Shown here: positions 1 through 64,000 of the stretch, one piece after another
How the letters are laid out: each line of letters opens with the position of its first letter
Numbering within the stretch: the stretch's first letter is position 1
NCBI GenBank assembly: GCA_019912845.1
Contig: JAIOHU010000287.1
Coordinates: 8,925-72,924, forward strand
From: a bacterium
GTDB taxonomy: Bacteria; Electryoneota; Electryoneia; Electryoneales; Electryoneaceae
DNA: 64,000 nt
Direction of reading: 5' to 3'
The notes under the pieces: model-generated
The model's database searches: none
Told to the model about the DNA's origin: nothing
The model's input: only the letters and a program-made list of their open reading frames with translations
Made by a program: the position numbers and the translations under genes

Positions 1-122
1 CGTTTCAGTTCTACTGTTATCGAATTAAATGCTGCACTCGAACAACTGAATTCTTTGATAATGTCTACAGAACGTTATCCGTCAAATATTCTCTATTCTG
101 AACCCCCCGCCAAGGAAAAATA
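1..122 (+). CDS. C-terminal fragment of an upstream gene (partial, runs off the window start); possibly an MCE/PqiB-like protein given the lipoprotein that follows
   Basis: Frame 1 is open from nt 1 to TAG at 120-122 (..RFSSTVIELNAALEQLNSLIMSTERYPSNILYSEPPAKEK*). The next gene starts 10 nt later, suggesting a co-transcribed pair. The function is an inference only. Confidence 0.3.
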
Positions 123-132
123 GGGTATTACT

Positions 133-801
133 ATGAAAATCCGTCACATATTTTTTCTGTTCGTACTGTTTCTGCTTGCCGGGTGCGTAAATATTCCCCG
201 TGAAAAAATAGAGATATCCCGTTACAGTCTTGACCCTCCCCTGATGATTGAACCTTCGGATACATCCTTCGCATTGGCGGTTCATATACTCCCCTTTATT
301 GCAAGTGCGGAACAGCATGGAGACCGTATCCTTTTCAAAGGTGATCAACATCGTATGGACTATTATTTCTACCATCGTTGGATTATCGCCCCTGAAGGTG
401 CCCTAACAGACATTTTAGCGTCTGATCTACTGCAATGGGGCATGTTTGGTGATGGTGTATTTCAACAGGAAATAGGGTTGGTGCCAACTCATGAAATCGG
501 TGGAAGACTGATTGATCTGTATGCGAATAATGTGCGTGGTGAGGAGAGTGCGGTATTGGAGGTCAAATTGACCGTCATGCGTGTCCATCCCGGCACTTAC
601 ATGAAAATGCTGGTTTATCAGAAGTCATATCGGATTGTCGAAAGCCGACAGGATGGGTCTGTCGATAGCTTTGTACTCGCCGCTAATGCCGCTATTGAAC
701 AATGGCTGGCATTAGTCAGATACGACATGGAAGCACTCTTCCTCGAAGAGGTGAAAGTTTTTAATAAGATGAATAAGAAACAACCAGGAACAGACCGTTA
801 G
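133..801 (+). CDS. Cys-lipoprotein, possibly a PqiC-like ABC-transport auxiliary lipoprotein
   Basis: The N-terminus MKIRHIFFLFVLFLLAGC is a signal peptide with a lipobox (LAGC). The 222-aa size and the position directly after a truncated ORF fit a PqiC-like protein. No catalytic motifs are visible. Confidence 0.55.
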   Translation: MKIRHIFFLFVLFLLAGCVNIPREKIEISRYSLDPPLMIEPSDTSFALAVHILPFIASAEQHGDRILFKGDQHRMDYYFYHRWIIAPEGALTDILASDLLQWGMFGDGVFQQEIGLVPTHEIGGRLIDLYANNVRGEESAVLEVKLTVMRVHPGTYMKMLVYQKSYRIVESRQDGSVDSFVLAANAAIEQWLALVRYDMEALFLEEVKVFNKMNKKQPGTDR

Positions 802-835
802 ACCTGATTGCAAAGAATTTGCAGGATAGCAAGTA

Positions 836-886
836 GAATTCAGCAAAGACTTTTTCCGCATAAAACATGTCATCTTTGCTGAATTC
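836..886. terminator. Long perfect hairpin between convergent genes (possible bidirectional terminator)
   Basis: GAATTCAGCAAAGA (836-849) pairs with TCTTTGCTGAATTC (873-886). This is a 14-bp perfect stem around a 23-nt loop. It lies between the stop of the lipoprotein gene (801) and the stop of the minus-strand porin gene (901). Confidence 0.4.
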
Positions 887-900
887 TCCTCAGTTATTAA

Positions 901-2049
901 TCAGAACGTACCATTGAGTCCGGCAATAATCCCCCATGCAGTATTTTCAACGCCAGTATCTCCGCCATCGTACATATCAGTGTAGTATTCCGCTTTGAGC
1001 ATCAGATTGTCAGACACCGAAACTCCGGAAGCGATTTGTAAACGTGTGACCGTTTGATCCTTAGAGAGTCCAATACCCGTCGCAGGCTGGATGATTCCCG
1101 GGTTTGGAAAATCTGCCGCGATGAACGCACCGGTGCCATTATCGGCTTCCGGTATCCACATGCTGATCCTGCCGGCGATATGCATACGTTCATTGAAATA
1201 CTTCACTGAACCTTGCATCACACTGACATTATCGTGCGTGGTACCGTCACCATCACCATAAGTAAGCATACCATAGTTAGCGTATAACTCAAGGCTCGGC
1301 ACCATGTTGATCCTTGCTTCGCCTAACACTCCATTGAACTCTTTTCCAAATCCGGTGGGGTCTTGCTGCGAGTCATCGGACATCATATATGAAGCATAAA
1401 ATTTTGCCTTTTCTTCAAGGAGAACACCACCTCTTGCGGTTATTTCAAATCTACCATCACCGTTATTAGCATCCTCTGCTGTGCCATTTGTAATTGCCAG
1501 GGAGGCATCAAACAACTCATACTGCCAGTTTGCCATAACACCAAGCGTATTAAGCGTCCCCATCGGTCCCGCAAATGCAGAGTAAAGCAGGGGATTTAGA
1601 ATAAAATCATTTGCAAAGGTATCACCATTGTTGGAAAGGTGATTGGTCTCTTCTCCAAAGGGCGTATCAAACGATCCCAGTGTAAAATTCAACCTGTAAT
1701 AATCTGGATACCAGTTAAAGTACATATCGGTTAATTCGGCACCAGGACCAACAATACCATACTGACCATTGCCGGGGCCAGTCTGAAGTTGAAAACCGAA
1801 CTCGAAATGCTCGCTTAGTATCCAGTTGAAGTCAATATTCAAGCCAAAATCAAACCCTGAATCAGAATCCTTATCAATACCTTCAAAGTCGTAATTGATT
1901 GTGCTGAACATTCCAATTCCTGTTGCGGAAATTTCCGGTTCAATCATATCCATACTGAAAGCCAAACTTACAGCTAACATAGAAACTACCGTCACGATAA
2001 AAACCACTCTAAAAATATTCATACTATTTCCTTTATTAGATTTCCACAA
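901..2049 (-). CDS. Outer-membrane beta-barrel protein (porin-like)
   Basis: The signal peptide is MNIFRVVFIVTVVSMLAVSLAFS. The composition is Gly/Asn/Asp/Tyr-rich with alternating strand pattern. The C-terminal residue is Phe (..AGLNGTF), typical of an outer-membrane barrel. Confidence 0.6.
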   Translation of the reverse strand: MWKSNKGNSMNIFRVVFIVTVVSMLAVSLAFSMDMIEPEISATGIGMFSTINYDFEGIDKDSDSGFDFGLNIDFNWILSEHFEFGFQLQTGPGNGQYGIVGPGAELTDMYFNWYPDYYRLNFTLGSFDTPFGEETNHLSNNGDTFANDFILNPLLYSAFAGPMGTLNTLGVMANWQYELFDASLAITNGTAEDANNGDGRFEITARGGVLLEEKAKFYASYMMSDDSQQDPTGFGKEFNGVLGEARINMVPSLELYANYGMLTYGDGDGTTHDNVSVMQGSVKYFNERMHIAGRISMWIPEADNGTGAFIAADFPNPGIIQPATGIGLSKDQTVTRLQIASGVSVSDNLMLKAEYYTDMYDGGDTGVENTAWGIIAGLNGTF

Positions 2050-2218
2050 AGTTAGTGTGACCTAACTTTTTCAAATATAGTTTTTGGGGGCTATATACGC
2101 AATACCTTCCATGGGAATTTATTAAGGTTATATTGATGCTCCATTCTATTTCCTTTTTAAAGTCAAATTCCTTGCTAGTTCTCGACTCATCAGCTATTCT
2201 TGATGCAACGGAGCCGGC

Positions 2219-2665
2219 ATGCAGATCTGCACGGAGAAGCAAATGCCAAACATCGTACACCTGTTCACAGTGAATGCCCCACTCAGAGAAGTTTTCAGAG
2301 CGATAACCGAACAAAAAGGGTTATCCTCATGGTGGACAGAAACCGCAATCGCGAGCCCGGAACCAGGGGCAGAACTGGAATTTACATTCGGAGATATCTT
2401 TTACAACAAGATGAAAGTAATCAGCTTTCATCCTGATAAAGGAGTGGAATGGGAATGTCTTGAAGGTGCAGAGGAATGGGTCGGCACCAGGCTGTCATTT
2501 CGATTGAAAAAGGTTGAGGACGGCTGCGAGGTACGGTTCGAGCACCGTGATTGGCTGGCTGAGACAGATTTTTACGCCAGTTGCAGTTTCAATTGGGCAT
2601 ACTACCTGCAAAGCCTGAGATTGTACCTCGAAACCGGAAGAGGCACACCCTATTCCAGCAAATAA
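2219..2665 (+). CDS. SRPBCC-fold protein (AHSA1 / activator of Hsp90 ATPase-like, START-like)
   Basis: The 148-aa ORF has the pattern ..VHLFTVNAPLREVFRAITEQKGLSSWW..EFTFGD..WEC..GTRLSFRL.., typical of AHSA1/SRPBCC small proteins. The true start may be the second Met at 2243. Confidence 0.5.
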   Translation: MQICTEKQMPNIVHLFTVNAPLREVFRAITEQKGLSSWWTETAIASPEPGAELEFTFGDIFYNKMKVISFHPDKGVEWECLEGAEEWVGTRLSFRLKKVEDGCEVRFEHRDWLAETDFYASCSFNWAYYLQSLRLYLETGRGTPYSSK

Positions 2666-3111
2666 GAAATGCAGCAAAAGTTTATCATTCTTCGCTATTC
2701 TGTGAGGGTAGACAGTGAATTAAAAGTCTTTCCATTGTCATCACGAGGAACACAGTGACGAAGTGATCTAAAGTAACAAAAAGCACGGTTGCTTCACTGC
2801 ATTCGTAATGACTGATATTAAGAATGAACTATATTGTATTTTTCAGGGTCATAAAAGCGCTCGACTTGAAATAGTCCAGCCCTGGAAGAGCCTTCATGCA
2901 GAAACATTGAGAAAACAATTGAAGTAATATGCCAGGGCAGACTGCTATAAGAAGCAGTACAGGTGTCGGTGAATGATTCCAAGTCACGCTGCTTATTCGA
3001 AATTTTGCTCCCAATGCCACCAAAGTTCAATATGTACTTTGTAGATGTTTTAAATTGTACCTTATATTTATTTTTCGGTTCAATTTGATTTGAGGACGGA
3101 CGAAAGAACCG

Positions 3112-5157
3112 TTGACCTTTGGCATCCCCGCGCCAACAGGAGGTCAGGAGTTGAAATTCACAACACGCACAGCTCTCTTTTCATTGCTTTGGCTGATTAT
3201 CATCAGTCTGTTTTTTGTTGTCCGATATGACCATCTCATCCAGGTATTAAATTCTCCCCCGGGTCGAATCCTGATTATCGATTCGTTGTATTATAATTCC
3301 TGGGCGATGAAAATATTCCACGGTTTGGGGTTGGGTCCGACTGTCTTTTTTATGAGTCCGCTCTATCCTTTGTTTATTGCGTTCGCAAAAAGCGTGGCAG
3401 GCGACTCAACAGGGTCTGTTCTCTTTTTCCAGCTTATTCTTTCCTTCCTTACACTGATTTTAATCGGCAGGTTCACCTCAAAACGATTTGGTGCATCCGC
3501 TGGTGTACTGGCTGGGTTATTCTATACCCTCTACACACCTGGGATTTATTATGATTCAGTCCTCCTCTCCACAACACTGATTCTTTTCCTTACAATGACT
3601 GCCCTGACCTTCCTCGATATCACTGAAAGCCGTGGTGGACGGTTATGGGTGATTCTCGCTGGTCTGGCGATCGGATTATCTTCTCTTGCAAGACCGAATT
3701 CGCTCATTTTATTGCCGTTCTTCGGATTTGTCTTTGTGCGAAAGTGGAAAAAATACGGATTAGAACAATTCCTCTTCCTCTCAGTTGCGGCAATGATCGT
3801 TGTCTTTCCAGCGATGCTCAGAAATTATATGCTTGGTGGAGAATTTTACCTTACAACCAGTTCGGCTGGTGTGAATATGTACATCGGAAATAATCAGGGA
3901 GCCAATGGTTTGTACTGGGAGGCACCCTGGTTAACCAGTGCCGAACCCTCTGCGGAAGCAGGAGACTACCGTGCAGAGGCTGAAAGACGCCTTGAAAAGA
4001 ATATGACAATCGGTGGGGCATCCACCTACTGGTTGACTCAATCACTTGCTTATATCGTAACGCATCCCGTTGAATGGATGATTCTTGAAGCGAAAAAGTT
4101 TGCGTACTTTTTCAACCGTGTCGAGTCGCCCAATAACGTTAGTTTTTACGGGGTCAAAGAATACTCCTCCGTGTTGCGAAGTTTATGGCTGTTTAATTTT
4201 GGCTGGCTTGCTCCCTTCGCTCTGGTCGGTTTGGTGATAAGCAGACGTGAGCAGGGTTCTGCCTTCGCCTGGGCAGTGGTTCTTGCTTTCCTGACTTCCG
4301 CCCTGTTGTTCTTTGTCTCCGGGGAATACAGATATCCGATTATGGGTGTCATGATTGCTTATGGTGCAGGTGCAATAACTCGTACATTCCATCAATTGCG
4401 TCACAAGGAGATAGAACCAGCGCAAATTTCCATGATACTCCTTTTGGTTTTGCTGATGTTCTGCAATGTACCCTGGAAGACCATGAAAGTGGTTTCCAAC
4501 CCGAAAATGGATTACTTCAACTGGGCATCAACCTCATTCGCACAGAATGATCTACCCAATGCTGCGCTGCTTTTTACTGCCGCAATTGCCTGGGAACCAA
4601 CCTGGGTTGAACCACATCTGCAACTTGCACAGGTTTACGACGAAATGAACCTCACGGAGCTGGCAGACAGTGAATATGAATATGCCGGTATCAGCAGGAG
4701 TCAATTGCAGGCGATACGTGAGCAGGAAGCCATTGCCGAAGTCGTTAATCCAGACTCTCTTACCAGTGGCAATATGAATTCACAGGAATTAACAGAGGTG
4801 GGGGTTCGTTTCAACCAACTTCAGAAGTTTGAACAAGCGGGTATTATCCTGGCTCGAGCCGCTCGTATGGATACAACCAATTACGAGGCTCGTTTCCAGT
4901 TTGCATTTGCTTTAGAAAACACACGTCAATTTGATCAGGCGAAGCAGGTCTATACTGAGCTGGAGCTGGTTCAGGATGAAGACCCTCTGATCCCCTATAG
5001 AATTGCTCATATCGAGTACTATCAGGGGAACAGAGGAAATGCGATGTCTACCCTGCGCCGTGTCAAATATAAAGCGTCAATGCTGACAGACCCAGCAAGC
5101 AAAAAACGCTGGCTTGAAATTGTCAAACAGACCGAAAGTTCATTTATGAATTTCTAA
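3112..5157 (+). CDS. GT-C-fold glycosyltransferase-like polytopic membrane protein (PMT/ArnT/TMTC-like) with a C-terminal TPR-repeat domain
   Basis: About 11 predicted TM helices occupy the first ~440 aa, followed by a soluble tail with TPR-like repeats (..AAIAWEPTWVEPHLQLAQVYDEMN..; ..FQFAFALENTRQFDQAKQVY..). It is a paralogue of the 6072-8075 gene, with shared blocks LARPNSL/LLRANAL, NMYIGNNQGANG/NLYLGNHPSATG and GEYRYP/ARYRFP. The ORF track uses a TTG start at 3112. An alternative TTG at 3154 sits 7 nt after AGGAGG. Confidence 0.55.
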   Translation: MTFGIPAPTGGQELKFTTRTALFSLLWLIIISLFFVVRYDHLIQVLNSPPGRILIIDSLYYNSWAMKIFHGLGLGPTVFFMSPLYPLFIAFAKSVAGDSTGSVLFFQLILSFLTLILIGRFTSKRFGASAGVLAGLFYTLYTPGIYYDSVLLSTTLILFLTMTALTFLDITESRGGRLWVILAGLAIGLSSLARPNSLILLPFFGFVFVRKWKKYGLEQFLFLSVAAMIVVFPAMLRNYMLGGEFYLTTSSAGVNMYIGNNQGANGLYWEAPWLTSAEPSAEAGDYRAEAERRLEKNMTIGGASTYWLTQSLAYIVTHPVEWMILEAKKFAYFFNRVESPNNVSFYGVKEYSSVLRSLWLFNFGWLAPFALVGLVISRREQGSAFAWAVVLAFLTSALLFFVSGEYRYPIMGVMIAYGAGAITRTFHQLRHKEIEPAQISMILLLVLLMFCNVPWKTMKVVSNPKMDYFNWASTSFAQNDLPNAALLFTAAIAWEPTWVEPHLQLAQVYDEMNLTELADSEYEYAGISRSQLQAIREQEAIAEVVNPDSLTSGNMNSQELTEVGVRFNQLQKFEQAGIILARAARMDTTNYEARFQFAFALENTRQFDQAKQVYTELELVQDEDPLIPYRIAHIEYYQGNRGNAMSTLRRVKYKASMLTDPASKKRWLEIVKQTESSFMNF

Positions 5158-6017
5158 TCTCCCCAGACAATTCGGAATCCAAGATCATCCACTCTGTTTT
5201 CCGGGTTGATCGCCTGACGATAGGAAGTTCGAATTTCATAGTTTGAGGATCGATAACTGCCACCACGAATTACACGAACTGTTCCCGTTTCAGGACCAGT
5301 CGGATTATCCAGTGATTCGTCAAAACTGTAGTAGTTTCCATAAAACCAGTCGTGGCACCATTCAAATACTGATCCTGCCATATCATACACACCATAGGGC
5401 GATGCGTATTGTGTGAAACGACCCACTTCCATGGTTGTCGCATCTACACCGTTCCTGCTAAAATCAGCGTGGTTTACAGTCGGGATTTCGTTACCCCAGG
5501 GATAATCATGTAAATCTTCACTGTCGCCTCTAGCAGCTTTCTCCCATTCAGCTTCCGTAGGCAAACGTCCTCCAGCCCAATTACAAAACGCAACCGCACT
5601 GGCATAGTCTATATAGACAACAGGATGGTTTTCATAACTACTGAAAGGTTCAAAGGTGCCATTCGCTCTGTGGATTCGCATATCACCATAATAATGGCTT
5701 TCATTGCCATCATTCAGAAAATAGCAATACTGTTCATTGGTTATTTCAGTCTTTGATATCCAGAACGAATCAACATTTACAGTTCGAGGTGGTGCTTCCC
5801 AGTCATCGGCGTTATAACGACCTCGATTAAAGTTTCCTCCGGGAACCAGAACGTTTTCGATATTCAGGCTATCAGGAAGATCACCGGGTGAGTTGTCGTC
5901 ACCAGTACTATCTGCCGCTCCGACAATTCCACCTCCACCTGGACTTCCTCCACAACCATACAACAGGAGTGATACCAGGGCAGCACTGAAAAACAGTATC
6001 GTCAATTGTCTTTTCAT
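5154..6017 (-). CDS. Formylglycine-generating-enzyme (FGE/SUMF1)-family domain lipoprotein
   Basis: The lipoprotein signal is MKRQLTILFFSAALVSLLLYGC. FGE-sulfatase motifs are present: ..SPYGVYDMAGSVFEWCHDWF.., ..RVIRGGSYRSS.. and ..LGFRIV... The start was moved to the second Met at 6015-6017 to remove overlap with the downstream plus-strand gene. Confidence 0.7.
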   Translation of the reverse strand: MKRQLTILFFSAALVSLLLYGCGGSPGGGGIVGAADSTGDDNSPGDLPDSLNIENVLVPGGNFNRGRYNADDWEAPPRTVNVDSFWISKTEITNEQYCYFLNDGNESHYYGDMRIHRANGTFEPFSSYENHPVVYIDYASAVAFCNWAGGRLPTEAEWEKAARGDSEDLHDYPWGNEIPTVNHADFSRNGVDATTMEVGRFTQYASPYGVYDMAGSVFEWCHDWFYGNYYSFDESLDNPTGPETGTVRVIRGGSYRSSNYEIRTSYRQAINPENRVDDLGFRIVWGD

Positions 6018-6071
6018 CTCACACACCCTACCTTTCCTCAACCTCAGTTCTATCAAAGTTTCATACTGTAT

Positions 6072-8075
6072 ATGAAGATACGCACAAATTTAAGTCAATT
6101 CAGGGAAATCGCCCCCTGGGTTTTACCACTCTCGGTTGCTGTAATAGCTACGGTTATCCGTATTTTGTATCTGGCAGCAGCAGCAAAGCTACCCACCTTT
6201 TTAAGCCCGGGTATGGATGCAGAAATATACCGTAAGTGGGCTGACTCGCTCATCCAGGGCAATTCACCTGATATCCCCTTTTTCCGAGCACCTTTTTACC
6301 CCTATTTCATCGCCGTGTTGGGTAAAATGTTTCATGGCGATACTTTCTGGTCAATCCGAATTATTCAAATATTTTTCAGCTCCCTCTCAGCATCACTGCT
6401 TGCGGTTCTTGCCAGACGCTGGCTTGACTCTTCATTAGCCGGATGGATCGCAGGGGTCGGATGGGCGATATACGGTCTTTCCATCTATTTTGATGGTGAA
6501 GGACTTATCGCGAGTCTCTATACATCGTTTTTTATTCTCCTGATCTATCTACTGGATCATCATCGAAATCACCCTACCCTGCTCAGAACAATCTTCCCAA
6601 TACTGACCCTGGGTATACTGACTTTGTTACGAGCGAATGCGCTGCTCTGGTGGATCGTCGTTCCTGTCCTATTGATCAAACAGTCTAACTTTTATCATAA
6701 AAGATTCGATATTGAGCAAACCCGTAACCTCATAATTGCTATACTCCTCCTCTGCATGATCGTTACCCCAACTATCCTGCACAATTTACGTGCCGGTGGT
6801 GGTTTTGCCATCAGCACCCAGGGAGGTATAAACCTCTATCTTGGCAACCATCCAAGTGCAACTGGTGCTTATGCTGTCGATCCAGACTTTGGAAACGACT
6901 GGACGCGTGAACAAATCGAACATCGCGCTGAAGATATTGAAGGAAGATCATTAACCGCTGCTGAAATATCACGTTTTTATACCAGACTCGCATGGAAATA
7001 CTGGACGACCTCTCCAGTGGATGCCATTGAACTTACGGTTAAAAAATTCCTCCTGATCTTCAATAATCGCGAAATCGGCAACAACCGGGTACTGCTTCCC
7101 TTTATCCATGAAGTGTCACCCCTGCTTGCCGGGTGGGTAAAAATTAACTTTGCACTGATCGCCATTTTGGGACTATCTGGACTCGTTTATGGCTGGCGAA
7201 AGTTCACTAACCTTCGACCTGCAATTGTGCTGGCAGGGGTTCATTTGTTTGGCATATTGCCGTTTTTTATTACTGCACGATACCGTTTTCCAATTACACC
7301 GGTGTTGCTCATCGGCAGTACAGTTTCGCTTATCTATTTGACGCAGATTTTCAAGAAAGGATTAATGGAAAAAGGATTATTTCGGAAGTACTGGCAAATT
7401 GGAATTGTTGCATTGACAACAACGATAATAGTACTCGCCCCCAGCAGTGTTCATGTTGATTCCATGCCGATCGACCAATGGCTTTTCCATCAGGCGAATG
7501 CAGCTTTACGTTTGAATAGATTGGAGATTGCTACCACCAAATTTCACGAAGTCTTACATGAGAACTCGAACTACAAGGATGCTGCCCTGAACCTTGGTGT
7601 TATCCACCTGAGACAATCAGACTTTGATTCTGCAGGTTGGTATTTTGAGCGGGAACTGGAAACCTATCCAGATAATGTTAAAGCGTTGAATAATATGGGA
7701 GTCGTTGAGGAAAGGAATGACAACTTGCAGGAATCCAGAGCTTTTTATCAGCAAGCATTGCTTGCTGACCCGACCCATCTTGACGCACGGATAAACCTTG
7801 CAAGAATTTACAATCGACTCGCTGCACAGGCTATGCAAATACAAGATGTTGAATCAGCTTATAATTACCAGAAACTGGCACTGGAAACCACACCAAAGAA
7901 CCTGGATTACAATGTAAATTTTGCTGTTTACACCGCTGCGAAAGGAGATATCAGAGAGGCTGAAAGATTACTTCGAGACCTGCTTGATGTGCATCCTGAT
8001 CATCCCGGAGCATCGAGAGCTTTTGCACTACTCTCACGTTTCGAGGAATCGGACTCAACTTCCATCATTCGATAA
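6072..8075 (+). CDS. GT-C-fold glycosyltransferase-like membrane protein with a C-terminal TPR domain (paralogue of 3112-5157)
   Basis: It has a polytopic N-terminal domain with the same conserved blocks as the 3112-5157 gene. The C-terminal tail carries TPR-like repeats (..ALNLGVIHLRQSDFDSAGWYFERELETYPDNVKALNNMGVV..). The start was taken at Met23 (ATG 6072) of the ORF-track frame. Confidence 0.55.
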   Translation: MKIRTNLSQFREIAPWVLPLSVAVIATVIRILYLAAAAKLPTFLSPGMDAEIYRKWADSLIQGNSPDIPFFRAPFYPYFIAVLGKMFHGDTFWSIRIIQIFFSSLSASLLAVLARRWLDSSLAGWIAGVGWAIYGLSIYFDGEGLIASLYTSFFILLIYLLDHHRNHPTLLRTIFPILTLGILTLLRANALLWWIVVPVLLIKQSNFYHKRFDIEQTRNLIIAILLLCMIVTPTILHNLRAGGGFAISTQGGINLYLGNHPSATGAYAVDPDFGNDWTREQIEHRAEDIEGRSLTAAEISRFYTRLAWKYWTTSPVDAIELTVKKFLLIFNNREIGNNRVLLPFIHEVSPLLAGWVKINFALIAILGLSGLVYGWRKFTNLRPAIVLAGVHLFGILPFFITARYRFPITPVLLIGSTVSLIYLTQIFKKGLMEKGLFRKYWQIGIVALTTTIIVLAPSSVHVDSMPIDQWLFHQANAALRLNRLEIATTKFHEVLHENSNYKDAALNLGVIHLRQSDFDSAGWYFERELETYPDNVKALNNMGVVEERNDNLQESRAFYQQALLADPTHLDARINLARIYNRLAAQAMQIQDVESAYNYQKLALETTPKNLDYNVNFAVYTAAKGDIREAERLLRDLLDVHPDHPGASRAFALLSRFEESDSTSIIR

Positions 8076-9703
8076 AGTTCAAGACGCCAACGGTTTCCCA
8101 CCTGTCGAACACCCGTACTTTCAACCCCCAACTCCGGGTTCGCATCCGGACCTGGGCTGCTTTCTTCTGTGAGATGCCAGAATTGTGTTTTGCCATCAGC
8201 TTTCAGCAGCTCAAGTGTATGAGTCCATCCTGCAAAATTCCCGGGAAACAATGCACGAATATTGTGGAGACTTGGTCCAAGATCAGCACCCATATACCAA
8301 CCTGAAATGATCACCCATTCGCTCTGGCTGGCACGTTCCACAGAACGTCGCATGAATGCATTCCCCTGCCGTGCCTCAAGCAGCAGTAGCAACGAACTCA
8401 ATTGGATTAGAATACTGAACAGGAGAAACCCGCGAGCGATATTTTGCTTCGTTTTACCCAGCATCGGCAACTTCAAATAAGCAAAGACCGTTGCTACCGC
8501 GATAGCGGGTAACAATAACCGTGGACTATAGTGAATCCCGGGTGGAGATGGATTCGAGACTGTAACCAACAGAATGAATGCGAGAAGTGTAAGTCGCAGT
8601 TTTTTTTCTACCGAGTCTGTCACCGGGAAAAACCACCACAGTGCTGCAAATGGTACCACTGCCAGCCATCCAGTTTCTGCCGCCAGGTTCCCCCATTCAA
8701 CAGGTTTTGAAAGTCGTACTATCCAGATAACCATCAATCCGAGCAGACCGACCATTGTCAGCAGGGAATATTTTAAATCTTTTTGTCTGTTGCCAAGCGC
8801 AATGAATCCCAGAATTCCCAAGCCGATAATTATGTTTTTAATGCCCAGCCCTAAACCCAGGTCATTCTGGATTCGTAAAAAAACAGCCTTGATGCTGAAG
8901 TTTGCCAGACTTGCATTCTCTGTCCATTGCAACGGAAGAATGCTTTCAGTTTGCAGATAATTGAAGACCAGAAACAACGCAATGAGTGATCCTAATGGCA
9001 ATAGAAAACGGAGTAGCAGTTTTTTTGATTGAAAAATGAGTAAAACAATCGCCCACAACACCCCTTCGGGTCGTAACATAATTCCAATTGCTGAAAAAAT
9101 TCCTGCCCACACTGCCGACCGTGTTTTTTTCTCCAGCGAATAACTCAAACTTAGAAGTGCGAATCCCGTGAATAACGTATGTTCCCAAACTGTGAAGGTG
9201 TAAAAATACAGTGGTGTTGCCAGTATAATTACCACTGGCGCATTCAGGATTGATTCGTTAACCTTCACTGTTTTTCTTCTGAACTGTCCGCAGATACGGT
9301 AAGCTGCGAAAGCAGCGAGGAGTGTTCCCAGTAGAGAAAGCAACCGCATTCCCTGCTCCCCGCCAAACTTCCAAAATAAAGACCCAACTACGAGATATAT
9401 TGGACTGTACACACTTATCCAGCGATTTTCTGATTCCAGGAAACGTGCAAAGGGAAATCCATAGGGCAGGAACTTTCCTGAAGGATCAAGTTCCTCTCCA
9501 GGGTTTGGCAACGTGTAGGTGATATCTCCATCTTCTGCCACTGAAGCTGCTGCGAGGGCTTTCATGCCACCATCCATCCCCCAAAAGCCGTCCTTGTCAG
9601 GCAGATAAAACCCGGCAAGTAAAAAACCCAGCGTCAGAAGGTAAAAAAGGGCTATCCATATTGTACGGACAGCCCCTGAAGACTTTTTATCTGAATGTGC
9701 CAC
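8000..9703 (-). CDS. Third GT-C-like polytopic membrane glycosyltransferase (ArnT/PMT-like) with a C-terminal soluble domain
   Basis: About 12 hydrophobic helices fill the first ~430 aa (..LLTLGFLLAGFYLP..; ..RPEGVLWAIVLLIF..), followed by a ~130-aa hydrophilic tail. Its 3' end overlaps the convergent 6072-8075 gene by 76 nt. It is the last gene of the long minus-strand operon. Confidence 0.5.
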   Translation of the reverse strand: MAHSDKKSSGAVRTIWIALFYLLTLGFLLAGFYLPDKDGFWGMDGGMKALAAASVAEDGDITYTLPNPGEELDPSGKFLPYGFPFARFLESENRWISVYSPIYLVVGSLFWKFGGEQGMRLLSLLGTLLAAFAAYRICGQFRRKTVKVNESILNAPVVIILATPLYFYTFTVWEHTLFTGFALLSLSYSLEKKTRSAVWAGIFSAIGIMLRPEGVLWAIVLLIFQSKKLLLRFLLPLGSLIALFLVFNYLQTESILPLQWTENASLANFSIKAVFLRIQNDLGLGLGIKNIIIGLGILGFIALGNRQKDLKYSLLTMVGLLGLMVIWIVRLSKPVEWGNLAAETGWLAVVPFAALWWFFPVTDSVEKKLRLTLLAFILLVTVSNPSPPGIHYSPRLLLPAIAVATVFAYLKLPMLGKTKQNIARGFLLFSILIQLSSLLLLLEARQGNAFMRRSVERASQSEWVIISGWYMGADLGPSLHNIRALFPGNFAGWTHTLELLKADGKTQFWHLTEESSPGPDANPELGVESTGVRQVGNRWRLELYRMMEVESDSSKRESSAKALDAPG

Positions 9704-9712
9704 TAGATATTT

Positions 9713-11683
9713 CTAAAAATGCAGATTGGGGTCGTAGAACCACTCAAGCATTACATCCCAGCATTCAACAACATCGTCATACTCCACGAAATAGTAGGAG
9801 AACGATGTTAAGGCTGTTCTGTAACGCAGTTGAGAGAAGGTGAAGTTGACAACTTCGCCACGTTCATAACGAATTTCAACTGGCTTCAGATGGTAACGAG
9901 TCAGTGGATCATATCGGTAATCAACAGCCAACACATCATCATCTGACCAGGGTTCACCTTCGCTGTAGCTGACACGGATGAGATAATCATTTACCTCAAT
10001 TGGTTCGCCTTCCCAGTTGGCTTCACCATTGTTCAGCAATGTAAGATTCTGTATGGAGGTGACTCCGTCGGTATAAACCTTATCGTTTATAGTGCGTATG
10101 TAACAATCTGTCTGAGTTGGCGGATAATCAAAGGTCTGCTCTTGAGCAGTTCCTTCACGTAATGTCACCCGCGTTAAAACTTCAGAATCTTCATCCTCCA
10201 CTGCGACAACCAGGGTATCAGTCAGCGAGATGAAGTATTGCGTTGTGCTTGCTCCAGGCTTTCTTGCAATAATTTCTGCACCAGAAAGACCGAAGTTGTT
10301 TGGTGCATAGGTTGGCAGGAGATAATTTTCGCCAACCTTGCTAGTATCAAAAGTTAGATTGCGGAATTGCGGAAGCGCAGACCGTGTGCCTATAAAATCT
10401 GCCAGGGGCAGGTTTGCCTCTGTCCAGAGTGGACGTCCACTCAATGAATCTGCAAACAGATATTCATCCAGAAGCAGAGCACCATCGTCGCTGCCGGTGT
10501 TAGTTGTATCCAGCGCATGTTTTCCAACCATTCGCCCCTGATACCAGAGTCTTCCACCTACTCGCAGGTAATCGATCAAAATTTGATTACGAGATGAGGT
10601 ATAATCATCTACTTGATAATTGAGACGTTTGAATTGATCGTTCGCAAAGATCACCAACTTATATTGGTGCACCAACGAATTGGATATCCATGATTCACGA
10701 TTATTAATATCGGTCAACATTAACTGCCTGACATCAACGGTATCTGCGACAATATTCTCACCCAATACATCTGTCAATAGCCTATTGTAGAAATGTTTCA
10801 ATGAATCTGGTTCAGGTCGACCTTGCCCAACTCGTTCCAATGCTTCCACTACCAAAAGCATTCTATTCTCAAATGTCGGCTTGATAACATTGAACTCAAT
10901 TCTCGCCGGTGCAGTAGACAGTGTCAACCCATCATCACGTGCCCAGACATAGAGTGTGTAAAAACCAGTTTCCAGATTCGCCAGGACAATCCCAAGATTG
11001 TCACTAAAGGGTCGCTTGAAAATGGTATCACCAGGTGCTTTTACCAGTATAGGCTGAAATTCCAACGGAATTTTGTATAGGGAACGATCATCCGGGTCGT
11101 TTCCGCGCCAGGTGAATTGAATCCCAGGCCAAGTTGCCGTGATGGATTCGCCACTGTAAAGAGTGTCAGCCACATAAACACTATTACCTATCTCATCGTC
11201 TGTCATGCCAACCATTCCGATTTCCGGGATATTTGGTGGCTGATTAGAGCGAAAGAAAGTACGATATTTTATATCACTGGCTTCACCCTGATCATCAAAG
11301 CAACGAATATAGAAGATATGCTTTTGAATCTCTCCGGCAGGGGTGAGCAGATAGATACGTTCCTCTGTACTATTCGTGCTCGTCCACTCCTCTTCAGGAA
11401 TTTCACTTGCGTAAGCTTGTGGATTGTCAAATGCGGCAGAATCAGTTACATCCGCATAGGAATAGTATTCCACAAAGCCATCCGGGTCGTTCCCTTTCCA
11501 GTAGAGGATAGGTGCTGCACTGAACTGGGAAGAATCAAGAGGAACCGTCACAAAAGAAACATTAGGGCGTTGGTTCTCTTTCTCTGTGCCTTCCAGGTCA
11601 CCACATCCAATCATGGTAAATCCTGAGACCAGGACAACCAGAAGGATGAATATGCCCACTTTGATATATGTATGCTTTCGCAT
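9713..11683 (-). CDS. Large surface lipoprotein of unknown function with an internal duplicated motif
   Basis: The signal and lipobox are ..MRKHTYIKVGIFILLVVLVSGFTMIGCG... A motif repeats internally (ILYWKGNDPDGF / IQFTWRGNDPDD). The start was taken at Met17 to remove overlap with the upstream gene. No catalytic motif was recognised. Confidence 0.45.
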   Translation of the reverse strand: MRKHTYIKVGIFILLVVLVSGFTMIGCGDLEGTEKENQRPNVSFVTVPLDSSQFSAAPILYWKGNDPDGFVEYYSYADVTDSAAFDNPQAYASEIPEEEWTSTNSTEERIYLLTPAGEIQKHIFYIRCFDDQGEASDIKYRTFFRSNQPPNIPEIGMVGMTDDEIGNSVYVADTLYSGESITATWPGIQFTWRGNDPDDRSLYKIPLEFQPILVKAPGDTIFKRPFSDNLGIVLANLETGFYTLYVWARDDGLTLSTAPARIEFNVIKPTFENRMLLVVEALERVGQGRPEPDSLKHFYNRLLTDVLGENIVADTVDVRQLMLTDINNRESWISNSLVHQYKLVIFANDQFKRLNYQVDDYTSSRNQILIDYLRVGGRLWYQGRMVGKHALDTTNTGSDDGALLLDEYLFADSLSGRPLWTEANLPLADFIGTRSALPQFRNLTFDTSKVGENYLLPTYAPNNFGLSGAEIIARKPGASTTQYFISLTDTLVVAVEDEDSEVLTRVTLREGTAQEQTFDYPPTQTDCYIRTINDKVYTDGVTSIQNLTLLNNGEANWEGEPIEVNDYLIRVSYSEGEPWSDDDVLAVDYRYDPLTRYHLKPVEIRYERGEVVNFTFSQLRYRTALTSFSYYFVEYDDVVECWDVMLEWFYDPNLHF

Positions 11684-11702
11684 GCTTCCTACTCCTGTAT
11701 TG

Positions 11703-12329
11703 CTAGCGAATCTGCTGACCCAAACGTTCAATTTCTATCGCGAGTAAGCGTTTTCCTTCAGCCGTATTAACGTCATCAACTGTAAAGTTTGAATTCAGAG
11801 TTTGAACCCAACTGAAGGAGGAATCAAATTCCGTTTCCATGTAGAAGCACTGGGCAATTGTCCAGCGTAAATCTCGATAGTCAATATCTGTTCTGTGCTT
11901 GAAGATGTAGTTCGCATTTTCACCGAGTACCAGCTCATGTGCGGAAATAGCTGCTGTGTAATCATTTCTTGCCAGATGAGCAAACCCCAGACCGGCTTGA
12001 ATGTCATATTTTCCGCCCGGTTTCTCAAGACCGGTGTTCCAGCGAGTTAATGCGGCATCAATTTCTGACGAGCCAAGAAATATTGTCCAACCGGCACCAG
12101 AATAGGGGTCTGCTGAATCATATCCCTTTTTAATGGCACTATTGAAGTAATCCAGGGCGCTTTCAAAATCGGTATCTTCAAACGCTTTCCAACCATCTGA
12201 TGTTAATTCGATAGGACCAGCTTCAGCACTGACCGGATCATCGCCATCGGTACACCCAATAACAAGTAATACCATAAATGGTACGAGCAGATATATGATC
12301 GGTGAAACGTGAAATATTCGCTGTTTCAT
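11703..12329 (-). CDS. TPR-like repeat lipoprotein
   Basis: The lipoprotein signal is MKQRIFHVSPIIYLLVPFMVLLVIGC followed by TDGDDP. Helical repeat content fits a TPR-like fold (..ALDYFNSAIKKGYDSADPYSGAGW..; ..LGFAHLARNDYTAAISAHELVLGEN..). Confidence 0.45.
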   Translation of the reverse strand: MKQRIFHVSPIIYLLVPFMVLLVIGCTDGDDPVSAEAGPIELTSDGWKAFEDTDFESALDYFNSAIKKGYDSADPYSGAGWTIFLGSSEIDAALTRWNTGLEKPGGKYDIQAGLGFAHLARNDYTAAISAHELVLGENANYIFKHRTDIDYRDLRWTIAQCFYMETEFDSSFSWVQTLNSNFTVDDVNTAEGKRLLAIEIERLGQQIR

Positions 12330-12344
12330 CTCTTCTAAACCTCC

Positions 12345-15300
12345 CTATCGCATCAACATTAATTTTCTGGATTCAACAACTCCGCTTGATCCATCGGTCG
12401 GGGTTGTTTTCAAATGGTAGAAATACACACCGGAGGTAAGCTCATTTCCGTATGCATCATCCGCATTCCAGAAAGCCACATGACGCCCTGATGTGAACCA
12501 TCCCTGAGATATTGTAGCTACCTGCTGACCAAGAACATTAAACAGTGTCAGTTCAATGGTGCTTGGTGTGGACAGTTCAAATGGTATTGATGTTGATGGA
12601 TTGAACGGATTCGGGTAATTGACACCTAATGCAGACTGTTCCGGTAACAGTATAGATTCAACAGAACCATCTCCGGAAAATATTGCATAAGTGCCAGTTT
12701 CATTTATTTGAGTATGCACTGTTTGCGATCTGGTATTTACAAAACTTTCCAACTGATGCCAGCTTCCATTATCAGAGAGCTGCCAGATGCTGAGACCACT
12801 AACTTCACGATTTGAGACTGCATCTTCATCATAAGGAAGAATAAGTTCCGCCGAGTTCGTCCAACTCTCAGATTGTCCATGGATTGTCCATTGGACATTC
12901 ATATCAGACTGGGAGGCTATTGTGTATTCTTCCGGGATGCTCAGACAATGCTCCTGCTCAGCCCAGAACATTACTTCTTTGTTTGTCGCATCTGGAGGGA
13001 AAATTAATCTTGAACCATCATCAGCAGCAAGTATACCACCCGCCGTTGGTTTAAGAAGTGCAACTGATATACTGCGACGGTAGCGTACATCACCGGTATT
13101 TGCTGTATTTCCGCTGACTGTCAAAACCAGGAAGTTCGATTCGGTCATCTCCATGGCATACTGATAAACACCATCAGCGTCGAGCATTATAGGTGTCACC
13201 GTCTCAGTCCCTGTATAATCCTCAATTTCAAGCTGGGGGTTTGAGGTAAACGGCTCTGTGGTATTAATAATAAAGTTCAGATAACGAGGGGTAGCTTGAT
13301 TCTCGAATATCGACATACTCACAGGCGACATACCCCAATATTGAGCATCAGGACCGCCATACAAGCCAATATCATTTCGGAAATTTCCCTTAGACGGTGG
13401 GAAACTATAATCATTATTGGGAGCGGAAGGATCACCACCATCAACCAATGGGCTACCATCAACCGGAACAAAATCGACCAGGTCAGTGAACATAGGACCA
13501 ACATCCACTACTGTTGAGTTAAAATCAACATTCGTGTAAGTGTCAGCATCTTCCACATCGCTATATCTACCGATCAAGCGAGATCCTCGGTCAACAAATA
13601 TATCTGTTCCATCATTTGACCAGACAACAGAATTTCGCACGATAGGATTTGAATTACCAGACACGAAAAAGGCTGATCCTTCGTCTGTATCTGCCGAATT
13701 CCCGAAAATAACATCATTGCGAAGAACAGGTGCACTATTGCCAAAGACATGAACTGCACCGCCACGGTTCACAGCATTATTATTAACTATTCTGGTATTC
13801 GATATAAGTGGTTTTGAGAAATATTCAAAGTAGATTCCGCCACCATTGGTAGTTGCATGATTATTCTGGATTGTGGAAGCAAAGATAAATGGAGAACTTC
13901 CCAACAATGATAATCCACCACCTTTTGTGGTTGCTTCATTGTCTTCGATAATGCAGCGAACGAGTGTGGGACGACTTTGATAAATCCACATCCCACCGCC
14001 ATCAGTATGGCTGAAACAGTTCCTAACCGTCACATCAATAAAATTTGGGTTTGTATTGTAAACTGCAATTCCACCACCATGCCCAAATGGACTTAAACCG
14101 AGTGATTCACTTCCTGCTTCCAATTCGGTCGTGCTTGCATATTCGACAATCGCGTGCTCGAGTCTTGTGTTCGGGTTGCTTGCGATAAACCGTAGCCCCC
14201 CAAAGTATGGATGTTGATCTCTGTTTAGTGGGCTGAATGTTACAGGGTTATCTTCTGAGCCGAGAACTTCAAGTTCACCTTCAACATCAAGCGAGTATAA
14301 TGTATCTCCATCATTGCCTTCAAACATCACTTGAACACCCTCACGGATGACAAGTTTTTTTCCGGCTGGAATTGATGTGGGACCAGCGCATATATACACA
14401 TTGTCGTTACCAAGACCCCATGTATCAGGAATAAATGTAGAGGGGATTTCGCCAGAAAAGTAAACACCACCGCTAGTTCCACGTCCCTTCAGATAAATCA
14501 TTACCTCATCGGTATTTGAATAAACGGTCAAGGTGTCACTATATACCCGTAATTCTGATGGGGAGAATGTGATATTCACTGTCAGAGTATCGTCAACACC
14601 AACATTCGCGTTGTTCCCTGACGGCAGGTTGCTGCTGAACGCCCCCGAACTGAATGCAATACTATCGACATGCATCCCTGTATTTCCACCATTTGTAATC
14701 ATGATCGGCAACGAACGTGTCGAATCGAGATTAACAAACTGGAAGTCGATCGTATCCTCTGCTGCGGGCTCTGTTTCCAGAACCGGACCAATAACCACCA
14801 GCCGCATTTGGATAAATTCTGTCCGGTCATTCGTTCTAACCTGGATACTGTCACGAATCATTCCAGTGTCCCTTGGACGACTGTTAAATGAGGATTCACT
14901 TTCGGGCGGATAATGAACTGTCAAAGTCAACTCTTCACCAGGCAGAATGGTACGTGCCGCTTCACCACCATCAGGTTGAGGAACATCGAAGTTCCCGGAA
15001 AATGTGCGCATCCAGGGCTGTGTTAAGGCTACCAGATTTGTATTTCCCAAATTTCGCAATGTGAAATTTCTGCTTGCTGGTTCATCCAAATCTAGAGTAT
15101 CCATATTAATGGAAGTTGTTGAAAGCTGAAGTTGGGGATCAAATGGATAACCGTAGACAACATACTCTATAGCTCCATCAGGAATGTCAAGCAACATATA
15201 GGCCTTGTCCGTGGCAAATTGTCCTGGAGCAACAATATATTTTACCTCAAACTCCTTGGTACTATCCGGTGAAATGGTCATCTCGGGGAATGGGGCAACG

Positions 15301-16544
15301 GTAAATCTGGAGATATCTTCAGGTAAAGTATCTTCATTTTCTGGATCGAGACTGGTCGTTTCCATAGAAACCATTGACCACTGAACAATCAGGTCATTAT
15401 TCCCGACGTTTCGAATACTTGCAAGCCGAACTGCTGTTGAATCTCCTGGACGAATACCTACAAAACGTATATCCGGATTAGCTGCTTGCGCTACTGGAAC
15501 CGAGCGGGTCGCAAACACAGTTCCACCCCAAAATCCCATATTAATACGTCCACCGTTGGGACGTGGTTCATTCTGCCAGCGACTATCGGAATATTCACCA
15601 CCATCTACACCACGTGACGTAAGCTCCAGGTGGAACATTTCCTCGTCTACAAAATCGGGGTCTTCCTGATAAACAAAGTTGTCGACGTTGCTACCAACCT
15701 GTGAATAAATAGAAAATTTTATGAAAGCAGTATAGAAATTGTCCCCGGCAATCAAAACGTCATCACTTGGATTGTTGACTGTCTGGTCACCATTACGCCA
15801 TAGTATTGAATTTCGCACTACAGGATAGGCATTCGGTCCGAAGTAAATACCGCCACCATAAGTTGTATTAGGTGTACGCAAAGTGATTCCGGCGTCATTG
15901 CGGAAAACGGTGAGATTTTTCAGGTCCAACTCAACACGGTCGAGAAACATCCCTCCACCTTGGCGATTTGCCTCGTTGAAAGCGATTAGATTGTTCCTGA
16001 AATGACTGGAAGACAACCAGATATAAACACCACCACCGCTATATTCAGCTTTACAATTTCGAATAATTGAATTTGTCACTCTGGGCGAGGCGCCGTTAAT
16101 GTAAAGACCACCGCCATTATTATCAGCCCAGGTGGAACCTTCAACACGATGTGCATAACCATGTTCTATAATACAATATTCTATAAAGGAACCTGATTCG
16201 CTGTTATCAAAACGGATTCCACGCCAACGATCTTCACCTGTGAACTGGGAAGTATCCTGTGTGAATGTTACCCAATCGATTCCGGCATTGTCGGGCTGAA
16301 CTTCTCCCTGAGCCTGGAAAACACCCTTCACATAAATCGCGTACGGTCCATTGAAGGTTACAGTAACACCCGCATCAATTTCCAGCATTTCTCCCTGGGG
16401 GACTGTTATATCCCCTTCGACGATGATCGGGCTGTCACCAACCGTCCAGCGTCCGGACACATCTCCGCTCACCTGACTGTAAGCAAAGCTTACTGGCAAG
16501 AGCAGTGCGATAGCCAGGGTTAATAACCTGGTAAATCTGGACAT
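12345..16544 (-). CDS. Giant secreted right-handed beta-helix (pectate-lyase/PbH1-like repeat) protein with a T9SS C-terminal sorting domain
   Basis: The signal peptide is MSRFTRLLTLAIALLLPVSFAYSQ. There are two blocks of parallel beta-helix repeats (..NSIIRNCKAEYSGGGVYI.., ..NNLIAFNEANRQGGGMFL.., ..NTRIVNNNAVNRGGAVHV..). The C-terminus is ..NYPNPFNPSTSIPFEL..LTLFNVLGQQV..SGVYFYHL..KLMLMR, the canonical T9SS type-A tail. Confidence 0.7.
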   Translation of the reverse strand: MSRFTRLLTLAIALLLPVSFAYSQVSGDVSGRWTVGDSPIIVEGDITVPQGEMLEIDAGVTVTFNGPYAIYVKGVFQAQGEVQPDNAGIDWVTFTQDTSQFTGEDRWRGIRFDNSESGSFIEYCIIEHGYAHRVEGSTWADNNGGGLYINGASPRVTNSIIRNCKAEYSGGGVYIWLSSSHFRNNLIAFNEANRQGGGMFLDRVELDLKNLTVFRNDAGITLRTPNTTYGGGIYFGPNAYPVVRNSILWRNGDQTVNNPSDDVLIAGDNFYTAFIKFSIYSQVGSNVDNFVYQEDPDFVDEEMFHLELTSRGVDGGEYSDSRWQNEPRPNGGRINMGFWGGTVFATRSVPVAQAANPDIRFVGIRPGDSTAVRLASIRNVGNNDLIVQWSMVSMETTSLDPENEDTLPEDISRFTVAPFPEMTISPDSTKEFEVKYIVAPGQFATDKAYMLLDIPDGAIEYVVYGYPFDPQLQLSTTSINMDTLDLDEPASRNFTLRNLGNTNLVALTQPWMRTFSGNFDVPQPDGGEAARTILPGEELTLTVHYPPESESSFNSRPRDTGMIRDSIQVRTNDRTEFIQMRLVVIGPVLETEPAAEDTIDFQFVNLDSTRSLPIMITNGGNTGMHVDSIAFSSGAFSSNLPSGNNANVGVDDTLTVNITFSPSELRVYSDTLTVYSNTDEVMIYLKGRGTSGGVYFSGEIPSTFIPDTWGLGNDNVYICAGPTSIPAGKKLVIREGVQVMFEGNDGDTLYSLDVEGELEVLGSEDNPVTFSPLNRDQHPYFGGLRFIASNPNTRLEHAIVEYASTTELEAGSESLGLSPFGHGGGIAVYNTNPNFIDVTVRNCFSHTDGGGMWIYQSRPTLVRCIIEDNEATTKGGGLSLLGSSPFIFASTIQNNHATTNGGGIYFEYFSKPLISNTRIVNNNAVNRGGAVHVFGNSAPVLRNDVIFGNSADTDEGSAFFVSGNSNPIVRNSVVWSNDGTDIFVDRGSRLIGRYSDVEDADTYTNVDFNSTVVDVGPMFTDLVDFVPVDGSPLVDGGDPSAPNNDYSFPPSKGNFRNDIGLYGGPDAQYWGMSPVSMSIFENQATPRYLNFIINTTEPFTSNPQLEIEDYTGTETVTPIMLDADGVYQYAMEMTESNFLVLTVSGNTANTGDVRYRRSISVALLKPTAGGILAADDGSRLIFPPDATNKEVMFWAEQEHCLSIPEEYTIASQSDMNVQWTIHGQSESWTNSAELILPYDEDAVSNREVSGLSIWQLSDNGSWHQLESFVNTRSQTVHTQINETGTYAIFSGDGSVESILLPEQSALGVNYPNPFNPSTSIPFELSTPSTIELTLFNVLGQQVATISQGWFTSGRHVAFWNADDAYGNELTSGVYFYHLKTTPTDGSSGVVESRKLMLMR

Positions 16545-16675
16545 CTGACCCACGACGTCACCTCGTATTCTAAAATCTCGTTCCACTGAATCACCCATTC
16601 CAAGACTCCACCAGCTTGTTTATTACAGCAAAATGATAATTGGCTGGCTTCGTATTTTCATAAACCTGCGACCAA

Positions 16676-17707
16676 TTATTTCAATACATATCCCAGGCTG
16701 AAACGATGCCATCCGCCCAGGTATTGGATTGTCGCATAGGTATAATCAACTTTGAGACCAATATTCCGCATGTACAAACCACCACCAAAACTCATCCCGG
16801 AAAATGAGACCATACCCTCTTCATCGAATACAGGGTATTCATAGAATGGGTTGTTATCTTTGTCTTCAACGTACTCTTCGTTCGAACTGCGTTTCCAACC
16901 GTTAATCTTTTTTCCGAAACGAAGCATCGCTGTCTCTTTGAAGGCATATTCAAAGCCGAGATGGACTTCTTCTGAGTTATCGTTGGGGTGTGTACCTTCC
17001 AAGCCCATGGTCAGACGGCTGTCATCTTTTTGCATAAGATCGACCGCTGTAGCAAACTTAAAGTTCTGAGGTAATGGGAAAGGAGTGGTTACATGCTGCA
17101 TATCCGGGCCGAAGTTGGAGATCAACATTGCGATACGCAGGGATTTCCACCCTGTATCGTAAAATGTGCCAACATCAACAGCCCATCCGAGAGCGTTTTC
17201 ATCAGCCAGATTCTCCTGGATATACTTGACTGATCCACCAACGGAGAACTTATCAGTTAACCTTTGGCTGTAACTAATCGCCGCTGCAAAGTCAGTAGCT
17301 CTAAATGTCTGACCATTTCCGTAGGGAAGCTGATAGGTAGTTACTGGCATATCATCTGTATATAGTGCCGTCATAGATGCGCCCACAGCAGCACCGTACA
17401 TCGGAAGTGGCATAACGCCGCCGATGTAGTCGAAGTTTACCCCTAACCCAGATGGAAAGGCCACATGGGTAAAGATCAACTCCTTCTTCTTGATATTCAC
17501 CAGTCCAGCAGGATTGTAGTATAACGCTGATGCGTCATCCGCTATCGCAAGAAACGCATCTGCCATAGCAACCGCACGCGAAGACACCCCAATCTTGAGG
17601 AAATTCACCCCGGTCGTTCCTACCTTGGCCTGACCAAACACCAGACCCGGAATGATCAGCGCAACAGCTAATCCGATTGCAAACCATTGCTTGCGCGTCA
17701 TGTTCAC
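16676..17707 (-). CDS. FadL/PorV-family outer-membrane beta-barrel (candidate T9SS shuttle, PorV-like)
   Basis: A signal peptide is present. The N-terminal block VGTTGVNFLKIGVSSRAVAMADAFLAIADDASALYYNPAGL matches the FadL/PorV hallmark (..ADDAS..NPAGL). The C-terminus is aromatic. It sits directly between two T9SS cargo genes, 8 nt after the upstream one. Confidence 0.5.
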   Translation of the reverse strand: MNMTRKQWFAIGLAVALIIPGLVFGQAKVGTTGVNFLKIGVSSRAVAMADAFLAIADDASALYYNPAGLVNIKKKELIFTHVAFPSGLGVNFDYIGGVMPLPMYGAAVGASMTALYTDDMPVTTYQLPYGNGQTFRATDFAAAISYSQRLTDKFSVGGSVKYIQENLADENALGWAVDVGTFYDTGWKSLRIAMLISNFGPDMQHVTTPFPLPQNFKFATAVDLMQKDDSRLTMGLEGTHPNDNSEEVHLGFEYAFKETAMLRFGKKINGWKRSSNEEYVEDKDNNPFYEYPVFDEEGMVSFSGMSFGGGLYMRNIGLKVDYTYATIQYLGGWHRFSLGYVLK

Positions 17708-17715
17708 ACTCCGCT

Positions 17716-20448
17716 TTATCGAATGATTACGAATTTGCCAACATCAATATGACCTTCATTTCCTGCAGTTCTATCTTCGACACTGAAGAAATACAGCCCT
17801 GAAACCACTTGCTGCTGGTTGCGGCTGTTGAGGTCCCAAACTTCTGCATGATCAGAAACCCAATTCGAAATTCGGTTTCCAGAAATATTATGATCTATTA
17901 AAGTAACAAGGTCACCAGAAACGGTGAAAATTCTGATATAGCATTTTTTAGGCAGATTGTAGAAATACATTCTACGATCTGTCTGTGGGAAATAATTCGG
18001 AGTGCCATCATTCCGGTTTTCCCATGCTACAAATGTTGTATCCACATCATAAATCAATTGCATGTGCTGCTGAGTATAGTCCATATCTGCTCTGTACGGA
18101 TTCGGCACGACACCTGGTTTCTTGCGGTCTGTGCCTGAGGGTGCCAGGTAGAGCATATTTGCGGACTTCGCAGTTTCCAATGGTTCAGTGCCTGAGAAGG
18201 GATCGCCATAGTCGAATGCTGTAACCGTGTAATAGCGCGGTATCATCGGGTTTGTTTCGCCGATATCGAACACATACATGGAATCAACATCAGGGTCTAC
18301 CAAGGATGCAAGCCCTATATTCGGACCTACTGGTCGCAGGAATCCGGTCACACCAAGTGTATTTGTCATTATTTCGGGCAATGTGTCCGGTTGAGTTGTA
18401 GCGATCGGGATAGACATCAATGAATCTCGCTCACTGTAGTAAGCGAAATCGATCCTGTCATATTCGGCAACCAGACTGAATTCTGTTTCCAGACCAGTAT
18501 TTGAGACATAGATGCGATACCCTTCAAAGTCTTGCAAACGACTGAACGGATCCTGATACTCCTCAGATTCTGATGGAAATTTTCCCCACTTCAAATAAAC
18601 ATTTTTTGTGTCAGAGCTGGAAGTTAGAATCGGCACTTCAGGTGGTGGTGGACCACGAAAATCGGGTTCCCCATCGCCCTGATCGAAAAGCTCGTTGTTA
18701 TAGGTATAATCGTATTGAATTGGACGAGGTGCCAAATCCTCTTCCAATTGGAAAACACCATCAAGTTCTCCGGAATCCGGTTCAGTATAAACTGCTGTAA
18801 ACAGTTCATTATTCCAGTTGATCCAGCGTAAGGTGTCACCGATTGAATCAGAATAGATTCCATCAACACCTACATCTTCGCCAAACCAGCCATCGCCATT
18901 GGTGTCAATCATCGGGTTATCATAGACTTTTGCAGCCCAGTCAGCGTTATACTGAAAATCTGAAAAATCAAACAACTCATAATCGATCTGTTCACTGCTG
19001 GGTTGCGGATGCTGACGGTCATGGAAGTTTTCACCAGCGACATAAGCTATTGTCATGGAAAACTTTTCACCCGGATTCAAGCGATAGATTCTATTTCCAC
19101 CTTCATCGATGTGATCAAAAACGCCCAACGGTCCCCAGGATAGCAGATAACGTGTATCAAAGCCATTGGCTAGATCATCGGCATTTCCGGCATCTGGGAT
19201 ACGCCAATCGTGAGCCTCCAAAACTTCGTTGGTGAATCGATTTACGAACTCCTGCGAATTACCACTGATGTACGCTGGATCATTGACACGAATCTGGTCA
19301 TAGTCAAATTCACGGTTTGAAAGCACAAAGTATTTTCTTTCATCGTCCTCGGGCGTGCCCAGTGTACCTGTCCAGTTACCAGGACTGTGATCATCTTCCC
19401 AGGCAGGACCAAAATCATTGTTTGCGTCAGTATTGGAAATCCACCAGTTGAATGATGTACGTAATTTTGGATTTGGAGCACGAACGACACGTGTTCCCGT
19501 AACTCCAGGTCCAGAAAAATCATTTCCTGAATTTACATTTCTTGGACGACCATCATTGTCCGAGATATAGGCTGTATTAATGGTCAGGGTATATTCCTGA
19601 TTGGATCCCTGAGGCTGATATTGATATGAAGTCTTAAAACCGCAAATATCATCCTGTGCACGGTTATTGCCCGATTCTGAAACGTGCCCGACATCCGCAT
19701 CAACGTACAAACCGACGAACAGGTTTTTCAGAAAATTGTTGGCAATATTTTCGATCTCATAATCGATAATGATAAAATCACGTGCATAGTTATATGACCA
19801 GGCATACGATTTTTGAGTAACCTTAATTCCGAGCGGGACATGGGGTCCATCACGCGGTGTGCTCAGCTCAGAACCGAGCGGACTGACTCTATGGGTATCG
19901 GTATAGGATGAAATAAAGTCCTGCTCTGAAACTGCCTCATCGCTGGTGATAAACTCACCAAGGCAATTATATGCATTTTGTCGTGAAGACCTTTCAACAA
20001 TTCCATTGCCAGGTTCATGTCCCGGGAAAAACTCACGTCCGAGATAAGGGTCATTCGCAGATGCCAGCCAACCTTCAACACCTGTCGAAACTCTGGCATA
20101 CTCAAAACCTTCTTCCTGAATAATAGCCCCAATCCACATTGCTCCCATAAAGAGATATTGAATGCCGCTATTAGCAGGGAATTCAGCTTGAGGCGACCAT
20201 TCACCAGTACAAGGGTCTTCCAGGAAACCATCTCTGTCGCTTCCATCATTTCCAAAATAACCATAATTCGTGATGGTCAGCCAGATATTCCCGACATCAT
20301 GTAATCTGTTTTCTGTCTGAATAACATCAATCGTAGGGTTGTATTCCGGTTTCACCGGCCCACGGTCGACAATTTCCTGAAAACGTGCGTATGCAGATGT
20401 TGCAATCAGCAAAGCAAGCAAAAGGAAAATGAAAGTTCTGAATTGCAT
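17716..20448 (-). CDS. Secreted 910-aa protein of unknown function with a T9SS-type C-terminal domain
   Basis: The signal peptide is MQFRTFIFLLLALLIATSAYA. The C-terminus ..IRIFTVSGDLV..WDLNSRNQQQVVSGLYFFSV..GKFVIIR resembles a T9SS sorting domain. No catalytic motif was recognised. Confidence 0.5.
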   Translation of the reverse strand: MQFRTFIFLLLALLIATSAYARFQEIVDRGPVKPEYNPTIDVIQTENRLHDVGNIWLTITNYGYFGNDGSDRDGFLEDPCTGEWSPQAEFPANSGIQYLFMGAMWIGAIIQEEGFEYARVSTGVEGWLASANDPYLGREFFPGHEPGNGIVERSSRQNAYNCLGEFITSDEAVSEQDFISSYTDTHRVSPLGSELSTPRDGPHVPLGIKVTQKSYAWSYNYARDFIIIDYEIENIANNFLKNLFVGLYVDADVGHVSESGNNRAQDDICGFKTSYQYQPQGSNQEYTLTINTAYISDNDGRPRNVNSGNDFSGPGVTGTRVVRAPNPKLRTSFNWWISNTDANNDFGPAWEDDHSPGNWTGTLGTPEDDERKYFVLSNREFDYDQIRVNDPAYISGNSQEFVNRFTNEVLEAHDWRIPDAGNADDLANGFDTRYLLSWGPLGVFDHIDEGGNRIYRLNPGEKFSMTIAYVAGENFHDRQHPQPSSEQIDYELFDFSDFQYNADWAAKVYDNPMIDTNGDGWFGEDVGVDGIYSDSIGDTLRWINWNNELFTAVYTEPDSGELDGVFQLEEDLAPRPIQYDYTYNNELFDQGDGEPDFRGPPPPEVPILTSSSDTKNVYLKWGKFPSESEEYQDPFSRLQDFEGYRIYVSNTGLETEFSLVAEYDRIDFAYYSERDSLMSIPIATTQPDTLPEIMTNTLGVTGFLRPVGPNIGLASLVDPDVDSMYVFDIGETNPMIPRYYTVTAFDYGDPFSGTEPLETAKSANMLYLAPSGTDRKKPGVVPNPYRADMDYTQQHMQLIYDVDTTFVAWENRNDGTPNYFPQTDRRMYFYNLPKKCYIRIFTVSGDLVTLIDHNISGNRISNWVSDHAEVWDLNSRNQQQVVSGLYFFSVEDRTAGNEGHIDVGKFVIIR

Positions 20449-20554
20449 AATTTATATCCCAAAAGCAACCGAATTAGCCAAACCTATAGTGTTGTACCCA
20501 ACTATTACCCGGGACAACGATATTTTACCAGTCGAACTGTGCTACATTTGCCGT

Positions 20555-22561
20555 TTATTGCCAGGCTTCTGGTCCGCCATACGCACCCATATCATTGCGG
20601 GTGCCATCTGGATCGTTAAACTCTGAATCCGGATTACCTGCATTTTTTCCGGGACTTCCTGCCTGCAGACGGAAATTGCCATTTTCAGCATCTACAAACC
20701 TGGGTTCTTCAAGCAGATTTATCGTATCGTCCCAGTCAAACCCACGGATGAAATTACCAGTCTCTGCCCGGCTGGAATAAACCGTACTGTACAGCAATGT
20801 GGGGCGAGCCGACACTTGCGCATCTACACCATACGAAAATTCATTGAAAATACAATTGGAAATTGTCGGTTTCGATGAATTGCTTACGCGAACCGCATGA
20901 CTGTTTGGACCATATATCGTAAAGTTGTTGATTACCGGGTTGGACAGTTCTTTAATAACCAGACCGCTTACATGTGCATTATAGATTAACACATTGTTCA
21001 TCACCGGATTACTGTTCAGCTCAAGCTGAACACCATAACCATCGATATTCGATATTATCGCACGAGTAACATCAGGGCTGGAGTTCAAATGACAATACAT
21101 TCCAATTACGCCAGCTGATTCAATCGTAAGGTCTTCAATAGTGGGACGAGCGCCATCAACAAGATACAGACCAACATTGTAAGAATTTCTGATTGTTACA
21201 TTTTTCAACTCAGGTGAACAACCATTCAAGCTTAATGCACCAAGAAAATGAGGAGCCGCGATATCGTCCGTAGAACCATGCTCGATGATAACATTGTGCA
21301 ATCTTGAATTATTGCTCGCACCATCAAGAAGGATCTGTTTCCAATCAGCACGTTTTGGGTTTTCCCTGCCGCTGGTAAACACGATAGGACGATTCTCCGT
21401 ACCCTCTGCGATGATTGTGCCGTAAACATTAAAAGTAAAACGTTCAATAAACCGAATTGTTACACCCGGATCGATAATCAGTGTATCACCTTCCTGCACC
21501 TCAACATCACAGGTTACATTATAAAACTCAAAATCATTCCGCAGATGAAGACGGCTTCCAACAAGAGTATGCGTCAGTTCATTCTCAGCCTGGAAATGCG
21601 GTAATGCGCCAACATCCGCTACTGTACCATCAGGATCAGCAGGGTCGTTCGGATCACCTTTGTCGATCGCTCCACTACACGGATGCAAACGATAATCCCC
21701 TGCTTCCACATCATAAAACTCTGGATTAAGGGAAACATCATTTTCCACATTTTCCAGCAAACCAAGCGGGAGATAATCCAAGGAGACGTTATTCCAGATA
21801 TCGTTATAGGCAATGGTCGCGGTCAGATTACTCGATCTGGCTCTAATACCAGAGTCATCGTTTTCTACCACGATGTTGTTGGTAATTGTCGCATTACCAT
21901 ACATACCTGCCAGGTTCGGTTCAATACGAATACCGTTGAATGAATTATTGGTGATGGTGTTATAGCTTATAACTGGATCAGATTCACCAATGATGTTGAT
22001 ACCATCATATCCCGCATTGTCGATAATGCAGCGGGTTATTGTAGGTGAACAGTCCAGGATTGTAATTGCACCACGATGCAGAATCGTGTCTATATAGGCG
22101 ATATTGTTCTCGTCATACGCACGTGTGGTGTCTTGAATTAAATTATACTTTGAAGCATAAGTAACCTGCACGTATTCCAGAATCGAGGTGTCATCTGCAT
22201 CCAGAAGCCAGATTCCACGCCAATCTCCTCTTCCCTTCGGATTCAGGTTGGAAGTGAAATGGATAAAGTTATCCTCGGTTCCTCTAGCAACCAGCTCGCC
22301 TTTGACCTCAAATGGGAAGAAGCCATTCGCATAGATTTCTACACCTGCATCTATGATCAGTGATTCTCCTTCGGGGACAAGAACCGCGTCGGTCATCACA
22401 TAAGGGCTGTTACCCGCAGAAAGCACACCGGAAACATTTCCATGCAATGATGTTTTATCACCACCACTCGACACCGGATCATCTTCGGTATCACAACCGA
22501 TGAAACCAATAGCTATGGTCAGGATGATGGATATCTGTATGAGCCTGTTCAACAACTTCAT
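20555..22561 (-). CDS. Beta-helix (PbH1-repeat) lipoprotein, a possible polysaccharide lyase or surface glycan-binding protein
   Basis: The lipoprotein signal is MKLLNRLIQISIILTIAIGFIGC followed by DTEDDP. There are two runs of parallel beta-helix repeats (..TITNNIVVENDDSGIRARSS..IAYNDIWNN..; ..NVLIYNAHVSGLVIKELSNPVINNFTIYG..). It ends in ..GAYGGPEAWQ with no T9SS tail, the same GxYGGP motif that follows the beta-helix in the 1417-aa protein. Confidence 0.6.
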   Translation of the reverse strand: MKLLNRLIQISIILTIAIGFIGCDTEDDPVSSGGDKTSLHGNVSGVLSAGNSPYVMTDAVLVPEGESLIIDAGVEIYANGFFPFEVKGELVARGTEDNFIHFTSNLNPKGRGDWRGIWLLDADDTSILEYVQVTYASKYNLIQDTTRAYDENNIAYIDTILHRGAITILDCSPTITRCIIDNAGYDGINIIGESDPVISYNTITNNSFNGIRIEPNLAGMYGNATITNNIVVENDDSGIRARSSNLTATIAYNDIWNNVSLDYLPLGLLENVENDVSLNPEFYDVEAGDYRLHPCSGAIDKGDPNDPADPDGTVADVGALPHFQAENELTHTLVGSRLHLRNDFEFYNVTCDVEVQEGDTLIIDPGVTIRFIERFTFNVYGTIIAEGTENRPIVFTSGRENPKRADWKQILLDGASNNSRLHNVIIEHGSTDDIAAPHFLGALSLNGCSPELKNVTIRNSYNVGLYLVDGARPTIEDLTIESAGVIGMYCHLNSSPDVTRAIISNIDGYGVQLELNSNPVMNNVLIYNAHVSGLVIKELSNPVINNFTIYGPNSHAVRVSNSSKPTISNCIFNEFSYGVDAQVSARPTLLYSTVYSSRAETGNFIRGFDWDDTINLLEEPRFVDAENGNFRLQAGSPGKNAGNPDSEFNDPDGTRNDMGAYGGPEAWQ

Positions 22562-22579
22562 TGTACCCTATCTCCCTGT

Positions 22580-25500
22580 CTAGAATTCAAAGCCGATTTT
22601 AAGCAGGATCTGACGACCCGGGCTGTAATTACGTGGATTTGCATCATAAGCAAAACGATCAATAAATGGATTATAGTCTGGATTCAATGGATGGACTGCG
22701 TAAATAGGACTACCAGTCTCAGCGTAAACACTACGCCAGTTTCTCTTATCCCAGACATTTCGAACCTCGACACCAAGAATCGCTTTCAAGGATCCAATAT
22801 CGAAGTACTTTTCGAGTTTAACATCAGTAGTTTCAGTCCAGGGCATACGCTCTGAATTCTCGAGAATCAGGTTTGGATTGATCCCTGTTGTGTATTCAGA
22901 TGGAGTATATGGCCGTCCAGAACCAAACTGCCACTGCATGGTCAACAACCAGTAATCCGGCAGACGGAAACCGAATAAGTATGGATGCTCACCCTTCTGG
23001 TACATCATCGCCCAGTTGAAGGTGACACGATGGGTTTCATCCCAGTCCAATGGATGCTCATCAAAGTTAACCGGAACATTCAATGAACGTCTCTCAAATT
23101 CAGCGTTCGCTGAAGAAGCTTTTCCAAAAGCGTAGGAAAAGTCATAGTTCAACGACATCTGGTAATGATTGTTGAAATTTTTATCCAGCTTCATTTCCAG
23201 TCCACGAGCACGACCATAATCAAGGTTTACGTAACGATAAATTGTAATCGGACCCACTTTTTCCGCAACAGTCGAGATCAGGTTATACATATCACGGTAA
23301 TAACCTGCGATCTGGAACGATACATCATCAGTAACCTGGGTATGAACACCTAGTTCGTAGGTAACGGTCTTTTCAAAGTCAAGATTTGGATTTCCTACAG
23401 TACCCTGATCAAGATTTGTGGTAGTTGATTTATAATAGTAGATGAAAGATGGAGTCTGGTAAAAGTGACCGTAGTTGAAATACATCTTAGAACGTTCAGT
23501 GATCGGGTGACTGATACCGAGACGAGGTGCGAATTGGAAATTACCTTTTTCCGCCAGTTTCGCCGCGGGTTCACCCGCTTCAAAACGTCGACGTTGTTCA
23601 TCAACTACAGCCTGGTCATGGACAACGAAGTCAGTACGCAGACCAGCCTGAACGATCAATCCCTCGAATTCCATCTTATCCTGGACATAAACTGCACCCT
23701 GCCAGGGTTTGTACTCCCAGAAATCTCGAACATCACCACGGTCTGAATAGGGTTGTTCATTGCCCACAGACGCTTCACCAGTGTAAGGCTGATCCGGGCT
23801 CTGGATTTCTTCCTGCGACATAATCCGGTACTTAAGTTCGGTACCAGCTTTTAATTCATGGAATGTATGTACCTGGCTCTGCCACGAGAACTTGAAAGTA
23901 TACTCTTCGGTGCGACGGCGTGACCAGATAGCCGCATTGTCCCAACGCCCCGGATTCAGGAAGTAGTCGATGTTGTTCCAACGGTTGTTGCCGTTATAAT
24001 CGACGTAATTCTCTTCACCTTCATCATACTGGAAATTCGGCACATTAAAACGCGGGTTATTTTCATCGTGAACTGTTCGGTTTGACCAGGTACTGTGCAG
24101 TTGATCGTAAGCAAGATAATCACTGTAAACCCATTCACTGCCATGATTACCTGTCTCCCACCATCTATCTTCCCACGTATACAATACTGGAAGACGTTGT
24201 GTCGATCCTTCATTGACTACAGGGTTGAATTGAGTAAACAGCTCATATTCATCAAAAATACCGTTTGGTGGGTCATATTTACCATTCAGAGTCGGGGTTA
24301 CAGTAAGTTCGTAACCCAACTGATCACCAAACTCATTTATAAGGCTGGTGCCATCTGATGAGGGCAGATCATAGAAAGGTTCGCCTGGATCCCAGCGACC
24401 ATTGTATTCGCCGGTTAACGGATCACGTAAATCAATGAACGGCTCACCTGTATCATTATAAATATCACCATCATAAAACGGTTCGGGTTGATCTTCCTGA
24501 GTATTGTCGACCAAGTCTTGACGATCCAACTGTCCATTGCTGTTGGCATCATCATACCCCTCACCATCGTCCTGCCTGCCATTACCATTCAAATCTTTGA
24601 AGGGTTCACCTGGATCCCAGGTGAAGTTTCCGTTCAAATCGGTAAATGGTTCGGTACGATCGAAAACACCATTTCCATTGGCATCCTGGTAACGTTCACC
24701 ATCCCATCTGCCATTGCCGTTCATATCCTGTTCGGCAAGCTGTGGTTCAGCGGGGTTCCAGACACCATCGCCATTCAAGTCTATATAAGGGTCCCAAGGG
24801 TCAAACACGCCGATATTGTTTACACCGGTTACCGGGTCGGCACGGTCTGTCCAGGGCTCAGCGAAATCGTAAACACCATTGCCGTTGAGATCGATCCAGT
24901 CTTCACCACGATCCCACTGACCATTCATGTTCAGATCTTCGTATCCTTCGTTCTCGCCTTCATAAGCCTGGTTTCCATCGTGGTCAAAATATCCGTCGAG
25001 GAAGTTGTTACCATCATTATCGAAACCGAGTTCATCAAATGTTTCACTATGTACAACACCGTCGCCATCTGCATCCTGATCCCAGCGACCGTTATTGTTC
25101 TGATCAATACCAGTAGCGATATTTTCTTCAATCTCATCAACCAGCGTAAATTCGCCCGGATTTTTTCCACGAGGTGAAAGGCTTGCGGTAAGCACCTGAC
25201 GTCCCACAGAGAAGTTCATTACACTTCTGGAGGAGAGCTGATTGGTAAAGTCTATATTAAAGGAGGTTCTGCGATCTTCTGCCTGGGGGCGATGTTCAAG
25301 GTTGTAGAGATATTGCCAGCCATAATTGCCACTGACAAATCCGGCACCATTCGGGTAAACATCGAACACACGTGCTCGTTCCATCATGTAGATTGATACT
25401 TTTTTACCACTACCGAGATCGTATGCCAGCTTCATACTTCCCGACCAGTCGTTGTACTGGCGACGAGGAACATCAAATCCTAGACCAGCATAGTCCTGGC

Positions 25501-26419
25501 TGCCATAATCGAGACCGAGGGGAGTATAGGTGTCGCTGAGTTTCACATTTCCAGTTACATAAAAGGTAATCGGACGATTGAAAAGCATCCCGGTGACAGG
25601 AACAGGGCCACCATAAGCAATATCAACACGATCTTCGTTGAACGAAAAATCATCGAAGACATCATCACTGAAGATATCGGTTGACCAGGCGATTGAACCA
25701 CTATAACCATCAACAGCACCTTCTGGTGTCGTGATGTTGACAATACCCGCAGTCGCATTTCCATATTCCGCAGCCATACCGCCTGTAAGAATCTGGATTT
25801 CCTGGACATTCACCGCAGCAAGGTTGACAGGAAGCACTTCACCAGTAATCGGGTCACGACTATCGATACCATCCACAATAAAACGTGATTCAGTGTCACG
25901 TCCACCACGGATATGAATCTTACCCTCATCGTCGATCTTGAAACCCGGCTCAGCAACAAGAGCTGCTGTAACATCATCGGTGGGCTTCATTGCCAGATCT
26001 TCACCGGAGATTTTGACCTCTTTTGAGGTGACACCGAGGTTTACTTCTGGAGCCTCATAAACCAGGGTAACTTCCCCAAGCTCCAGGGTCTGCTCTTGAA
26101 GTTTAAACTCCAGTTCTGTCGTTTCATCAGAACGGATTTCTACTCCGGTGTATGTAGCTGTGGCAAATCCCAAAGCACTGGCTTTTACAGTATATTCTCC
26201 CGGGGTAACAGCGACAATAAAGAAAACACCGTCCAGGTCTGTCGAAGCACCTTTCGAAGTTCCCTCAATTGTAACATTAGCACCGATAACCGCTTCGCCA
26301 GTTTCAGAGTCTGTCACAATACCTTTGATCTTTCCAGACGACTGAGCAAACGCTGTGGAACCCAGCGAAAGAATGAGCAGTACGAGTAAAACTGAAGACA
26401 ATATTCGAAAAGAACGCAT
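22580..26419 (-). CDS. TonB-dependent outer-membrane receptor (SusC/RagA-like architecture) with a large acidic tandem-repeat insertion
   Basis: The signal peptide is followed by a carboxypeptidase-regulatory-like domain (IKGIVTDSETGEAVIGANVTIEG..DLDGVFFI). The plug domain carries ..IHIRGGRDTE.. and the barrel ends in the terminal motif ..LLKIGFEF. A strong GGAGG ribosome-binding site lies 7 nt upstream. Residues ~438-685 are DxNGNG/WDPGEPF repeats. Confidence 0.7.
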   Translation of the reverse strand: MRSFRILSSVLLVLLILSLGSTAFAQSSGKIKGIVTDSETGEAVIGANVTIEGTSKGASTDLDGVFFIVAVTPGEYTVKASALGFATATYTGVEIRSDETTELEFKLQEQTLELGEVTLVYEAPEVNLGVTSKEVKISGEDLAMKPTDDVTAALVAEPGFKIDDEGKIHIRGGRDTESRFIVDGIDSRDPITGEVLPVNLAAVNVQEIQILTGGMAAEYGNATAGIVNITTPEGAVDGYSGSIAWSTDIFSDDVFDDFSFNEDRVDIAYGGPVPVTGMLFNRPITFYVTGNVKLSDTYTPLGLDYGSQDYAGLGFDVPRRQYNDWSGSMKLAYDLGSGKKVSIYMMERARVFDVYPNGAGFVSGNYGWQYLYNLEHRPQAEDRRTSFNIDFTNQLSSRSVMNFSVGRQVLTASLSPRGKNPGEFTLVDEIEENIATGIDQNNNGRWDQDADGDGVVHSETFDELGFDNDGNNFLDGYFDHDGNQAYEGENEGYEDLNMNGQWDRGEDWIDLNGNGVYDFAEPWTDRADPVTGVNNIGVFDPWDPYIDLNGDGVWNPAEPQLAEQDMNGNGRWDGERYQDANGNGVFDRTEPFTDLNGNFTWDPGEPFKDLNGNGRQDDGEGYDDANSNGQLDRQDLVDNTQEDQPEPFYDGDIYNDTGEPFIDLRDPLTGEYNGRWDPGEPFYDLPSSDGTSLINEFGDQLGYELTVTPTLNGKYDPPNGIFDEYELFTQFNPVVNEGSTQRLPVLYTWEDRWWETGNHGSEWVYSDYLAYDQLHSTWSNRTVHDENNPRFNVPNFQYDEGEENYVDYNGNNRWNNIDYFLNPGRWDNAAIWSRRRTEEYTFKFSWQSQVHTFHELKAGTELKYRIMSQEEIQSPDQPYTGEASVGNEQPYSDRGDVRDFWEYKPWQGAVYVQDKMEFEGLIVQAGLRTDFVVHDQAVVDEQRRRFEAGEPAAKLAEKGNFQFAPRLGISHPITERSKMYFNYGHFYQTPSFIYYYKSTTTNLDQGTVGNPNLDFEKTVTYELGVHTQVTDDVSFQIAGYYRDMYNLISTVAEKVGPITIYRYVNLDYGRARGLEMKLDKNFNNHYQMSLNYDFSYAFGKASSANAEFERRSLNVPVNFDEHPLDWDETHRVTFNWAMMYQKGEHPYLFGFRLPDYWLLTMQWQFGSGRPYTPSEYTTGINPNLILENSERMPWTETTDVKLEKYFDIGSLKAILGVEVRNVWDKRNWRSVYAETGSPIYAVHPLNPDYNPFIDRFAYDANPRNYSPGRQILLKIGFEF
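24365..25110 (-). repeat. In-frame tandem repeats encoding calcium-binding-like D-x-N-G-N-G / WDxGEPFxD units inside the TonB-dependent receptor
   Basis: Translated examples include ..IDLNGNGVYDFAEPWTD.., ..IDLNGDGVWNPAEPQ.., ..DMNGNGRWDGERYQD.., ..DANGNGVFDRTEPFTD.., ..DLNGNFTWDPGEPFKD.., ..DLNGNGRQDDGEGYDD.., ..ANSNGQLDRQD.. and ..YNGRWDPGEPFYD... The periodic Asp/Asn/Gly pattern resembles thrombospondin-type-3 / EF-like calcium sites. Confidence 0.55.
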
Positions 26420-26624
26420 ATTCTACCTCCCTCCAAGATCCCGTAAGTCAATGGATCATGTAAGGTAAGCTCGCTTGTTTAACAATGGCAAGCCTCAATG
26501 ATTCATGAGGCATTAATAATTTTTACATTTTCTTCACATTTTGACTCTGCATTTCAGTCATAACACAAGAGATGAAATGCGTGTTGCTGTTCATCAATTG
26601 AGCTAAAATCACCGAAATAAGAAA

Positions 26625-26668
26625 ATCTATGTAAAAAACAGGCTGCCTGAAACTTGCCAGGCAGCCTG
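26625..26668 (-). terminator. Rho-independent terminator of icd
   Basis: The stem CAGGCTGCCTG (26639-26649) pairs with CAGGCAGCCTG (26658-26668) around an 8-nt loop. It lies 12 nt past the icd stop. On the minus strand it is followed by TGTTTTTTACAT. Confidence 0.6.
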
Positions 26669-26679
26669 ACTGTAATCAA

Positions 26680-27999
26680 CTACATGTTTTCTATAATTGC
26701 GGAAGCGTATTCAGAGGTCTTCAATTTGGTTGCGCCTTCCATCTGGCGATGAAGATCATAAGTAACACGTTTCTGGTCAATTGTTTTCTCAAGAGCGGAA
26801 TAGATTTTCGCAGTTACTTCATCCCAACCCATATATTCAAACATCATCGCGCCGGAAAGCACGAGTGATCCTGGGTTGATAACATCTTTATCCGCATATT
26901 TTGGAGCGGTACCGTGTGTCGCTTCAAAGAGACCGATATAATCACCAATATTCGCACCCGGTGCCATTCCGAGTCCACCGACCATTGCCGCACCAGCATC
27001 GGAGATGTAATCACCGTTCAGGTTTGGCGTTACAACTACTGAATACTCTGAAGGTCGGGTTTGAATCTGCTGGAACATACTATCGGCGATACGATCCTTT
27101 ACGACGATTCTGCCATTGGGATCGCCCGCAGGTTTGCCACCGCGCAAATCAGCAAATGCACCTGGTTTGGAAATGGGCGTAACGCCATCTTCGGCGACTG
27201 TTTCATCCCACAACTCAGCCTCGGTGATAACATGGTCACGATACTCTTCAACGGCAGTTTCATATCCCCACGTCTTGAAAGCACCTTCGGTAAACTTCAT
27301 GATATTACCTTTGTGCATGAAGGTTACACTCGGCAGACCTTTATCGATCGCCCACTGAATCGCTTTACGAGTTAATTGTTTTGTCGCGGTCGGGCTGATC
27401 GGTTTTATCCCGATACCGGAATCGTCGCGAATCTGAGTTTTCCCATAATCTTCTTTGAGAATTTTGATAAGCCTTGCCGCTTCAGTTGATCCGCTTTCAA
27501 ATTCAACACCAGAATACACATCTTCGGTATTCTCACGGAAAATGATCATATCCATTTCTTGGGCACGAAGTGACGGGCTGGGGACACCCTCAAAGAATCG
27601 AACCGGACGTACACATGCGTACAGGTTTAATACCTGGCGCAGGGTTACATTCAAGCTACGGAATCCACCGCCCACAGGAGTGGTTAGTGGTCCTTTAATA
27701 GCCACAAAATATTCACGGATGGCGTCGAAAGTCTCTTCAGGCATCCATGTATTCCCACCATATACATCGAGAGCTTTTTCACCGGCGTATACTTCCATCC
27801 AGTGAATTTTGCGTGCTCCACCGTAAGCTTTCTCAACTGCAGCGTCAAAGATACGCTGCGACGCTTTCCAGATGTCGCGCCCTGTGCCATCACCTTCGAT
27901 GAAAGGGATGATCGGGTTATCGGGAATTGAGAGCTTCCCATCTTGCACTGTGATCTGCTGGCCTTCCGCCGGCACGACAATCTTGTCAAACTCAGCCAT
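26680..27999 (-). CDS. icd: NADP-dependent isocitrate dehydrogenase (homodimeric prokaryotic type)
   Basis: The N-terminus [25 protein letters not shown] and the motifs ..[22 protein letters not shown].. and ..[27 protein letters not shown].. are hallmark blocks of the E. coli-type enzyme. The length of 439 aa is appropriate. Confidence 0.9.
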
Positions 28000-28225
28000 T
28001 TCTCTGCTGCCTCCGCATCAATTTTGATCCCAATTGTTCATGATTAGCACTTTCGAGCTAGTGAACTTAGTGAAAAAAGGAAGCAAGCGCAATTTGTCCC
28101 AATGGACTTGTGTTACACGTGATAAGTGTATCAAACCATCTTTCCAGATTTTGTAATTATTGAATTTAGGTGGTAAAAAGGAGGACGTGACTCCGATCAC
28201 AATATCTTTTCACAGGTGCCTCCAG

Positions 28226-28288
28226 AGAAAAACCCTGAAAGAAACGGAGTTGTGTTATTTTTCAACTCTTCCGGCTCTTTCAGGGTTT
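28226..28288. other. Orphan long inverted repeat / hairpin in the icd-gltP intergenic region (possible small-RNA or leader element)
   Basis: GAAAAACCCTGAAAGA (28226-28241) pairs with TCTTTCAGGGTTTT (28275-28288), a 13-14-bp stem. An inner near-stem GGAGTTG/CAACTCT is also present. T-runs follow on both strands. No convergent gene requires a terminator here. Confidence 0.3.
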
Positions 28289-28673
28289 TGCGACTGGTAC
28301 CCGTGCAATGATCTCATAATCGACCTTGAACTTCGTAATGGCGCAGGTGTTTGCTGCACACTCCCACCCCATTCAAAATTCTCCCTCGTTTCTCCACGCA
28401 TTAGTTACAATTTACTGAACAAGATAACAGCAAGCAAGCACTATTTTACTTGTGAAAGAGGATGAACACCATCAAGAGTAGCAGTTTACCTTGATATACT
28501 TCCTCAATTACGATTTCACTCGGCTTTTATCTTATTCTCAGTTTTAACAATTTGTTCTTTGATTTTCAACTACTATATTTGCTTTTCATGTAGTTGCGAA
28601 TGTTTCCTGTTTTTACAACAGATAAAACCTAAGCGCGTCACAGCCTCACACCTGCAGCAACCAGGGAGTTTTT

Positions 28674-29948
28674 ATGCCGCAACGAAAGACGCTTGGTCTT
28701 ACCGCCTGGATTTTAATTGGATTAGGTGCCGGGATAATTGTCGGTCTGATTCAATATCTTCTCCTGCCAAAAGAAGCAAATGAAGTAATTATAAAATGGG
28801 TTCATGACCCTCTCGGTAGGATATTCTTAAATGGAATTCGGCTTTTAGTCGTACCCCTTGTGCTGGTTTCGCTTACTCTTGGAACCGCTGCCATTGGCGA
28901 TCTGAACAAACTCGGACGTATTGGTGGCAAAACCATGGGGATTTACCTTTCCACAACAGCCATTGCGATCACTATTGGATTCACCCTCGCTTCACTGATT
29001 CGTCCTGGAACTGGTTTATCCATCCCAATTGAAGGAGGATTTGAAGGAGGTCAAAGCCCCTTCATGATGGATATTTTCGTCAATATCGTACCCACGAATC
29101 CCTTCAGGGCAATGGTCGAAGGCGAGATGCTACAGGTGATCTTCGTGGCAATTATGGCTGGTCTTGCCATTGCATCAATGCCCAATCGTTCCAAACCATT
29201 GGTAAAGGTTCTTGAATCTGCAGATCACATCATTCAAAAGATGGTGGGTATGATCATGCTGTTTGCTCCGATTGGTGTTTTCGGTCTGATTGCGGAGGTG
29301 ATTGCGGGTGAAGGTCTGGCGGTGTTTGTACCCTTGTTGAAATATATGGGATGCGTTGTGGGTGCTTTATTCATTCATGCCTTCATTATATATCCAGCCT
29401 ATCTTTTCATGTTTACCAAACTCAATCCGATTCGATTTTTCGCAAACATCTACCCCGCCATGATTGTTGCGTTTTCCACAAGTTCATCAAATGCTTCCCT
29501 GCCAGTAACCATGAGTGTTGCTGAAAAGCGTTTAGGCGCAAAAGAATCAGTCTATTCCTTCACATTACCTCTTGGTGCCACGATCAACATGGACGGCACC
29601 GCGATCATGCAGGGTGTAGCTACTGTGTTTATCGCGAATGTTTATGGCATTGACCTGACCATCGGAAACTTTCTCAGCGTCGTCCTCATGGCAACCCTCG
29701 CCAGTATAGGAACTGCCGGGGTACCGGGGGTTGGTTTGATCATGCTTTCAATGGTACTGGCGGAAATCGGATTGCCGTTGGAAGGCATCGGCATTATTCT
29801 CGGGGTGGATCGTCTCCTGGATATGACGCGTACCGCGATTAACATCAGCGGTGACCTGATGGCTACTACAGTAGTTGCAAAAAGCGAGAATGAGTTTGAT
29901 GAGGAGCTGTTTTACGCGAAAAACAAACGTGAAGATGAGGACGAGTAA
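28674..29948 (+). CDS. Dicarboxylate/amino-acid:cation symporter (DAACS family, GltP/DctA-like)
   Basis: The 424-aa protein has about 8 TM segments plus re-entrant loops. The family blocks ..FFANIYPAMIVAFSTSSSNASLPVTM.. and ..GATINMDGTAIMQGVATVFIANVYG.. are present. A GGGAG ribosome-binding site lies 5 nt upstream of ATG 28674. Confidence 0.8.
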   Translation: MPQRKTLGLTAWILIGLGAGIIVGLIQYLLLPKEANEVIIKWVHDPLGRIFLNGIRLLVVPLVLVSLTLGTAAIGDLNKLGRIGGKTMGIYLSTTAIAITIGFTLASLIRPGTGLSIPIEGGFEGGQSPFMMDIFVNIVPTNPFRAMVEGEMLQVIFVAIMAGLAIASMPNRSKPLVKVLESADHIIQKMVGMIMLFAPIGVFGLIAEVIAGEGLAVFVPLLKYMGCVVGALFIHAFIIYPAYLFMFTKLNPIRFFANIYPAMIVAFSTSSSNASLPVTMSVAEKRLGAKESVYSFTLPLGATINMDGTAIMQGVATVFIANVYGIDLTIGNFLSVVLMATLASIGTAGVPGVGLIMLSMVLAEIGLPLEGIGIILGVDRLLDMTRTAINISGDLMATTVVAKSENEFDEELFYAKNKREDEDE

Positions 29949-30012
29949 GGTTTTTCAGGTTCATCAAATCGGCACTAAAAACTTAGCTAAATAAATAAAT
30001 TTCACACAGGGA

Positions 30013-31515
30013 GTGTCAAGCGTGAGTGATGCATCAAGTGGTGAGAAAACGGTCGAAAAACTGGGGTTCATGGATCAACTTCGATCCTTCCCCGGTTCAT
30101 TCTGGACCGCAAACCTTATGGAGATGTTCGAACGTCTGGCGTATTTCGGCGTACGTGCGGTGGTTGGTATCTATATTGTGGATGCTGCAGCCGCAGGTGG
30201 TCTTGAACTCAGCCATGAACAACGTGGGATCATTTTTACATTCTGGGCATTGATTCAAGCCTTGTTGCCCATGTTTACAGGCGGGTTCAGTGATCGTTAT
30301 GGATACAAAAAGAGCCTCTATCTGGCATTCGGAATAAACGCCATTGCTTATGTGTTGATGGGGCTTGCAAATTCGTATGTCTCCTTCTTCGCCGCCGCAT
30401 TACTGCTGGCAACGGGTACTGCGATCTTCAAGCCACCGTTACATGGTACACTTGCTCATACAGTTGATGAACGAAATTCATCGCTGGGATGGGGAGTATT
30501 CTATCAGCTGGTCAATATCGGCGGATTCCTGGGACCAATTATCGCTGCTAAGATGCGTCTCATTACCTGGGAATATGTCTTTTTTGCTTCAGCGATTATC
30601 ATCGTCATCAACTTCATCCCCACCATCTTTATCTTCAAAGACTATTCTGAAGATGTTCGTCGCATGAAAAAAGAGAAGGGAGAAGCAGAGAAAAGTGCTT
30701 TCGCCACATTCGGCGACAGCATGAGCACCCTTATTAAAGACCCGAAGTTTATGGTATTCCTCCTGATCTTCAGTGGTTTCTGGCTCATGTTCATGCAGTT
30801 ATTTGATACATTCCCGATTTTCATCGATGAATGGGTTGATTCACGAGGTCTAGTTGCTGCAACTGGTATCGCAGCCGACCGTCACGGCAACATTCCCCCG
30901 GAAATGATGATTAATCTCGATGCCGGAGCGATTGTCATTCTCATGCCCCTGATCGGATACCTGACAGGGAAATTCAAACCGGTAGTCATGATGGTGCTGG
31001 GGATGTTCATCTCAACTCTTGCCCTGGTCTTCACCGGTATGATGAACACTGGTCTACTGGTTCTGGTTGGTATTTTTGCTTTTGCAGTCGGTGAAATGGT
31101 CTGCAGCCCCAAGTTCAGTGAATATATCGGCTTGATGGCACCTCCTGAGAAAAAGGCACTCTACCTCGGTTACAGCAACATTCCATTTGCGATTGGCTGG
31201 ACACTTGCTGGCTGGTTATCTGGCGTTACTTATGGACGTTTCAGCGACAAATATGAATTCGCTCGTTTGCACCTGGTGGATGAACTTGGGATGGATCCAA
31301 ATGTAGTTGCCAATTTGAGCAGAGAGGATGTGCTGCCTACCCTGGCATCCAAACTCAATATGGACGTCTTTGGAGCTACAAATGTTCTATGGGACAAATA
31401 CGATCCCTGGGTTACCTGGTGGATTTTTGGTGCGATTGGTTTGCTCGCCTCCATCGCCATGCTGATTTATCACTTCTGGCTGGAAGCGGATAAAAAGAAA
31501 CAAGCAGCAATTTGA
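30013..31515 (+). CDS. Proton-dependent oligopeptide transporter (POT/PTR2 family, MFS)
   Basis: The PTR2 signature ..ANLMEMFERLAYFGVRAVVGIY.. (ExxERFxYYG-like) is present, with 12-14 TM helices over 500 aa. A GTG start at 30013 is preceded by AGGGAG. An alternative GTG lies at 30022. Confidence 0.75.
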   Translation: MSSVSDASSGEKTVEKLGFMDQLRSFPGSFWTANLMEMFERLAYFGVRAVVGIYIVDAAAAGGLELSHEQRGIIFTFWALIQALLPMFTGGFSDRYGYKKSLYLAFGINAIAYVLMGLANSYVSFFAAALLLATGTAIFKPPLHGTLAHTVDERNSSLGWGVFYQLVNIGGFLGPIIAAKMRLITWEYVFFASAIIIVINFIPTIFIFKDYSEDVRRMKKEKGEAEKSAFATFGDSMSTLIKDPKFMVFLLIFSGFWLMFMQLFDTFPIFIDEWVDSRGLVAATGIAADRHGNIPPEMMINLDAGAIVILMPLIGYLTGKFKPVVMMVLGMFISTLALVFTGMMNTGLLVLVGIFAFAVGEMVCSPKFSEYIGLMAPPEKKALYLGYSNIPFAIGWTLAGWLSGVTYGRFSDKYEFARLHLVDELGMDPNVVANLSREDVLPTLASKLNMDVFGATNVLWDKYDPWVTWWIFGAIGLLASIAMLIYHFWLEADKKKQAAI

Positions 31516-31542
31516 AAGCCTGTTTGGTATAGATTGATCTTT

Positions 31543-31584
31543 AAGAGCTGCCTTCACATCTGGAGGCAGCTTTATTGTTTTATC
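31543..31584. terminator. Bidirectional hairpin terminator between the convergent POT and Mut7-C genes
   Basis: AGCTGCCT (31546-31553) pairs with AGGCAGCT (31564-31571) around a 10-nt loop, extendable by A-T/G-T pairs. TTTATTGTTTTAT follows on the plus strand. Confidence 0.5.
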
Positions 31585-32318
31585 CCAAAACCTTCAATCA
31601 CTTCCAGCATACGATCCACATGTGATCCATGCCAATAGATTTTTTCACATTGCGGACAGTATTTGATTGACTCAGAATTTTTTGATAGTTTCGCAATAAT
31701 ATCCTTGGGAGCTTGTTCATAAATCTCTGTCTCTGAAGCTGTTCGTAGAAGTTCATTGCAAAGCATGCAGCGAGTAAATGGTTTTGACTGTTCACGTAAA
31801 CAGTACCGTTCAACAATCTCATCTAATTGATCTAAAGGATCTCTGTTTCTTACAACCCGACCCCATTTTAATCTTTTATTCATAAGTAATTTACGATCAC
31901 AACTTAGTAGAATCCGATTTTCAGTGAGCGCGATTTCCAGAAGATGATCATCCCCGGGGTCAACCGATTCATACCAGGTGTCGAATCCCAACAGTCTTAG
32001 ATAACCAGCTAGTTTTCCCAGGTGCACATCCACAGTAAACCGTATAGGTGTTTCGATTTCTGGCACTAAAGAGCTAATCCCGATTTTGTAACCTTGAGGG
32101 TAAGCTGCAACTCGATCCTCAGCATGGAGGCGATCTCCCATGTACGATTCATCTCCATTCACCAGCAGAAACGCAACTTCAGGGTGAGGAATACCGACTT
32201 GCTCGATTGCATCTTTTGCTGAAGTATTGATATGGACTGATAGTGGAAAGGTTTGCTGTCGTTTATCCTTAGGCAGTAGATCATTCAGTTCGCCATACAC
32301 CCTTAGAAATACCTGCAT
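31572..32318 (-). CDS. Mut7-C RNase-domain protein (DUF82/PIN-like with an N-terminal ubiquitin-like Mut7-C segment and a C-terminal Zn-ribbon)
   Basis: Family blocks ..HLGKLAGYLRLLGFDTWYESVD.. and ..ILLSCDRKLL.. are present, with the C-terminal zinc ribbon ..CMLCNELL..CPQCEKIYWHGSHVDRM... The start was set at the internal Met (MQVFLRVYGELNDLLP), which reduces the overlap with engB to 12 nt. Confidence 0.65.
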   Translation of the reverse strand: MQVFLRVYGELNDLLPKDKRQQTFPLSVHINTSAKDAIEQVGIPHPEVAFLLVNGDESYMGDRLHAEDRVAAYPQGYKIGISSLVPEIETPIRFTVDVHLGKLAGYLRLLGFDTWYESVDPGDDHLLEIALTENRILLSCDRKLLMNKRLKWGRVVRNRDPLDQLDEIVERYCLREQSKPFTRCMLCNELLRTASETEIYEQAPKDIIAKLSKNSESIKYCPQCEKIYWHGSHVDRMLEVIEGFGIKQ

Positions 32319-32328
32319 AACAAACCTC

Positions 32329-32922
32329 TTATACACCTGCCTGGTAAATATCTTCCTGCCACCAAGCCAGCATCTGGGTACGAAGTTGATCGAGTCCAAT
32401 TTTTTTCACTGCGCTGACCTGATAAATTTCCATCTCACCCTCTATCTCCTTTTCGACTTCCTGTCTGGCTTTTATCTGCTGGCTTTTAGAGAGTTTGTCT
32501 GCCTTGGTGAGGATTATTACGGGACGTACCTTTTCCAATCCTGTCCACGCGATTAATTCACGATCCAGGTCGGTTAATCCACGTCGGATATCCACAAGAA
32601 TAAGCAGACAGCGGAGGTTACCATGACCACTTAAAAAATCTGTGATCTCCTGTCGCCAGTTTGTACGCATGGCAACTCCCACTTTCGCAAAACCATAGCC
32701 AGGCAGGTCAACAAGGTCAAATCGTTCGTTGATCAGAAAACGTTGTACTTTACGAGTGCGCCCTGGTGTTTTCGAGGTTAAAGCAATCTTTTTCCCAACC
32801 AATGTATTTATCAGGGTAGATTTGCCACAATTGGATCGTCCCGCAACTGCGATGGTCGCACGTGGGGTTCCTTTATAAACCGATGGCATCTTACGGATTG
32901 ATTTAATTTCCCACTTTTTCAT
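32329..32922 (-). CDS. engB: Ribosome-biogenesis GTPase EngB/YsxC (YihA)
   Basis: The G1 motif GRSNCGKSTLINTL, G2/switch ..TPGRTR.., G3 ..DLPGYGFAKV.. and G4 ..LTKADKL.. are all present. The length is 197 aa. Confidence 0.85.
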   Translation of the reverse strand: MKKWEIKSIRKMPSVYKGTPRATIAVAGRSNCGKSTLINTLVGKKIALTSKTPGRTRKVQRFLINERFDLVDLPGYGFAKVGVAMRTNWRQEITDFLSGHGNLRCLLILVDIRRGLTDLDRELIAWTGLEKVRPVIILTKADKLSKSQQIKARQEVEKEIEGEMEIYQVSAVKKIGLDQLRTQMLAWWQEDIYQAGV

Positions 32923-33077
32923 ATTTACGATATCCTGACTTGCTTTATTGACTCACGAATCCACTATTACGTGTAGTATATAACTTTGAGCTTACTGTAA
33001 ATCATACTAGATTGCTAGTGGAGAGAATAATTCATTGTACGTCTGCCTGCAATGCACTGGCAAATTCTGGAGGGAAC

Positions 33078-36000
33078 ATGCGTTTTCTAAAACATGGTGC
33101 AGGGATAAGTCTATTACTCTTATCACTCACCTGTTCGCTTTTTGCACAAACAACCACAAATCGTGACGCTTTGCTGATACTCAGTGATGAATATACACAA
33201 CTATTTGAATCACAACGAGGCGCTGAGTATGAGGCTCTTATTAATACAGCTACAGGTCCAATCGCCAGGTTGAATCGTAGTGATAATATTGAATTGATGG
33301 GTATCGATGAAACCGGTCGTCTACTTTATTTCGGGATGAACAATCTTGTTGCTGCACAATCATTAAGCACCGATGAAGTGTGGCCAGGTGGTCAATCTGG
33401 ATATGATATTGATGGAACCAACACCGGTTTCGGTGAACTTGCTGAATGGGATGGTGGTGGAGTATTAACCACACATCAGGAGTTCAATAATTTTGTCGTT
33501 CAGATGGACAACCCAGCCGATGTTCACAGTCATTCGACCCATGTCGCTGGCACAATGATTGGACGAGGGGTCAATCCGAGCGCAAGGGGTATGAGCAACG
33601 GCGCATGGCTGACTGCGTACGATTGGAACAATGATACCGGTGAAATGGCTGGAGCTGCTGCCGAAGGCACAAAAGTTTCGAATCATTCCTATGGTGCGGT
33701 TGCCGGCTGGCACTACGACGCTGGCGATTGGTATTGGTTCGGCGATATGGGCGTGGATGAAGAAGAAGATTATCAGCTCGGACGTTATACAAGTGAAGCT
33801 CGCCGTTACGATGAGATTATGTTCAACGCCCCCTATTATACTATCTGCAAATCTGCCGGCAATGACCGCGGAGATGGCCCAAATCAGCAACCAATAATGC
33901 ATTACGTGATGCAGGGGCAAAATTGGGTTGAGAGCACTCAGTTTCACGAAAGAGAAGGTGGTGCTGATGGATTTGACAGCGTTCCACATGCTGGAAACGC
34001 GAAAAACATCATCACAGTTGGTGCTGTAAATGATGTCGACAATGGTTACAATGGTCCTGGAAGTGTCAGTATGAGTTCGTTCAGTTGCTGGGGACCAACC
34101 GATGATGGACGTATCAAGCCAGACCTCGTTGCCAACGGTATCCAGTTGATTTCGTCTGTTGCTTCTGACGATGACGCCTACGCTTCCTATTCGGGAACTT
34201 CGATGGCAAGCCCGAATCTCGCCGGTTCGATGAATCTGGTGATTCAATATTACAAGCAGACCCACGATGGCGAGGCTCCGCTTTCCGCCACAGCAAAAGG
34301 GTTGCTGATCCACACAGCTGATGAATGTGGTCCACATGATGGTCCTGATTACATGTTCGGCTGGGGATTAATGAACACCTGGCATGCCTGTGATGTAATC
34401 GCAGAGGATGTCGATCTCTTTTTCCCGATCCAGGAACGTATTCTCGAAGATCAACAGGAAGACCATTATTTCTATGTCAGCGATGGTGACGAACCCATTA
34501 CAATTACCATTTGCTGGACAGATCGTCCCGGAAATCAAGCACCCAGAGAGATTAATCCGGATGATTATTTTGCACTAATGAACGATCTGGATGTCCGTCT
34601 ATACCACGTTGAAGAAGAGCAGATGTATTTCCCCTATATCCTCAATCCTGACAACCCATCTGCTGCTGCAACTACAGGAGATAATTTCAGGGATAATGTG
34701 GAAAAAATCTACCTGGAGAATCCAGAGCCAGGCACCTATCGTGTGGATGTAACCCACAAAGATGAGCTGACATTTAATTTACCCCAAGCCTACAGCATTA
34801 TCACAACTGGTGTGATCTGGGAGGATGACCCACGAGTTTCTCCGGATAATCTTTCCGCAACACTTGATGACGCTTCCGGCGCAGTTAACCTGAGCTGGGA
34901 ACTGGAAGAGGAAAACCCGGGATTCATTGAATTTGTCATTTATAGAGATGGTGATGAGATCGAAAGAACCACCGACCTTGAATATTCAGACAACCTTGTC
35001 GATTTTGGAAAGTATGTATATGCAGTAACTTCCGTATGGGATGCCGGAGAGTCAACGCCTTCTGATCCCGTAGCCGTAAACTGGTATGAACCAGTAGCCC
35101 CCCGTTTCCTGAATGTCACCTCGTATGATACACTTTCCGGTGCACTATCATTCAGTTGGAAGCATTTACGTGATCGCGAGCTGAAATTTGATGATGGCAG
35201 TGCTGAGGACACCAGAAGATTTAACCTTGCTGGTGGCATCTTCGCTGTACGTTTTAGTGTAGAAAAGGAAGGACAACCGACTGAAGTAGGTGCTGAGTTT
35301 GGCGGTGAAGTTGAAAATTACGGCGAGATGACCTGGCTGATCTATGCTGCTGGTGACGATAGCCTTCATCCGGGTGAGCTGTTATATGAAGGTGATAATT
35401 TTGTCCCACAAAACAGTGGTTGGGAGTGGAAAAAAGTCGGCGATACGGTTTCTGAGATGGTACCTGGTGATGAGTACTGGGTTGGATTACGTTGGAATCA
35501 AGCGAACCGGACAGATGTTGGCTGGGACACCGAAGGTGAGCAGTATATGCGTGGTAGCTTCTCGCCGGATGGTGAAACCTGGAGTGGGCTGCAAGGTCCC
35601 CTGCGTGGAAACCCAATGATTCGCACAAAGTACGGTGAGGTTGAAAACTTTGGCGACGAAATAGACGAATTGTTCGACTATCAGGTCTATCGCAATGATG
35701 AGTTGCTGGCGAACACACAGGAAAGTCTGTTTGATGATGTACTACCTGATATGGGTGAGTATCGCTATACTGTGCATGCGTTGTACGATCAAGGCGAAGC
35801 GATAAGTAATCCCCTTATTGTCAACGGTGGCGAGACTTCTGTTTCTGAATCATTGCAGCCCGCAACGTTTGTGATTGGCAAAGCCTATCCAAATCCGTTT
35901 AATCCAACAGTGAGTGTCGAGGTATCACTTCGGGTGGCAGGAACCTTGCATGCAGTAGTTTATGATCTTCTTGGACGTGAAGTTGCTGTTCTCGCAACAG

Positions 36001-36125
36001 GTATTTCAAAATCTGGCGTTCATACGATCAGTTGGGATGGAGCTGGATACAGCGCGGGAATGTATTTTCTCAGCATTCAAGCTGGATCAGTTCACAATAT
36101 TCAAAAATTGATTTTGATGAAATAG
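33078..36125 (+). CDS. Subtilisin-like serine peptidase (S8 family) with a T9SS C-terminal sorting domain
   Basis: The signal peptide is MRFLKHGAGISLLLLSLTCSLFAQ, with GGAGGG 5 nt upstream. The catalytic His block HSTHVAGTMIG and Ser block GTSMASPNLAGS are present. The C-terminus is ..YPNPFNPTVSVEVSL..VVYDLLGREV..GMYFLSIQ..KLILMK. Confidence 0.8.
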   Translation: MRFLKHGAGISLLLLSLTCSLFAQTTTNRDALLILSDEYTQLFESQRGAEYEALINTATGPIARLNRSDNIELMGIDETGRLLYFGMNNLVAAQSLSTDEVWPGGQSGYDIDGTNTGFGELAEWDGGGVLTTHQEFNNFVVQMDNPADVHSHSTHVAGTMIGRGVNPSARGMSNGAWLTAYDWNNDTGEMAGAAAEGTKVSNHSYGAVAGWHYDAGDWYWFGDMGVDEEEDYQLGRYTSEARRYDEIMFNAPYYTICKSAGNDRGDGPNQQPIMHYVMQGQNWVESTQFHEREGGADGFDSVPHAGNAKNIITVGAVNDVDNGYNGPGSVSMSSFSCWGPTDDGRIKPDLVANGIQLISSVASDDDAYASYSGTSMASPNLAGSMNLVIQYYKQTHDGEAPLSATAKGLLIHTADECGPHDGPDYMFGWGLMNTWHACDVIAEDVDLFFPIQERILEDQQEDHYFYVSDGDEPITITICWTDRPGNQAPREINPDDYFALMNDLDVRLYHVEEEQMYFPYILNPDNPSAAATTGDNFRDNVEKIYLENPEPGTYRVDVTHKDELTFNLPQAYSIITTGVIWEDDPRVSPDNLSATLDDASGAVNLSWELEEENPGFIEFVIYRDGDEIERTTDLEYSDNLVDFGKYVYAVTSVWDAGESTPSDPVAVNWYEPVAPRFLNVTSYDTLSGALSFSWKHLRDRELKFDDGSAEDTRRFNLAGGIFAVRFSVEKEGQPTEVGAEFGGEVENYGEMTWLIYAAGDDSLHPGELLYEGDNFVPQNSGWEWKKVGDTVSEMVPGDEYWVGLRWNQANRTDVGWDTEGEQYMRGSFSPDGETWSGLQGPLRGNPMIRTKYGEVENFGDEIDELFDYQVYRNDELLANTQESLFDDVLPDMGEYRYTVHALYDQGEAISNPLIVNGGETSVSESLQPATFVIGKAYPNPFNPTVSVEVSLRVAGTLHAVVYDLLGREVAVLATGISKSGVHTISWDGAGYSAGMYFLSIQAGSVHNIQKLILMK

Positions 36126-36160
36126 AACTACGATTTATCTCGTTCGTAGAGCAGGTGATC

Positions 36161-36190
36161 TTTCCGCAACATCTTCGGATGTTGCGGAAC
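36161..36190. terminator. Perfect 30-bp palindromic hairpin with a UUCG tetraloop (terminator family member)
   Basis: TTTCCGCAACATC-TTCG-GATGTTGCGGAAC. It lies 36 nt after the S8 gene stop and before the next gene. An identical 30-mer occurs at 56368-56397. Confidence 0.45.
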
Positions 36191-36247
36191 TGTTATAGTC
36201 GCTATCTCTACGGTTATAATTTTTTTTTCGCGAAGTCAACATAGCTT

Positions 36248-38398
36248 ATGCCATCTGATTCTGTAAATAAGACTGAGAAAACTGATCAACCTCGCACGAA
36301 TCACTTTGCGCCCATGATCGAAGTCGGACGTGTATGCCTCGCTTCTTATGGTATCATGGCATTTGTGAACCATCCTCTCCCTGCGCTGCTCATATTTCTG
36401 GCGACATTTTACCATCCTGTGATCGGTCTGATGGGTTTGCTGGGTAGCTTAATCTCAACTCTGACCGCACGTTGGGTGGGTGCACACCCCGCTGCCTGGC
36501 GTAGTGGAGTGCATGGTGTCAGTGGTATGTTGATCGGGTTGGCAATCGGGATGTACGCCCAGATCGAGATCAAAACGATTCTCTTCACGATCATCGGCAC
36601 CGCTTCTGTAGGAGTGATCAGTACACTCCTGGGAGCCACCCTCGCAAAACATGATCTTCCGATTCTAAGCCTTCCCTTTATGTTGATGATTTATCCAGTG
36701 CTGATTTCTGTCGGCGTGGAACATATCGATAGTCAAAGTTATCCTGCGATCGCTTTTTTACGTGATATTGATGTCTGGCTCTTCAGTGTGCTGCCATTGA
36801 GTCTATTTGAATTTATCAAAATGTTCGGAAATATTCTGTTCCAGGAAAACTTGATTTCCGGGGTTCTGGTGCTGCTTGGAATTGGTCTGTGGTCACGTAT
36901 CTCGCTTGGTTATGCGCTGTGGGGTGGGCTTCTCGGACTGGGAACATACTATTTTCTACATGGCTCGCTGGATGGATTTCATGGTTTGAATTATGTACTG
37001 ACAGCATTGGCTTTTGGTGGCTTTTTCCTCGTCGCCAACCATAACGCCTTTTATTTTGCTTCTCTGGCGATTGTAACGGTTGGTCTGGTGGACTATGCGG
37101 CATTTCAATTCCTGAATCCCGAAACAACGCTATCTTTATCAAACCTTCCTTCCGCCATTCGTACTTCCACGCAAGCTGAAAAGATACCCACGCTTGTTTT
37201 CGCATTTAATGTTGTCACCCTTGCCTATCTATTTCCGCTGAAAATAGCACAACTCAATCGTCAAAGATCGAAATTGGTTCCCGTCCCCTTGGAGCTGATA
37301 AAGAATCCAGAAACAAACATCCGTCTCGCTCGACGATGGGAACAGAATAAGTACATCCAGAAAACCCGCCTCTCCTTTCCATTCCTGGGAAGCTGGGTGG
37401 TTTTTCAGGGTCACAATGGCGAGTGGACTCATAAGGCGAAGGGAAAATATGCCTGGGATTTTGTCGTGGAAGATGAACAGGGGCAAATGTACCGTAACGC
37501 CGGATTGAATATTGAGGACTATTACTGTTTCGGGCTTCCTGTATTTGCACCAGCCCCAGGTACGATTGTACGACTTGAATCCGATGTTGAAGACAATCCG
37601 CCAGGAACAGCGGTCACAGAACGTAACTGGGGGAACTATGTCATCATCGACCATGGCAACGGCGAATTTTCCGAAATCAGCCACTTCAAGAAGGGATCTA
37701 TTACGGTCGGGTTGGGAGCCGTGATTCAACGTGGGCAGTTGCTGGGATACTGCGGAAATTCCGGCAGGTCGCCTGTTCCGCATATTCATTTTCAATTACA
37801 GGATGCAGTTCGTCCCGGTAGCGAGTCTCTTCCCGCTTGTTTCGCTGAGAGTATTGTCAACAACGAGATTCGCTTGAACACAGTGCCTGAGAAAAATGAT
37901 ATCCTCAGTTCATTGGATATTGACGCTGAAGCTGAATGGGGATTACTGGGACGCGAAGAAGAAATATGGGAATTTTCGGTTCGCTTGGGAATGAGACGAT
38001 TTACGGAAATCCTCTATTTTGTCACCGATGTCTATGGGATGCCCTCAATTGTCAGCAAAAACCAGCATCAGTGGTATATCCTTGATAAGCCGCATTTTGT
38101 GCAACTATCGCCCGACTTCAAAACCTTCCCAACCCTACTTGCGCCTAGTGGCTGGGTGGAATTGATTGGTGACGCACTCTTCCTGCCGAAAACATTGACA
38201 ACAGACCTTCACTGGGAAAATGGAGAAATTCTGGATGAAAAAGGTAAGCATTGGACAATCAAAACAAATGGCAGAAAAATAGTGATCGATGTGGAAAAAA
38301 ATGTTATTCTATCTGCTTCCATCGACAACAAACCCGACTTTGAACTGCGTCTGATCCGTAGGATACTTCCCAATGGTTCAGTTGAAAATATCTCATGA
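36248..38398 (+). CDS. Fusion protein: urea-transporter (UT-family)-like membrane domain + M23 (LytM-type) metallopeptidase domain + C-terminal domain of unknown function
   Basis: The N-terminal ~330 aa are polytopic and carry UT-family-like blocks (..GRVCLASYGIMAFVNHPLPALLIFLATF..; ..GLLGSLISTLTARWVG..; ..GVHGVSGMLIGLAIGMY..). The central part has the M23 motifs ..KGKYAWDFVVED.. and ..GQLLGYCGNSGRSPVPHIHFQLQ.. (the HxH zinc site). About 200 aa of unassigned sequence follow. Confidence 0.55.
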   Translation: MPSDSVNKTEKTDQPRTNHFAPMIEVGRVCLASYGIMAFVNHPLPALLIFLATFYHPVIGLMGLLGSLISTLTARWVGAHPAAWRSGVHGVSGMLIGLAIGMYAQIEIKTILFTIIGTASVGVISTLLGATLAKHDLPILSLPFMLMIYPVLISVGVEHIDSQSYPAIAFLRDIDVWLFSVLPLSLFEFIKMFGNILFQENLISGVLVLLGIGLWSRISLGYALWGGLLGLGTYYFLHGSLDGFHGLNYVLTALAFGGFFLVANHNAFYFASLAIVTVGLVDYAAFQFLNPETTLSLSNLPSAIRTSTQAEKIPTLVFAFNVVTLAYLFPLKIAQLNRQRSKLVPVPLELIKNPETNIRLARRWEQNKYIQKTRLSFPFLGSWVVFQGHNGEWTHKAKGKYAWDFVVEDEQGQMYRNAGLNIEDYYCFGLPVFAPAPGTIVRLESDVEDNPPGTAVTERNWGNYVIIDHGNGEFSEISHFKKGSITVGLGAVIQRGQLLGYCGNSGRSPVPHIHFQLQDAVRPGSESLPACFAESIVNNEIRLNTVPEKNDILSSLDIDAEAEWGLLGREEEIWEFSVRLGMRRFTEILYFVTDVYGMPSIVSKNQHQWYILDKPHFVQLSPDFKTFPTLLAPSGWVELIGDALFLPKTLTTDLHWENGEILDEKGKHWTIKTNGRKIVIDVEKNVILSASIDNKPDFELRLIRRILPNGSVENIS

Positions 38399-38710
38399 AA
38401 AGAGTATGTCAGTTGCTGCTCAACAGCGAAAACAGCTTGATACGCTTTTCATTAAGATACTTTGCATTTCGTTCCGCTAGGGGATCGATTCACTTGGAAT
38501 AGCAGATTGGCTTCGTTTTATCTGCACCTAATAGTTCCATTGCAGGAGTTATTAAACATTGGCAAGTCCAATGCCAACAGTCAAAGCGTGTAATTGGAAC
38601 CTCCAATTGCAGCTCTTCTACCCCTGAAATTTTATATTCTCTCCCATCTATCACTTGTCACTTCTTTATTCTCCTATTATACTATCCTTGATGGTTAATG
38701 TGAAAATTGT

Positions 38711-38726
38711 TGTGACACATTTCACG
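38711..38726 (+). promoter_or_regulatory. CRP/FNR-type palindrome TGTGA-N6-TCACG upstream of the LVIVD-repeat gene
   Basis: TGTGACACATTTCACG matches the TGTGA-N6-TCACA consensus in 15 of 16 positions. It is centred about 40 nt upstream of ATG 38758. This is a single occurrence with no cognate regulator in the window. Confidence 0.25.
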
Positions 38727-38757
38727 AAAATTCGTTTTCTATATGGGGGAAGTTTTC

Positions 38758-41700
38758 ATGAAAACTCGAATCCTATCCTATTTGATTCTCGTATTGTTCT
38801 TCCTGATTCCATCTTCTGGTTTCGCACAGGATAGTCTTGGTATTTCACATGAAAGTATATCCTATTCTTTCTGGGATTATGCTACAGATGCTGCGATCTC
38901 TGGGAATTACGCTTACATCGGTACACGAGAGACCGGGATAAAAGTGGTTGATATCTCTGATATCGCTAATCCCTTTGAAGTTGCGCAGTGTCGTCTAGCT
39001 GGGAATGTGCAACAGGTTGCCATTTACGATGAATATCTTTTTGTGCCATGCGACTATGAGGGTATGTATATTATCGATGTGTCAGTCCCTGAAGACCCGG
39101 AAATTGTCTATCGCTACACACCTCGTCGAGCTTTTGAAGTTACTTTTTATGATCACTACGCATTTGTAACAGTTGTCAGTGATGGTTTCAGCATCCTGGA
39201 TATTACAAATCCTGCAGAACCAGAATTGGTAACCAATGTAAACCCTCCAAACGGTATGGTTAAACATTTAAAACTTACCGAGACCCACGCATTTGTAGGC
39301 AAAAACATTAGCGAAATGTTAATCTACAATATTGAAGATATTGAAAACCCTGTGCAGGTGGGAACAGCAGAACACAATAATACTATCGATGATATGGAAC
39401 TTGTTCAAGAGGACTACCTTTATGCCATCAGTGAGTATGGTCATCTGCAGATATTTAACATAAGTGATCCTGAGAACGTGGAAATGGCTGCTGTATTTGT
39501 AGATTATAACTACACTGAAATGACACAGGCATTCCCATATCTTTTCGTTCGCTCTGGTGATACCTCACAATATGTTCTTGATATTTCTGATCCTCTCAAT
39601 CCGGAAGAAGTTACCTTCCTGGGTAATTTGCCATGGCATCGTGTTGTGATTATTGATGATCAAAATGCAATCGCATGCTCTGGTGAGGATGGCATATTCA
39701 CACTGGATTATCAGAACATTGCAGAGATTGAGGAATTAGGAGTTTATGATACTGAAGGACGAGTATATGGAGTGTGTCTATGGGATCACTACGCTCTGCT
39801 TTCAGGAAAAGACTATGGACTTATGATTGTAGATGTATCAGAACCCTCTAATCCGGTAGAAGTTGGTCACTATCAATCCGAGGGCAGGATCATCAATGTC
39901 GAGGTTATGGATCATTACGCTTTACTCGCCAACCAGGAGCTCGGGCTTGAAATTATCGACATTATTGATCCTGCCAACCCACAATTAGTCAGCCAGTTTG
40001 AGAGCCAGGACGGATATCGCGCAGTTGCAGTGGATGGCAACCTGGTCTTTGTGTCGGGAGGGAATCGTCAAGGGTTGGATATTCTTGACTGTACTGATCC
40101 TGTGAACCCTGAATTACTCTCCAATACCTGGATCGGTTATGAATGCAGGGGAATAGATATACAGGGAAATTACGCTTATCTGGCAATGGCGTACGGTGCA
40201 GTTTCGATTGTTGACATAAGAGATCTGACAAATCCAGAGGTAATCGCAGCTTGGGGTGAAGATACTCATATAGAAGAAATCGTTGCTTACAATGATATTA
40301 TTTTCGCTGCAGAATGGAGCTATGGAGTGACGATGTTGGATGTTTCAGATCCCACAAGGATATTCGAAATTCATCATTTTGATACTGGAGGTAATGTTCG
40401 GGACGTCTTTATTGCCAATGATTTACTTTATGTCGCTTCTGAGGGAACTGGGTTGTATATAATTGACCCCAATGATCCAGATTTTGCTGTTGTTGGGTAT
40501 TATGAAACCATCAATCGTCTGATAACTGTTGTCGCTGATGGACGGTACGCTTACATGGGCGAAAAATTCAGTTTCCAGATTTTTGATTGTGGAGAAGCGG
40601 TTGGATATGATCTAATAGAACGAACGCCACATTATGAAGCTGTTCTTCCTACAAACCGACCCTATTCAATTATCATCAATAATGCAACTTGGAATGAATT
40701 ACCGCTCACCGAAGGAGATGAAATCGGCGTTTTTGATGGGAACCTTTGCGTTGGAGCTGCCATACATGAAGGTGACTTTCCATTGGAAATAACCGTGTGG
40801 GAAGAGAATGAAGCGGAAGGGCTGGGAGGGTTTACTGTCGGTAATGGAATCAGTTTTCTTGTTTGGCAAAGTGAGGCTGAGGCTGAATATCAGGTTGATG
40901 TTGACTGGATTGAGGGGGATGGTTTATTCGGATTTGATCCTCTAACCGTAGCGGAATTAACCCTTCACAATCAACCCCTCCTTCAAATAAACCTGCGTGG
41001 CAACTACCATAACCTGGTTTCCAGCTATCTTGTGCCGGATGAATTGGGGTTTGAAGAGGTATTCGGTGGGATTAATAACCTGCAAATCGTGTATGAGGAC
41101 GAAGGCGATATCTTTATTCCGGGTATTCCTACAGTTGGAGAAGTAGACAACAGAGAAGGTTACAAGATTTTCACATCTGAACCCTCTACATGGCACACCA
41201 CTGGTACACCTCTGGATCAGGGTATAGAATTCGAATTATTTGCAAATCGTTGGAACTGGCTAGGGTATCCCTTCGGAAATGAACGTCCTCTGGAAACAAC
41301 CCTCAGTGAGATTGAGGATCAGCTTGTTGCGCTTCTGACCGATGACGGTGGCATTTATATCAATAATCCTCCACAATTTGTAATCAACACAATTGGAAAT
41401 CTGGAAGCTGGAAAAGGGTATATGGTTTTTGTAAACGAGGATGTTTCTTTCGAGTATCTTTCTGATACCTGGCTTGAACGTACTCCCACAACACCGCAAA
41501 TAACCGATATTCCTATTGTCGAAGGTGCCCCTGAACCTACCGGATTACCCTATGTTGTTGTCATCTCGAACTATGAACATCTGGCTGATAAATCAACCAT
41601 TGTCGAGCTTTACGATGGTGAAATACTGGTCGGGAAAGGGCTGTTACTGGAGGATCAACCAGTCACACCAATCCTCGCCTGGCAGGGGGACAGCGAACAC

Positions 41701-42132
41701 AACATGATCGGATTTGAGCCTGGTAATCCGATTCACCTCAAGCTCCTGGCAGCCAATGGCGATGTACTGGTGGACCGTATAGTCGAGGGTGTGCAGTACG
41801 GCGACGCCCCTTATGCGCTGCTGGAATTATCAAATATACTTCCTGAACAGTCCGAAGACTTTTCCCTGCCGGGGCATTTTACAGTTCAAAATGCTTATCC
41901 CAATCCGTTCAACTCGACACTATCCATTCCATTTTCACTGCCCCATTCATCGCAGGTAACCATTCAGCTTTATAATGTCCTCGGGCAACTGCAATCTGAA
42001 GCAACCCAGCAGTTTGAAGCAGGAAAACACATCTACTCAATTCAAGGTGAGCAGCTTGTGAGTGGATTGTATTTTCTGAAAGTGGAAATGGAAGGGCAAA
42101 CATTTATGCAGAAAGTGGTGTTGCTCAAATAG
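38758..42132 (+). CDS. LVIVD-repeat beta-propeller surface protein with a C-terminal shared module and a T9SS sorting domain
   Basis: The signal peptide is MKTRILSYLILVLFFLIPSSGFAQ, with GGGGGA 7 nt upstream. At least 12 LVIVD-type repeats are present (VVDISDIANPFEV, IIDVSVPEDPEIV, ILDITNPAEPELV, IFNISDPENVEMA, VLDISDPLNPEEV, IVDVSEPSNPVEV, IIDIIDPANPQLV, ILDCTDPVNPELL, IVDIRDLTNPEVI, MLDVSDPTRIFEI and others). The C-terminus is ..AYPNPFNSTLSIPFSL..IQLYNVLGQL..SGLYFLKV..KVVLLK. Confidence 0.7.
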   Translation: MKTRILSYLILVLFFLIPSSGFAQDSLGISHESISYSFWDYATDAAISGNYAYIGTRETGIKVVDISDIANPFEVAQCRLAGNVQQVAIYDEYLFVPCDYEGMYIIDVSVPEDPEIVYRYTPRRAFEVTFYDHYAFVTVVSDGFSILDITNPAEPELVTNVNPPNGMVKHLKLTETHAFVGKNISEMLIYNIEDIENPVQVGTAEHNNTIDDMELVQEDYLYAISEYGHLQIFNISDPENVEMAAVFVDYNYTEMTQAFPYLFVRSGDTSQYVLDISDPLNPEEVTFLGNLPWHRVVIIDDQNAIACSGEDGIFTLDYQNIAEIEELGVYDTEGRVYGVCLWDHYALLSGKDYGLMIVDVSEPSNPVEVGHYQSEGRIINVEVMDHYALLANQELGLEIIDIIDPANPQLVSQFESQDGYRAVAVDGNLVFVSGGNRQGLDILDCTDPVNPELLSNTWIGYECRGIDIQGNYAYLAMAYGAVSIVDIRDLTNPEVIAAWGEDTHIEEIVAYNDIIFAAEWSYGVTMLDVSDPTRIFEIHHFDTGGNVRDVFIANDLLYVASEGTGLYIIDPNDPDFAVVGYYETINRLITVVADGRYAYMGEKFSFQIFDCGEAVGYDLIERTPHYEAVLPTNRPYSIIINNATWNELPLTEGDEIGVFDGNLCVGAAIHEGDFPLEITVWEENEAEGLGGFTVGNGISFLVWQSEAEAEYQVDVDWIEGDGLFGFDPLTVAELTLHNQPLLQINLRGNYHNLVSSYLVPDELGFEEVFGGINNLQIVYEDEGDIFIPGIPTVGEVDNREGYKIFTSEPSTWHTTGTPLDQGIEFELFANRWNWLGYPFGNERPLETTLSEIEDQLVALLTDDGGIYINNPPQFVINTIGNLEAGKGYMVFVNEDVSFEYLSDTWLERTPTTPQITDIPIVEGAPEPTGLPYVVVISNYEHLADKSTIVELYDGEILVGKGLLLEDQPVTPILAWQGDSEHNMIGFEPGNPIHLKLLAANGDVLVDRIVEGVQYGDAPYALLELSNILPEQSEDFSLPGHFTVQNAYPNPFNSTLSIPFSLPHSSQVTIQLYNVLGQLQSEATQQFEAGKHIYSIQGEQLVSGLYFLKVEMEGQTFMQKVVLLK

Positions 42133-42183
42133 AGAAATCAGTAAAAAGGCTGATCCTTGTGAGTTTTAACTGATGTTCCATTT

Positions 42184-42216
42184 CGCATGATCTTCGGATC
42201 ATGCGGAACTCTTTTT
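42184..42216 (+). terminator. Rho-independent terminator with a UUCG tetraloop
   Basis: CGCATGATC-TTCG-GATCATGCG is a 9-bp perfect stem. GAACTCTTTTTATAC follows. It lies 52 nt after the stop of the LVIVD gene. Confidence 0.6.
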
Positions 42217-42685
42217 ATACAGCACATTATCGTAAAAAATGAGAGTAAAGTTTAAAAAGAAAACGGGCGAGGTGGCATCATCCCTCGCCCGCTTCGGGAG
42301 ACCACTTCCGCCCAGGGAGGTAAGCGAAAGCGGATTGGTTTGATTCAGGGGTTTTTCTTTTTATGTCAATCCCAGCACTTTGCCGGGTAGGGGGATATCA
42401 TTCCACATATAATCCCCATGATAACTGTTAAACGATTGCTCTATTTTACAGTTCCCTATCTCTCCCCGTAATTTGAAAGTGACAGACTCTCGTCTCCTCT
42501 TTCAGCCATGAGTGAGATGTTGCTCCATAAAACCCCTGCAATCAAGTCAAAGAACATTCTACCTGTTACACACGGTAGATGATGGGCAAGTTCCCATCAG
42601 AGACTGGTATTCGTTTTAATCTCTGTATATAGCTTACTGGTAAATTCTGGAATGCAAGGTGAGGGGGGTCACATTTGGAAAAATT

Positions 42686-43579
42686 TTATTCAGTTGGCTC
42701 TGGAGTCTTCCATCGTCGATGCAGCCATAACCATTCATGAGGGTTTTTACGAATTTCTGCTTCGATTTTTCCTGTCAACATTGCTGTTAACTCAACAATA
42801 TCTTTTTCTCTGTCACCGGACGGTTCAACTTCTACATGCTCCAGTGCAATGTGAACCCTGCCATCGGGCAGACGGTGGTTCGCTATGAAGATGATGGGGG
42901 AGTTTAATTTTAGTGCCAGTACCGCTGCGCCACGGAAGGTCGACGCTTTCCTGCCGAAAAATGGTACAAATGCACCCGCGTCGCCACCATCCTGATCGAG
43001 CATGACCGCGAGGAAATTGTTGTCTCGAAGCGCACGTATGGCTTCGCGTGTTCCATTTTCCCGTTTCACAATCTTAACACCAAACACCTTACGGTGATCG
43101 TCAATCAACTCCTCAATTGCACTGTTGGACTGTTTCGCTACGATATAGGTAACCGGATACCCCTTTGCGGCTGTCCAGGCTCCCGCCCATTCCCAGGCAC
43201 CAAGATGCGCCACAACCGCGATACAGCCTTTCCCCATCTGATGAACTTTTTCGACGTTTTCCGCTCCCTCCATCACCACCCATTTATCGATTTCATCACG
43301 GAGCACAGGAAAACGTGCCACTTCGGCACCATGCATTCCCAGGTGACGATAGAGTTCTCGTACCACCGCCTGCGCCCAGCGTTCCGAACGTTCCGGGAAG
43401 GATTTGCGAATCTCTTCAACCGCATGACGTTTGCGTATTCCAACCAGATCATGGAAAATCACACCAATGATACCACCAACTTTCAGTGCAGTACGGTGCT
43501 CCAATCTTTGGAAAATCCGAATGAAAAAATTCGCGATTGCAACTTCAGCCTTTTCCTGTATTTTTGACTTTTTTGCCAT
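42686..43579 (-). CDS. Lipid A biosynthesis (lauroyl/myristoyl) acyltransferase-family protein (LpxL/HtrB-like, LABLAT)
   Basis: Family blocks ..WEWAGAWTAAKGYPVTYIVAKQSN.., ..IVKRENGTREAIRALRDNNFLAVMLDQDGG..GAFVPFFGRKASTFRGAAVLALKL.. are present, with ..EWLWLHRRWK at the C-terminus. Confidence 0.7.
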   Translation of the reverse strand: MAKKSKIQEKAEVAIANFFIRIFQRLEHRTALKVGGIIGVIFHDLVGIRKRHAVEEIRKSFPERSERWAQAVVRELYRHLGMHGAEVARFPVLRDEIDKWVVMEGAENVEKVHQMGKGCIAVVAHLGAWEWAGAWTAAKGYPVTYIVAKQSNSAIEELIDDHRKVFGVKIVKRENGTREAIRALRDNNFLAVMLDQDGGDAGAFVPFFGRKASTFRGAAVLALKLNSPIIFIANHRLPDGRVHIALEHVEVEPSGDREKDIVELTAMLTGKIEAEIRKNPHEWLWLHRRWKTPEPTE

Positions 43580-43583
43580 CTGC

Positions 43584-44732
43584 TCAGTTTGTTATTGATT
43601 TTGTAATAGTAATACCACGTTTGGCAAGTTCGTCAATCATATACCCGCAATCAACTTCCAGCTCCTGGTATAATACACCCCGTTTATTGATGTCTCCACG
43701 CAGAATACTTTGCAGGAAAATGATTCCGGGAAAAGCGGTGCATCGTTGCATGGAGGTCATACGTGAGGATTCGTCGTATTTGTCGTGCATTTCGTAAGTG
43801 ACGGTTTTTGATAAGCCACCCTTTTTACCAGCGACTGTAACACGCATGAGGGTTTCATCGGGCGCGTTCCAGGAGAGGGATTTTTGCAGCATGGTTTCAA
43901 AAAACTGCCTGGGATTGATTTTGCTGGTGCCGATTTTCACTGGCTTTTCGCTGTTGAATCCAATATCGAAGGCAAAACGGATGAGGTTGGCATGACCGGG
44001 ATATCGTATGGTCTTGCAGTCCAGGTTTTTGAGACGATCTCCAAATGTTTTCGGCAACGTAGACACACCACCTGAGGTATAAAACGCCTCAAATTCCCTG
44101 TTATCAAACTGAAGTGTTTCCAATCCGGTCATGGAAGGGTGAGTTTTAATTTCACCGTTTTCCATGACTACACTCTCTTCGAGATATTCGTTGGTCAATC
44201 CACGTACACTGAAAAGCAGGCTGTAGTTCAGTGGCGGCTCCGGTTTTAAAGGAAGCCCACCCACACGGATATTCGCGGTTACTGCCTCATCCAGTTCATT
44301 TACACCTCCAGCGACCAGAATGCCGGCAAGCCCGGGAGTCAACCCGGTATCCGGTACAATACTTACACCAGCATCAACCGTTTCTTTCTGGTAGCGGTGT
44401 TGCGTGTTCACGATATCGTGGTTGCCACCAAAATCAATCGTATGGCACCTGTTTTTAATTGCACTATTTAAGAAGTAAAGATTGAGAGAGTAATCAGCAG
44501 CCAATACTGCTCCATCAGCCTCTCGGAAAACACTGTCCACTTTGCTTTCATCATCGAATTTGAAACAACGTGTGCTCTTTTCGCCTAACCCGAGATATTC
44601 GGCGGCAGTGGTCAATGTTTCCTGATCTCCATCACAAAGGATGACCTCAAATCCCTGTTGCAAAGAGTCTCGTGCAGCCGCAACACCCTGCCTGCCGGAG
44701 CCTAAAATCGCGATTTTCTTTTTTGAACTCAT
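43584..44732 (-). CDS. Saccharopine dehydrogenase-family NAD(P)-binding protein
   Basis: The N-terminal Rossmann block is KKIAILGSGRQGVAAARD. The 382-aa length and a C-terminal Sacchrp_dh-like region fit the family. The substrate is unknown. It is separated by 4 nt from the acyltransferase gene, so the two are probably co-transcribed. Confidence 0.55.
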   Translation of the reverse strand: MSSKKKIAILGSGRQGVAAARDSLQQGFEVILCDGDQETLTTAAEYLGLGEKSTRCFKFDDESKVDSVFREADGAVLAADYSLNLYFLNSAIKNRCHTIDFGGNHDIVNTQHRYQKETVDAGVSIVPDTGLTPGLAGILVAGGVNELDEAVTANIRVGGLPLKPEPPLNYSLLFSVRGLTNEYLEESVVMENGEIKTHPSMTGLETLQFDNREFEAFYTSGGVSTLPKTFGDRLKNLDCKTIRYPGHANLIRFAFDIGFNSEKPVKIGTSKINPRQFFETMLQKSLSWNAPDETLMRVTVAGKKGGLSKTVTYEMHDKYDESSRMTSMQRCTAFPGIIFLQSILRGDINKRGVLYQELEVDCGYMIDELAKRGITITKSITN

Positions 44733-44870
44733 TGAACGATATCCCCATTCATCTCTAAGTGTGCTTCACAATTTTGATCTATACTGAATCCTGGAATTAT
44801 TGTCTTATGCTACTAAACAGCTAAATGTTAGTGTTGTTCGGATTTCCGCCTTCCAATCAGTCCCGAAATC

Positions 44871-44947
44871 AACAATAGTAATACCTTCCTGGATACCAGC
44901 TAACACCGCGCTGGCATGACGCACTCGGGCAATACTTTCGAAAAACG
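44871..44947 (+). repeat. Intergenic repeat element family A, copy 1 (hairpin TACCAGC-N9-GCTGGCA)
   Basis: CAATAGTAATACCTTCCTGGATACCAGCTAACACCGCGCTGGCATGACGCACTCGGGCAATACTTTCGAAAAACG. It ends exactly at the stop codon of the minus-strand lipoprotein gene. Confidence 0.5.
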
Positions 44948-44949
44948 AT

Positions 44950-45852
44950 TTATTCACGCGTCATGTAAAATCTGGCTTCCACTTTTGATACAGCTCCAAA
45001 AATCCCGAGACCGCCATGGATATTTGATTCCTGTTTTTCGGTTAATCCCTGACGCATCCTGAAGGATGAAAACAGGAAATCATAGTATTCTGGAGAAACC
45101 GCAAGTATACCAATCCGGTATTCTCCAATCCAACGAAACAAAAACCAGGGAATGGTGACAACCTGTTGATCCTCTCTAAATACAGAGTAGCCACCCCGGT
45201 TTGGATTATCAGGATTTGTATCACCGAATTCACCCACATCCCACTCTGGATCGAGTGGAATCAGCTCCGGCGAAAGAGACAAGACAAAATAGCTGTAACC
45301 GCCAGCATATTCCACCGGTTGCCAGCCAATTTTAATCTCCTCATGCCCAAGAGTTAAAAGCTCCGCTTCCAACTCCCAGAAGGGCTGAACTTCCACCGTA
45401 TCTGGAGCATTGTGCGGATTTAACCAGACAACGCTATCCATTTTACCGGGTACTGTTGTTTTAGCCCAGAGAGAATCAGTTCCTGTCACCGTTGTAAGCA
45501 ATAATTCCTGACCGGATTGTGGCGTGATGCCACCGCCGACCGGTATATACACTCCACTACTATCCGGGTGAGGGTGATCCTGAAATGCAAAAGAATCGAC
45601 GATAACGCCTTCCTCACAAGTGTACACATTAACATCCGCACCAGCTATTCCTTGCTGTGAGAAACTGTAATAAACATCGATAGAGGCAACTCTTTCGAGA
45701 TAGACTCTCTCCAATGGTTCGCCATTACAGGGAAAGGCACTCAAGACCAGTTGTGACTCATAGTCCTCCACCTCTGACGGTTGTGTGGAACAACCTCCCA
45801 GAATGAGGTGGAATAAAAAAATTGCAAATAGAATGAGTTGACTGGATTTCAA
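44950..45852 (-). CDS. Lipoprotein of unknown function (bracketed by two copies of repeat family A)
   Basis: The ORF track starts at TTG 45909. A more plausible start is TTG at codon 20 (45850-45852), preceded by AGGAA, which gives (M)KSSQLILFAIFLFHLILGGC, a signal peptide with a lipobox. No recognisable catalytic motifs are present. Confidence 0.4.
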   Translation of the reverse strand: MKSSQLILFAIFLFHLILGGCSTQPSEVEDYESQLVLSAFPCNGEPLERVYLERVASIDVYYSFSQQGIAGADVNVYTCEEGVIVDSFAFQDHPHPDSSGVYIPVGGGITPQSGQELLLTTVTGTDSLWAKTTVPGKMDSVVWLNPHNAPDTVEVQPFWELEAELLTLGHEEIKIGWQPVEYAGGYSYFVLSLSPELIPLDPEWDVGEFGDTNPDNPNRGGYSVFREDQQVVTIPWFLFRWIGEYRIGILAVSPEYYDFLFSSFRMRQGLTEKQESNIHGGLGIFGAVSKVEARFYMTRE

Positions 45853-45905
45853 GTTGTTCCTGTTGGTTTGTGAGGTATGTTGTTGTCGTTCTTCAATGGA
45901 ATATT

Positions 45906-45975
45906 TCAATACCTTCCTGGATACCAGCTAAGAGCATGCTGGTATGACGCAATCGGACTATACTATCGAGAAACG
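45906..45975 (+). repeat. Intergenic repeat element family A, copy 2 (hairpin TACCAGC-N9-GCTGGTA)
   Basis: TCAATACCTTCCTGGATACCAGCTAAGAGCATGCTGGTATGACGCAATCGGACTATACTATCGAGAAACG. It is in the same orientation as copy 1 and lies ~55 nt upstream of the lipoprotein gene. Confidence 0.5.
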
Positions 45976-46187
45976 CTATTTATTTGAGAAACACTGGAGT
46001 ATGAATAATACAATTCATTTCCTGAATCTTCAATGATTTCCTTGTTTCGGTTTTCTCGCTTCTTCCTTGTTTGATATCAGAAAAATACCCCCACAAAACA
46101 TCGTGGGGGTATTCATATTACTGAATATCACTGGTTCAATACAAACTCGAAAGATCGTATCGAGTGATATTTATGTACGAGACAACC

Positions 46188-49100
46188 TTACTTCAGCAGA
46201 GTAATCTTCTGAGTAAAGGTCTGACCGTTAAACTGCGTGGTCAGGAAGTACACACCAGAAACCAGTTCGGTACCAGAACGATTCGCATCGAATACGAAGC
46301 GGTGGAAGCCAGCCTGGAAATGCTGGGATGTATTGAATACCTGCTGACCGAGAACATTATACACTGCGAAGCTGACTTCACCGTTCATCGGAAGTGCAAA
46401 CGGAATGGTCACACTTGGGTTGAATGGATTCGGATAGCCCTGGTCGACCGCGAACTCTGTTGGAACTGGTGCGACATCGAGGTTCAACAGGGTGTATGCA
46501 CCCTTGCCGAACTCCGGTGCATCATCGTTCATATGAACGACTGGTAGCACAGTACCATCAGCCGCTTTGACCACAAAGCGCATTGAATTGCCACTGATGA
46601 AACCTTCGAGATTACGATCAGCATCACCCTGCCATGCAGTTACCGGTGTGTAATCGCGATCATCAAGGATAACACTCTTACCTACAAGAGTCTTGCCATC
46701 ATAAAGTTCGATGATTGCAGGGTTTAATTCCTGAAGATCATCGCTCATGCTGAGCACGACTGTGTAAGGAAGACCTGTTGCTTCTGGAGCACCTTCAACC
46801 GCTGGGATATCCCAGACATCATGCTTGGTGTTTCCTGCGGCAACAGCATCATTGTAAGTGAAGTCAACAGCTTCATTCACGAAGAACATGTACCCTTCAC
46901 CAGGGGTCATATCACCAATTGTGTTAATGTCAAACAGTGGTGGAATCCATACGCCACCATCATCAGTCTGCACAATTTCTACGAAATCACGAATGTGATT
47001 CAGTGCTTCAATTGTGTTGACATCATGGTTGAATGGATAGCCAACCCAGTTCCAACGATTCGGGACAGCATGATATTCGGTATCGGTTGGAATAGGATCA
47101 CCAACAAAGGTAACCATGGAGTTTGCATCACAGAATAGACGATAACCCTGATCCATGGAAATATCAACGATGGTATTGATGAACGGCGGAATTACAATGC
47201 CACCATCATTCTGATAAGCAATTGCGAGATCTGGAATACCACCAAAGATATCCATGGCATTCAGACTTTCTGGTTGAATGTAAGATGAAATTAATTCGAA
47301 ATAGTTACCCTGAAGCGGTATTTCGAGTTCATTATCAGGTTGAATTTCACCTTCACCCCTTACAGTCAATCTGGAGTACGGTGCATAACCAAAGGTACCA
47401 TCACCCTGGGTATATTCAGCTTCTGCATCCATGATTTCACCAGTTACACTATTCCAAATCTGGAAAGTCATAGTGTTGCCAGGTGTAAATCCTGGGAATG
47501 CAGGATCTTCGGACATTTCCCATGCGATAAGCGAACGTGGGTATTGACCATTCATAGCAGTCGCACCGACACAAAGATCACCATCATATACAGCAACACC
47601 GGAGCCGGCTGGTAGAGGATTGTCGCCCTCAAAAGCACCATCGAGAATCAGTGAGTAAGGCAGACCATTCGGATCTACCGGGTTAAAGATTCCACCAGCA
47701 CCATAAATAAGTGTTACCCATACTGTTGCAATTTCACCTTGATGATGATTTGGATCAATTTCGATCAGCGCTTCGTAAGAACCTTCTGCCATTTCAAGAT
47801 CGGTTACATCTGCGATCAAGTCGACATCCATTTCTTCACCGATAGGAATTAAACCATCACCCGGTTCAACTGTCAACCAGCCACCTTGACCAGCATAAAG
47901 GGTAGCGTAGGCAATTGTGTTACCAAGAATATCTGCATTTACCCAGTCAAGAATCCAGCCGATTTCCCACGTCATGGTTGATATGAGAATCGTACCACGT
48001 CCCATTTCCATTTCGACCAGGGTTGGCTGACCGAGAGAAGTGGTTGCAAGAATATTTGCATCTTCTGGAACATCATTGATGATATCATGTGAGTCAGAAC
48101 CACCAGTCCACTGCTCTGGAATGTTCATCATGATTCCATGTTCTGGCATATTGTTAAAACCAGTACCACTTGGCGCATAGGTATTGCTCATGCCCCAGAG
48201 GTTCCAGGTATATGCCTGTGTACATCCACCGAAGATAATCCAGCCACCATCATCCATGAAGTCGAGGAAACGTTCCTCATTATCTTGAACTGTATTCAGG
48301 AAGTTCTGACTTTGAACGTTCGTGAAGATGATACAAGAGTATTCACCGAGATCATGATTAGCCATCTGTCCTGAATTGATGATGTCATAAGGCACTTCCA
48401 TTGCATCAAGGAAGGCTTGGTGTGCAGGAGCACCCCAGGCATCAGTGTCTTGAATAATCAGGAAGTAAGGATCATCCAGCTCATTTGTATATGGAGCTGT
48501 TGGGATACTCGGATATGCGTTAATATCTGTGGATGGTGCATGATTGAAATCTACCGCACCTTTAGCCAGCGTACGATTAAGAATGTAATCACGCGCATTT
48601 TCACGCATCGTGTTAACTTCTTCTTCTTCAATGTAGACAACACTTGCATCCCAATCCATATCCAAGCCACCTGCGTTTCCGATGGTCAGAACATCTGAAT
48701 CTGTATCGCCTTCTTCCGGGATGACAAATATAAACTCATTCGGGTTCAGGGTAACAAACGGTGGAATATGATGGTCAATTTCGATATCCAGAGTCGTTGT
48801 CTCACCTTCGATGAGCGCAACTGTCATGATATCTGAGGCATAATAATCAGCAGCCGTTGCCTGTACATCCCAGTCACCTGTACCTAATGGATAGGCATAG
48901 TAACCATTTTCATCAGTTTCAACTTCAGCAACTGGTTCTTCCAGGTCACCCCAGATTGTTACCAGTGCACCTTCGACAGGATCGCCAGTTTCATTGTCAC
49001 TGACAACACCTTCCAGTGTACCTGGATCACCAATAAGGAAAGTTACCCAGACAGTTACAGGATCAAGTGTATCTGGCCATGCAACATTAAAGTCGATGGT

Positions 49101-52100
49101 AGCTTCATAAACACCAGGAAGCTCAGCATCAATCGCATTGGCAAGAACATCAATCTCAACTGTTTCATCAATGTCGAGGTGTCCGCTATTCGGCTCAATT
49201 GCCAGCCAGCCACCCGCGCCGGAGGCGACTAAGAGCGCGTTCGCCATGAGACGATCACAATCAGTTGCCGGGTTCCAACCACCATTGATAGCATCATTAG
49301 AGGGTGGGAAGAGACCTAATGCAACAGTAATACCGTTGTCCATCTGGTCACGGACCGCTGCAACCGCACGTCCATCACCCCAGTCAGCAATACGAAGCGC
49401 TTCGGGATGGACATCAAAAGTTGACTGACGATAGGAAGAGGTACCACCATCTAGTTCTTCGATTTCTTCCATCATCAGGTGGTTCGCTTCAAAAACTTCA
49501 CCTAATGTCTGCTGCGGACCATATTGGTTTCCTGATGGCGGGAATGCATAATAACCTTCAGCATTCCAACGACCCTGCATATAAACACCGGCTGATTCGA
49601 ATACAGCATGAACAACGCCGTAGCCTTCATCAACATAGTCAGCCATTACATTGCCAACGCCGATGTAATCCAGATAGCCGTAGTTTGTCCAAGTCATTAC
49701 CGCATCGAATTCCATCAGTTCTTCTAGACTGGGTAAAACATTACGCGCATCAACAATCGTAATAGTTTCAAAGAGTTCTAATGCTGCCAACTTGTTTGCA
49801 ACATCATCTTGATAAATTACATCGTCAGCCGGATAAAGCAGAATATTCGCATTATCAAGCTCACCATTTCCATCAATTACGCGTGCGATTTGATCTGGAC
49901 GAGTTACAACGTCCGGACCGTTGGCACCAAGCGTGGTTGCTAATGGATAATTGGTAATTGGACCATCAAGAATACCAGAACGTGCGATCCAGTTCTCGAC
50001 AACCGCTTCTCTACGTGCTTGCTCATTGTTACCACGTGCTGCAATTTCATCTTCAATATAGGTAATGCTGCCAGACCAATCGGCTGGCAAACCACCGATA
50101 TTGCTGAGCGTCAGGATATCACTGTCTGAACCAAGCCAACCCGCTTCAAAATCAAAGAATTCGGGATCAACTACGAGTTCAGGTGCAACTTCGTGGACCA
50201 ATGCGATATCGTGAACTGTTGCCTCACCTTCAATAACTGCAGCAGTTTCGATGTCAGACGGATAATAACCCATCGCATCTGCCATCACATCCCATTCACC
50301 CGTTCCGAGTGGGTAGGTGTAAAAACCTTCTGCATCTGTTTCAACTTCAGCTACTGGTTCTTCGAGGTCACCCCAGATTGTTACCAACGCACCTTCGATT
50401 GGATCACCTGAGTCTACGTCATAGACAATACCTTCAAGAGAGCCGGGATCGCCAACATTCATGGTTACCCATGAAGTTACCAGAGCACCTTCTTCTGTGC
50501 CATCATTATACCAGACATCAATTGAAGCTTCATAGATACCAGGAAGGTCTACATTTGAAGCATCAACAGTTACATCGAGATCCATAATGCCAGCGGGTTC
50601 AACAGTTCCAGCATCAGGTTCAACTGTCAACCAGTTGCCAGAGCCAACCCACAACGCATCGTATTCAATCATGTTGTGCATGATGTCGCCAGCAACCTGA
50701 CCAGCACCTACACCATATTCAAGCGTCTGGGTGCTGACAATCATGTTACCACCGCCATAAGGCAGTTCAAGAAGAACTGGACGCTGTTGTGTATCTACGC
50801 AAAGAATCAAGGCATCTTCAGGAACATTGTCAATCCAGCCATGATTTGCGGACCCACCAGTGTAATTTTCAGGAATGCCTTCCATCATTGGATGGTCAGG
50901 CATCACGACCTGGTTATTGCCATCGCCTTGATGCACATAGTTCATGTCATTCCAGAATGTCCAGGTCGCCCCTTGAGTACAACCGTGGAATTCGAGACAA
51001 CCACCGCCATCAACCCACTCTTCAAAGCGATCAGCATTGTTCATGAAGTTGTTGTAAAAACCCTGACCCTGGGTGGATGGGATCATGATAACATTGTATT
51101 CTTCCGCTTCAAAGTCGTAGTCTGCCATTGACGCAGAGTTGACCAGGTCGAAAGGAATACCAAGTTCGTTCAGATAATCTTGATGTGAATTATTCCAGGG
51201 AATCTGATCCTGGAACAACAGGAAGTAAGGATCATCAAGTTCACTGAATTGAGGTTCGGTAGGAACAACATTGAAGATATCACTTGACGGACCGTTGTAT
51301 TCAATTGTGGTACCACGAGTTGCACGGAAATTAGCTGCATTTTCGCGTACCATTCTACGGAAGTCCATAATTTCTTCATCTTCGATGTAGGTAATGTCGA
51401 CCCAGAAATCGATGTCGGCACCACAATCGCCAAGATGTGTAACTGTAAGGATATCAGAATCGGACGCAAGCCAACCCACATCAAATGTGAATTGATCGGG
51501 GTCCACCATGAGTTCTGCCAGTGGATCCATTTCGATATCCACAACATTTTCGCCTTCTTCCAGCACGACATCCACTTCAGTCAAGGCGAAGCCTTCAGCC
51601 ATTGCACGAGCAGTGTAGCCACGTGAATAGACGCCTTCAATCATGTAGTAACCATCTGCATCGGTGGTTGCCATCTGGTTACCGAAGTATACTTCAGCAC
51701 CCTCAACAGCATCCCCATCACATGCATCAGTCACAACACCTTCAACCGAAGCGTTGGGATCTGCGAATCCACCTTCATTGATAGTGAATCCAACTGCGGT
51801 TTCAGCTTGGGGGGTATTGCCGGCATTGTTGTAGCAATATTCAAGACCGTCAGTACCTTCAGCATTTTCAATACCGATGGTAACAAAGTCCCGGTTAAGG
51901 TTGGGAGTCATGCTGTGGTATTGAATCACGATATCGCCAGATTCATACAAAAGGATTTCTGCATTGATATTTTCTTGATCCGGACCATCTGGGTATTCAT
52001 CCCAGTCGACAAACTGAATAACGGTAAAGTCACCCATATTTTCAATGTAAGCCATACCATCATCGCCAGCGTCTGGATCCATATCACGCCACCACCAGGC

Positions 52101-52592
52101 AATCAGGTTGTTTGGTGCCCAGTTTGATGGAAGTGTCTGGTTGCCAAGGTCCCACATGGCATCTTCAGAAAAACCGATCATACCATTGGAGCCGAGGAAA
52201 AACTGATCGTATGTGTTGCCATAAAACTCAAAATCAAATCCAAGAGCGAAAGGACCTGTATAGTCATCGTCAAATGGAATGGCTAGTGCTTCACCGGTTT
52301 CGGTGATATCAAGCCAATCATAGGCAGGACCATTTGCCTCATCGCTGTCAAAATAATAATAACCAAAGTTATCTGGACCGCCGGTGCGGTCAAGCTCATT
52401 ATGGCCTTCAACAATAACGCCAGCAAAAGTGAGAATTTCATGCTGACGTTCAGTCAACTGATTCCCAAGTTTGTAAGCGTTAATTGCTTGCTTGTATTCA
52501 TCGTAACGTGAATCCTTCAGGGTGGTGTTATCTACCGCAAAGGCAGCCGTTACAAGGAAAGCTAGCAAAAGCAGTACTGAAGCAACTCTCAT
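46188..52592 (-). CDS. Giant (2134 aa) modular T9SS-secreted surface protein with a triplicated internal module and a C-terminal module shared with the LVIVD protein
   Basis: The signal peptide is MRVASVLLLLAFLVTAAFA. There are three copies of a ~440-470-aa unit (a CarbopepD_reg-like start EGVVTD../EGIVYDVDSGDPIEGALVTIWGDL../EGVVSDNETGDPVEGALVTIWGDL.. followed by a ..ELDDPYFL..DGGG..HGCTQ.. domain). The C-terminal ~420 aa are homologous to the LVIVD protein. The tail ..QGYPNPFNPSVTIPFAL..VYNVLGQQV..SGVYFLTT..KITLLK is a T9SS domain. Confidence 0.75.
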   Translation of the reverse strand: MRVASVLLLLAFLVTAAFAVDNTTLKDSRYDEYKQAINAYKLGNQLTERQHEILTFAGVIVEGHNELDRTGGPDNFGYYYFDSDEANGPAYDWLDITETGEALAIPFDDDYTGPFALGFDFEFYGNTYDQFFLGSNGMIGFSEDAMWDLGNQTLPSNWAPNNLIAWWWRDMDPDAGDDGMAYIENMGDFTVIQFVDWDEYPDGPDQENINAEILLYESGDIVIQYHSMTPNLNRDFVTIGIENAEGTDGLEYCYNNAGNTPQAETAVGFTINEGGFADPNASVEGVVTDACDGDAVEGAEVYFGNQMATTDADGYYMIEGVYSRGYTARAMAEGFALTEVDVVLEEGENVVDIEMDPLAELMVDPDQFTFDVGWLASDSDILTVTHLGDCGADIDFWVDITYIEDEEIMDFRRMVRENAANFRATRGTTIEYNGPSSDIFNVVPTEPQFSELDDPYFLLFQDQIPWNNSHQDYLNELGIPFDLVNSASMADYDFEAEEYNVIMIPSTQGQGFYNNFMNNADRFEEWVDGGGCLEFHGCTQGATWTFWNDMNYVHQGDGNNQVVMPDHPMMEGIPENYTGGSANHGWIDNVPEDALILCVDTQQRPVLLELPYGGGNMIVSTQTLEYGVGAGQVAGDIMHNMIEYDALWVGSGNWLTVEPDAGTVEPAGIMDLDVTVDASNVDLPGIYEASIDVWYNDGTEEGALVTSWVTMNVGDPGSLEGIVYDVDSGDPIEGALVTIWGDLEEPVAEVETDAEGFYTYPLGTGEWDVMADAMGYYPSDIETAAVIEGEATVHDIALVHEVAPELVVDPEFFDFEAGWLGSDSDILTLSNIGGLPADWSGSITYIEDEIAARGNNEQARREAVVENWIARSGILDGPITNYPLATTLGANGPDVVTRPDQIARVIDGNGELDNANILLYPADDVIYQDDVANKLAALELFETITIVDARNVLPSLEELMEFDAVMTWTNYGYLDYIGVGNVMADYVDEGYGVVHAVFESAGVYMQGRWNAEGYYAFPPSGNQYGPQQTLGEVFEANHLMMEEIEELDGGTSSYRQSTFDVHPEALRIADWGDGRAVAAVRDQMDNGITVALGLFPPSNDAINGGWNPATDCDRLMANALLVASGAGGWLAIEPNSGHLDIDETVEIDVLANAIDAELPGVYEATIDFNVAWPDTLDPVTVWVTFLIGDPGTLEGVVSDNETGDPVEGALVTIWGDLEEPVAEVETDENGYYAYPLGTGDWDVQATAADYYASDIMTVALIEGETTTLDIEIDHHIPPFVTLNPNEFIFVIPEEGDTDSDVLTIGNAGGLDMDWDASVVYIEEEEVNTMRENARDYILNRTLAKGAVDFNHAPSTDINAYPSIPTAPYTNELDDPYFLIIQDTDAWGAPAHQAFLDAMEVPYDIINSGQMANHDLGEYSCIIFTNVQSQNFLNTVQDNEERFLDFMDDGGWIIFGGCTQAYTWNLWGMSNTYAPSGTGFNNMPEHGIMMNIPEQWTGGSDSHDIINDVPEDANILATTSLGQPTLVEMEMGRGTILISTMTWEIGWILDWVNADILGNTIAYATLYAGQGGWLTVEPGDGLIPIGEEMDVDLIADVTDLEMAEGSYEALIEIDPNHHQGEIATVWVTLIYGAGGIFNPVDPNGLPYSLILDGAFEGDNPLPAGSGVAVYDGDLCVGATAMNGQYPRSLIAWEMSEDPAFPGFTPGNTMTFQIWNSVTGEIMDAEAEYTQGDGTFGYAPYSRLTVRGEGEIQPDNELEIPLQGNYFELISSYIQPESLNAMDIFGGIPDLAIAYQNDGGIVIPPFINTIVDISMDQGYRLFCDANSMVTFVGDPIPTDTEYHAVPNRWNWVGYPFNHDVNTIEALNHIRDFVEIVQTDDGGVWIPPLFDINTIGDMTPGEGYMFFVNEAVDFTYNDAVAAGNTKHDVWDIPAVEGAPEATGLPYTVVLSMSDDLQELNPAIIELYDGKTLVGKSVILDDRDYTPVTAWQGDADRNLEGFISGNSMRFVVKAADGTVLPVVHMNDDAPEFGKGAYTLLNLDVAPVPTEFAVDQGYPNPFNPSVTIPFALPMNGEVSFAVYNVLGQQVFNTSQHFQAGFHRFVFDANRSGTELVSGVYFLTTQFNGQTFTQKITLLK

Positions 52593-53456
52593 CAGGTATC
52601 TCCTTGTGGTTATGAAAACGAAATCAAGTTCAGTTCATAGTGATCTGCGACTTTCGTTAACGTAGAGTATCTCATTCAAGTGTTCGAGAGTAAACCCTCA
52701 AACGGGAAAGAGAATTTAAATAATTTTGGGAATATCTTCGATTAACAAGAATACGGGGGGTATGCACTCGAAAGTTCTCGAATCATTTACCAGCCTGCAC
52801 TAGTCATACTGATTAGTGCCTCGATCTGCTGAACACACCTCCCCCGCTTCCTTGCAGGGAAATTTTCAGCAAATCGTTTGATCAATCTGTTATCATCCCA
52901 TGGATGATACTGATCGGGCTAAATAAACGATTTGGAGTCGCCACTATATGCGGAGACTTCAACTTGGTGATCTACAGGCGTTACAACGCCCTAATTTCGT
53001 ATATCAGAAGGGCTAACGCAAGTATCTTCTGTTTATATTTAAAGGTCGTAAAGATCGAACAACTCTCTCCTGGTGCAGGAGTAATAAGCTAACATAAACA
53101 ATAACAGGTAATAAGAAGCTGACCTTTCCAGCGCTCTATGATTTAATACCCCTTAGGCTCCAAGAGCCGCTCTTTTGTTCAGGAGAGATTTGTGAATCGT
53201 AACAGTCTTCCTATATGTCTAAAACTTCAATCTGGAGTATTCTCCTGAAATACTTTAGTTAATCACTACGCAAAACTTCGTGCTATCCATAAGAGGGGCA
53301 TTAGGCAAACAAGCTGATTGCTCTTTACATATTGATACTATTTTAATTTTAAGGGAACGAATATTGCAGAAAATTGTTTAAGAGCTATATTGCACATCTG
53401 AAGTTTACTTGTTGTGATATTAATCGCAGAAGTGCTTTTAACCTAAGGAGAAAAAT

Positions 53457-53945
53457 ATGAAACGTTTCATGCTACCATTATTGGTTCTCGGACTGATATT
53501 CCTGGCAATCCCTCAATTCGCTGCGGCTCATTGTGGAAGTTGTGGTGTTGGTGGAGAGAAAGCTGGGCATGATAAAGCTGCCATGTGTAAAGTGAGTGAA
53601 GATGGCAAGGCAAAAGGCGCGACCATGGGTGCCATTTATGAATCCAGTGAGTTGTACCATTGTTCTGTACACAGCATTGTCTCAGACAACCCCGAAGCCA
53701 AGTGCCCGTCATGTGATGCGAAACTAGCGAAAATGACCGACAAGGAAGTCGCGGAGCTTCAGAAAGGTCAGGCAGTTGGTTGCCCAATGTGTCCGGTTGT
53801 AATGGATGCTGATAAAGTTGCCAAGGAAGACCAGAAGTGTGGTTTTTGCAAGATGCAGCTTCAGGAAATCGAACATGGTGAAGGTAAAGACCATAAACAC
53901 CATGATCATCATGGTCATGAGATGGAAATGAAGAAGAAAAGCTGA
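53457..53945 (+). CDS. Secreted tandem heavy-metal-binding-domain (HMBD, YxCxxH..CPxCxxxL) protein with a His-rich tail; putative periplasmic Cu/Zn metallochaperone
   Basis: The signal peptide is MKRFMLPLLVLGLIFLAIPQFAAA, with AAGGAG 7 nt upstream. HMBD-like units are ..YHCSVHSIVSDNPEAKCPSCDAKL.. and ..VGCPMCPVVMDADKVAKEDQKCGFCKMQL.., plus an N-terminal HCGSCG. The C-terminus is ..HGEGKDHKHHDHHGHEME. Confidence 0.55.
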   Translation: MKRFMLPLLVLGLIFLAIPQFAAAHCGSCGVGGEKAGHDKAAMCKVSEDGKAKGATMGAIYESSELYHCSVHSIVSDNPEAKCPSCDAKLAKMTDKEVAELQKGQAVGCPMCPVVMDADKVAKEDQKCGFCKMQLQEIEHGEGKDHKHHDHHGHEMEMKKKS

Positions 53946-53969
53946 AGATTTGTTTGATTGAATAGTTAA

Positions 53970-54001
53970 CGCCGGGCACCAAAAGTATCCGGCGTTTTTT
54001 A
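53970..54001 (+). terminator. Rho-independent terminator
   Basis: CGCCGG (53970-53975) pairs with CCGGCG (53989-53994) around a 13-nt loop, followed by TTTTTT. It lies 25 nt after the metal-binding protein gene. Confidence 0.6.
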
Positions 54002-54097
54002 TATGCTGATTCTTGAAATTATTGTCTCACCATAAAGCTGTTAAGTGTTTATGCTGTCTGGATTCCCTCCTGCGGTTTTTTCTAAAACAATTAAAAT

Positions 54098-54165
54098 CAA
54101 TACCTTACTGGACACCAGCTAACACCACGCTGGTATGACGCAATCAGACAATATTTTCGAGTATA
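54098..54165 (+). repeat. Intergenic repeat element family A, copy 3 (hairpin CACCAGC-N9-GCTGGTA)
   Basis: TCAATACCTTACTGGACACCAGCTAACACCACGCTGGTATGACGCAATCAGACAATATTTTCGAGTATAGC. It lies between the 3' ends of two convergent genes. Confidence 0.5.
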
Positions 54166-54205
54166 GCTCTAGAGTATTCGGAATTCCTTAATCGGCACCA
54201 TTACT

Positions 54206-55108
54206 TCAAGACGAAATTTTTGCTGCAAACTGGTATTCCTCTGCCAACAGTGTATTTTTAAGCAGAAGTGCTACGGTCATCGGACCGACACCACCGGGAA
54301 CCGGTGTGATCAATGAAGCTTTCGGTTGAACTTCATCAAACGCTACATCCCCTGTAAGGCGATACCCACGTTTTTTCGTGCTGTCTTCTACGCGATTCAC
54401 GCCAACATCAATTACCACTGCACCCTCTTTTACCATATCCGCTGTGATCATTTCGGGACGACCTATTGCTGCGACAAGGATATCCGCCTGACGTGTCATC
54501 GCTCCCAGGTCTTTTGTGCGACTGTGACAGATTGTTGTGGTTGCATTACCACCTCTCGCTTTTTGTGAAAGAAGCAGCGCCATAGGCATCCCGACAAGAT
54601 GACTGCGTCCCACGACAACAGCATGTTTTCCGGATGGATCGACATTGTAACGCTCTAATAGTTCAAATACTCCAAGTGGTGTGCAGGGCACAAAACGTCT
54701 CTGACCAAGTGTTAAGAGTCCAACATTCTGTGGATGGAACCCGTCTACATCCTTCATCGGGTTTATGGCACGAACCACAGCGTCCTCGTCCAATCCATCT
54801 GGAAGCGGTGATTGCACAAGCAACCCGTTGTAGTCAGGATTATTGTTGATCTCTTCAACCTTCGCCATCAGCTCGGTCTGGGTGGTTTCAGCGGGCATTC
54901 TTTCGATCAGACTGCGCATGCCTACTTCTTCACATGCTTTCTTTTTCATATTGACATAAACTTTTGATGCCGCATCTTCACCGACCAGGATCAATGCCAG
55001 CCCGGGTTGCCTGCCAGCATTCAACCTCTTCTCTACCGCGTCCTTGACTTCCTGACGTATATCAGTAGCAACACTTTTTCCATCAATCAGATTGTTCATT
55101 TCAGTCAC
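54206..55108 (-). CDS. folD: Bifunctional methylenetetrahydrofolate dehydrogenase / methenyltetrahydrofolate cyclohydrolase
   Basis: ..IDGKSVATDIRQEVKDAV..PGLALILVGEDAASKVYVNMKKKACEEVGM.. and ..GKHAVVVGRSHLVGMPMALLL..ATTTICHSRTKDL.. are the conserved FolD blocks. The length is 300 aa. Confidence 0.9.
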   Translation of the reverse strand: MTEMNNLIDGKSVATDIRQEVKDAVEKRLNAGRQPGLALILVGEDAASKVYVNMKKKACEEVGMRSLIERMPAETTQTELMAKVEEINNNPDYNGLLVQSPLPDGLDEDAVVRAINPMKDVDGFHPQNVGLLTLGQRRFVPCTPLGVFELLERYNVDPSGKHAVVVGRSHLVGMPMALLLSQKARGGNATTTICHSRTKDLGAMTRQADILVAAIGRPEMITADMVKEGAVVIDVGVNRVEDSTKKRGYRLTGDVAFDEVQPKASLITPVPGGVGPMTVALLLKNTLLAEEYQFAAKISS

Positions 55109-55113
55109 GGCTA

Positions 55114-56043
55114 TTACTCCAGTGTTTTTCGATAAGCTGTTGAATAGAGTGTAAATATCATAAAATCAAAAATTAATTCCTGCCAGGGAAATTTATCATT
55201 CGAGACAACCATACGGTTAACCAGATTATAAACATTCTGTCTGCACAACAAACGCACAGCACTATTTTTAAGCAACTGTGATACAGATTCTGCCTTGAGA
55301 GGATTCTCCAAATAGTTCAGGCTTAACATTTCGTAAGCCTGGGGGTGACGATCCAATATCATTGGGATCACTTCACGTCCATAAATCCGATAACGCCTTT
55401 CCATCTCTGTCCACTCAGGCTTGTGAAAATGCCACGCTTTTGCGCGGGGTTCATGATACAACTTCATGCCATGCTCTTCAAGACGTAAACCAAACTCCAA
55501 ATCTTCCCCACCCCATGCCTTGAAAGCTCTGTCAAACCCACCGGAGTCACGTGCGATTTTCGCTGGTAGTGCGGAGTTGGCTGCGGTAAAATATTTTCCC
55601 GGAATCTCACATCCACCTTGAATTTTTGCAGCTCCTCTCGAATGATAATAACGCATGTAAGCAGTCATTGGGAGTGATGGATGAAGTCCCAGTTTTCCAA
55701 CCAGAATGCCACCTGATTCGCTAACACCTCGCACCATCATCTCCAGCCAGCAGGTAGCTGGAACCATATCTGCATCCAGGAAAACTATAATCTCACCGCG
55801 CGCTATCTCAATTCCCTTGTTCCTCGCAGCCGCTCGTCCACGGTTCTCCTGAAATACGTTTGTTACAATGTTCAAGGAGGATTCATTCGAGGTAATTTCT
55901 TCAGGTAGTGGAGATTGTGAGCCATCATCAATAATGATCCATTCGAAATTATCGAGTGGGAAGGTTTGTGATTGAAGTGCTGTCTTCAGTTGCAGCAGGG
56001 TATGGTGAGAATTATAGTGAGGTGTGATTATTGATGCTTTCAT
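55114..56043 (-). CDS. Family 2 glycosyltransferase (GT2)
   Basis: The N-terminal GT2 block MKASIITPHYNSHHTLL.. is followed by ..IIIDDGS.. and the DxD-type ..FLDADMV.. motif. The start was set at Met11 of the ORF-track frame because the GT2 motif normally lies at the extreme N-terminus. Confidence 0.7.
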   Translation of the reverse strand: MKASIITPHYNSHHTLLQLKTALQSQTFPLDNFEWIIIDDGSQSPLPEEITSNESSLNIVTNVFQENRGRAAARNKGIEIARGEIIVFLDADMVPATCWLEMMVRGVSESGGILVGKLGLHPSLPMTAYMRYYHSRGAAKIQGGCEIPGKYFTAANSALPAKIARDSGGFDRAFKAWGGEDLEFGLRLEEHGMKLYHEPRAKAWHFHKPEWTEMERRYRIYGREVIPMILDRHPQAYEMLSLNYLENPLKAESVSQLLKNSAVRLLCRQNVYNLVNRMVVSNDKFPWQELIFDFMIFTLYSTAYRKTLE

Positions 56044-56159
56044 AGGGAGAAAAACCTGGTAAGATGCTTTCACTCTTTCATAGGCTGTATGAGAATGAAT
56101 TACATCAGATTTATTCAGATCAATTGTGGATGTTTTTATTTTCTAACACTAATAATATC

Positions 56160-56225
56160 AACAACTTCCTGGGTTCCAGCTAAAACCACGCTGGAATGAC
56201 GCGGTCGGCAACAGCATTCTGGAAC
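56160..56225 (+). repeat. Intergenic repeat element family A, copy 4 (hairpin TTCCAGC-N9-GCTGGAA, compensatory variant)
   Basis: CAACAACTTCCTGGGTTCCAGCTAAAACCACGCTGGAATGACGCGGTCGGCAACAGCATTCTGGAAC. The stem changed from TACCAGC/GCTGGTA to TTCCAGC/GCTGGAA while keeping its pairing. Confidence 0.5.
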
Positions 56226-56367
56226 AACCTGCTTAATGTAATTGATTTAGCGTTATTGCGAATCAAAACGAATAGGTTCCGCAACATCCGAAAAACTCAA
56301 GCAATGGAAGTATTAGACCCTGGATAAATCCAGGGCCAATCTGCTTTTCAAAGTGAATCCTTCACTC

Positions 56368-56397
56368 GTTCCGCAACATCCGAAGATGTTGCGGAAC
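56368..56397 (-). terminator. Perfect 30-bp palindromic hairpin with a UUCG tetraloop on the minus strand (terminator of the outer-membrane barrel gene)
   Basis: GTTCCGCAACATC-CGAA-GATGTTGCGGAAC is identical to the 36161-36190 element. It lies ~50 nt past the stop (56446) of the minus-strand gene. A half-copy lies at 56277-56299. Neighbouring small hairpins lie at 56318-56337 and 56352-56366. Confidence 0.45.
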
Positions 56398-56445
56398 TGA
56401 ATTTTACTCTTCAAATGTACGCGCTATCTAAAAAGTTGGCACTAT

Positions 56446-57888
56446 CTAAAAGGTCAACGCTGTTTCGATAGTCGTGATATGAGTCTGGTTCTCGCCACGG
56501 TAGATCGTCTTGCGATCAAAGATAAGCGATAAGCCTTGAGCAAGTGCATAGCCGACGCGATATCCTAGAACCGTGCCATAGGATTCAGTGCTGAATACGT
56601 GGGTTACATTCGGTTGATACATATAGGCTTCAGCCAGTGAAATCTTCGGAACCGCTGCAGTATTCAACGCTGCTCGAGAATAGAGTGAACGATAATTTGT
56701 GCCTCCATCATACGCCATATCCTGATAAGCCGCGAAAACATCCATAAGGCTAAGTAGATTAACTCCTGCTTCGGCATAATACCCCTGAGCAGAGGGAATA
56801 CCTGCAAGCTGGTTGCTCTTGGGAATGTAGGCACCAGCCTCAGCATCCCAGTCAACTCTCTCTATTTCGTATGCAAAGTTGAAGAACTCCGGCAGGAATT
56901 CCTCCTCAAATATCCGATACTCCGCACCTGCTCTGAAGATTCCAAAACTCACATTGACACCAGGAACACCATAACCACGTCCGTAGCCAGCGATTTGTGC
57001 CATCTGTGCATACAGCCAGACTTGCAGGCTCGACTTACGGATAATCGGCACACCCACATCCACGCCCCAAATGGTTACATCCGCTGATTTATCGGAAATA
57101 CGGTCAGGTGGATTCGCGATATCTGGGAGATCACCAGATTCGATCAATTGGTCTACAACCGCTGGATTCCCGATTGTATTATACAGCCAATCTATGTGAT
57201 CATAATCATTTTTATCCATGAACAGATCTAATTGATTCGGCACACCATCATCGTCATCATCTTTTGCGCCCAGGTACTGATTGCCATCGTACGCGAGGTT
57301 TGCTCCAAACACGACAGGCAAAACAAACTTCGCTTCATAAGTAGCACGGGCGGCAACTAAGCCTGGACTATCCAGCTCACGGAAATTGTTCACCAATGCT
57401 TCAACCCCAATCGGTCCTCGATTGATCTCCATCTGAGCACCGATACGTCGAACTTGAGGCCATTCGATTGCGTTGGTATAGCGTCGCATAATCAGACCAT
57501 AGCCTAAAGTTACGGGTGCGAGCGAACCAGCACGCAAATAGAGTGGATCGCCAGGATGACCATAACGCAGGTAGTATATTTTATCAATGGCATCGCCGAC
57601 ATCATCCCAATCTTCTTCTCGAATGTTGCCTTCGGAATCAAAATAGAAGCTGAGGTCTAGTCCAACTCCAAAGCGCCAGATGGATATTTCCGGACGTAAG
57701 CTGAAGTACTGATACATCTCACCATTAATAACTGTCGCACCAATAGCACCGTTCATCGAATAACCTATTTTTCCATCTTCACTGGGGGCTGGTTCCTGAA
57801 TGGTTGGGTCTAGTTGTGAGTAGGAAATGTCCGGTGCAACAAGGACAATTAAAATCAGAAGTAAAATTGATACTCTTACTATTTTCAT
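56446..57888 (-). CDS. Outer-membrane beta-barrel protein of unknown function with a poly-Asp calcium-binding-like loop
   Basis: The signal peptide is MKIVRVSILLLILIVLVAPDISYSQ (start taken at Met11). The C-terminus ..IETALTF ends in Phe. An internal ..DDDDDGVPNQLDLFMDKNDYD.. loop resembles thrombospondin-type-3 calcium sites. Confidence 0.5.
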   Translation of the reverse strand: MKIVRVSILLLILIVLVAPDISYSQLDPTIQEPAPSEDGKIGYSMNGAIGATVINGEMYQYFSLRPEISIWRFGVGLDLSFYFDSEGNIREEDWDDVGDAIDKIYYLRYGHPGDPLYLRAGSLAPVTLGYGLIMRRYTNAIEWPQVRRIGAQMEINRGPIGVEALVNNFRELDSPGLVAARATYEAKFVLPVVFGANLAYDGNQYLGAKDDDDDGVPNQLDLFMDKNDYDHIDWLYNTIGNPAVVDQLIESGDLPDIANPPDRISDKSADVTIWGVDVGVPIIRKSSLQVWLYAQMAQIAGYGRGYGVPGVNVSFGIFRAGAEYRIFEEEFLPEFFNFAYEIERVDWDAEAGAYIPKSNQLAGIPSAQGYYAEAGVNLLSLMDVFAAYQDMAYDGGTNYRSLYSRAALNTAAVPKISLAEAYMYQPNVTHVFSTESYGTVLGYRVGYALAQGLSLIFDRKTIYRGENQTHITTIETALTF

Positions 57889-57989
57889 TATTTCATCCCT
57901 CTTCCTTGATAAAACCAATGAGTTGCCGCATCTTTTGCCATCAAAATTAACTGATCCTTCATGCTAATCCAAGTATGAAATAAATTTTT

Positions 57990-60134
57990 ATGACGGAGAG
58001 TAGAATGAATTCATTTGTATCCCAAATAAAAAATGTTGTCTTCCTGACAATGATTTGTCTGAGTGTTTTTTCACTGAACAATGCTTCAGCGATGGTTCTT
58101 GATGCTCCTGATGGCACACAGGTTGAGATTCTTCGTGATGAATATGGGGTGCCACATATAACAGGAAGCTCCGAAACAGGAGTAATTTTCGGTCAGGGTT
58201 TTGCCATTACTCAAGATCGTTTTTATCAGATGGAAGTCTTCCGTAGAACAGGCGAGGGTACACTTGCTGAAGTGCTTGGAGCATTCGTGCTTCCACAGGA
58301 TCAGGAGGTTCGTAGAATCAGCTATACCGAAACAGAACGTACTGCGATTTTTGAAGCTCTGCCGCTTGAAACACAAAACATGCTGACAGCTTACACAAGT
58401 GGAGTCAATGCCTGTATCGACTCAATGGAAACCAATCCTCAAGAGTATTTACCCCAGGAATTTCTGGCATTGCCTTATGGACGTTGGACAGTCGAAAAGT
58501 CCATTGCGGTCATTGTTTATATGGTACGTAATTTCGGTGTCTTTGGCGGTGAAGAACTTACTCGTCTAGCTGAGTTTCAGAATAATGGTGATGTCTGGTT
58601 TGACCAGAACCGACCTATAAATGATCCAGCAGCACCGACAACCATCGTTGGCGATGAAGAAGCCACCGATGGCGAGTGGACGTATTGCGGAATAGAGGTT
58701 GATCCACGCAATGGCAGTGAGCTTACCGAACGGATTGATCTGGTAAAGCAAATCAGGCGAGACCTGGGTATCCCGAATAAATTCGGCAGCTTCAGTGTGT
58801 TAATGCCACCTTCTACCCCTCCCAGTGGAAACAGTATGCTGCTAGGTTGCCCGCAAATGGGTGCTCCACAACAGAACACATTTAATACAGTCGCGGAGGT
58901 TGAACTGACCTGTGATGAGTTTCATGTCGCTGGTATGACTATACCCGGCGTACCAGGAATCATCATCGGCAGGAATGAAAACTGTGCGTGGACAATGACC
59001 AGTGGCATTAGCGACAATTCTGATATTTACATCGAAACCCTGCAGAACAATGATATGAGCCAGTACTTTTACAATGACGAATGGGTCGATTTCGAGACAA
59101 CAGAGCATGAGATTGATGTCGCCGGGCAGGGAACGGTTGATTTTACTGTGTATCGTTCAGTTCATGGTCCGGTGGTTCAGGAAGACTTGGAAAACAACCA
59201 GGCTTTCACCATTAAGACTGCATCATGGTTCGCAGAACTGGAATTTCTCAGCGTGTTCCAAAGAATCTGGCGAGCTGAAAACGCTGAACAATTTGCGGAA
59301 GCACTCGCCGACAACCCTGTTTCTTTCAATTTTTTCTACGCTGACGAGAATGAGGTTCACTACTGGCACACTGGGCAGTATCAAAATCGTGAAGATGGAA
59401 TCGACCCACGTCTGCCCCACAACGGTGATGGCAGCGAAGAATGGGTTGGTATTCTTCCCTTCGAAGAACTGCCACAGGCTTCTGGCGAAACACAGGAATA
59501 CTTTGTCAATTGGAATAACAAACCAGTGTCCTGGTGGAATAATGGCGACAATGTTCCCTGGATCGGCGGAAATCATGTAACCAACATCGACAATTATGTA
59601 TCTGCAAACCTTGAGACATTCGACTTTAACAATCTGATGGGTGTTCCCCAAGCAATCAATTCGCACGGTACCTGGCAGCAAGCGATAGAATTTGAAACGG
59701 ACAACGCTTCCAGTATCTGTCCTCCCGGGCAGAGTAATTTCGTCGACGTGAATGGTCAACGCAGTCCGCATTATAGCGACCAGTGGCAACTGCACACCAA
59801 CTGGGAGTTCAAGACGTGGCACTGGGGTTTTGAAACCAGTGTTGATGATCCTACACACGAACTGCCTCTGGCGTTCCTATTGCAGGATGTTTATCCCAAT
59901 CCATTTAATTCAGTGCTGAGCGTCAAACTTCAGCTACCAACGAGAGGCGATGTCCGTATATCCATGTTCAATCTGTTGGGTGAAGAGGTGTCGAGTTGGC
60001 ATTATGACGGTTTGGCAACTGGGAGCCATCGGATGGCGTTACCTCTCGAAGAGGCGACCAGCGGAATGTATTTCCTGCAGGCATCCAGCAATGGTATGCA
60101 GACTGGCACAAAACAGGTTGTCCTGGTGAAGTAG
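57990..60134 (+). CDS. Penicillin-amidase / acyl-homoserine-lactone-acylase family (Ntn-hydrolase, peptidase S45) protein with a T9SS C-terminal sorting domain
   Basis: The N-terminal hallmark ..EILRDEYGVPHITGSSETGVIFGQGFAITQDRFYQMEVFRR.. (RDxYGVPHI) is present, with a signal peptide from the second Met at 58005. The C-terminus is ..VYPNPFNSVLSVKLQL..ISMFNLLGEEV..SGMYFLQA..QVVLVK. The non-CTD part (~630 aa) is shorter than typical for S45, so the call is at family level only. Confidence 0.6.
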   Translation: MTESRMNSFVSQIKNVVFLTMICLSVFSLNNASAMVLDAPDGTQVEILRDEYGVPHITGSSETGVIFGQGFAITQDRFYQMEVFRRTGEGTLAEVLGAFVLPQDQEVRRISYTETERTAIFEALPLETQNMLTAYTSGVNACIDSMETNPQEYLPQEFLALPYGRWTVEKSIAVIVYMVRNFGVFGGEELTRLAEFQNNGDVWFDQNRPINDPAAPTTIVGDEEATDGEWTYCGIEVDPRNGSELTERIDLVKQIRRDLGIPNKFGSFSVLMPPSTPPSGNSMLLGCPQMGAPQQNTFNTVAEVELTCDEFHVAGMTIPGVPGIIIGRNENCAWTMTSGISDNSDIYIETLQNNDMSQYFYNDEWVDFETTEHEIDVAGQGTVDFTVYRSVHGPVVQEDLENNQAFTIKTASWFAELEFLSVFQRIWRAENAEQFAEALADNPVSFNFFYADENEVHYWHTGQYQNREDGIDPRLPHNGDGSEEWVGILPFEELPQASGETQEYFVNWNNKPVSWWNNGDNVPWIGGNHVTNIDNYVSANLETFDFNNLMGVPQAINSHGTWQQAIEFETDNASSICPPGQSNFVDVNGQRSPHYSDQWQLHTNWEFKTWHWGFETSVDDPTHELPLAFLLQDVYPNPFNSVLSVKLQLPTRGDVRISMFNLLGEEVSSWHYDGLATGSHRMALPLEEATSGMYFLQASSNGMQTGTKQVVLVK

Positions 60135-60410
60135 TCGCGACTGAATTCGGTAGCGTCTTTGTCATTGTGAATGCAGACTTTCTATTCTATTGGACTTGGG
60201 GTTGGCATTGGATTTATCCAATGTTTAATAGAGGACGACTGGAATTATTAGACTTTGGACAAGTCCAAAGCCAGTTATTAAAACATCTGAGTTGATTCAG
60301 TAGTGAAGCAATCACTTCCACAAAACACATAGATTGCTTTGTCGCTACGCTCTCGCGCAATGACGCAACGACAAGGGTATTGCTTAAGATGCCAGCAAAT
60401 GCCCTGCCGT

Positions 60411-61394
60411 TCATTTTCTCACTTTGTGGCGGTTCAAGTCGATCTCGGGATGGCTCGTATCGCCACGTATATGACGAATCGCGTGCGGGAGTACGCCAAT
60501 AATCCCCCGTAAATTTTCTGAGGCTGCTTTGCGACTACCTGGAAGATTAACGATCAGGGTTCGCTGACGTATTCCGCACACTCCACGTTGCAGGAGTGAG
60601 TTTGGTGTGACCTCAAGTGAGAGTCGTCTCATGTGCTCGGCCAACCCAGGAACCTCACGTTCGATGACTTTCTGTGTTGCTTCCGGAGTGATATCTCGTG
60701 GACCGCAGCCAGTTCCGCCAGTTGTTACGATAAGGTCATAATTACGGTCTGTAAGTTTTTTCAGTCGTTCACTGATTTGGTCGATGTTGTCAGGAACCAC
60801 ACCACTCCAGGCAACATGAGCACCAAGCAAATTCTCCAGGATGGCTGCAACTTCTGGTCCGGATGTATCGATCGTTTCATTTCTGGCACAACGGTCTGAT
60901 GCGGTGAGAACCCCTGCCTGTATCGTTTGACGCGGCACCTGATGTGTTATTTCGATGCGCATATCCGGTTTAATTTCACCACCTTGTTTTACCTCGGCAA
61001 AGACACCAGCACGTGGCATGATGCAGTCTCCCGCCTTATGGTATATAGCGCAACGATTATGACAAACTTTACCGATTTGTGTTAAGACCAGAACAGCTTT
61101 CCCGATTCGAAGACGAGTCCCGATACCCAGTTGATTCAGATCAATGCCCACAACAACAATATTCTCGCCGAAAGCACCTGGCTTCAAGTTGAGTCCGGCG
61201 TCTCGCATTTTCTGAATATCTTCTTCGTTTAACAAACTCACTTGACGGTGCCCCGAACCAGCGTGGGCATCGTGTTCAACACCATGTTTTTCAATAAGTG
61301 TTATGACTGGAACTGTGTGTTTTGGTGTTCCTTTTTTTGAAGAGATACAGGTATTAAGAACTCTGCCTTCAGCTGTCATCAGTTGCTCGTCCAT
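60411..61394 (-). CDS. MOSC-domain / MogA-MoaB (molybdopterin adenylyltransferase-like) fusion protein
   Basis: The N-terminal ~150 aa carry MOSC-like blocks (..PGAFGENIVVVGIDLNQLGIGTRLRIGKAVLVLTQIG..). The C-terminal half carries the MogA/MoaB blocks ..DLIVTTGGTGCGPRDITPEA.. and ..LPGSRKAASEN... Confidence 0.65.
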   Translation of the reverse strand: MDEQLMTAEGRVLNTCISSKKGTPKHTVPVITLIEKHGVEHDAHAGSGHRQVSLLNEEDIQKMRDAGLNLKPGAFGENIVVVGIDLNQLGIGTRLRIGKAVLVLTQIGKVCHNRCAIYHKAGDCIMPRAGVFAEVKQGGEIKPDMRIEITHQVPRQTIQAGVLTASDRCARNETIDTSGPEVAAILENLLGAHVAWSGVVPDNIDQISERLKKLTDRNYDLIVTTGGTGCGPRDITPEATQKVIEREVPGLAEHMRRLSLEVTPNSLLQRGVCGIRQRTLIVNLPGSRKAASENLRGIIGVLPHAIRHIRGDTSHPEIDLNRHKVRK

Positions 61395-61485
61395 TTCTTG
61401 TTTTATACTAATTCTTGGATTTATTGTCGCATATTAAAATTGCTGCGTTAAATATATTGTTTGGATACTCAGCCGATGTCCATTT

Positions 61486-61956
61486 CTACCGTCTATAATC
61501 ACCCGATTTTCCACCGGTTTTTTTCAGCAGTTCAATGTCTTCAATCCTCATGTCTATGGAGAGGGCTTTCAACATATCATACAAGGTGAGTGCTGCGACT
61601 GAAACCGCCGTAAGTGCCTCCATTTCAACGCCAGTTCGCCCTGTAAGCCTCACTTCAGAGTCGATCTGGAGACGATCCTCCATTATCTCGATATTCACCT
61701 GGATATAGCTTATCTGCAATGGATGACAGAGCGGAATTAATTCGGATGTTTTTTTTGCTGCTTGTATGCCAGCGATTCTCGCAACTTCAATGATATTACC
61801 TTTTGGTGTTTCGCCAGCTTTAATTTTTTTTATTATCTCATGTCCAGTAACCAGGAAGCCTTTTGCCATTGCGGTACGTGCGGTTTCCTGCTTCTCCGAA
61901 ACATCCACCATCCTTATTTTTCCATGCTCATCAAGGTGAGTAATGCTGTTTGCCAC
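61486..61956 (-). CDS. moaC: Cyclic pyranopterin monophosphate synthase accessory protein MoaC
   Basis: ..LTHLDEHGKIRMVDVSEKQETARTAMAKGFL.. and ..TGVEMEALTAVSVAALTLYDMLKA.. are conserved MoaC blocks. The length is 156 aa. Confidence 0.85.
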   Translation of the reverse strand: MANSITHLDEHGKIRMVDVSEKQETARTAMAKGFLVTGHEIIKKIKAGETPKGNIIEVARIAGIQAAKKTSELIPLCHPLQISYIQVNIEIMEDRLQIDSEVRLTGRTGVEMEALTAVSVAALTLYDMLKALSIDMRIEDIELLKKTGGKSGDYRR

Positions 61957-61957
61957 C

Positions 61958-63025
61958 TCAACCCCCTACAGCTTTCATATTTGAATTTGTCTGCATACTC
62001 TGCGGTATCGTTTTCATCGACATATAGTCAACAAATTCCTGGTGAACAACTTCACTCTCTTTACTCTCCAACGAGGTAAGTAGTGGATAGGTAAACTCAT
62101 CCATCAGACAACGACGTACATTCCCCATAGCTTCGAGACGAATCCTGATGCAGGTTGAGCAAAAGGGATGCGATAACGGGGTAATAAATCCTAAATTTAA
62201 GGGTTTACCATTCCAGTTTACTTTTATTTTTCTCGCTGGTGAAACGGGATTCAACTCCTCTTCGCATAATTCACCATTCGCCAACAACCATTCTTTGATA
62301 ATCCCAGCAGAAATAAATTCACGTTCGATCCACTCATCAGTTGTTCCGGTTCTCATCAGTTCAATAAGGCGCAGCTCGAAATCATTCTCCTGAGCATATT
62401 TAATAAGTAATGGCAATTCATCCAGCCAGGTGGATTTGAAAATAACGGTATTCAACTTCAGAGGGGTAAGACCATTTCGCACCGCAGCGTCAATACCCTC
62501 CAGTGTCGCCTGCAGGTTGCCACCATGTGTTAAATCACGGAATCGACCGGGATTCAAAGAGTCCAATGAAACATTCACGCGAGAGAGACCAGCGCTCTTC
62601 ACAACTGTTGCGTATCGCAACAGTAGAGAACCATTGGTGGTCATGGATAGTTCTGGTGAGGAGGGAAGTTTGGCAAGTTTACGGATAAATGTATCCAACC
62701 CACGTCTGACGAGTGGTTCACCACCTGTGAGTTTAATTTTTGTTATAGGGTAGAGTTCTGTCAGCCATTTAACAACCGTAAAAAGCTGGTCTAAAGAGGG
62801 GAGTTTATTCCGCCCTACTTTGTGATGTAACTCGTCTGGCAAACAATACTTACAGCGAAAGTTACACCTGTCGGTGACTGAAACACGCAGGGTTGTCGGT
62901 TGTTCAAACAGAGCGGGTGAATGAACTTCTCGAATGTGGTTATCCGGGCTCGTATAACGTATCACATTCATCTCCTTTCCAAACACGGGAGGCTGCGCAG
63001 TTTCCCACGTAACCCTCGGAGCCAT
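61958..63025 (-). CDS. moaA: GTP 3',8-cyclase MoaA (radical SAM)
   Basis: The radical-SAM motif is ..LRVSVTDRCNFRCKYCLP.. (CxxxCxxC). ..KLTGGEPLVRRGL.. and a C-terminal Cys cluster ..CSTCIRIR.. are present. It abuts moaC with a 1-nt gap. Confidence 0.85.
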   Translation of the reverse strand: MAPRVTWETAQPPVFGKEMNVIRYTSPDNHIREVHSPALFEQPTTLRVSVTDRCNFRCKYCLPDELHHKVGRNKLPSLDQLFTVVKWLTELYPITKIKLTGGEPLVRRGLDTFIRKLAKLPSSPELSMTTNGSLLLRYATVVKSAGLSRVNVSLDSLNPGRFRDLTHGGNLQATLEGIDAAVRNGLTPLKLNTVIFKSTWLDELPLLIKYAQENDFELRLIELMRTGTTDEWIEREFISAGIIKEWLLANGELCEEELNPVSPARKIKVNWNGKPLNLGFITPLSHPFCSTCIRIRLEAMGNVRRCLMDEFTYPLLTSLESKESEVVHQEFVDYMSMKTIPQSMQTNSNMKAVGG

Positions 63026-63360
63026 GGCTCACCGCCTCGTAAGCATAGGCTAGTCCCTTAGCTGTTAGAGGTCGGAGATGTAATTCTATTTGAAATCAAT
63101 TTTAGAGTTGTGAAGCCAGGTAATGCCAAGTCGATCAATCATTAGTAGCAGCGTTCGCGAAGAGATTTTATTGAGACAAATTGCAGAATACCTCTTTATA
63201 AAGCTACCTGTTTTTCACTCGACTTGTGGATCACCTTGGCGAATATAAGAGATATATAGTTTAGTTCAAAGTGCTCACTTTTAAGGTTGTCACAGACCAT
63301 CGAGGCTGGCATTAATTCGGGTGAGAACCGAACCGAGGTCAAACCTTAGTTAAGCATAAA

Positions 63361-63420
63361 CTTCATGGATTCCAGCTTAAACCACGCTGGAATGACGAGA
63401 TTGGCAACTTTTGGGAGCGA
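63361..63420 (+). repeat. Intergenic repeat element family A, copy 5 (hairpin TTCCAGC-N9-GCTGGAA)
   Basis: CTTCATGGATTCCAGCTTAAACCACGCTGGAATGACGAGATTGGCAACTTTTGGGAGCGA. It lies in the divergent region between moaA and the S41 protease gene. Confidence 0.45.
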
Positions 63421-63626
63421 ATGTGAAAATGAAACAGAAGCGGTTTCCACAAAGTATCAATAGATGATATGCTCGATACTTAAGTGCAACAATTATTGGA
63501 ACTAAAGAACTCCAATCATACATTGTAAGATTGTACTCGTTGTCCCCAAGAAGCCGTGGATACTATCAAAGCAGGAGAAAATTATTGTTCAATAGAAAAA
63601 ACCAACCGGACGACAAGAACTGGAAC

Positions 63627-64000
63627 ATGCGCGCGCATCCGGTAAACATTATTCTTTTCCTCCTCATGTTGATGGGTGCCTTCTGGTTGGGAGCGAAAAC
63701 TTCCAACGGATTCAGGGTACCGGGAAGCAGCAACTTCAGCATTCGTCCTTCTAAAGTTACTGAAGTTATGGGGTTGGTAAACGCTTCATACGTTGACGAG
63801 CCAAAGATCAGTGAGCTGATGGATGGTTCGATTGACGGTATGTTACGTAAGCTCGATCCTCATTCTGTTTATATCCCTCGACAGGATCAAACTCGTATCG
63901 CAGAACGTTTTGCTGGTGAATTTTCAGGTATTGGGATTCAATTTGATATTCGTGATGATTTGCTGACAGTTGTAAGTCCGATTCCCGGCACTCCTGCAGA
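63627..64000 (+). CDS. C-terminal-processing (tail-specific) peptidase, S41 family, N-terminal part (runs off the window end)
   Basis: ATG at 63627 is open to the window end. An N-terminal TM/signal segment (..NIILFLLMLMGAFWLGA..) is followed by the S41 block ..FAGEFSGIGIQFDIRDDLLTVVSPIPGTPA... Confidence 0.6.
   Translation, partial: MRAHPVNIILFLLMLMGAFWLGAKTSNGFRVPGSSNFSIRPSKVTEVMGLVNASYVDEPKISELMDGSIDGMLRKLDPHSVYIPRQDQTRIAERFAGEFSGIGIQFDIRDDLLTVVSPIPGTPA

Follow-up and report, generated by a model that had tools for sequence, protein, structure and literature searches.

Introduction

TMEM260 is a human protein O-mannosyltransferase (PMT_2/DUF2723, 707 aa) that carries an aspartate, D52, in the first extracytoplasmic loop (PMC10214176), and its TPR domain alone can bind the acceptor peptide (bioRxiv 10.64898/2026.03.17.711096). 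TMTC1-4 (GT105), the cadherin O-mannosyltransferases, combine 11 transmembrane (TM) helices and a luminal TPR domain with a long conserved TM7-TM8 loop (PMC7801869). The TPR tails of these characterized GT-C enzymes, TMTC and TMEM260, recognize protein acceptors (PMC10214176). Other points of comparison are ArnT (GT83), the Und-P-L-Ara4N:lipid A transferase, and the protein O-mannosyltransferases Pmt/PMT1-2 (GT39). In animals, the layout of TMTC and TMEM260 defines protein-specific O-mannosylation, and fusions of a PMT_2-type GT-C domain to a TPR tail are very common in bacterial genomes. We found no characterized bacterial PMT_2-TPR enzyme in the literature searched, so there is nothing to anchor functional inference.

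Here, we analyzed a 64-kb stretch of DNA (64,000 nt, hereafter the window) from a metagenome-assembled genome of an uncultured FCB-group bacterium. The explanation that best covers the region as a whole, to which we give slightly less than even confidence, is a mosaic neighborhood that holds three genuine GT-C (GT-C_A) enzymes, GT1, GT2 and GT3, with GT2 as its conserved core.

GT1, GT2 and GT3 are GT-C membrane glycosyltransferases

All four open reading frames listed in an earlier note on this DNA are present in the sequence, and the starts given there for GT1, the FGE-like gene and GT2 lie slightly too far upstream. GT1 (3151..5157, plus strand) starts at TTG 3151 behind an AGGAGG, and its 668-aa product is identical to NCBI MBZ0266378.1, named 'glycosyltransferase family 39 protein', and in register with its orthologues. 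The FGE-like gene (5154..6017, minus strand) starts at ATG 6017 and encodes 287 aa (MBZ0266379.1). GT2 (6072..8075, plus strand) starts at ATG 6072, and its 667-aa product is a 100% match to an NCBI protein. With these starts, the apparent overlap of the FGE-like gene with GT2 becomes a 54-nt divergent spacer. A 4-nt overlap (cTAa, 5154-5157) joins GT1 to the FGE-like gene. GT3 (8000..9703, minus strand) encodes 567 aa.

The three proteins had been proposed as GT-C-fold membrane glycosyltransferases, two of them TPR-tailed paralogues, and our results agree. GT1 matches Pfam PMT_2 (42.7 bits vs cutoff 26.1, 9e-11) as well as TPR_19, its C-terminal TPR tail being degenerate, and it shares 29% identity with GT2 over 377 aa (E 1e-28). 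PMT_2 was found in 19 of 20 N-domains of the GT1/GT2 family, the window's own GT2 being the sole one without a match. In the AF2 model of GT2, 11 long helices precede residue 455 and the TPR helices span 467-660, the TPR region beginning about 12 residues past TM11, and Pfam TPR matches support the C-terminal tail. Because the number of TM helices is odd and the N-terminus is positively charged, the TPR tail of GT2 is predicted to be periplasmic. The TMTC-like architecture claimed earlier holds for the layout of 11 TM helices followed by a non-cytoplasmic TPR tail. It does not hold for DUF1736, the TMTC-defining TM7-TM8 loop, which gave no match to GT1 or GT2 at E values up to 10, and none among the 20 N-domains at up to 0.01. 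GT2 has a conserved TM7-TM8 loop (QGGINLYLGN...VDPxFGxxWT), whose motifs are kept across 20-22 sequences.

GT3 has no Pfam PMT_2 match. Its profile aligns with the GT1/GT2 N-domain profile at an hhalign probability of 90.5% (E 1.3e-6), its predicted fold is nearest to ArnT, and it carries a small C-terminal alpha/beta domain. In the alignment of its family (17 sequences), D44 is nearly invariant, and WEH, R211 and H391/R395 are invariant. D49, in the first periplasmic loop, is invariant in 22 aligned GT1/GT2 sequences. Both aspartates sit just after TM1 in the models of GT3 and GT2, respectively. A polytopic GT-C-fold membrane domain together with a conserved acidic residue in the first loop assigns the enzymes to the GT-C superfamily (GT-C_A class). 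All three enzymes most likely use polyprenyl-phosphate-linked sugars as donors, on the periplasmic side of the inner membrane, and the conserved Asp that opens the first periplasmic loop (D49 in GT1/GT2, D44 in GT3) would serve in the transfer. No polyprenyl-phosphate sugar synthase was found near the cluster; the only GT2-family gene in the window (55114-56073) looks soluble.

The overlap of GT2 and GT3 is conserved

GT2 and GT3 overlap tail-to-tail by 76 nt (8000..8075, both strands). The sequence and stop codons confirm this overlap, as first reported, and NCBI annotates both genes at the same lengths. Long convergent overlaps are uncommon and the DNA comes from a metagenome-assembled genome, and both points would suit an assembly or sequencing artefact in which a frameshift lengthened one C-terminus. 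However, the alignment with orthologues extends to residue 665 of the 667 in GT2 and to residues 547-564 of the 567 in GT3, and both C-termini keep matching homologues until a few residues before the stop. Moreover, the same junction recurs in relatives that are only 28-44% identical, with an overlap of 79 nt in L007 and of 125 nt in both L021/L076 (independent gene calls) and L014. These two observations make a sequencing error or frameshift very unlikely, and we regard the artefact as scarcely credible. The junction has no overlap in two relatives, with gaps of 3 nt (L012) and 22 nt (L010). The last TPR helix of GT2 lies opposite the disordered GT3 tail (residues 553-567, pLDDT <50), and the variable tail of GT2 lies opposite the end of the last GT3 beta-strand. 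The long convergent overlap should thus be annotated as real and recurrent, and not as an assembly error.

The FGE-fold lipoprotein lacks the catalytic cysteines

The gene between GT1 and GT2 encodes an FGE-family lipoprotein, as the earlier note stated. Pfam FGE-sulfatase (PF03781) matches at 5.7e-56 (190.5 bits vs cutoff 23.3), PDB FGEs match at 1e-29 to 3e-33, and the protein has a signal peptide and the lipobox LLYGC followed by a Gly-rich linker. The catalytic copper-binding cysteines are both missing: 'LCHESYC' of the T. curvata FGE (6s07) aligns with 'RSS-NY', and the segment aligned to the FGE CxxxxC motif ('...LCHxSYC...'), GGSYRSSNYEIR, has no Cys. Four orthologues are also lipoproteins, also without the standard CxxxxC pair. 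Judged from these residues, the protein is non-catalytic and cannot make formylglycine, which corrects its annotation as 'FGE'. Its role is probably in binding or structure, as for PorK/GldK/GldJ. In relatives, the gene heads its own co-oriented FGE/M20-peptidase/patatin-Omp85 operon, and its tie to the transferases is weak.

Gene neighborhood of GT2 and the T9SS cargo operon

GT3 is the last gene of a minus-strand operon, 9 nt after the gene for a 672-aa lipoprotein (9713..11731, likely start ATG 11683). This lipoprotein is found in all syntenic loci (41-55% identity) and has no match in Pfam, NCBIfam or PDB. The adjoining operon member, also conserved, is a small TPR-like lipoprotein of 208 aa (11703..12329; weak TPR_16 match; 33-53% identity in syntenic loci). 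Beside it is the gene for a 1417-aa beta-helix protein (12345..16598; Beta_helix 1.6e-22) with Ig-like domains and a T9SS type A C-terminal sorting domain (TIGR04183, 27 bits vs cutoff 23). A PorV/PorQ-family outer-membrane barrel of 343 aa (16676..17707) passes NCBIfam NF033709 (189 bits vs cutoff 90) and is 57-74% identical across the syntenic loci. A 910-aa protein (17716..20448; 58-74% identity across loci) with no family or PDB match is always paired with the barrel. All five genes are on the minus strand, and the matches to TIGR04183 and NF033709 support the earlier description of an adjacent T9SS cargo operon.

Of the 12 related species-level genomes that are informative, 11 have GT2 tail-to-tail with this operon (672-aa lipoprotein, TPR lipoprotein, beta-helix cargo, PorV-family barrel and 910-aa protein), and additional metagenome contigs show the same arrangement. 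The upstream flank of GT2 is variable among relatives, and one GT2 orthologue is without the operon. In 5 other genomes, GT3 likewise separates GT2 from the operon, and the tail overlap is conserved. GT3 and the FGE-like gene are restricted to one clade, and since their presence tracks phylogeny, a single gain or loss could explain the distribution. This pattern suggests that GT2 is the conserved core beside the operon across Electryoneota/Calditrichota-like genomes, and that GT3 is an optional last operon gene in one clade whose disordered tail runs into the GT2 tail.

The earlier note had joined GT1, the FGE-like gene, GT2 and GT3 into one dedicated glycosylation or modification system for the surface proteins exported as T9SS cargo, seen as the bacterial equivalent of TMTC-type O-mannosylation in which an FGE-like protein is the partner enzyme. 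The tight packing (4-nt overlap, 54-nt spacer, 76-nt overlap), the adjoining T9SS operon and the joint recurrence of the FGE-like gene, GT2 and GT3 in 4 further genomes are consistent with such a system. However, GT3 and the FGE-like gene are both missing from 8 related genomes that retain GT2 and the operon, and we found GT1 beside GT2 in no locus examined other than the present window. The missing Cys pair of the FGE-like protein, its co-orientation with M20 peptidase and patatin-Omp85 genes in relatives, and the absence of DUF1736 also argue against it. The four genes are not a conserved unit and should not be annotated as one system, and we consider a single dedicated system improbable to a high degree.

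Orthologues of GT1 (41-61% identity) have as neighbors in relatives the genes for a sigma-54 regulator, Bac_transf, an MsbA-like ABC protein, GT4 and GT9. GT1 is probably an old paralogue that was brought to the present locus by rearrangement, and because of the gene context of its orthologues, a role in LPS or envelope glycan is likelier for it. This context also fits an alternative in which GT1, GT2 and GT3 all modify, in the manner of ArnT, lipid A, LPS core or some other glycolipid or polysaccharide of the envelope, and the adjacency to the T9SS operon is historical and functionally meaningless. In structure comparisons, ArnT ranks first for GT3 and within the top three for GT2, and among PDB sequences the GT1/GT2 profile reaches ArnT alone (E 0.2). 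GT2 and the operon run towards each other, so the two are not co-transcribed, and a GT3 homologue is also found in an unrelated housekeeping context. Against the alternative, the junction of GT2 and the operon is kept in the 11 genomes despite the changing upstream side, GT3 sits inside the operon, and the known TPR tails of TMTC and TMEM260 bind protein. Overall, we rate the ArnT-like alternative as somewhat unlikely.

For GT2 as the core of a mosaic neighborhood, our best guess is that GT2, together with GT3 where present, would glycosylate an operon product in the periplasm before or during export. The acceptor could be the beta-helix cargo or either of the two lipoproteins, and it may dock on the TPR tail. 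By analogy with TMEM260, it is plausible that the TPR tail guides glycosylation of an operon product in the periplasm. Polysaccharide export also makes use of TPR domains in the periplasm, and their presence does not imply that the acceptor is a protein. Five CTD proteins are encoded within the window; T9SS cargo genes are thus common in this genome, and adjacency to one of them is cheap evidence. A link to glycosylation of T9SS cargo is suggested by the conserved gene neighborhood, and such an enzyme, locked beside one defined secretion operon, offers a concrete set of candidate acceptors. In the most specific version, GT2, joined by GT3 in one clade, would be a TPR-guided protein O-glycosyltransferase of the periplasm, dedicated to a specific T9SS beta-helix cargo or its lipoprotein partners in Electryoneota/Calditrichota, and we view this version as decidedly unlikely. 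If true, GT2 would be the first characterized bacterial PMT_2-TPR enzyme, corresponding in function to the domain-specific O-mannosyltransferases TMTC and TMEM260 of eukaryotes, and expression of GT2 and GT3 would be coupled through their conserved tail-to-tail overlap.

Comparison with known systems

The FGE-fold lipoprotein resembles PorK/GldK, GldJ and other non-catalytic FGE-fold lipoproteins, which likewise have the FGE-sulfatase fold without the FGE copper-binding cysteines, and it is matched by the GldK, PorK and GldJ models and by PorK structures. Unlike PorK/GldK, it is much shorter (287 aa), scores below the GldK equivalog cutoff (TIGR03525, 114 bits vs 350) and lies outside any gldKLMN-type operon.

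GT3 is related to the LA_3751/LA_3752 family of putative glycosyltransferases (NF047440). Its residues 19-508 align to model positions 4-455 (E 2.5e-39), almost the full model, and the score of 135.4 bits is below the curated cutoff of 200. A literature search found no paper on this uncharacterized family.

The similarity to ArnT is at the level of the fold only, with 13% sequence identity. Unlike ArnT, GT1 and GT2 carry a TPR tail, and no arn genes are near the cluster. Among the signatures named in the earlier note, PMT_2 scores above its cutoff in GT1, DUF1736 is missing, and the ArnT NCBIfam model (NF009784) falls far below its cutoff on GT2 (17.9 bits vs 567).

The adjacent Asp-Glu pair of Pmt/PMT1-2, which had been put forward as the catalytic motif of the first periplasmic loop, is missing in GT1 and GT2: the loop reads D49-A-E51 in GT2 (GMD-A-E) and D-S in GT1 (IID-S). 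No Pfam MIR domain was found, and the Pfam PMT model matches just 1 of the 20 N-domains.

TMTC1-4 and GT2 agree in having 11 TM helices ahead of a TPR domain on the luminal or periplasmic side, and also in the long conserved TM7-TM8 loop. TMEM260 has in common with GT1 and GT2 a GT-C core with 11 TM helices, a C-terminal non-cytoplasmic TPR domain and membership of the PMT_2 superfamily, and is similar in the position of the Asp near residue 50 (D52 vs D49) and in length (707 vs 667-668 aa). Unlike TMEM260, the GT1/GT2 family is bacterial and has no DUF2723 match, and GT2 has no Rossmann-like domain between TM11 and the TPR tail. The likeness of GT1 and GT2 to TMTC and TMEM260 is one of architecture only, and the cluster is an uncharacterized member of known enzyme families rather than a demonstrated new glycosylation system.

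Gene structure and source of the cluster

ORF listing and translation resolved four closely packed genes at 3.1-9.7 kb, and the starts of three (GT1, the FGE-like gene and GT2) had to be corrected. GT1 (3151-5157, plus strand) starts at TTG 3151 with AGGAGG upstream and encodes a 668-aa protein identical to NCBI MBZ0266378.1 ('glycosyltransferase family 39 protein'). The minus-strand FGE-like gene (5154-6017) starts at ATG 6017 and encodes 287 aa (MBZ0266379.1 'formylglycine-generating enzyme family protein'). GT2 (6072-8075, plus strand) starts at ATG 6072, and its 667-aa product exactly matches an NCBI 'tetratricopeptide repeat protein'. GT3 (8000-9703, minus strand) encodes 567 aa, listed as 'hypothetical protein K8I28_17120'.

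GT1 and the FGE-like gene share a 4-nt convergent overlap, the FGE-like gene and GT2 are separated by a 54-nt divergent spacer, and GT2 and GT3 overlap convergently by 76 nt. A gap of 9 nt separates GT3 from the minus-strand gene upstream of it, the nearest member of an operon at 9713-20448. The scan for promoters and terminators in 2600-10000 performed no better than shuffled expectation, and it yielded no terminator above chance between GT2 and GT3. In a repeat search, neither flanking repeats nor scars of mobile elements turned up at GT1 and the FGE-like gene, and the window contains no tRNA genes. The source is a MAG; of named organisms, Candidatus Electryonea clarkiae (FCB group, phylum Electryoneota) and Calditrichaeota MAGs come closest to it.

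Three GT-C membrane enzymes

The earlier note proposed three GT-C membrane enzymes, two of them with TPR tails, and we found that GT1, GT2 and GT3 are all GT-C glycosyltransferases. GT1 passed the Pfam PMT_2 threshold and also matched TPR_19. GT2 itself was not matched by PMT_2; it is a paralogue of GT1 (29% identity across 377 membrane-domain residues, E 1e-28), and PMT_2 matched 19/20 N-domains of the GT1/GT2 family. An AlphaFold model of GT2 built from 20 orthologues (pLDDT 86, pTM 0.84) showed a stretch of 11 long helices ending by residue 455, of which helices 7 and 8 are joined by a 110-residue loop, and then TPR helices spanning 467-660. An OGT-like 'asparagine ladder' for peptide binding, formed by Asn at TPR position 6 in GT2 orthologues (N507, N540, N575), was discounted. 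Asn at this position belongs to the general TPR consensus, so these residues were given no weight.

GT3 matched no Pfam family above threshold. It aligned nearly end to end with the NCBIfam model LA_3751/LA_3752 'putative glycosyltransferase', at 135 bits versus a cutoff of 200, that is, below it. A word-index homologue search with GT3 returned next to nothing; the exhaustive HMMER search that was needed recovered 565 relatives, 9 of these below 1e-30. GT3 and the GT1/GT2 core were linked by profile-profile comparison (probability 90.5%, E 1.3e-6). When the PDB was searched by sequence and by profile, nothing but TPR matches and a marginal ArnT match (E 0.2) came back, with none for GT3.

In all GT1 and GT2 sequences, D49 at the start of the first loop helix is invariant, and the strongest motifs of the TM7-TM8 loop are QGGINLYLGN and VDPxFGxxWT. 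In GT3, D44 is nearly invariant, and WEH173-175, R211 and GxH391xxR395 are invariant. These residues are as expected for the GT-C class.

The GT2/GT3 overlap

The 76-nt convergent overlap described in the earlier note is a recurrent feature of this junction, not an error. The alignment of GT2 with its orthologues extends to residue 665/667, and that of GT3 with its homologues to residues 547-564 of 567. According to the models, the shared stretch encodes the last TPR helix and a 10-residue variable tail of GT2, and the end of the last beta-strand and a disordered tail (553-567, pLDDT <50) of GT3. Thus, the variable tail of each gene lies opposite the last structured element of the other. Among loci of relatives, the overlap measures 79 nt in L007, where the gene calls are independent, and 125 nt in both L021/L076 and L014; in L012 and L010, the two genes are 3 nt and 22 nt apart, respectively.

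The tails of GT2 orthologues share the motif (E/P)SDST(S/A), as in EESDSTS of the window (8043-8072, plus strand), SESDSTA of L021 and SPDSTSV of L009. This motif is independent of the overlap, since L009 has no overlapping GT3. C-termini of the GT3 family have a variable middle and often end in D-x-G or DPG, for example LDAPG in the window (8000-8062, minus strand), SSDPG in L007 (5685-5747) and YGDSG in L010 (9324-9390). The homologue P0119, only 22% identical to GT3, ends in DIPDPG. This ending could be a terminal motif.

Genomic context in relatives

Contexts came from exact protein look-up, from scanning a genome collection with the GT2 alignment (64 loci) and from scanning metagenomes with a 4-sequence GT3 alignment (2 loci), and loci were scored by tblastn using window proteins. 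In 11 of the 12 informative species-level genomes, and in further contigs, the GT2 orthologue (36-46% identity) and the minus-strand operon described above are arranged tail-to-tail; L016/L075 is the sole exception. This operon encodes a 672-aa lipoprotein, a small TPR lipoprotein, a beta-helix T9SS cargo protein, a PorV/PorQ-family barrel and a 910-aa protein. The gene upstream of GT2 differs between genomes, and distant GT2 homologues (<=29% identity; Zixibacteria, Ignavibacteriales and others) are found without the operon neighbourhood.

The window, L007/L008, L010/L073, L012, L014 (confirmed by BLASTP) and L021/L076 all have GT3 placed between GT2 and the operon, whereas 8 other genomes lack it. 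A GT3 homologue in L074 follows ruvB-queA among unrelated neighbours. The FGE-like gene and GT3 are both present in 5 genomes and both absent from 8. In a rough NJ tree of GT2 orthologues, the genomes carrying them group together; their presence is therefore phylogenetically structured and only weak evidence of coupling, and we down-weighted it accordingly.

GT1 orthologues (41-61% identity) occur in the same genomes as GT2 orthologues, at other locations; GT1 was not found beside GT2 in any other locus. In L003 and L005/L006, the GT1 orthologue is flanked by an M24 Xaa-Pro peptidase gene on one side and a sigma-54 response regulator gene on the other; beyond the regulator come Bac_transf, an MsbA-like ABC protein and GT4, with GT9 only in L005/L006. 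A third relative, L004, has different neighbours. The context in L003 and L005/L006 points to a role of the GT1 paralogue in LPS or envelope glycan. For GT1, it favours the main rival to protein glycosylation, in which ArnT-like GT1, GT2 and GT3 would modify LPS or another envelope glycan; this rival may apply to GT2 and GT3 as well.

The window is therefore a mosaic: the GT2/operon junction is conserved, GT3 and the FGE-like gene are specific to one clade, and GT1 is a lineage-specific arrival that landed precisely on the FGE-like gene's 3' end. The suggestion that the four genes form one system is not supported, with GT1 beside GT2 only here and GT3 missing from 8 genomes.

The FGE-like lipoprotein

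The FGE-like protein had been put forward as an enzyme-family lipoprotein partner of the glycosyltransferases. Its FGE-sulfatase domain (a strong Pfam match) and lipobox were borne out, but both catalytic Cys are gone. The copper-binding Cys pair 'LCHESYC' of solved FGEs aligns with 'RSS-NY', and the pair is also missing from the 4 orthologues recovered. The protein and its orthologues are all lipoproteins in which a Gly-rich linker follows the lipobox Cys. The protein cannot be a formylglycine-generating enzyme; it belongs with the FGE-fold lipoproteins that are non-catalytic (PorK/GldK, GldJ), although it scores under the GldK cutoff.

In the window and in L007, L010, L014 and L021, the FGE-like gene and GT2 point away from each other. 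In L007 and L021, the FGE-like gene is the first of an operon with an M20 peptidase and a patatin-Omp85 fusion (L007 7725-12643; L076 4602-9965). In the window, GT1 takes the place of the M20 peptidase/patatin-Omp85 operon.

Operon neighbours and other features of the window

The 910-aa protein and the PorV/PorQ-family barrel (16676-20448, minus strand) are the best-conserved pair of the block, with 57-74% identity across genomes. The former matched no family in Pfam, NCBIfam or the PDB, and may be an unrecognised partner of the PorV-type barrel in Electryoneota/Calditrichota, possibly a PorU/PorZ analogue. Two Zixibacteria genomes (L040 3451-5884; L059 18584-20143) encode a distant homologue of the 910-aa protein (25-34% identity), 5-8 kb or less from a distant GT2-like PMT_2-TPR gene, which may hint at a wider association.

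T9SS C-terminal sorting domains were found on 5 proteins of the 64-kb window: the beta-helix protein (12345-16598), an S8 peptidase (33012-36125), an LVIVD-repeat protein (38743-42132), a 2134-aa multi-domain protein (46188-52592) and a penicillin amidase (57990-60134). Since T9SS cargo genes are dense in this genome, adjacency to one is unsurprising in itself.

One ORF (36248-38398, plus strand) is an unusual fusion of a urea-transporter (UT) membrane domain (residues 29-330) and an M23 peptidase (429-519). A Moco (molybdenum cofactor) riboswitch (62956-63089, minus strand; 71.6 bits versus a gathering score of 36) precedes the moaA, moaC and MOSC/MoCF genes (61958-63025, 61486-61956, 60411-61394). 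A Mut7-C RNase domain protein (31572-32399, minus strand) carries an N-terminal ubiquitin-like Ub-Mut7C domain; as listed, this protein's ORF shares sequence with the 3' end of the small GTPase gene upstream of it (32329-32922).

Possible role and comparison with known systems

PMT_2-TPR fusions are abundant, and distant bacterial homologues are mentioned in the TMTC and TMEM260 papers (PMC7801869, PMC10214176). Our literature search found no characterised bacterial PMT_2-TPR (GT-C/TPR) enzyme, and nothing relevant on the LA_3751 family or on T9SS in Electryoneota/Calditrichota-type phyla. NCBI already gives family-level names to GT1, the FGE-like gene and GT2, and calls GT3 a 'hypothetical protein'. 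The new elements are modest: a GT2/operon junction that is conserved, GT3 as a clade-specific last gene of the operon, and a long tail overlap that recurs.

We demonstrated three GT-C_A folds with the expected first-loop Asp, and a conserved neighbourhood of GT2 with the PorV-family/T9SS-cargo operon; the model predicts the GT2 TPR tail on the periplasmic side. GT-C enzymes are established to use polyprenyl-phosphate sugar donors and to transfer at the periplasmic face. By this knowledge, the enzymes here would take a polyprenyl-phosphate-linked sugar as donor and transfer it at that face. By analogy with TMEM260, the GT2 tail might dock a protein as acceptor, the most plausible candidate being a product of the operon in transit. 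No donor synthase gene was found near the cluster. Cargo-specific O-glycosylation of the TMTC/TMEM260 type in a bacterium would, if true, be of considerably greater interest, and we regard it as quite unlikely.

The catalytic Asp-Glu motif sought in the first loop was not found: the adjacent pair of PMT is replaced by D-A-E in GT2 and D-S in GT1. No MIR domain was found, and DUF1736 (the TMTC hallmark) and DUF2723 (the TMEM260 hallmark) were undetected in 20/20 N-domains. Of the TMTC-like layout, the TM count, first-loop Asp and TPR tail stand, but DUF1736 does not. What GT2 has in common with TMTC and TMEM260 is therefore architecture and not family membership: 11 TM helices, a first-loop Asp and a non-cytoplasmic TPR tail. 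The nearer analogue is probably TMEM260, a PMT_2-superfamily protein that spans the membrane with 11 helices, has D52 and carries a TPR domain at its C-terminus (PMC10214176). Unlike GT2, TMEM260 has a Rossmann-like domain, and its TPR domain is necessary and sufficient for acceptor-peptide binding (bioRxiv 10.64898/2026.03.17.711096).

Follow-up and report, generated by a model that had tools for sequence, protein, structure and literature searches.

The closest described systems are the SusC/SusD polysaccharide-utilisation loci (PULs) and their utilisomes, of which there are many variable loci. The Flavobacterium johnsoniae chitin utilisation locus joins T9SS-secreted ChiA, a bona fide GH18 enzyme, to SusC/D-like pairs and regulators. 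In Bacteroidota, the porU-porV gene order places a large CTD protein before a PorV-family barrel. DUF5123/DUF4957 beta-helix proteins have been annotated next to TonB-dependent receptors in the pectin loci of B. thetaiotaomicron (PMC10434189), and the Oar receptor of Myxococcus xanthus, which is required for protein secretion, is a precedent for a TonB-dependent receptor with a role other than import (PMC6434023).

Gene order and conservation of the cluster

The window (the whole stretch of 64,000 nucleotides analysed) carries eight minus-strand ORFs, which were confirmed within 8000-26419. A previous inspection of the sequence (the earlier note) had described a receptor-first, single-strand cluster that lacks SusD and belongs to an FCB lineage outside Bacteroidota; this description holds, the nearest named relative being Candidatus Electryonea clarkiae (phylum Electryoneota). 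The coordinates given for the eight ORFs are right, as are the classes of seven products. Two details of the layout were corrected. The gaps had been given as 8-106 bp, but the gap between the barrel gene and the following T9SS cargo gene is 131 bp with the start used in that description (16544), and the cargo (12345-16544) has 1399 aa and not 1417 aa, which needs the upstream ATG at 16598.

Upstream of the cluster, icd ends in an intrinsic terminator (26639-26668, minus strand; 12-bp stem, 8 GC pairs, T-run) that forms the 5' boundary of the operon, with the promoter and the 5'UTR within 26420-26638. No Rfam riboswitch was detected in 7500-27200. All of the products from the receptor through the 656-aa lipoprotein LP656 have Sec or lipoprotein signals.

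The genes of the receptor, the beta-helix lipoprotein, the 910-aa protein P910 and the PorV/PorQ barrel were found in the same order in all 31 fully flanked loci (34 loci overall), passing the synteny check that the earlier note had proposed, and LP656 was present in 30 of the 31. These loci come from MAGs of several phyla that have been little studied (Calditrichota, KSB1, LCP-89, Zixibacteria, Electryoneota and Hatepunaea). Chance alone falls far short of explaining one and the same order at more than 30 independent loci. Conservation is highest for the receptor, P910 and the barrel, with median identities of 48-52% across phyla. Unlike SusC/SusD PULs, the cluster occurs as one conserved copy per genome, usually next to icd, and it is vertically inherited beside this gene across phyla. 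Domain HMMs and conserved order together confirm the proposed coupling of a TonB-dependent receptor, beta-helix proteins, a cluster-specific PorV/PorQ barrel and T9SS cargo. Literature searches gave no description of the cluster, which appears to be undescribed, as had been suspected.

The receptor and the comparison with PULs

The TonB-dependent receptor (TBDR; 22580-26419, minus strand; 1279 aa) comprises, according to Pfam and NCBIfam models, a signal peptide, a CarboxypepD_reg N-terminal extension (69.3 bits), a plug (PF07715, 31.6 bits; cutoff 23.9) and a barrel (PF00593, 79.9 bits; cutoff 27). Plug and 22-strand barrel domains above the curated cutoffs identify it as a TonB-dependent transporter; no STN domain was matched. 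The SusC/RagA model TIGR04056 did not match over its full length (80.9 bits vs. a cutoff of 368.25): the match is confined to receptor residues 30-236 (profile positions 2-208 of 981). Receptor orthologues share 43-67% identity in 34 loci. A candidate TonB box (LELGEVTLV, residues ~112-120) lies in a region that is poorly conserved among 37 orthologues. The receptor also has a conserved Asp/Asn/Gly-rich insert (24500-25117, minus strand; residues ~435-640) with 11 DxNxNGxxD Ca-loop-like motifs. All 36 full-length orthologues have 7-12 such motifs, and residues 451-600 are among the best-conserved blocks of the protein. The insert would be an extracellular loop domain of the receptor.

With SusC/SusD PULs and utilisomes the cluster shares the leading position of the receptor gene, the match of the CarboxypepD_reg-type extension and plug to the SusC model, a lipoprotein gene immediately downstream of the receptor (18 bp here, median 70 bp across loci) and further surface proteins with carbohydrate-associated folds. 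It differs in the barrel, which has no SusC match, in the large Ca-loop insert, and in the absence of SusD, CAZymes, regulators and catabolic genes. Curated HMMs gave no SusD family match in any of the eight proteins, and no GH, PL or CE family reached the threshold in the cluster proteins. No HTCS, SusR or ECF/anti-sigma sensor/regulator was found in window positions 1-32000 or among the called genes of three of the loci (L001-L003), and no locus contained an inner-membrane transporter or catabolic gene. The PUL-like interpretation is upheld only in part: the order is receptor-first, but receptor type, enzymes, regulation, transport and catabolism do not agree with it. The F. johnsoniae chitin locus likewise combines TonB-dependent uptake genes with T9SS cargo, but it has SusD-like proteins, GH18 and regulators and no dedicated PorV-like barrel.

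Beta-helix proteins and the TPR lipoprotein

The gene behind the receptor (20555-22561, minus strand) encodes a double beta-helix lipoprotein of 668 aa (lipobox FIGC) with a DUF5123-like C-terminus, present in 31/31 loci (Beta_helix, 108 bits; DUF5123, 47.1 bits, cutoff 35.1). Its position next to a receptor recalls the B. thetaiotaomicron pectin loci. The 1399-aa T9SS cargo (12345-16544, minus strand) contains a first beta-helix, Ig-like domains (choice-of-anchor D/ASH), a second beta-helix, a beta-sandwich region and a type A CTD, which scores above the cutoff of TIGR04183 (27.0 bits; cutoff 23) and below that of Pfam PF18962 (20.4/27); the motifs NYPNPFNP...SGxYFYRL...KLxLLR are kept in 23 orthologues. 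This protein is an accessory module, found in 24 of the 31 loci and absent from the KSB1-like ones. The GxYGGP motif reported for both beta-helix proteins is present (GAYGGP at residue 659 and GLYGGP at residue 1060).

A degradative role had been considered in the earlier note, which asked for a test of PL/GH28-like catalytic residues in the beta-helix proteins; these would then be pectate-lyase or GH28-type depolymerases of a conventional PUL. This is consistent with the right-handed beta-helix repeats, the receptor-first order and weak matches of a few lipoprotein orthologues to Pect-lyase_RHGA_epim (5/27, best E 3e-6) and Pectate_lyase_4 (1/27, E 0.002). However, none of the acidic or basic residues (D, E, K, R or H) is invariant among the 27 lipoprotein orthologues, and only five charged residues are invariant in the 1399-aa family. 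A beta-helix lyase or GH28 hydrolase signature (family HMM plus conserved catalytic Asp/Lys/Arg) is absent from both proteins. The lipoprotein family matches only the generic Beta_helix, NosD and DUF5123 models and AlgE/AlgG repeats in the PDB, with no consistent CAZy-type family. SusD, a regulator and downstream catabolism genes are missing, and the cluster is a single copy conserved across phyla. A degradative role of the beta-helix proteins is not supported, and a conventional PUL with such depolymerases is largely refuted and very improbable. Of the two findings that the earlier note had named together as refuting its reading, the lack of a lyase/hydrolase signature applies, but the beta-helix proteins do not map to a named adhesin family.

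The small TPR lipoprotein (11703-12329, minus strand; 208 aa; lipobox VIGC) is always encoded behind the 1399-aa gene, at a median gap of 9 bp across loci. It matches solely generic TPR models and structures and was rejected as a SusD on these grounds. At least two acidic residues follow the lipobox Cys in 23/23 of its orthologues, and an acid-rich stretch (C-DTEDD) is found at the same place in the beta-helix lipoprotein. In Bacteroidota, acid-rich sequence behind the lipobox Cys is a surface-export signal, and this resemblance was counted in favour of the capture and uptake complex proposed below.

P910 and the PorV/PorQ barrel

P910 (17716-20448, minus strand) comprises a signal peptide, a ~550-aa galactose-mutarotase-like supersandwich with inserts, an acidic segment, a poly-Pro linker, an FN3 domain and a highly conserved, divergent CTD-like beta-sandwich (residues ~816-910; nt 17719-18003, minus strand), and a beta-sandwich is also seen at the C-terminus of the P910 model. 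The genome is rich in T9SS cargo. P910 had been called a T9SS protein, but its own CTD is sub-threshold or weak in all of the models (TIGR04183 (Por_Secre_tail), 13.8/23, E 0.043; CHU_C, E 0.079; PorZ C-terminus, E 0.0027). Indirect support comes from distant relatives of its N-terminal domain, six of eight of which match the Por_Secre_tail and/or FlgD_ig CTD models, each of the six clearing the Pfam cutoff with one model or both; P910 is thus no more than a probable T9SS substrate. Some 20 polar residues have been kept across 134 distant relatives. The supersandwich domains of GH15, GH65, GH94, GH116, GH174 and aldose epimerases are similar to P910 at ~8-13% identity; P910 differs from them in having no (alpha/alpha)6 catalytic domain, large inserts and other conserved residues. 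P910 is the founding member of a large family that lacks annotation and has a mutarotase-like supersandwich domain; it is the sole candidate enzyme.

The barrel gene (16676-17707, minus strand; 343 aa) follows P910 after 8 bp. Its product belongs to the PorV/PorQ family (NF033709, 189.4 bits, cutoff 90, residues 31-341) and is named 'PorV/PorQ family protein' by NCBI, but it is below the equivalog cutoffs of PorV (71.2/250), PorQ (81.6/220) and PorV2 (96.3/325). It was found in 31/31 cluster loci and, at a comparable score, in none of the solo P910 loci; it strictly co-occurs with the cluster-type P910.

The pair resembles PorZ-PorQ, PorU-PorV and SprB-SprF in that the gene of a PorV/PorQ-family barrel, above the family cutoff, comes directly after that of a large secreted protein ending in a CTD-like domain. 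P910 and the barrel might together form a lineage-specific sub-complex for T9SS attachment or sorting, equivalent in function to PorZ-PorQ or PorU-PorV; it would offer a glycolipid anchor to secreted cargo, and the other genes would encode its clients. The porU-porV order, mirrored here with an 8-bp gap, the weak likeness of the P910 C-terminus to that of PorZ, the conservation of the P910 CTD, the sugar-binding-type fold and the GT-C genes nearby all agree with it. However, beyond its C-terminal ~80 residues P910 matches neither PorU sortase nor PorZ models, its body being a supersandwich and not the beta-propellers of PorZ or the C25 peptidase of PorU. Moreover, a second P910 paralogue occurs solo, without a barrel; thousands of N-domain relatives are ordinary CTD-bearing cargo; and the pair lies within a TBDR operon, a strict linkage that a sorting sub-complex leaves unexplained. 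We consider such a sub-complex unlikely.

LP656, the hairpin and the neighbouring GT-C genes

LP656 (9713-11683, minus strand; lipobox MIGC) has two Ig-like WxGxDPDG repeats, a central GATase1/ThuA/IFT52-GIFT-like alpha/beta domain and a C-terminal beta domain. The Cys-His-Glu triad of class I glutamine amidotransferases is not present in the central domain, the catalytic Cys being absent, and the domain is predicted to be non-catalytic. A terminator- or attenuator-like hairpin (9641-9677, minus strand; 14 bp plus U6; folding dG -21.2, z -4.0) lies 36 nt past the LP656 stop, within codons 9-21 of the next ORF. Hairpins of unrelated sequence were found at the same position in ~15 orthologous loci, which suggests a seven-gene core unit with an attenuated GT-C gene. 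Absence of an internal terminator, as claimed earlier, is therefore wrong at this one junction, and to say that the operon ends in a glycosyltransferase overstates the coupling, because a conserved, terminator-like hairpin separates the GT-C gene from the genes before it.

The GT-C gene (8000-9703, minus strand) encodes 567 aa with nine hydrophobic, predicted TM segments. NF047440 matches residues 19-508 with E 2.5e-39 at 135.4 bits, below the cutoff of 200, and the product is a putative homologue of the LA_3751/LA_3752 putative GT-C transferases. Even at a KSB1-like locus (L072), this position is taken by a divergent homologue. Another conserved neighbour (6006-8075, plus strand) is convergent with the cluster and encodes a PMT_2-like GT-C that ends in a TPR domain; in many loci, tblastn places it past the end of the cluster and on the other strand.

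These neighbours bear on the main rival to an uptake function, a housekeeping surface module (coat, adhesion or gliding-type apparatus) or export system. The receptor-like barrel would be a TonB-energised platform or exporter, as is Oar in Myxococcus; the beta-helix/Ig proteins would be structural or adhesive, P910 and the barrel would anchor or process them, and the neighbouring GT-C enzymes would glycosylate the assembly. It is favoured by the single copy per genome, by the ancient vertical descent of the cluster and its conserved location, by the lack of regulators and catabolic genes and of catalytic residues in the beta-helix proteins, by the likeness of the LP656 central domain to IFT52/GIFT and OST48-type domains, and by the two GT-C genes, which adjoin even the most divergent loci. 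Oar, needed for protein secretion, has the same extension-plug-barrel architecture (PMC6434023), but it is without a Ca-loop insert, lipoprotein partners or T9SS context, and the cluster is without a PopC-like substrate gene. Against such a module, characterised TBDRs are nearly all importers, the GT-C gene is behind the hairpin, and adjacency alone is weak evidence since icd is an equally conserved neighbour. In addition, curated HMMs matched no known adhesin or S-layer family, and the conserved polar residues of P910 look more enzyme- or binding-site-like than structural. A surface or export module is possible but somewhat doubtful.

A proposed capture and uptake complex

The best explanation, to which we give a probability of about 0.4, is that the cluster encodes a TonB-energised, utilisome-like capture and uptake complex, probably constitutive. 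It is preferred because of the domain assignments, the conserved order, the short receptor-lipoprotein gaps, the conserved Ca-loop insert, and the carbohydrate-associated fold of P910 with its ~20 conserved polar residues. The DUF5123-like beta-helix protein beside the receptor, the acid-rich starts of the lipoproteins, the CTDs in relatives of P910 and the wealth of T9SS cargo in the genome also speak for it. Against it count the lack of a catalytic CAZyme family, SusD, sensor/regulator, transporter or catabolic gene; the one copy per genome beside icd, unlike substrate-specific uptake loci; the persistently adjoining GT-C genes; the poorly conserved sequence of the TonB box candidate; and the ability of TBDRs of the same architecture to act in export, as Oar does.

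In this capture complex, the products of the receptor gene through LP656, seven in all, would form one outer-membrane/surface assembly, comparable to a SusCD utilisome built from different parts. The TonB-energised receptor would be the transport core and its Ca-loop-rich insert an extracellular hub. On the outer face of the receptor, the beta-helix lipoprotein would serve as a lid that binds ligand or as a surface protein that binds glycans, in either case without catalysis; LP656 would sit there as well, as would the TPR lipoprotein in loci that have it. P910 would be exported by the T9SS and retained on the cell by docking its divergent C-terminal domain in the cluster barrel, as PorZ does in PorQ; strict co-occurrence and the weak likeness of the P910 C-terminus to that of PorZ point to this. 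Its supersandwich would bind, and possibly cleave or modify, a polymeric ligand, most likely a glycan or glycoconjugate, while the 1399-aa beta-helix/Ig protein would be a T9SS-attached accessory binder, lost in some lineages. Captured material would pass through the receptor to the periplasm. The GT-C gene behind the hairpin would be expressed only by read-through, and its product may glycosylate the surface proteins of the cluster or a lipid.

Architecture and conservation of the cluster

Eight co-directional ORFs lie on the minus strand within 8000-26419 and encode, in order, a TonB-dependent receptor (TBDR), a beta-helix lipoprotein, a 910-aa protein (P910, 17716-20448), a PorV/PorQ barrel, a 1399-aa protein, a TPR lipoprotein, a 656-aa lipoprotein (LP656, 9713-11683) and a GT-C protein. 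A strong intrinsic terminator after icd (26668-26639) forms the upstream border of the cluster; the other is a convergent PMT_2/TPR gene (6006-8075), which overlaps the 3' end of the LA_3751-like GT-C gene by 76 bp. An earlier note on this DNA had given the gaps as 8-106 bp, and one of them is 131 bp from the start codon used there; the 1417 aa that it ascribed to the 1399-aa protein fit an upstream ATG, a different start from that of its coordinates. Nor is the cluster free of internal terminators, as had been claimed. A terminator-like hairpin (14 bp followed by U6, dG -21.2 kcal/mol, z -4.0) sits 36 nt past the LP656 stop, within codons 9-21 of the GT-C ORF, and hairpins of equal stability and unrelated sequence, often next to T-runs, occur at the same site in about 15 orthologous loci. 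Judging from sequence, the main transcript probably covers the first seven genes, receptor through LP656; expression of the GT-C gene would depend on read-through past the hairpin. A vitamin- or riboswitch-controlled receptor was rejected, as there was no Rfam match in 7500-27200.

The source genome is an NCBI MAG (locus tags K8I28_), two of whose proteins had no record in exact-sequence look-ups, and its nearest named relative is Candidatus Electryonea clarkiae (phylum Electryoneota, FCB group). One genome per GTDB species was scanned, yielding 80 loci, and the window proteins were compared by tblastn. The gene order recurred across related MAGs, with 31 cluster-type loci among the 46 that had full flanks. 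The receptor, the beta-helix lipoprotein and the barrel were present in all 31, LP656 in 30, the 1399-aa protein in 24 and the TPR lipoprotein in 20. Organism labels among the loci included Calditrichaeota, Caldithrix, KSB1, LCP-89, Zixibacteria, Electryonea, Hatepunaea and Tariuqbacter. The barrel gene is shifted to after the TPR gene in LCP-89 and Zixibacteria, and the pair encoding the 1399-aa and TPR proteins is missing from KSB1-like loci. Median identity to the window proteins was 52% for P910, 50% for the barrel, 48% for the receptor, 36% for LP656, 31% for the beta-helix lipoprotein and 28% for the 1399-aa protein. Upstream, icd (26680-27999) directly precedes the receptor in 25 of the 31 loci, in different phyla; synteny extends to a Mut7-C RNase gene (31572-32399), and in the related locus L001 the observation covers 1196-3852. 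Gene order around the cluster is unusually deeply conserved. Because icd is linked equally faithfully, conserved adjacency alone is weak evidence of function. The association with GT-C genes is old, since even in a KSB1-like locus (L072) LP656 is still trailed by a divergent LA_3751-like GT-C gene and a convergent PMT_2-TPR GT-C gene.

Each sampled genome carried exactly one cluster and one solo P910 paralogue, the latter in no broadly conserved neighbourhood. A hint of peptide uptake, from an MFS/PTR2 transporter gene beside the solo copy, was dropped because that neighbour is kept in close relatives only. The loci concerned are the window copy (17716-20448) and L010, L013, L014, L033, L035, L038, L054-L060 and L068. 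In a neighbour-joining tree, cluster and solo copies form sister clades inside each phylum-level lineage and not two ancient clades, a pattern that suggests concerted evolution or repeated duplication.

Several uncultured sediment phyla seem to have the cluster as part of their core genome. Literature searches found no paper describing it, it goes unmentioned in the Caldithrix abyssi genome paper, and the terms TonB, T9SS and gliding are all absent from the Electryoneota/Hatepunaeota paper. Caldithrix is the cultured genus of this radiation and the cluster is present in its MAG-derived loci (L029 and L052), which is a reason to examine it there.

The receptor, the lipoproteins and the barrel

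Curated HMMs upheld the labels of the receptor (CarboxypepD_reg extension, plug and barrel), the beta-helix lipoprotein (with a DUF5123-like end) and the small TPR lipoprotein. The SusC model matched the receptor in the extension and plug only (80.9 bits, against a cutoff of 368), the receptor has no STN domain, and carboxypeptidase-D-like domains were its only matches in a PDB sequence search. Within residues ~435-640 the DxNxNGxxD motif occurs 11 times, once every ~15 residues. This block, among the best-conserved stretches of the receptor, contains 7-12 motifs in 36 of 36 full-length orthologues, and we infer that it is a putative Ca-binding extracellular loop domain. An antisense ORF of 229 aa (24488-25177, plus strand) lies exactly over this Asp/Asn/Gly-rich insert and is most likely an artefact of repeat codon composition and no gene.

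The beta-helix lipoprotein contains two beta-helix modules, each with the cap motif PxFxD...DxxGxxR...GAYGG. No invariant D, E, K, R or H was found among 27 orthologues. It matched generic beta-helix families only, together with AlgE/AlgG repeats in the PDB, and as a single sequence had no PDB match. The 1399-aa protein, a paralogous double beta-helix, contains Ig-like inserts; its canonical, conserved type A T9SS C-terminal sorting domain (CTD), as the earlier note had described, scored 27 bits against a cutoff of 23, and just five of its charged residues are invariant. Neither the window nor the called genes of related loci contain SusD, as had been noted, or any CAZyme family, sensor/regulator, TonB/ExbBD, inner-membrane transporter or catabolic enzyme. 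The TPR lipoprotein was considered as a disguised SusD and rejected, generic TPR proteins being its only matches. Lacking a full-length SusC, SusD, CAZymes and a regulator, the cluster differs from a polysaccharide-utilisation locus (PUL) and cannot be counted as one. A reading developed from the earlier note, a conventional PUL with beta-helix depolymerases, is largely refuted and now very improbable. For the receptor-lipoprotein pair, the closest annotated counterpart is found in B. thetaiotaomicron pectin loci, where DUF5123/DUF4957 proteins adjoin TonB-dependent receptors (PMC10434189).

LP656 matched no Pfam or NCBIfam family, and its predicted model had a pLDDT of 88.9. All three lipoproteins tend to have acidic residues straight after the lipobox Cys. 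In Bacteroidota such residues are a mark of surface export. The barrel, described earlier as PorV-like, belongs to the PorV/PorQ family (189 bits, cutoff 90) without being an equivalog of PorV, PorQ or PorV2; the best 120 PorV matches were all orthologues. That the cluster is an analogue of the T9SS attachment complex, a third reading of the locus, seems to us improbable.

P910, the candidate enzyme

P910 matched no Pfam or NCBIfam family and had no match in a PDB sequence search; its AlphaFold2 model had a pLDDT of 79.6. Its homologues form 1317 clusters at 90% identity; among the best 120, identity is never below 50% and none has a name. When 1.84 billion representatives were searched with a profile, 4267 relatives (50% clustering level) were recovered, in many of which similarity is confined to the N-terminal ~500 residues. 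The C-terminal part comprises, in order, an acidic segment, a PPPP linker, an FN3 domain and a beta-sandwich. The T9SS assignment made earlier is only probable: the CTD of P910 itself is sub-threshold, but of eight long distant relatives that were scanned, six have canonical T9SS CTDs, and four of these six also have FN3. The P910 N-domain thus represents a T9SS-cargo domain that is widespread and has no annotation. One distant relative (P0316) is a stand-alone cargo with an uninformative context.

In 134 distant relatives, conservation reaches at least 90% at about 20 polar residues (N61, D184, H203, N234, D266/267, D297/299, N334, D345, D369, Y373, E380, D382, S437, H476, D510/515 and D592/596), which points to P910 as the sole plausible enzyme of the cluster. 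A likeness to the GH174 fold is a lead only, and the review on GH174 contains no description of the fold. Residues ~508-600 (18700-18900) include a conserved acidic segment, DxNGDGW[FY]GEDxGxDG, ahead of the poly-Pro linker. The segment is reminiscent of the putative Ca-loop repeats of the receptor (24500-25117), and segment and repeats may bind a common ligand or be in contact via Ca2+.

Proposed function of the cluster

In its working, the cluster appears closest to a SusCD utilisome whose accessories are delivered by the T9SS, and our tentative reading (probability roughly 40%) is a constitutive, utilisome-like complex for capture and uptake with the receptor at its core. The beta-helix lipoprotein and LP656 would be non-catalytic surface partners of the receptor, P910 would be kept at the surface by its conserved CTD held in the adjacent PorV/PorQ barrel, like PorZ in PorQ, and the 1399-aa protein would be an optional binder attached via T9SS. 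Secretion and lipoprotein signals, domain identities and co-conservation were observed; all of the interactions, the topology, what the ligand is and which way it is transported are inferred. Such an uptake complex would mean that SusD-independent utilisomes occur outside Bacteroidota and are able to recruit T9SS cargo via dedicated barrels.

The main rival, somewhat less probable, is a housekeeping module for surface coat, adhesion or export. It is favoured by the single copy and phylum-wide vertical inheritance, the absence of regulators and catabolic genes, the GT-C neighbours and the precedent of Oar, which is needed for protein secretion and has the same extension-plug-barrel architecture as the cluster receptor (PMC6434023). 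The protein behind the GT-C label is polytopic and homologous to the putative GT-C transferases LA_3751/LA_3752 (E 2.5e-39), with a score under the curated cutoff. A surface-assembly or export machine would imply wider roles for TBDRs and PorV-like proteins. An unlikely, bolder version is an unrecognised outer-membrane machine spanning the phyla of the radiation (Calditrichota, KSB1, Zixibacteria, LCP-89 and Electryoneota), in which a TonB-powered barrel with a Ca-binding extracellular hub and a T9SS-delivered enzyme in its own PorQ-like barrel would build, remodel or move a glycosylated surface structure and not import food; if true, it would be a new functional class for TBDRs and for PorV-family barrels.

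Whether uptake complex or surface machine, the cluster offers definite starting points for the annotation of thousands of 'hypothetical' proteins. It defines two large, wholly unannotated protein families, the P910 N-domain (4267 representatives) and LP656, and carries a TBDR subtype with the conserved putative Ca-loop insert, all locked together with a private PorV/PorQ barrel. Its main interest lies in its breadth, the two unannotated families and the unusual way in which a TBDR is coupled to a private PorV-family barrel.

Other genes in the window

An FGE-sulfatase/SUMF1-like gene lies between two GT-C genes of the PMT_2 type, both encoding a C-terminal TPR domain (3112-8075), the second of which is the gene convergent with the cluster. 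Three proteins encoded on the plus strand are T9SS cargo over the Por_Secre_tail cutoff: an S8 subtilase (33012-36125), an LVIVD-repeat propeller protein (38743-42132) and a penicillin-amidase-family protein (57990-60134). On the minus strand, 44950-52592 encodes a T9SS-CTD protein of 2134 aa, which combines several CarboxypepD_reg domains, a ThuA-like segment and BACON_2, and after it a DUF4249 protein. In a single ORF (36248-38398, plus strand), a urea-transporter (UT) membrane domain is fused to an M23 peptidase domain.

What the first reader, a model, noticed from the sequence alone, without database searches (positions are those of the whole stretch)
24365..25110. TonB-dependent receptor carrying a ~250-aa insertion of tandem calcium-binding-like DxNGNG / WDPGEPF repeats
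Between the plug and barrel regions, about 12 tandem ~20-aa units follow the pattern [DN]-L-N-G-N-G-x-[WY]-D-x-[GT]-E-P-[FW]-x-D. These are dense Asp/Asn/Gly loops of the type seen in thrombospondin type-3 and RTX-like calcium sites. The insertion pushes the protein to 1279 aa, far beyond typical receptors of this class. The repeats are visible at nucleotide level and produce a spurious 229-aa antisense ORF (24488-25177). This may be a calcium-dependent extracellular capture domain on the transporter, or a phase- or length-variable segment.
Basis: seen in the sequence. Interest (0 to 1): 0.5.

Follow-up and report, generated by a model that had tools for sequence, protein, structure and literature searches.

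The report
Outer-membrane transporter with calcium-loop insert
A nutrient-uptake channel of an uncultured sediment or water bacterium carries a large, strongly conserved surface loop built from about a dozen calcium-binding-type mini-loops, a repeat type common in uncultured bacteria that no protein-family or structure database tested here describes.

Summary
Window 22580-26419 (-) encodes a 1279-aa TonB-dependent transporter. Residues 437-686 hold about 12 Asp/Asn/Gly loops. The core period is 15 aa, not 20: D-x-N-G-N-G-x-[WYF]-D-x-x-E-P-[FW]-x, a 12-residue EF-hand-type loop without helices.

The insert is about 415 aa (416-830). It lies inside the barrel, between strands 7 and 8 (extracellular loop 4), not between plug and barrel.

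At DNA level the repeat is barely detectable: no TRF array, units 52% identical, longest exact repeat 13 nt. Loops are conserved position by position in more than 70 species-level genomes of Electryoneota/Calditrichota-like FCB lineages. The array is the best-conserved part of the protein. Phase or length variation is therefore not supported. The antisense ORF is a by-product of composition.

The array matches no Pfam or NCBIfam model (TSP3, RTX and EF-hand included) and no PDB entry. The same 15-aa unit occurs in many other large, mostly unannotated proteins.

Best reading: a calcium-stabilised surface cap on a transporter that belongs to a conserved operon (beta-helix lipoprotein, 910-aa unknown protein, PorV-like barrel). 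Calcium binding is inferred, not shown.

The parts
22580..26419 (-). Gene for the 1279-aa TonB-dependent transporter. It has a signal peptide (aa 1-25, AFA|Q) and a C-terminal Phe.
   Evidence: ORF. Pfam and NCBIfam. AF2 model with pLDDT 82.4. Foldseek against PDB transporters, TM (target) about 0.77.
26096..26329 (-). N-terminal CarboxypepD_reg domain (aa 31-108)
   Evidence: PF13620, 69.3 bits
25745..26014 (-). Plug domain (aa 136-225)
   Evidence: PF07715, 31.6 bits against a cut-off of 23.9
25175..25702 (-). Barrel strands beta1-beta7 (aa 240-415), upstream of the insert
   Evidence: DSSP of AF2 model m72880ab90107: strands at model residues 120-295, where model residue + 120 gives the protein residue
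23930..25174 (-). Whole insert in extracellular loop 4 (aa 416-830), between beta7 and beta8
   Evidence: Gap in relatives of 840-1070 aa. Strand count and hairpin parity. Same position in 19 of 19 transporter clusters that carry the array.
24362..25111 (-). Array of about 12 EF-hand-type loops (aa 437-686). The most regular 15-aa run is aa 495-638.
   Evidence: Motif positions. Lag-15 autocorrelation z = 6.2. Position frequencies. Conservation. pLDDT 39-77.
23945..24487 (-). C-terminal sub-domain of the insert (aa about 645-825). It is modelled with confidence, has almost no regular secondary structure, and holds degenerate copies of the unit (for example DYNGNNRWNNID).
22583..23929 (-). Barrel strands beta8-beta22 (aa 831-1279)
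   Evidence: PF00593 over aa 757-1159. DSSP.
24488..25177 (+). 229-aa antisense ORF. It is a by-product, not a gene.
   Evidence: It is codon-aligned with the sense frame. No TTA, CTA or TCA sense codon lies between aa 415 and 664.
20555..22561 (-). Downstream partner gene: a 668-aa right-handed beta-helix lipoprotein (lipobox FIGC, acidic stretch after the Cys, DUF5123)
   Evidence: Pfam. Found directly downstream of the transporter gene in 67 of 82 related loci, including L001-L003.
17716..20448 (-). Conserved 910-aa protein with no family assignment
   Evidence: No Pfam, NCBIfam or PDB hit. Syntenic in 57 loci.
16676..17707 (-). PorV/PorQ-family outer-membrane barrel (343 aa)
   Evidence: NF033709, 189 bits against a cut-off of 90. 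Syntenic in L001-L003. It directly follows the transporter gene in the short-variant loci.

Best explanation
The gene encodes a 22-strand TonB-dependent outer-membrane transporter. Its extracellular loop 4 has been expanded into a surface domain of about 415 aa.

The first 250 aa of that domain are about 12 helix-less EF-hand-type loops, D1-x-N3-G-N5-G6-x-aromatic8-D9-x-x-E12-P-aromatic-x. I infer that each loop chelates one Ca2+ outside the cell. The chain would then fold around a string of calcium ions into a rigid, acidic, aromatic-studded cap, much as thrombospondin type-3 repeats fold around a calcium core. Here aromatic residues would take the place of disulfides. The last 180 aa or so form a compact, coil-rich sub-domain.

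The cap sits above the barrel mouth. It most likely serves as a fixed structural element for ligand capture, or as a docking platform for the surface proteins encoded in the same conserved operon: a beta-helix lipoprotein, a 910-aa unknown protein and a PorV-like barrel.

Shown: transporter identity, position of the insert, the repeat pattern, its deep conservation, the lack of DNA-level repeats, and the operon synteny.

Inferred: calcium binding, the fold, the cap or docking role, and the substrate.
For: Transporter identity:
- Pfam Plug and barrel hits above their cut-offs.
- AF2 model with mean pLDDT 82.4 and 22 strands.
- Foldseek matches to PqqU, PhuR, FhuA and BtuB at E of 1e-24 to 1e-30.

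Loop 4 placement:
- The insert separates strands 7 and 8.
- All tight 2-5-residue hairpins join an even strand to the next odd strand, which marks periplasmic turns. Counting from either terminus gives the same result.
- The array lies between the same two barrel halves in all 19 array-bearing transporter clusters.

Calcium-loop pattern:
- 550 units from 56 orthologues were picked by D-x-[DN]-x-[DN]-G alone. At positions not used for picking they show 86% hydrophobic or aromatic at position 8, 92% D/N at position 9 and 62% E/D at position 12.
- These are the EF-hand / Dx[DN]xDG ligand positions (PMC3123361).

Constraint:
- The array is 75/62/60% identical in close, middle and far orthologues, against 70/41/45% for the plug.
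- The loops are conserved in register.

A fold that may depend on an ion:
- The model shows almost no regular secondary structure, with pLDDT 39-77 in the array, and the prediction included no ions.

Precedent: the extracellular loops of BtuB bind two Ca2+ ions, which order loop 2 and raise B12 affinity about 1000-fold (PMC7360065).

Partners:
- The order transporter, beta-helix lipoprotein, 910-aa protein is kept in 57-67 of 82 loci.
- A PorV-like gene is adjacent in the short-variant lineages.
Against: - No calcium binding was measured or modelled.
- AF2 confidence in the array is low, so a wire-like fold is only one possibility.
- Position 12 is E/D in just 62% of units.
- Positions 3 and 5 are mostly Asn rather than Asp.
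- Only one loop passes the strict PROSITE EF-hand pattern.
- No family model (EF-hand, TSP_3, bacterial TSP3, RTX) matches. No PDB sequence or fold matches.
- The docking role rests on gene order only.
- The substrate is unknown.
Confidence: 0.55

Rival explanations
1. The acidic array is itself the ligand-capture device. It would bind metal cations (Ca2+, Fe, lanthanides or other) or polyanionic polymers bridged by Ca2+, such as pectate- or alginate-like chains, and hand them to the barrel. It would not be a merely structural cap.
For: The density of D/N/E ligands and exposed aromatics. The downstream partner is a pectate-lyase-like right-handed beta-helix with DUF5123. Asp at position 9 in 85% of loops.
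Against: The same 15-aa unit occurs in about 130 of the best 149 unrelated carrier proteins, among them PD40, Big_1, PKD/PA14, cadherin-like and pilin-like proteins. That fits a generic structural module better than a ligand-specific site. No metal-regulation signal or riboswitch lies upstream. Published genomes of the phylum are reported to be poor in polysaccharide-degrading enzymes (PMC9324843).
Confidence: 0.2
2. The array is an intrinsically disordered acidic spacer or brush. It would repel particles or phages or tune surface charge, without ordered ion sites.
For: Low pLDDT and no secondary structure in the array. Composition is 43% D+G+N.
Against: Disordered spacers drift in sequence and length. 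Here individual loops and their aromatic positions are conserved in register down to 43% overall identity, and the array is the best-conserved region.
Confidence: 0.12
3. The array is a phase- or length-variable surface segment, that is, a contingency locus or an antigenic-variation device.
For: It is a tandem protein repeat on a surface loop. Distant orthologues differ by one to three units: aa 594-623 is absent from the far group, and loop counts range from 7 to 14.
Against: TRF finds no array. Units are 52% identical at DNA level. The longest exact repeat is 13 nt and lies 690 nt from its partner. Copy number is stable within groups of 60-70% identity. No same-species sequences were available for comparison.
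Confidence: 0.03

Closest known systems
TonB-dependent transporters with a CarboxypepD_reg N-terminal domain (Oar-like / SusC-like receptors of the FCB group)
   Same: Signal peptide, CarboxypepD_reg domain, plug, 22-strand barrel and C-terminal aromatic residue. One homologue is annotated 'Protein oar'.
   Different: Relatives of 840-1070 aa lack the loop-4 insert and have 0-1 loops. The score is far below the SusC/RagA cut-off (80.9 against 368 bits). No SusD-like neighbour is present.
Thrombospondin type-3 repeats (PF02412) and bacterial TSP3 repeats (PF18884)
   Same: Tandem D-x-D/N-x-D/N-G-x-x-D-x-x-D/E loops of about 13-23 aa with no regular secondary structure. In thrombospondin these wrap a calcium core (own knowledge; PDB 1ux6 is cited for its Dx[DN]xDG sites in PMC3123361).
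   Different: No Pfam match even at E <= 10. There is no cysteine or disulfide. Asn dominates positions 3 and 5. An aromatic sits at position 8 and P-[FW] at 13-14. No PDB thrombospondin or COMP chain is hit by the profile.
EF-hand / Dx[DN]xDG calcium-loop class (Rigden et al. 2011, PMC3123361), including SdrD B-domain loops
   Same: Twelve-residue loop with ligands at positions 1, 3, 5, 9 and 12 and Gly at 6. The insert profile cross-hits SdrD_B proteins through their loops.
   Different: No flanking helices, no paired hands and no beta-sandwich scaffold. Only one loop passes PROSITE PS00018. No EF-hand Pfam hit reaches threshold.
BtuB calcium-ordered extracellular loops
   Same: A TonB-dependent transporter whose surface loops need Ca2+ to take the ligand-competent shape (PMC7360065).
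   Different: BtuB has two Ca2+ sites in an Asp cage formed by normal-length loops. Here a 415-aa inserted domain carries about 12 putative sites.
RTX nonapeptide beta-roll (PF00353)
   Same: A Gly/Asp-rich extracellular tandem repeat presumed to fold on Ca2+ binding outside the cell.
   Different: No GGxGxDxUx motif, period 15 rather than 9, no Pfam hit, and no beta strands predicted.

Membership tests
TonB-dependent transporter | Plug domain inside the barrel | tested here: met
   PF07715 at aa 136-225, 31.6 bits against a cut-off of 23.9
TonB-dependent transporter | 22-strand beta-barrel | tested here: met
   PF00593, 79.9 bits. The AF2 DSSP shows 22 strands. Foldseek gives TM (target) 0.77 to PqqU, Cir and YncD.
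TonB-dependent transporter | TonB box upstream of the plug | tested here: inconclusive
   A candidate motif, E-V-T-L-V-Y at about aa 115-120, was seen in the sequence. No model or experiment tested it.
TonB-dependent transporter | Energy-dependent uptake through TonB-ExbBD | not testable with these tools
   Needs genetics or transport assays.
SusC/RagA | TIGR04056 above cut-off and an adjacent SusD-like lipoprotein | tested here: not met
   80.9 bits against a cut-off of 368.25, N-terminal part only. The downstream lipoprotein is a beta-helix, not SusD.
Thrombospondin type-3 repeat (PF02412 / PF18884) | Match to the family model | tested here: not met
   No Pfam family at E <= 10 on the insert or on regular arrays of the same unit.
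Thrombospondin type-3 repeat (PF02412 / PF18884) | Conserved cysteines forming inter-repeat disulfides (eukaryotic TSP3) | tested here: not met
   The protein contains no Cys.
Thrombospondin type-3 repeat (PF02412 / PF18884) | DxDxDGxxDxxD-type loop in tandem, without secondary structure | tested here: met
   Met in an Asn-substituted form. There are 10 D-x-[DN]-x-[DN]-G loops, 8 of them with positions 9 and 12 filled. DSSP shows coil.
RTX / HemolysinCabind | GGxGxDxUx nonapeptide repeats | tested here: not met
   No regex hit. Period 15. No PF00353 hit.
Canonical EF-hand | Helix-loop-helix with a PS00018 loop, usually paired | tested here: not met
   One strict PS00018 hit (aa 624) and 6 relaxed hits. 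No helices in the array. No EF-hand Pfam hit.
Dx[DN]xDG calcium-binding linear motif class | Motif with downstream acidic ligands | tested here: met
   Pattern and unbiased positions 8, 9 and 12. The class is defined in PMC3123361.
Dx[DN]xDG calcium-binding linear motif class | Actual Ca2+ coordination | not testable with these tools
   The structure tools carry no ions, and the model coordinates cannot be reached.
Contingency (phase- or length-variable) locus | Near-identical tandem DNA repeats that allow slippage or recombination | tested here: not met
   TRF finds none. Units are 52% nt identical. The longest exact repeat is 13 nt.

The most novel reading that the evidence does not exclude
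The 15-residue unit D-x-N-G-N-G-x-W-D-x-x-E-P-F-x defines a large repeat family that none of the protein-family or structure resources searched here describes. It would be a helix-less, cysteine-less calcium wire. In these transporters it would form a loop-4 cap that is the key functional element of a surface complex not yet described: a TonB-dependent barrel, a beta-helix lipoprotein and a PorV-like barrel, linked to type IX secretion and conserved across several uncultured FCB phyla.
Probability: 0.25. Interest if true: 0.65.

Novelty: new variant of a known kind. Interest (0 to 1): 0.45.

Why it matters
Extracellular loops of TonB-dependent transporters are usually their most variable parts. 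Here a 415-aa loop insert is the most conserved part, which points to an essential surface function.

The insert is built from a repeat that no family database or solved structure covers. Yet the repeat profile matches more than 1500 protein clusters (50% identity) in uncultured bacteria and archaea. Some of those matches are generic EF-hand-type loops in annotated SdrD B-domain proteins, so the unannotated 15-aa family is smaller than that count.

Defining the repeat would annotate many 'hypothetical' surface proteins. That means its Ca2+ stoichiometry, its fold and its role in the transporter / lipoprotein / PorV-like operon. It could also show a new way of building rigid extracellular domains without disulfides.

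It would further give a first handle on a core outer-membrane complex of the Electryoneota/Calditrichota-type lineages.

Tried and rejected
- TRF on the DNA found no array.
- Pfam and NCBIfam on the insert and on regular arrays found nothing.
- PDB sequence searches with the insert, its profile and two regular arrays gave only chance hits with E >= 0.68.
- The afdb50 fold library was not available.
- An exact 32-mer search of metagenome contigs for same-species strains returned nothing. Strain-level copy number therefore could not be compared.
- An Rfam scan found no riboswitch upstream of the gene.
- Literature searches for such an insert in TonB-dependent receptors returned only coincidental co-mentions.
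- The thrombospondin structure paper PMC381422 is not held.
- PDB searches for the 668-aa and 910-aa neighbours found nothing.
- Rejected readings: RTX beta-roll, canonical EF-hand, FG-GAP propeller (period and lack of strands), a contingency locus, and a real antisense gene.

Full report
**What is there.** Window 22580..26419 (-) is a 1279-aa ORF.
- Pfam finds CarboxypepD_reg (aa 31-108), Plug (136-225) and the TonB-dependent receptor barrel (757-1159), all above their cut-offs.
- NCBIfam gives only a sub-threshold SusC/RagA match, 80.9 against 368 bits.
- An AlphaFold2 model of aa 121-1279, built on 83 aligned sequences, has mean pLDDT 82.4 and 22 strands.
- Foldseek aligns it to solved transporters (PqqU, PhuR, FhuA, Cir, YncD, BtuB) at E of 1e-24 to 1e-30, with TM about 0.77 on the target.
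- The protein starts with a signal peptide and ends in Phe. It is a TonB-dependent transporter.

**The repeat.** The finding's coordinates correspond to aa 437-686.
- Twelve [DN]-x-[DN]-x-[DNS]-[GNF] anchors lie at aa 439-624. Degenerate EPF half-units follow them.
- BLOSUM autocorrelation of the segment peaks at lag 15 with z = 6.2 against composition shuffles. Weaker peaks fall at 30 and 45, and none at 20.
- The unit is D1-x-N3-G-N5-G6-x-[WYF]8-D9-x-x-E12-P-[FW]-x. This is a complete 12-residue EF-hand-type loop plus three linker residues.
- I picked 550 units from 56 orthologues by D-x-[DN]-x-[DN]-G alone. The positions not used for picking are hydrophobic or aromatic at 8 (86%), D/N at 9 (92%) and E/D at 12 (62%). 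The commonest spacing is 15 aa.
- That is the ligand pattern of the Dx[DN]xDG class, which binds calcium 'in near-identical fashion' in at least twelve structural contexts (PMC3123361).
- Only one loop passes strict PROSITE PS00018, and six pass when an aromatic is allowed at position 8. There is no RTX nonapeptide, and the protein has no cysteine.

**DNA level.**
- TRF reports nothing.
- The 45-nt autocorrelation has z = 3.2 against codon shuffles. Units share 52% nt identity on average and 67% at most.
- The repeat families found are 60-84% identical short stretches that mirror the peptide motif.
- The longest exact direct repeat is 13 nt, against 9-11 nt in other parts of the gene.
- The 229-aa antisense ORF (24488..25177) is the codon-aligned antisense frame. 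It stays open because no TTA, CTA or TCA sense codon occurs between aa 415 and 664, in a Leu/Ser-poor stretch. It is a by-product.

**Where the insert sits.**
- In the model, strands beta1-beta7 occupy aa 240-415 and beta8-beta22 occupy aa 831-1279.
- All 2-5-residue hairpins join an even strand to the next odd strand, which marks periplasmic turns.
- The 415-aa segment between beta7 and beta8 is therefore extracellular loop 4.
- Relatives of 840-1070 aa are gapped over about aa 420-840 and hold 0-1 loops.
- The insert is thus about 415 aa, lies inside the barrel, and is not 'between plug and barrel'. Pfam's barrel model simply fails to reach the first seven strands.

**Fold of the insert.**
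- The array has pLDDT 39-77 and almost no regular secondary structure.
- The C-terminal 180 aa of the insert reach pLDDT 86-95, also mostly coil.
- Sequence and profile searches of PDB find nothing either.
- The models contain no ions. Low confidence is what one would expect of a fold that needs calcium, but it is not evidence for such a fold.

**Conservation.**
- Fifty-six full-length homologues (43-69% identity, 1216-1330 aa) carry the insert.
- A scan of one genome per species found 72 genomes with the full insert. Their labels include Calditrichaeota, Ca. Electryonea, Ca. Hatepunaea, KSB1, LCP-89, Delongbacteria and Zixibacteria. Shorter array-only variants occur in Zixibacteria and Ignavibacteriales receptors.
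- The closest named relatives belong to the candidate phylum Electryoneota of the FCB superphylum (PMC9324843).
- Loops are conserved in register, for example EGYEDLNxNGxWDRGEDWxDLNGNGxYDxAEPW. Two units (aa 594-623) are missing from the more distant group.
- The array is the best-conserved region: 75/62/60% identity in close, middle and far orthologues. The plug gives 70/41/45% and the first barrel strands 56/41/38%.
- Together with the DNA data, this rules out a contingency or antigenic-variation segment as far as it can be tested. No same-species sequence was found for a direct comparison.

**The unit elsewhere.**
- A profile of the insert matches 1518 clusters (at 50% identity) with E <= 1e-3.
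- Of the best 149, only 19 are transporters. In all 19 the array lies between the same two barrel halves.
- The other 130 are varied large proteins, with PD40, Big_1, PKD/PA14 or cadherin-like domains. One is a prepilin-like protein in a Planctomycetota genome, L077.
- In these proteins loop spacing is mostly 15 aa (278 cases). A second class at 22 aa (107 cases) corresponds to known SdrD B-domain proteins hit through their calcium loops.
- Regular 15-aa arrays get no Pfam hit even at E <= 10. They get no PDB hit, and sources name them only 'hypothetical'.
- The unit is therefore a widespread module that none of these resources annotates.

**Context.**
- Downstream on the same strand lie four genes: a 668-aa beta-helix lipoprotein with DUF5123, a 910-aa protein without any family, a PorV/PorQ-family barrel (189 bits against a cut-off of 90), and a 1417-aa beta-helix protein with a type IX secretion sorting domain.
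- The order is kept in homologous loci down to 44% identity. In 57-67 of 82 loci it holds as far as the available flanks reach.
- In the short-variant lineages the PorV-like gene follows the transporter gene directly.
- No riboswitch lies upstream.

**Interpretation.**
- The most likely reading (0.55) is a calcium-stabilised surface cap on loop 4 that serves ligand capture or partner docking in this conserved operon.
- Calcium-ordered loops have a precedent in BtuB (PMC7360065).
- The rivals are direct ligand or metal capture by the array (0.2), a disordered acidic brush (0.12) and a variable segment (0.03).

**Novelty.** This is a new variant of a known kind: a TonB-dependent transporter with an unprecedentedly large and conserved loop insert, made of a repeat not yet described in the resources searched.

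Noticed in passing
window 62956-63089 (-): Molybdenum/tungsten cofactor (Moco) riboswitch, RF01055, 71.6 bits against a gathering score of 36.
   Followed up: no
window 12345-22561 (-); L001-L003: A conserved operon lies downstream of the transporter gene. It encodes a beta-helix lipoprotein (668 aa), a 910-aa protein with no family or PDB relative, a PorV/PorQ-family barrel (343 aa), and a 1417-aa beta-helix protein with a type IX secretion C-terminal sorting domain. The order is kept down to 44% identity.
   Followed up: partly
L073, L075, L076, L078, L080-L082 (about 8100-8200 in each): In Zixibacteria and Ignavibacteriales, a PorV-like gene directly follows the shorter array-bearing Oar-like receptor gene. 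The transporter and the PorV-like barrel may therefore be the core pair.
   Followed up: partly
L077:2918-7210 (+), Planctomycetota MAG JAHEIK010000170.1: A 1431-aa protein with a prepilin-type N-terminus (GFSLLEVIIAG) carries the same EPFxDxNGNGxWDxxE units and has no Pfam family.
   Followed up: partly
P0124, P0125, P0139, P0170 and others: Long regular arrays of the same 15-aa unit occur in proteins of up to 4813 aa. P0125, for example, has more than 20 loop motifs, mostly 15 aa apart. They have no Pfam, PDB or source annotation. This is a candidate new repeat family.
   Followed up: partly
window 26680-27999 (-): An isocitrate dehydrogenase gene lies immediately upstream of the transporter gene here and in 40 of 82 related loci across lineages. 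This is unusually stable synteny for an outer-membrane receptor. A hairpin followed by a T-run lies after its stop codon, at about 26634-26670.
   Followed up: no
window 24506-24937 (-), aa 495-638: Each unit holds two Asn-Gly dipeptides. From general knowledge, Asn-Gly is the sequence most prone to deamidation. Yet Asn is kept over Asp at positions 3 and 5 in 86% and 83% of units. The reason is unexplained.
   Followed up: no
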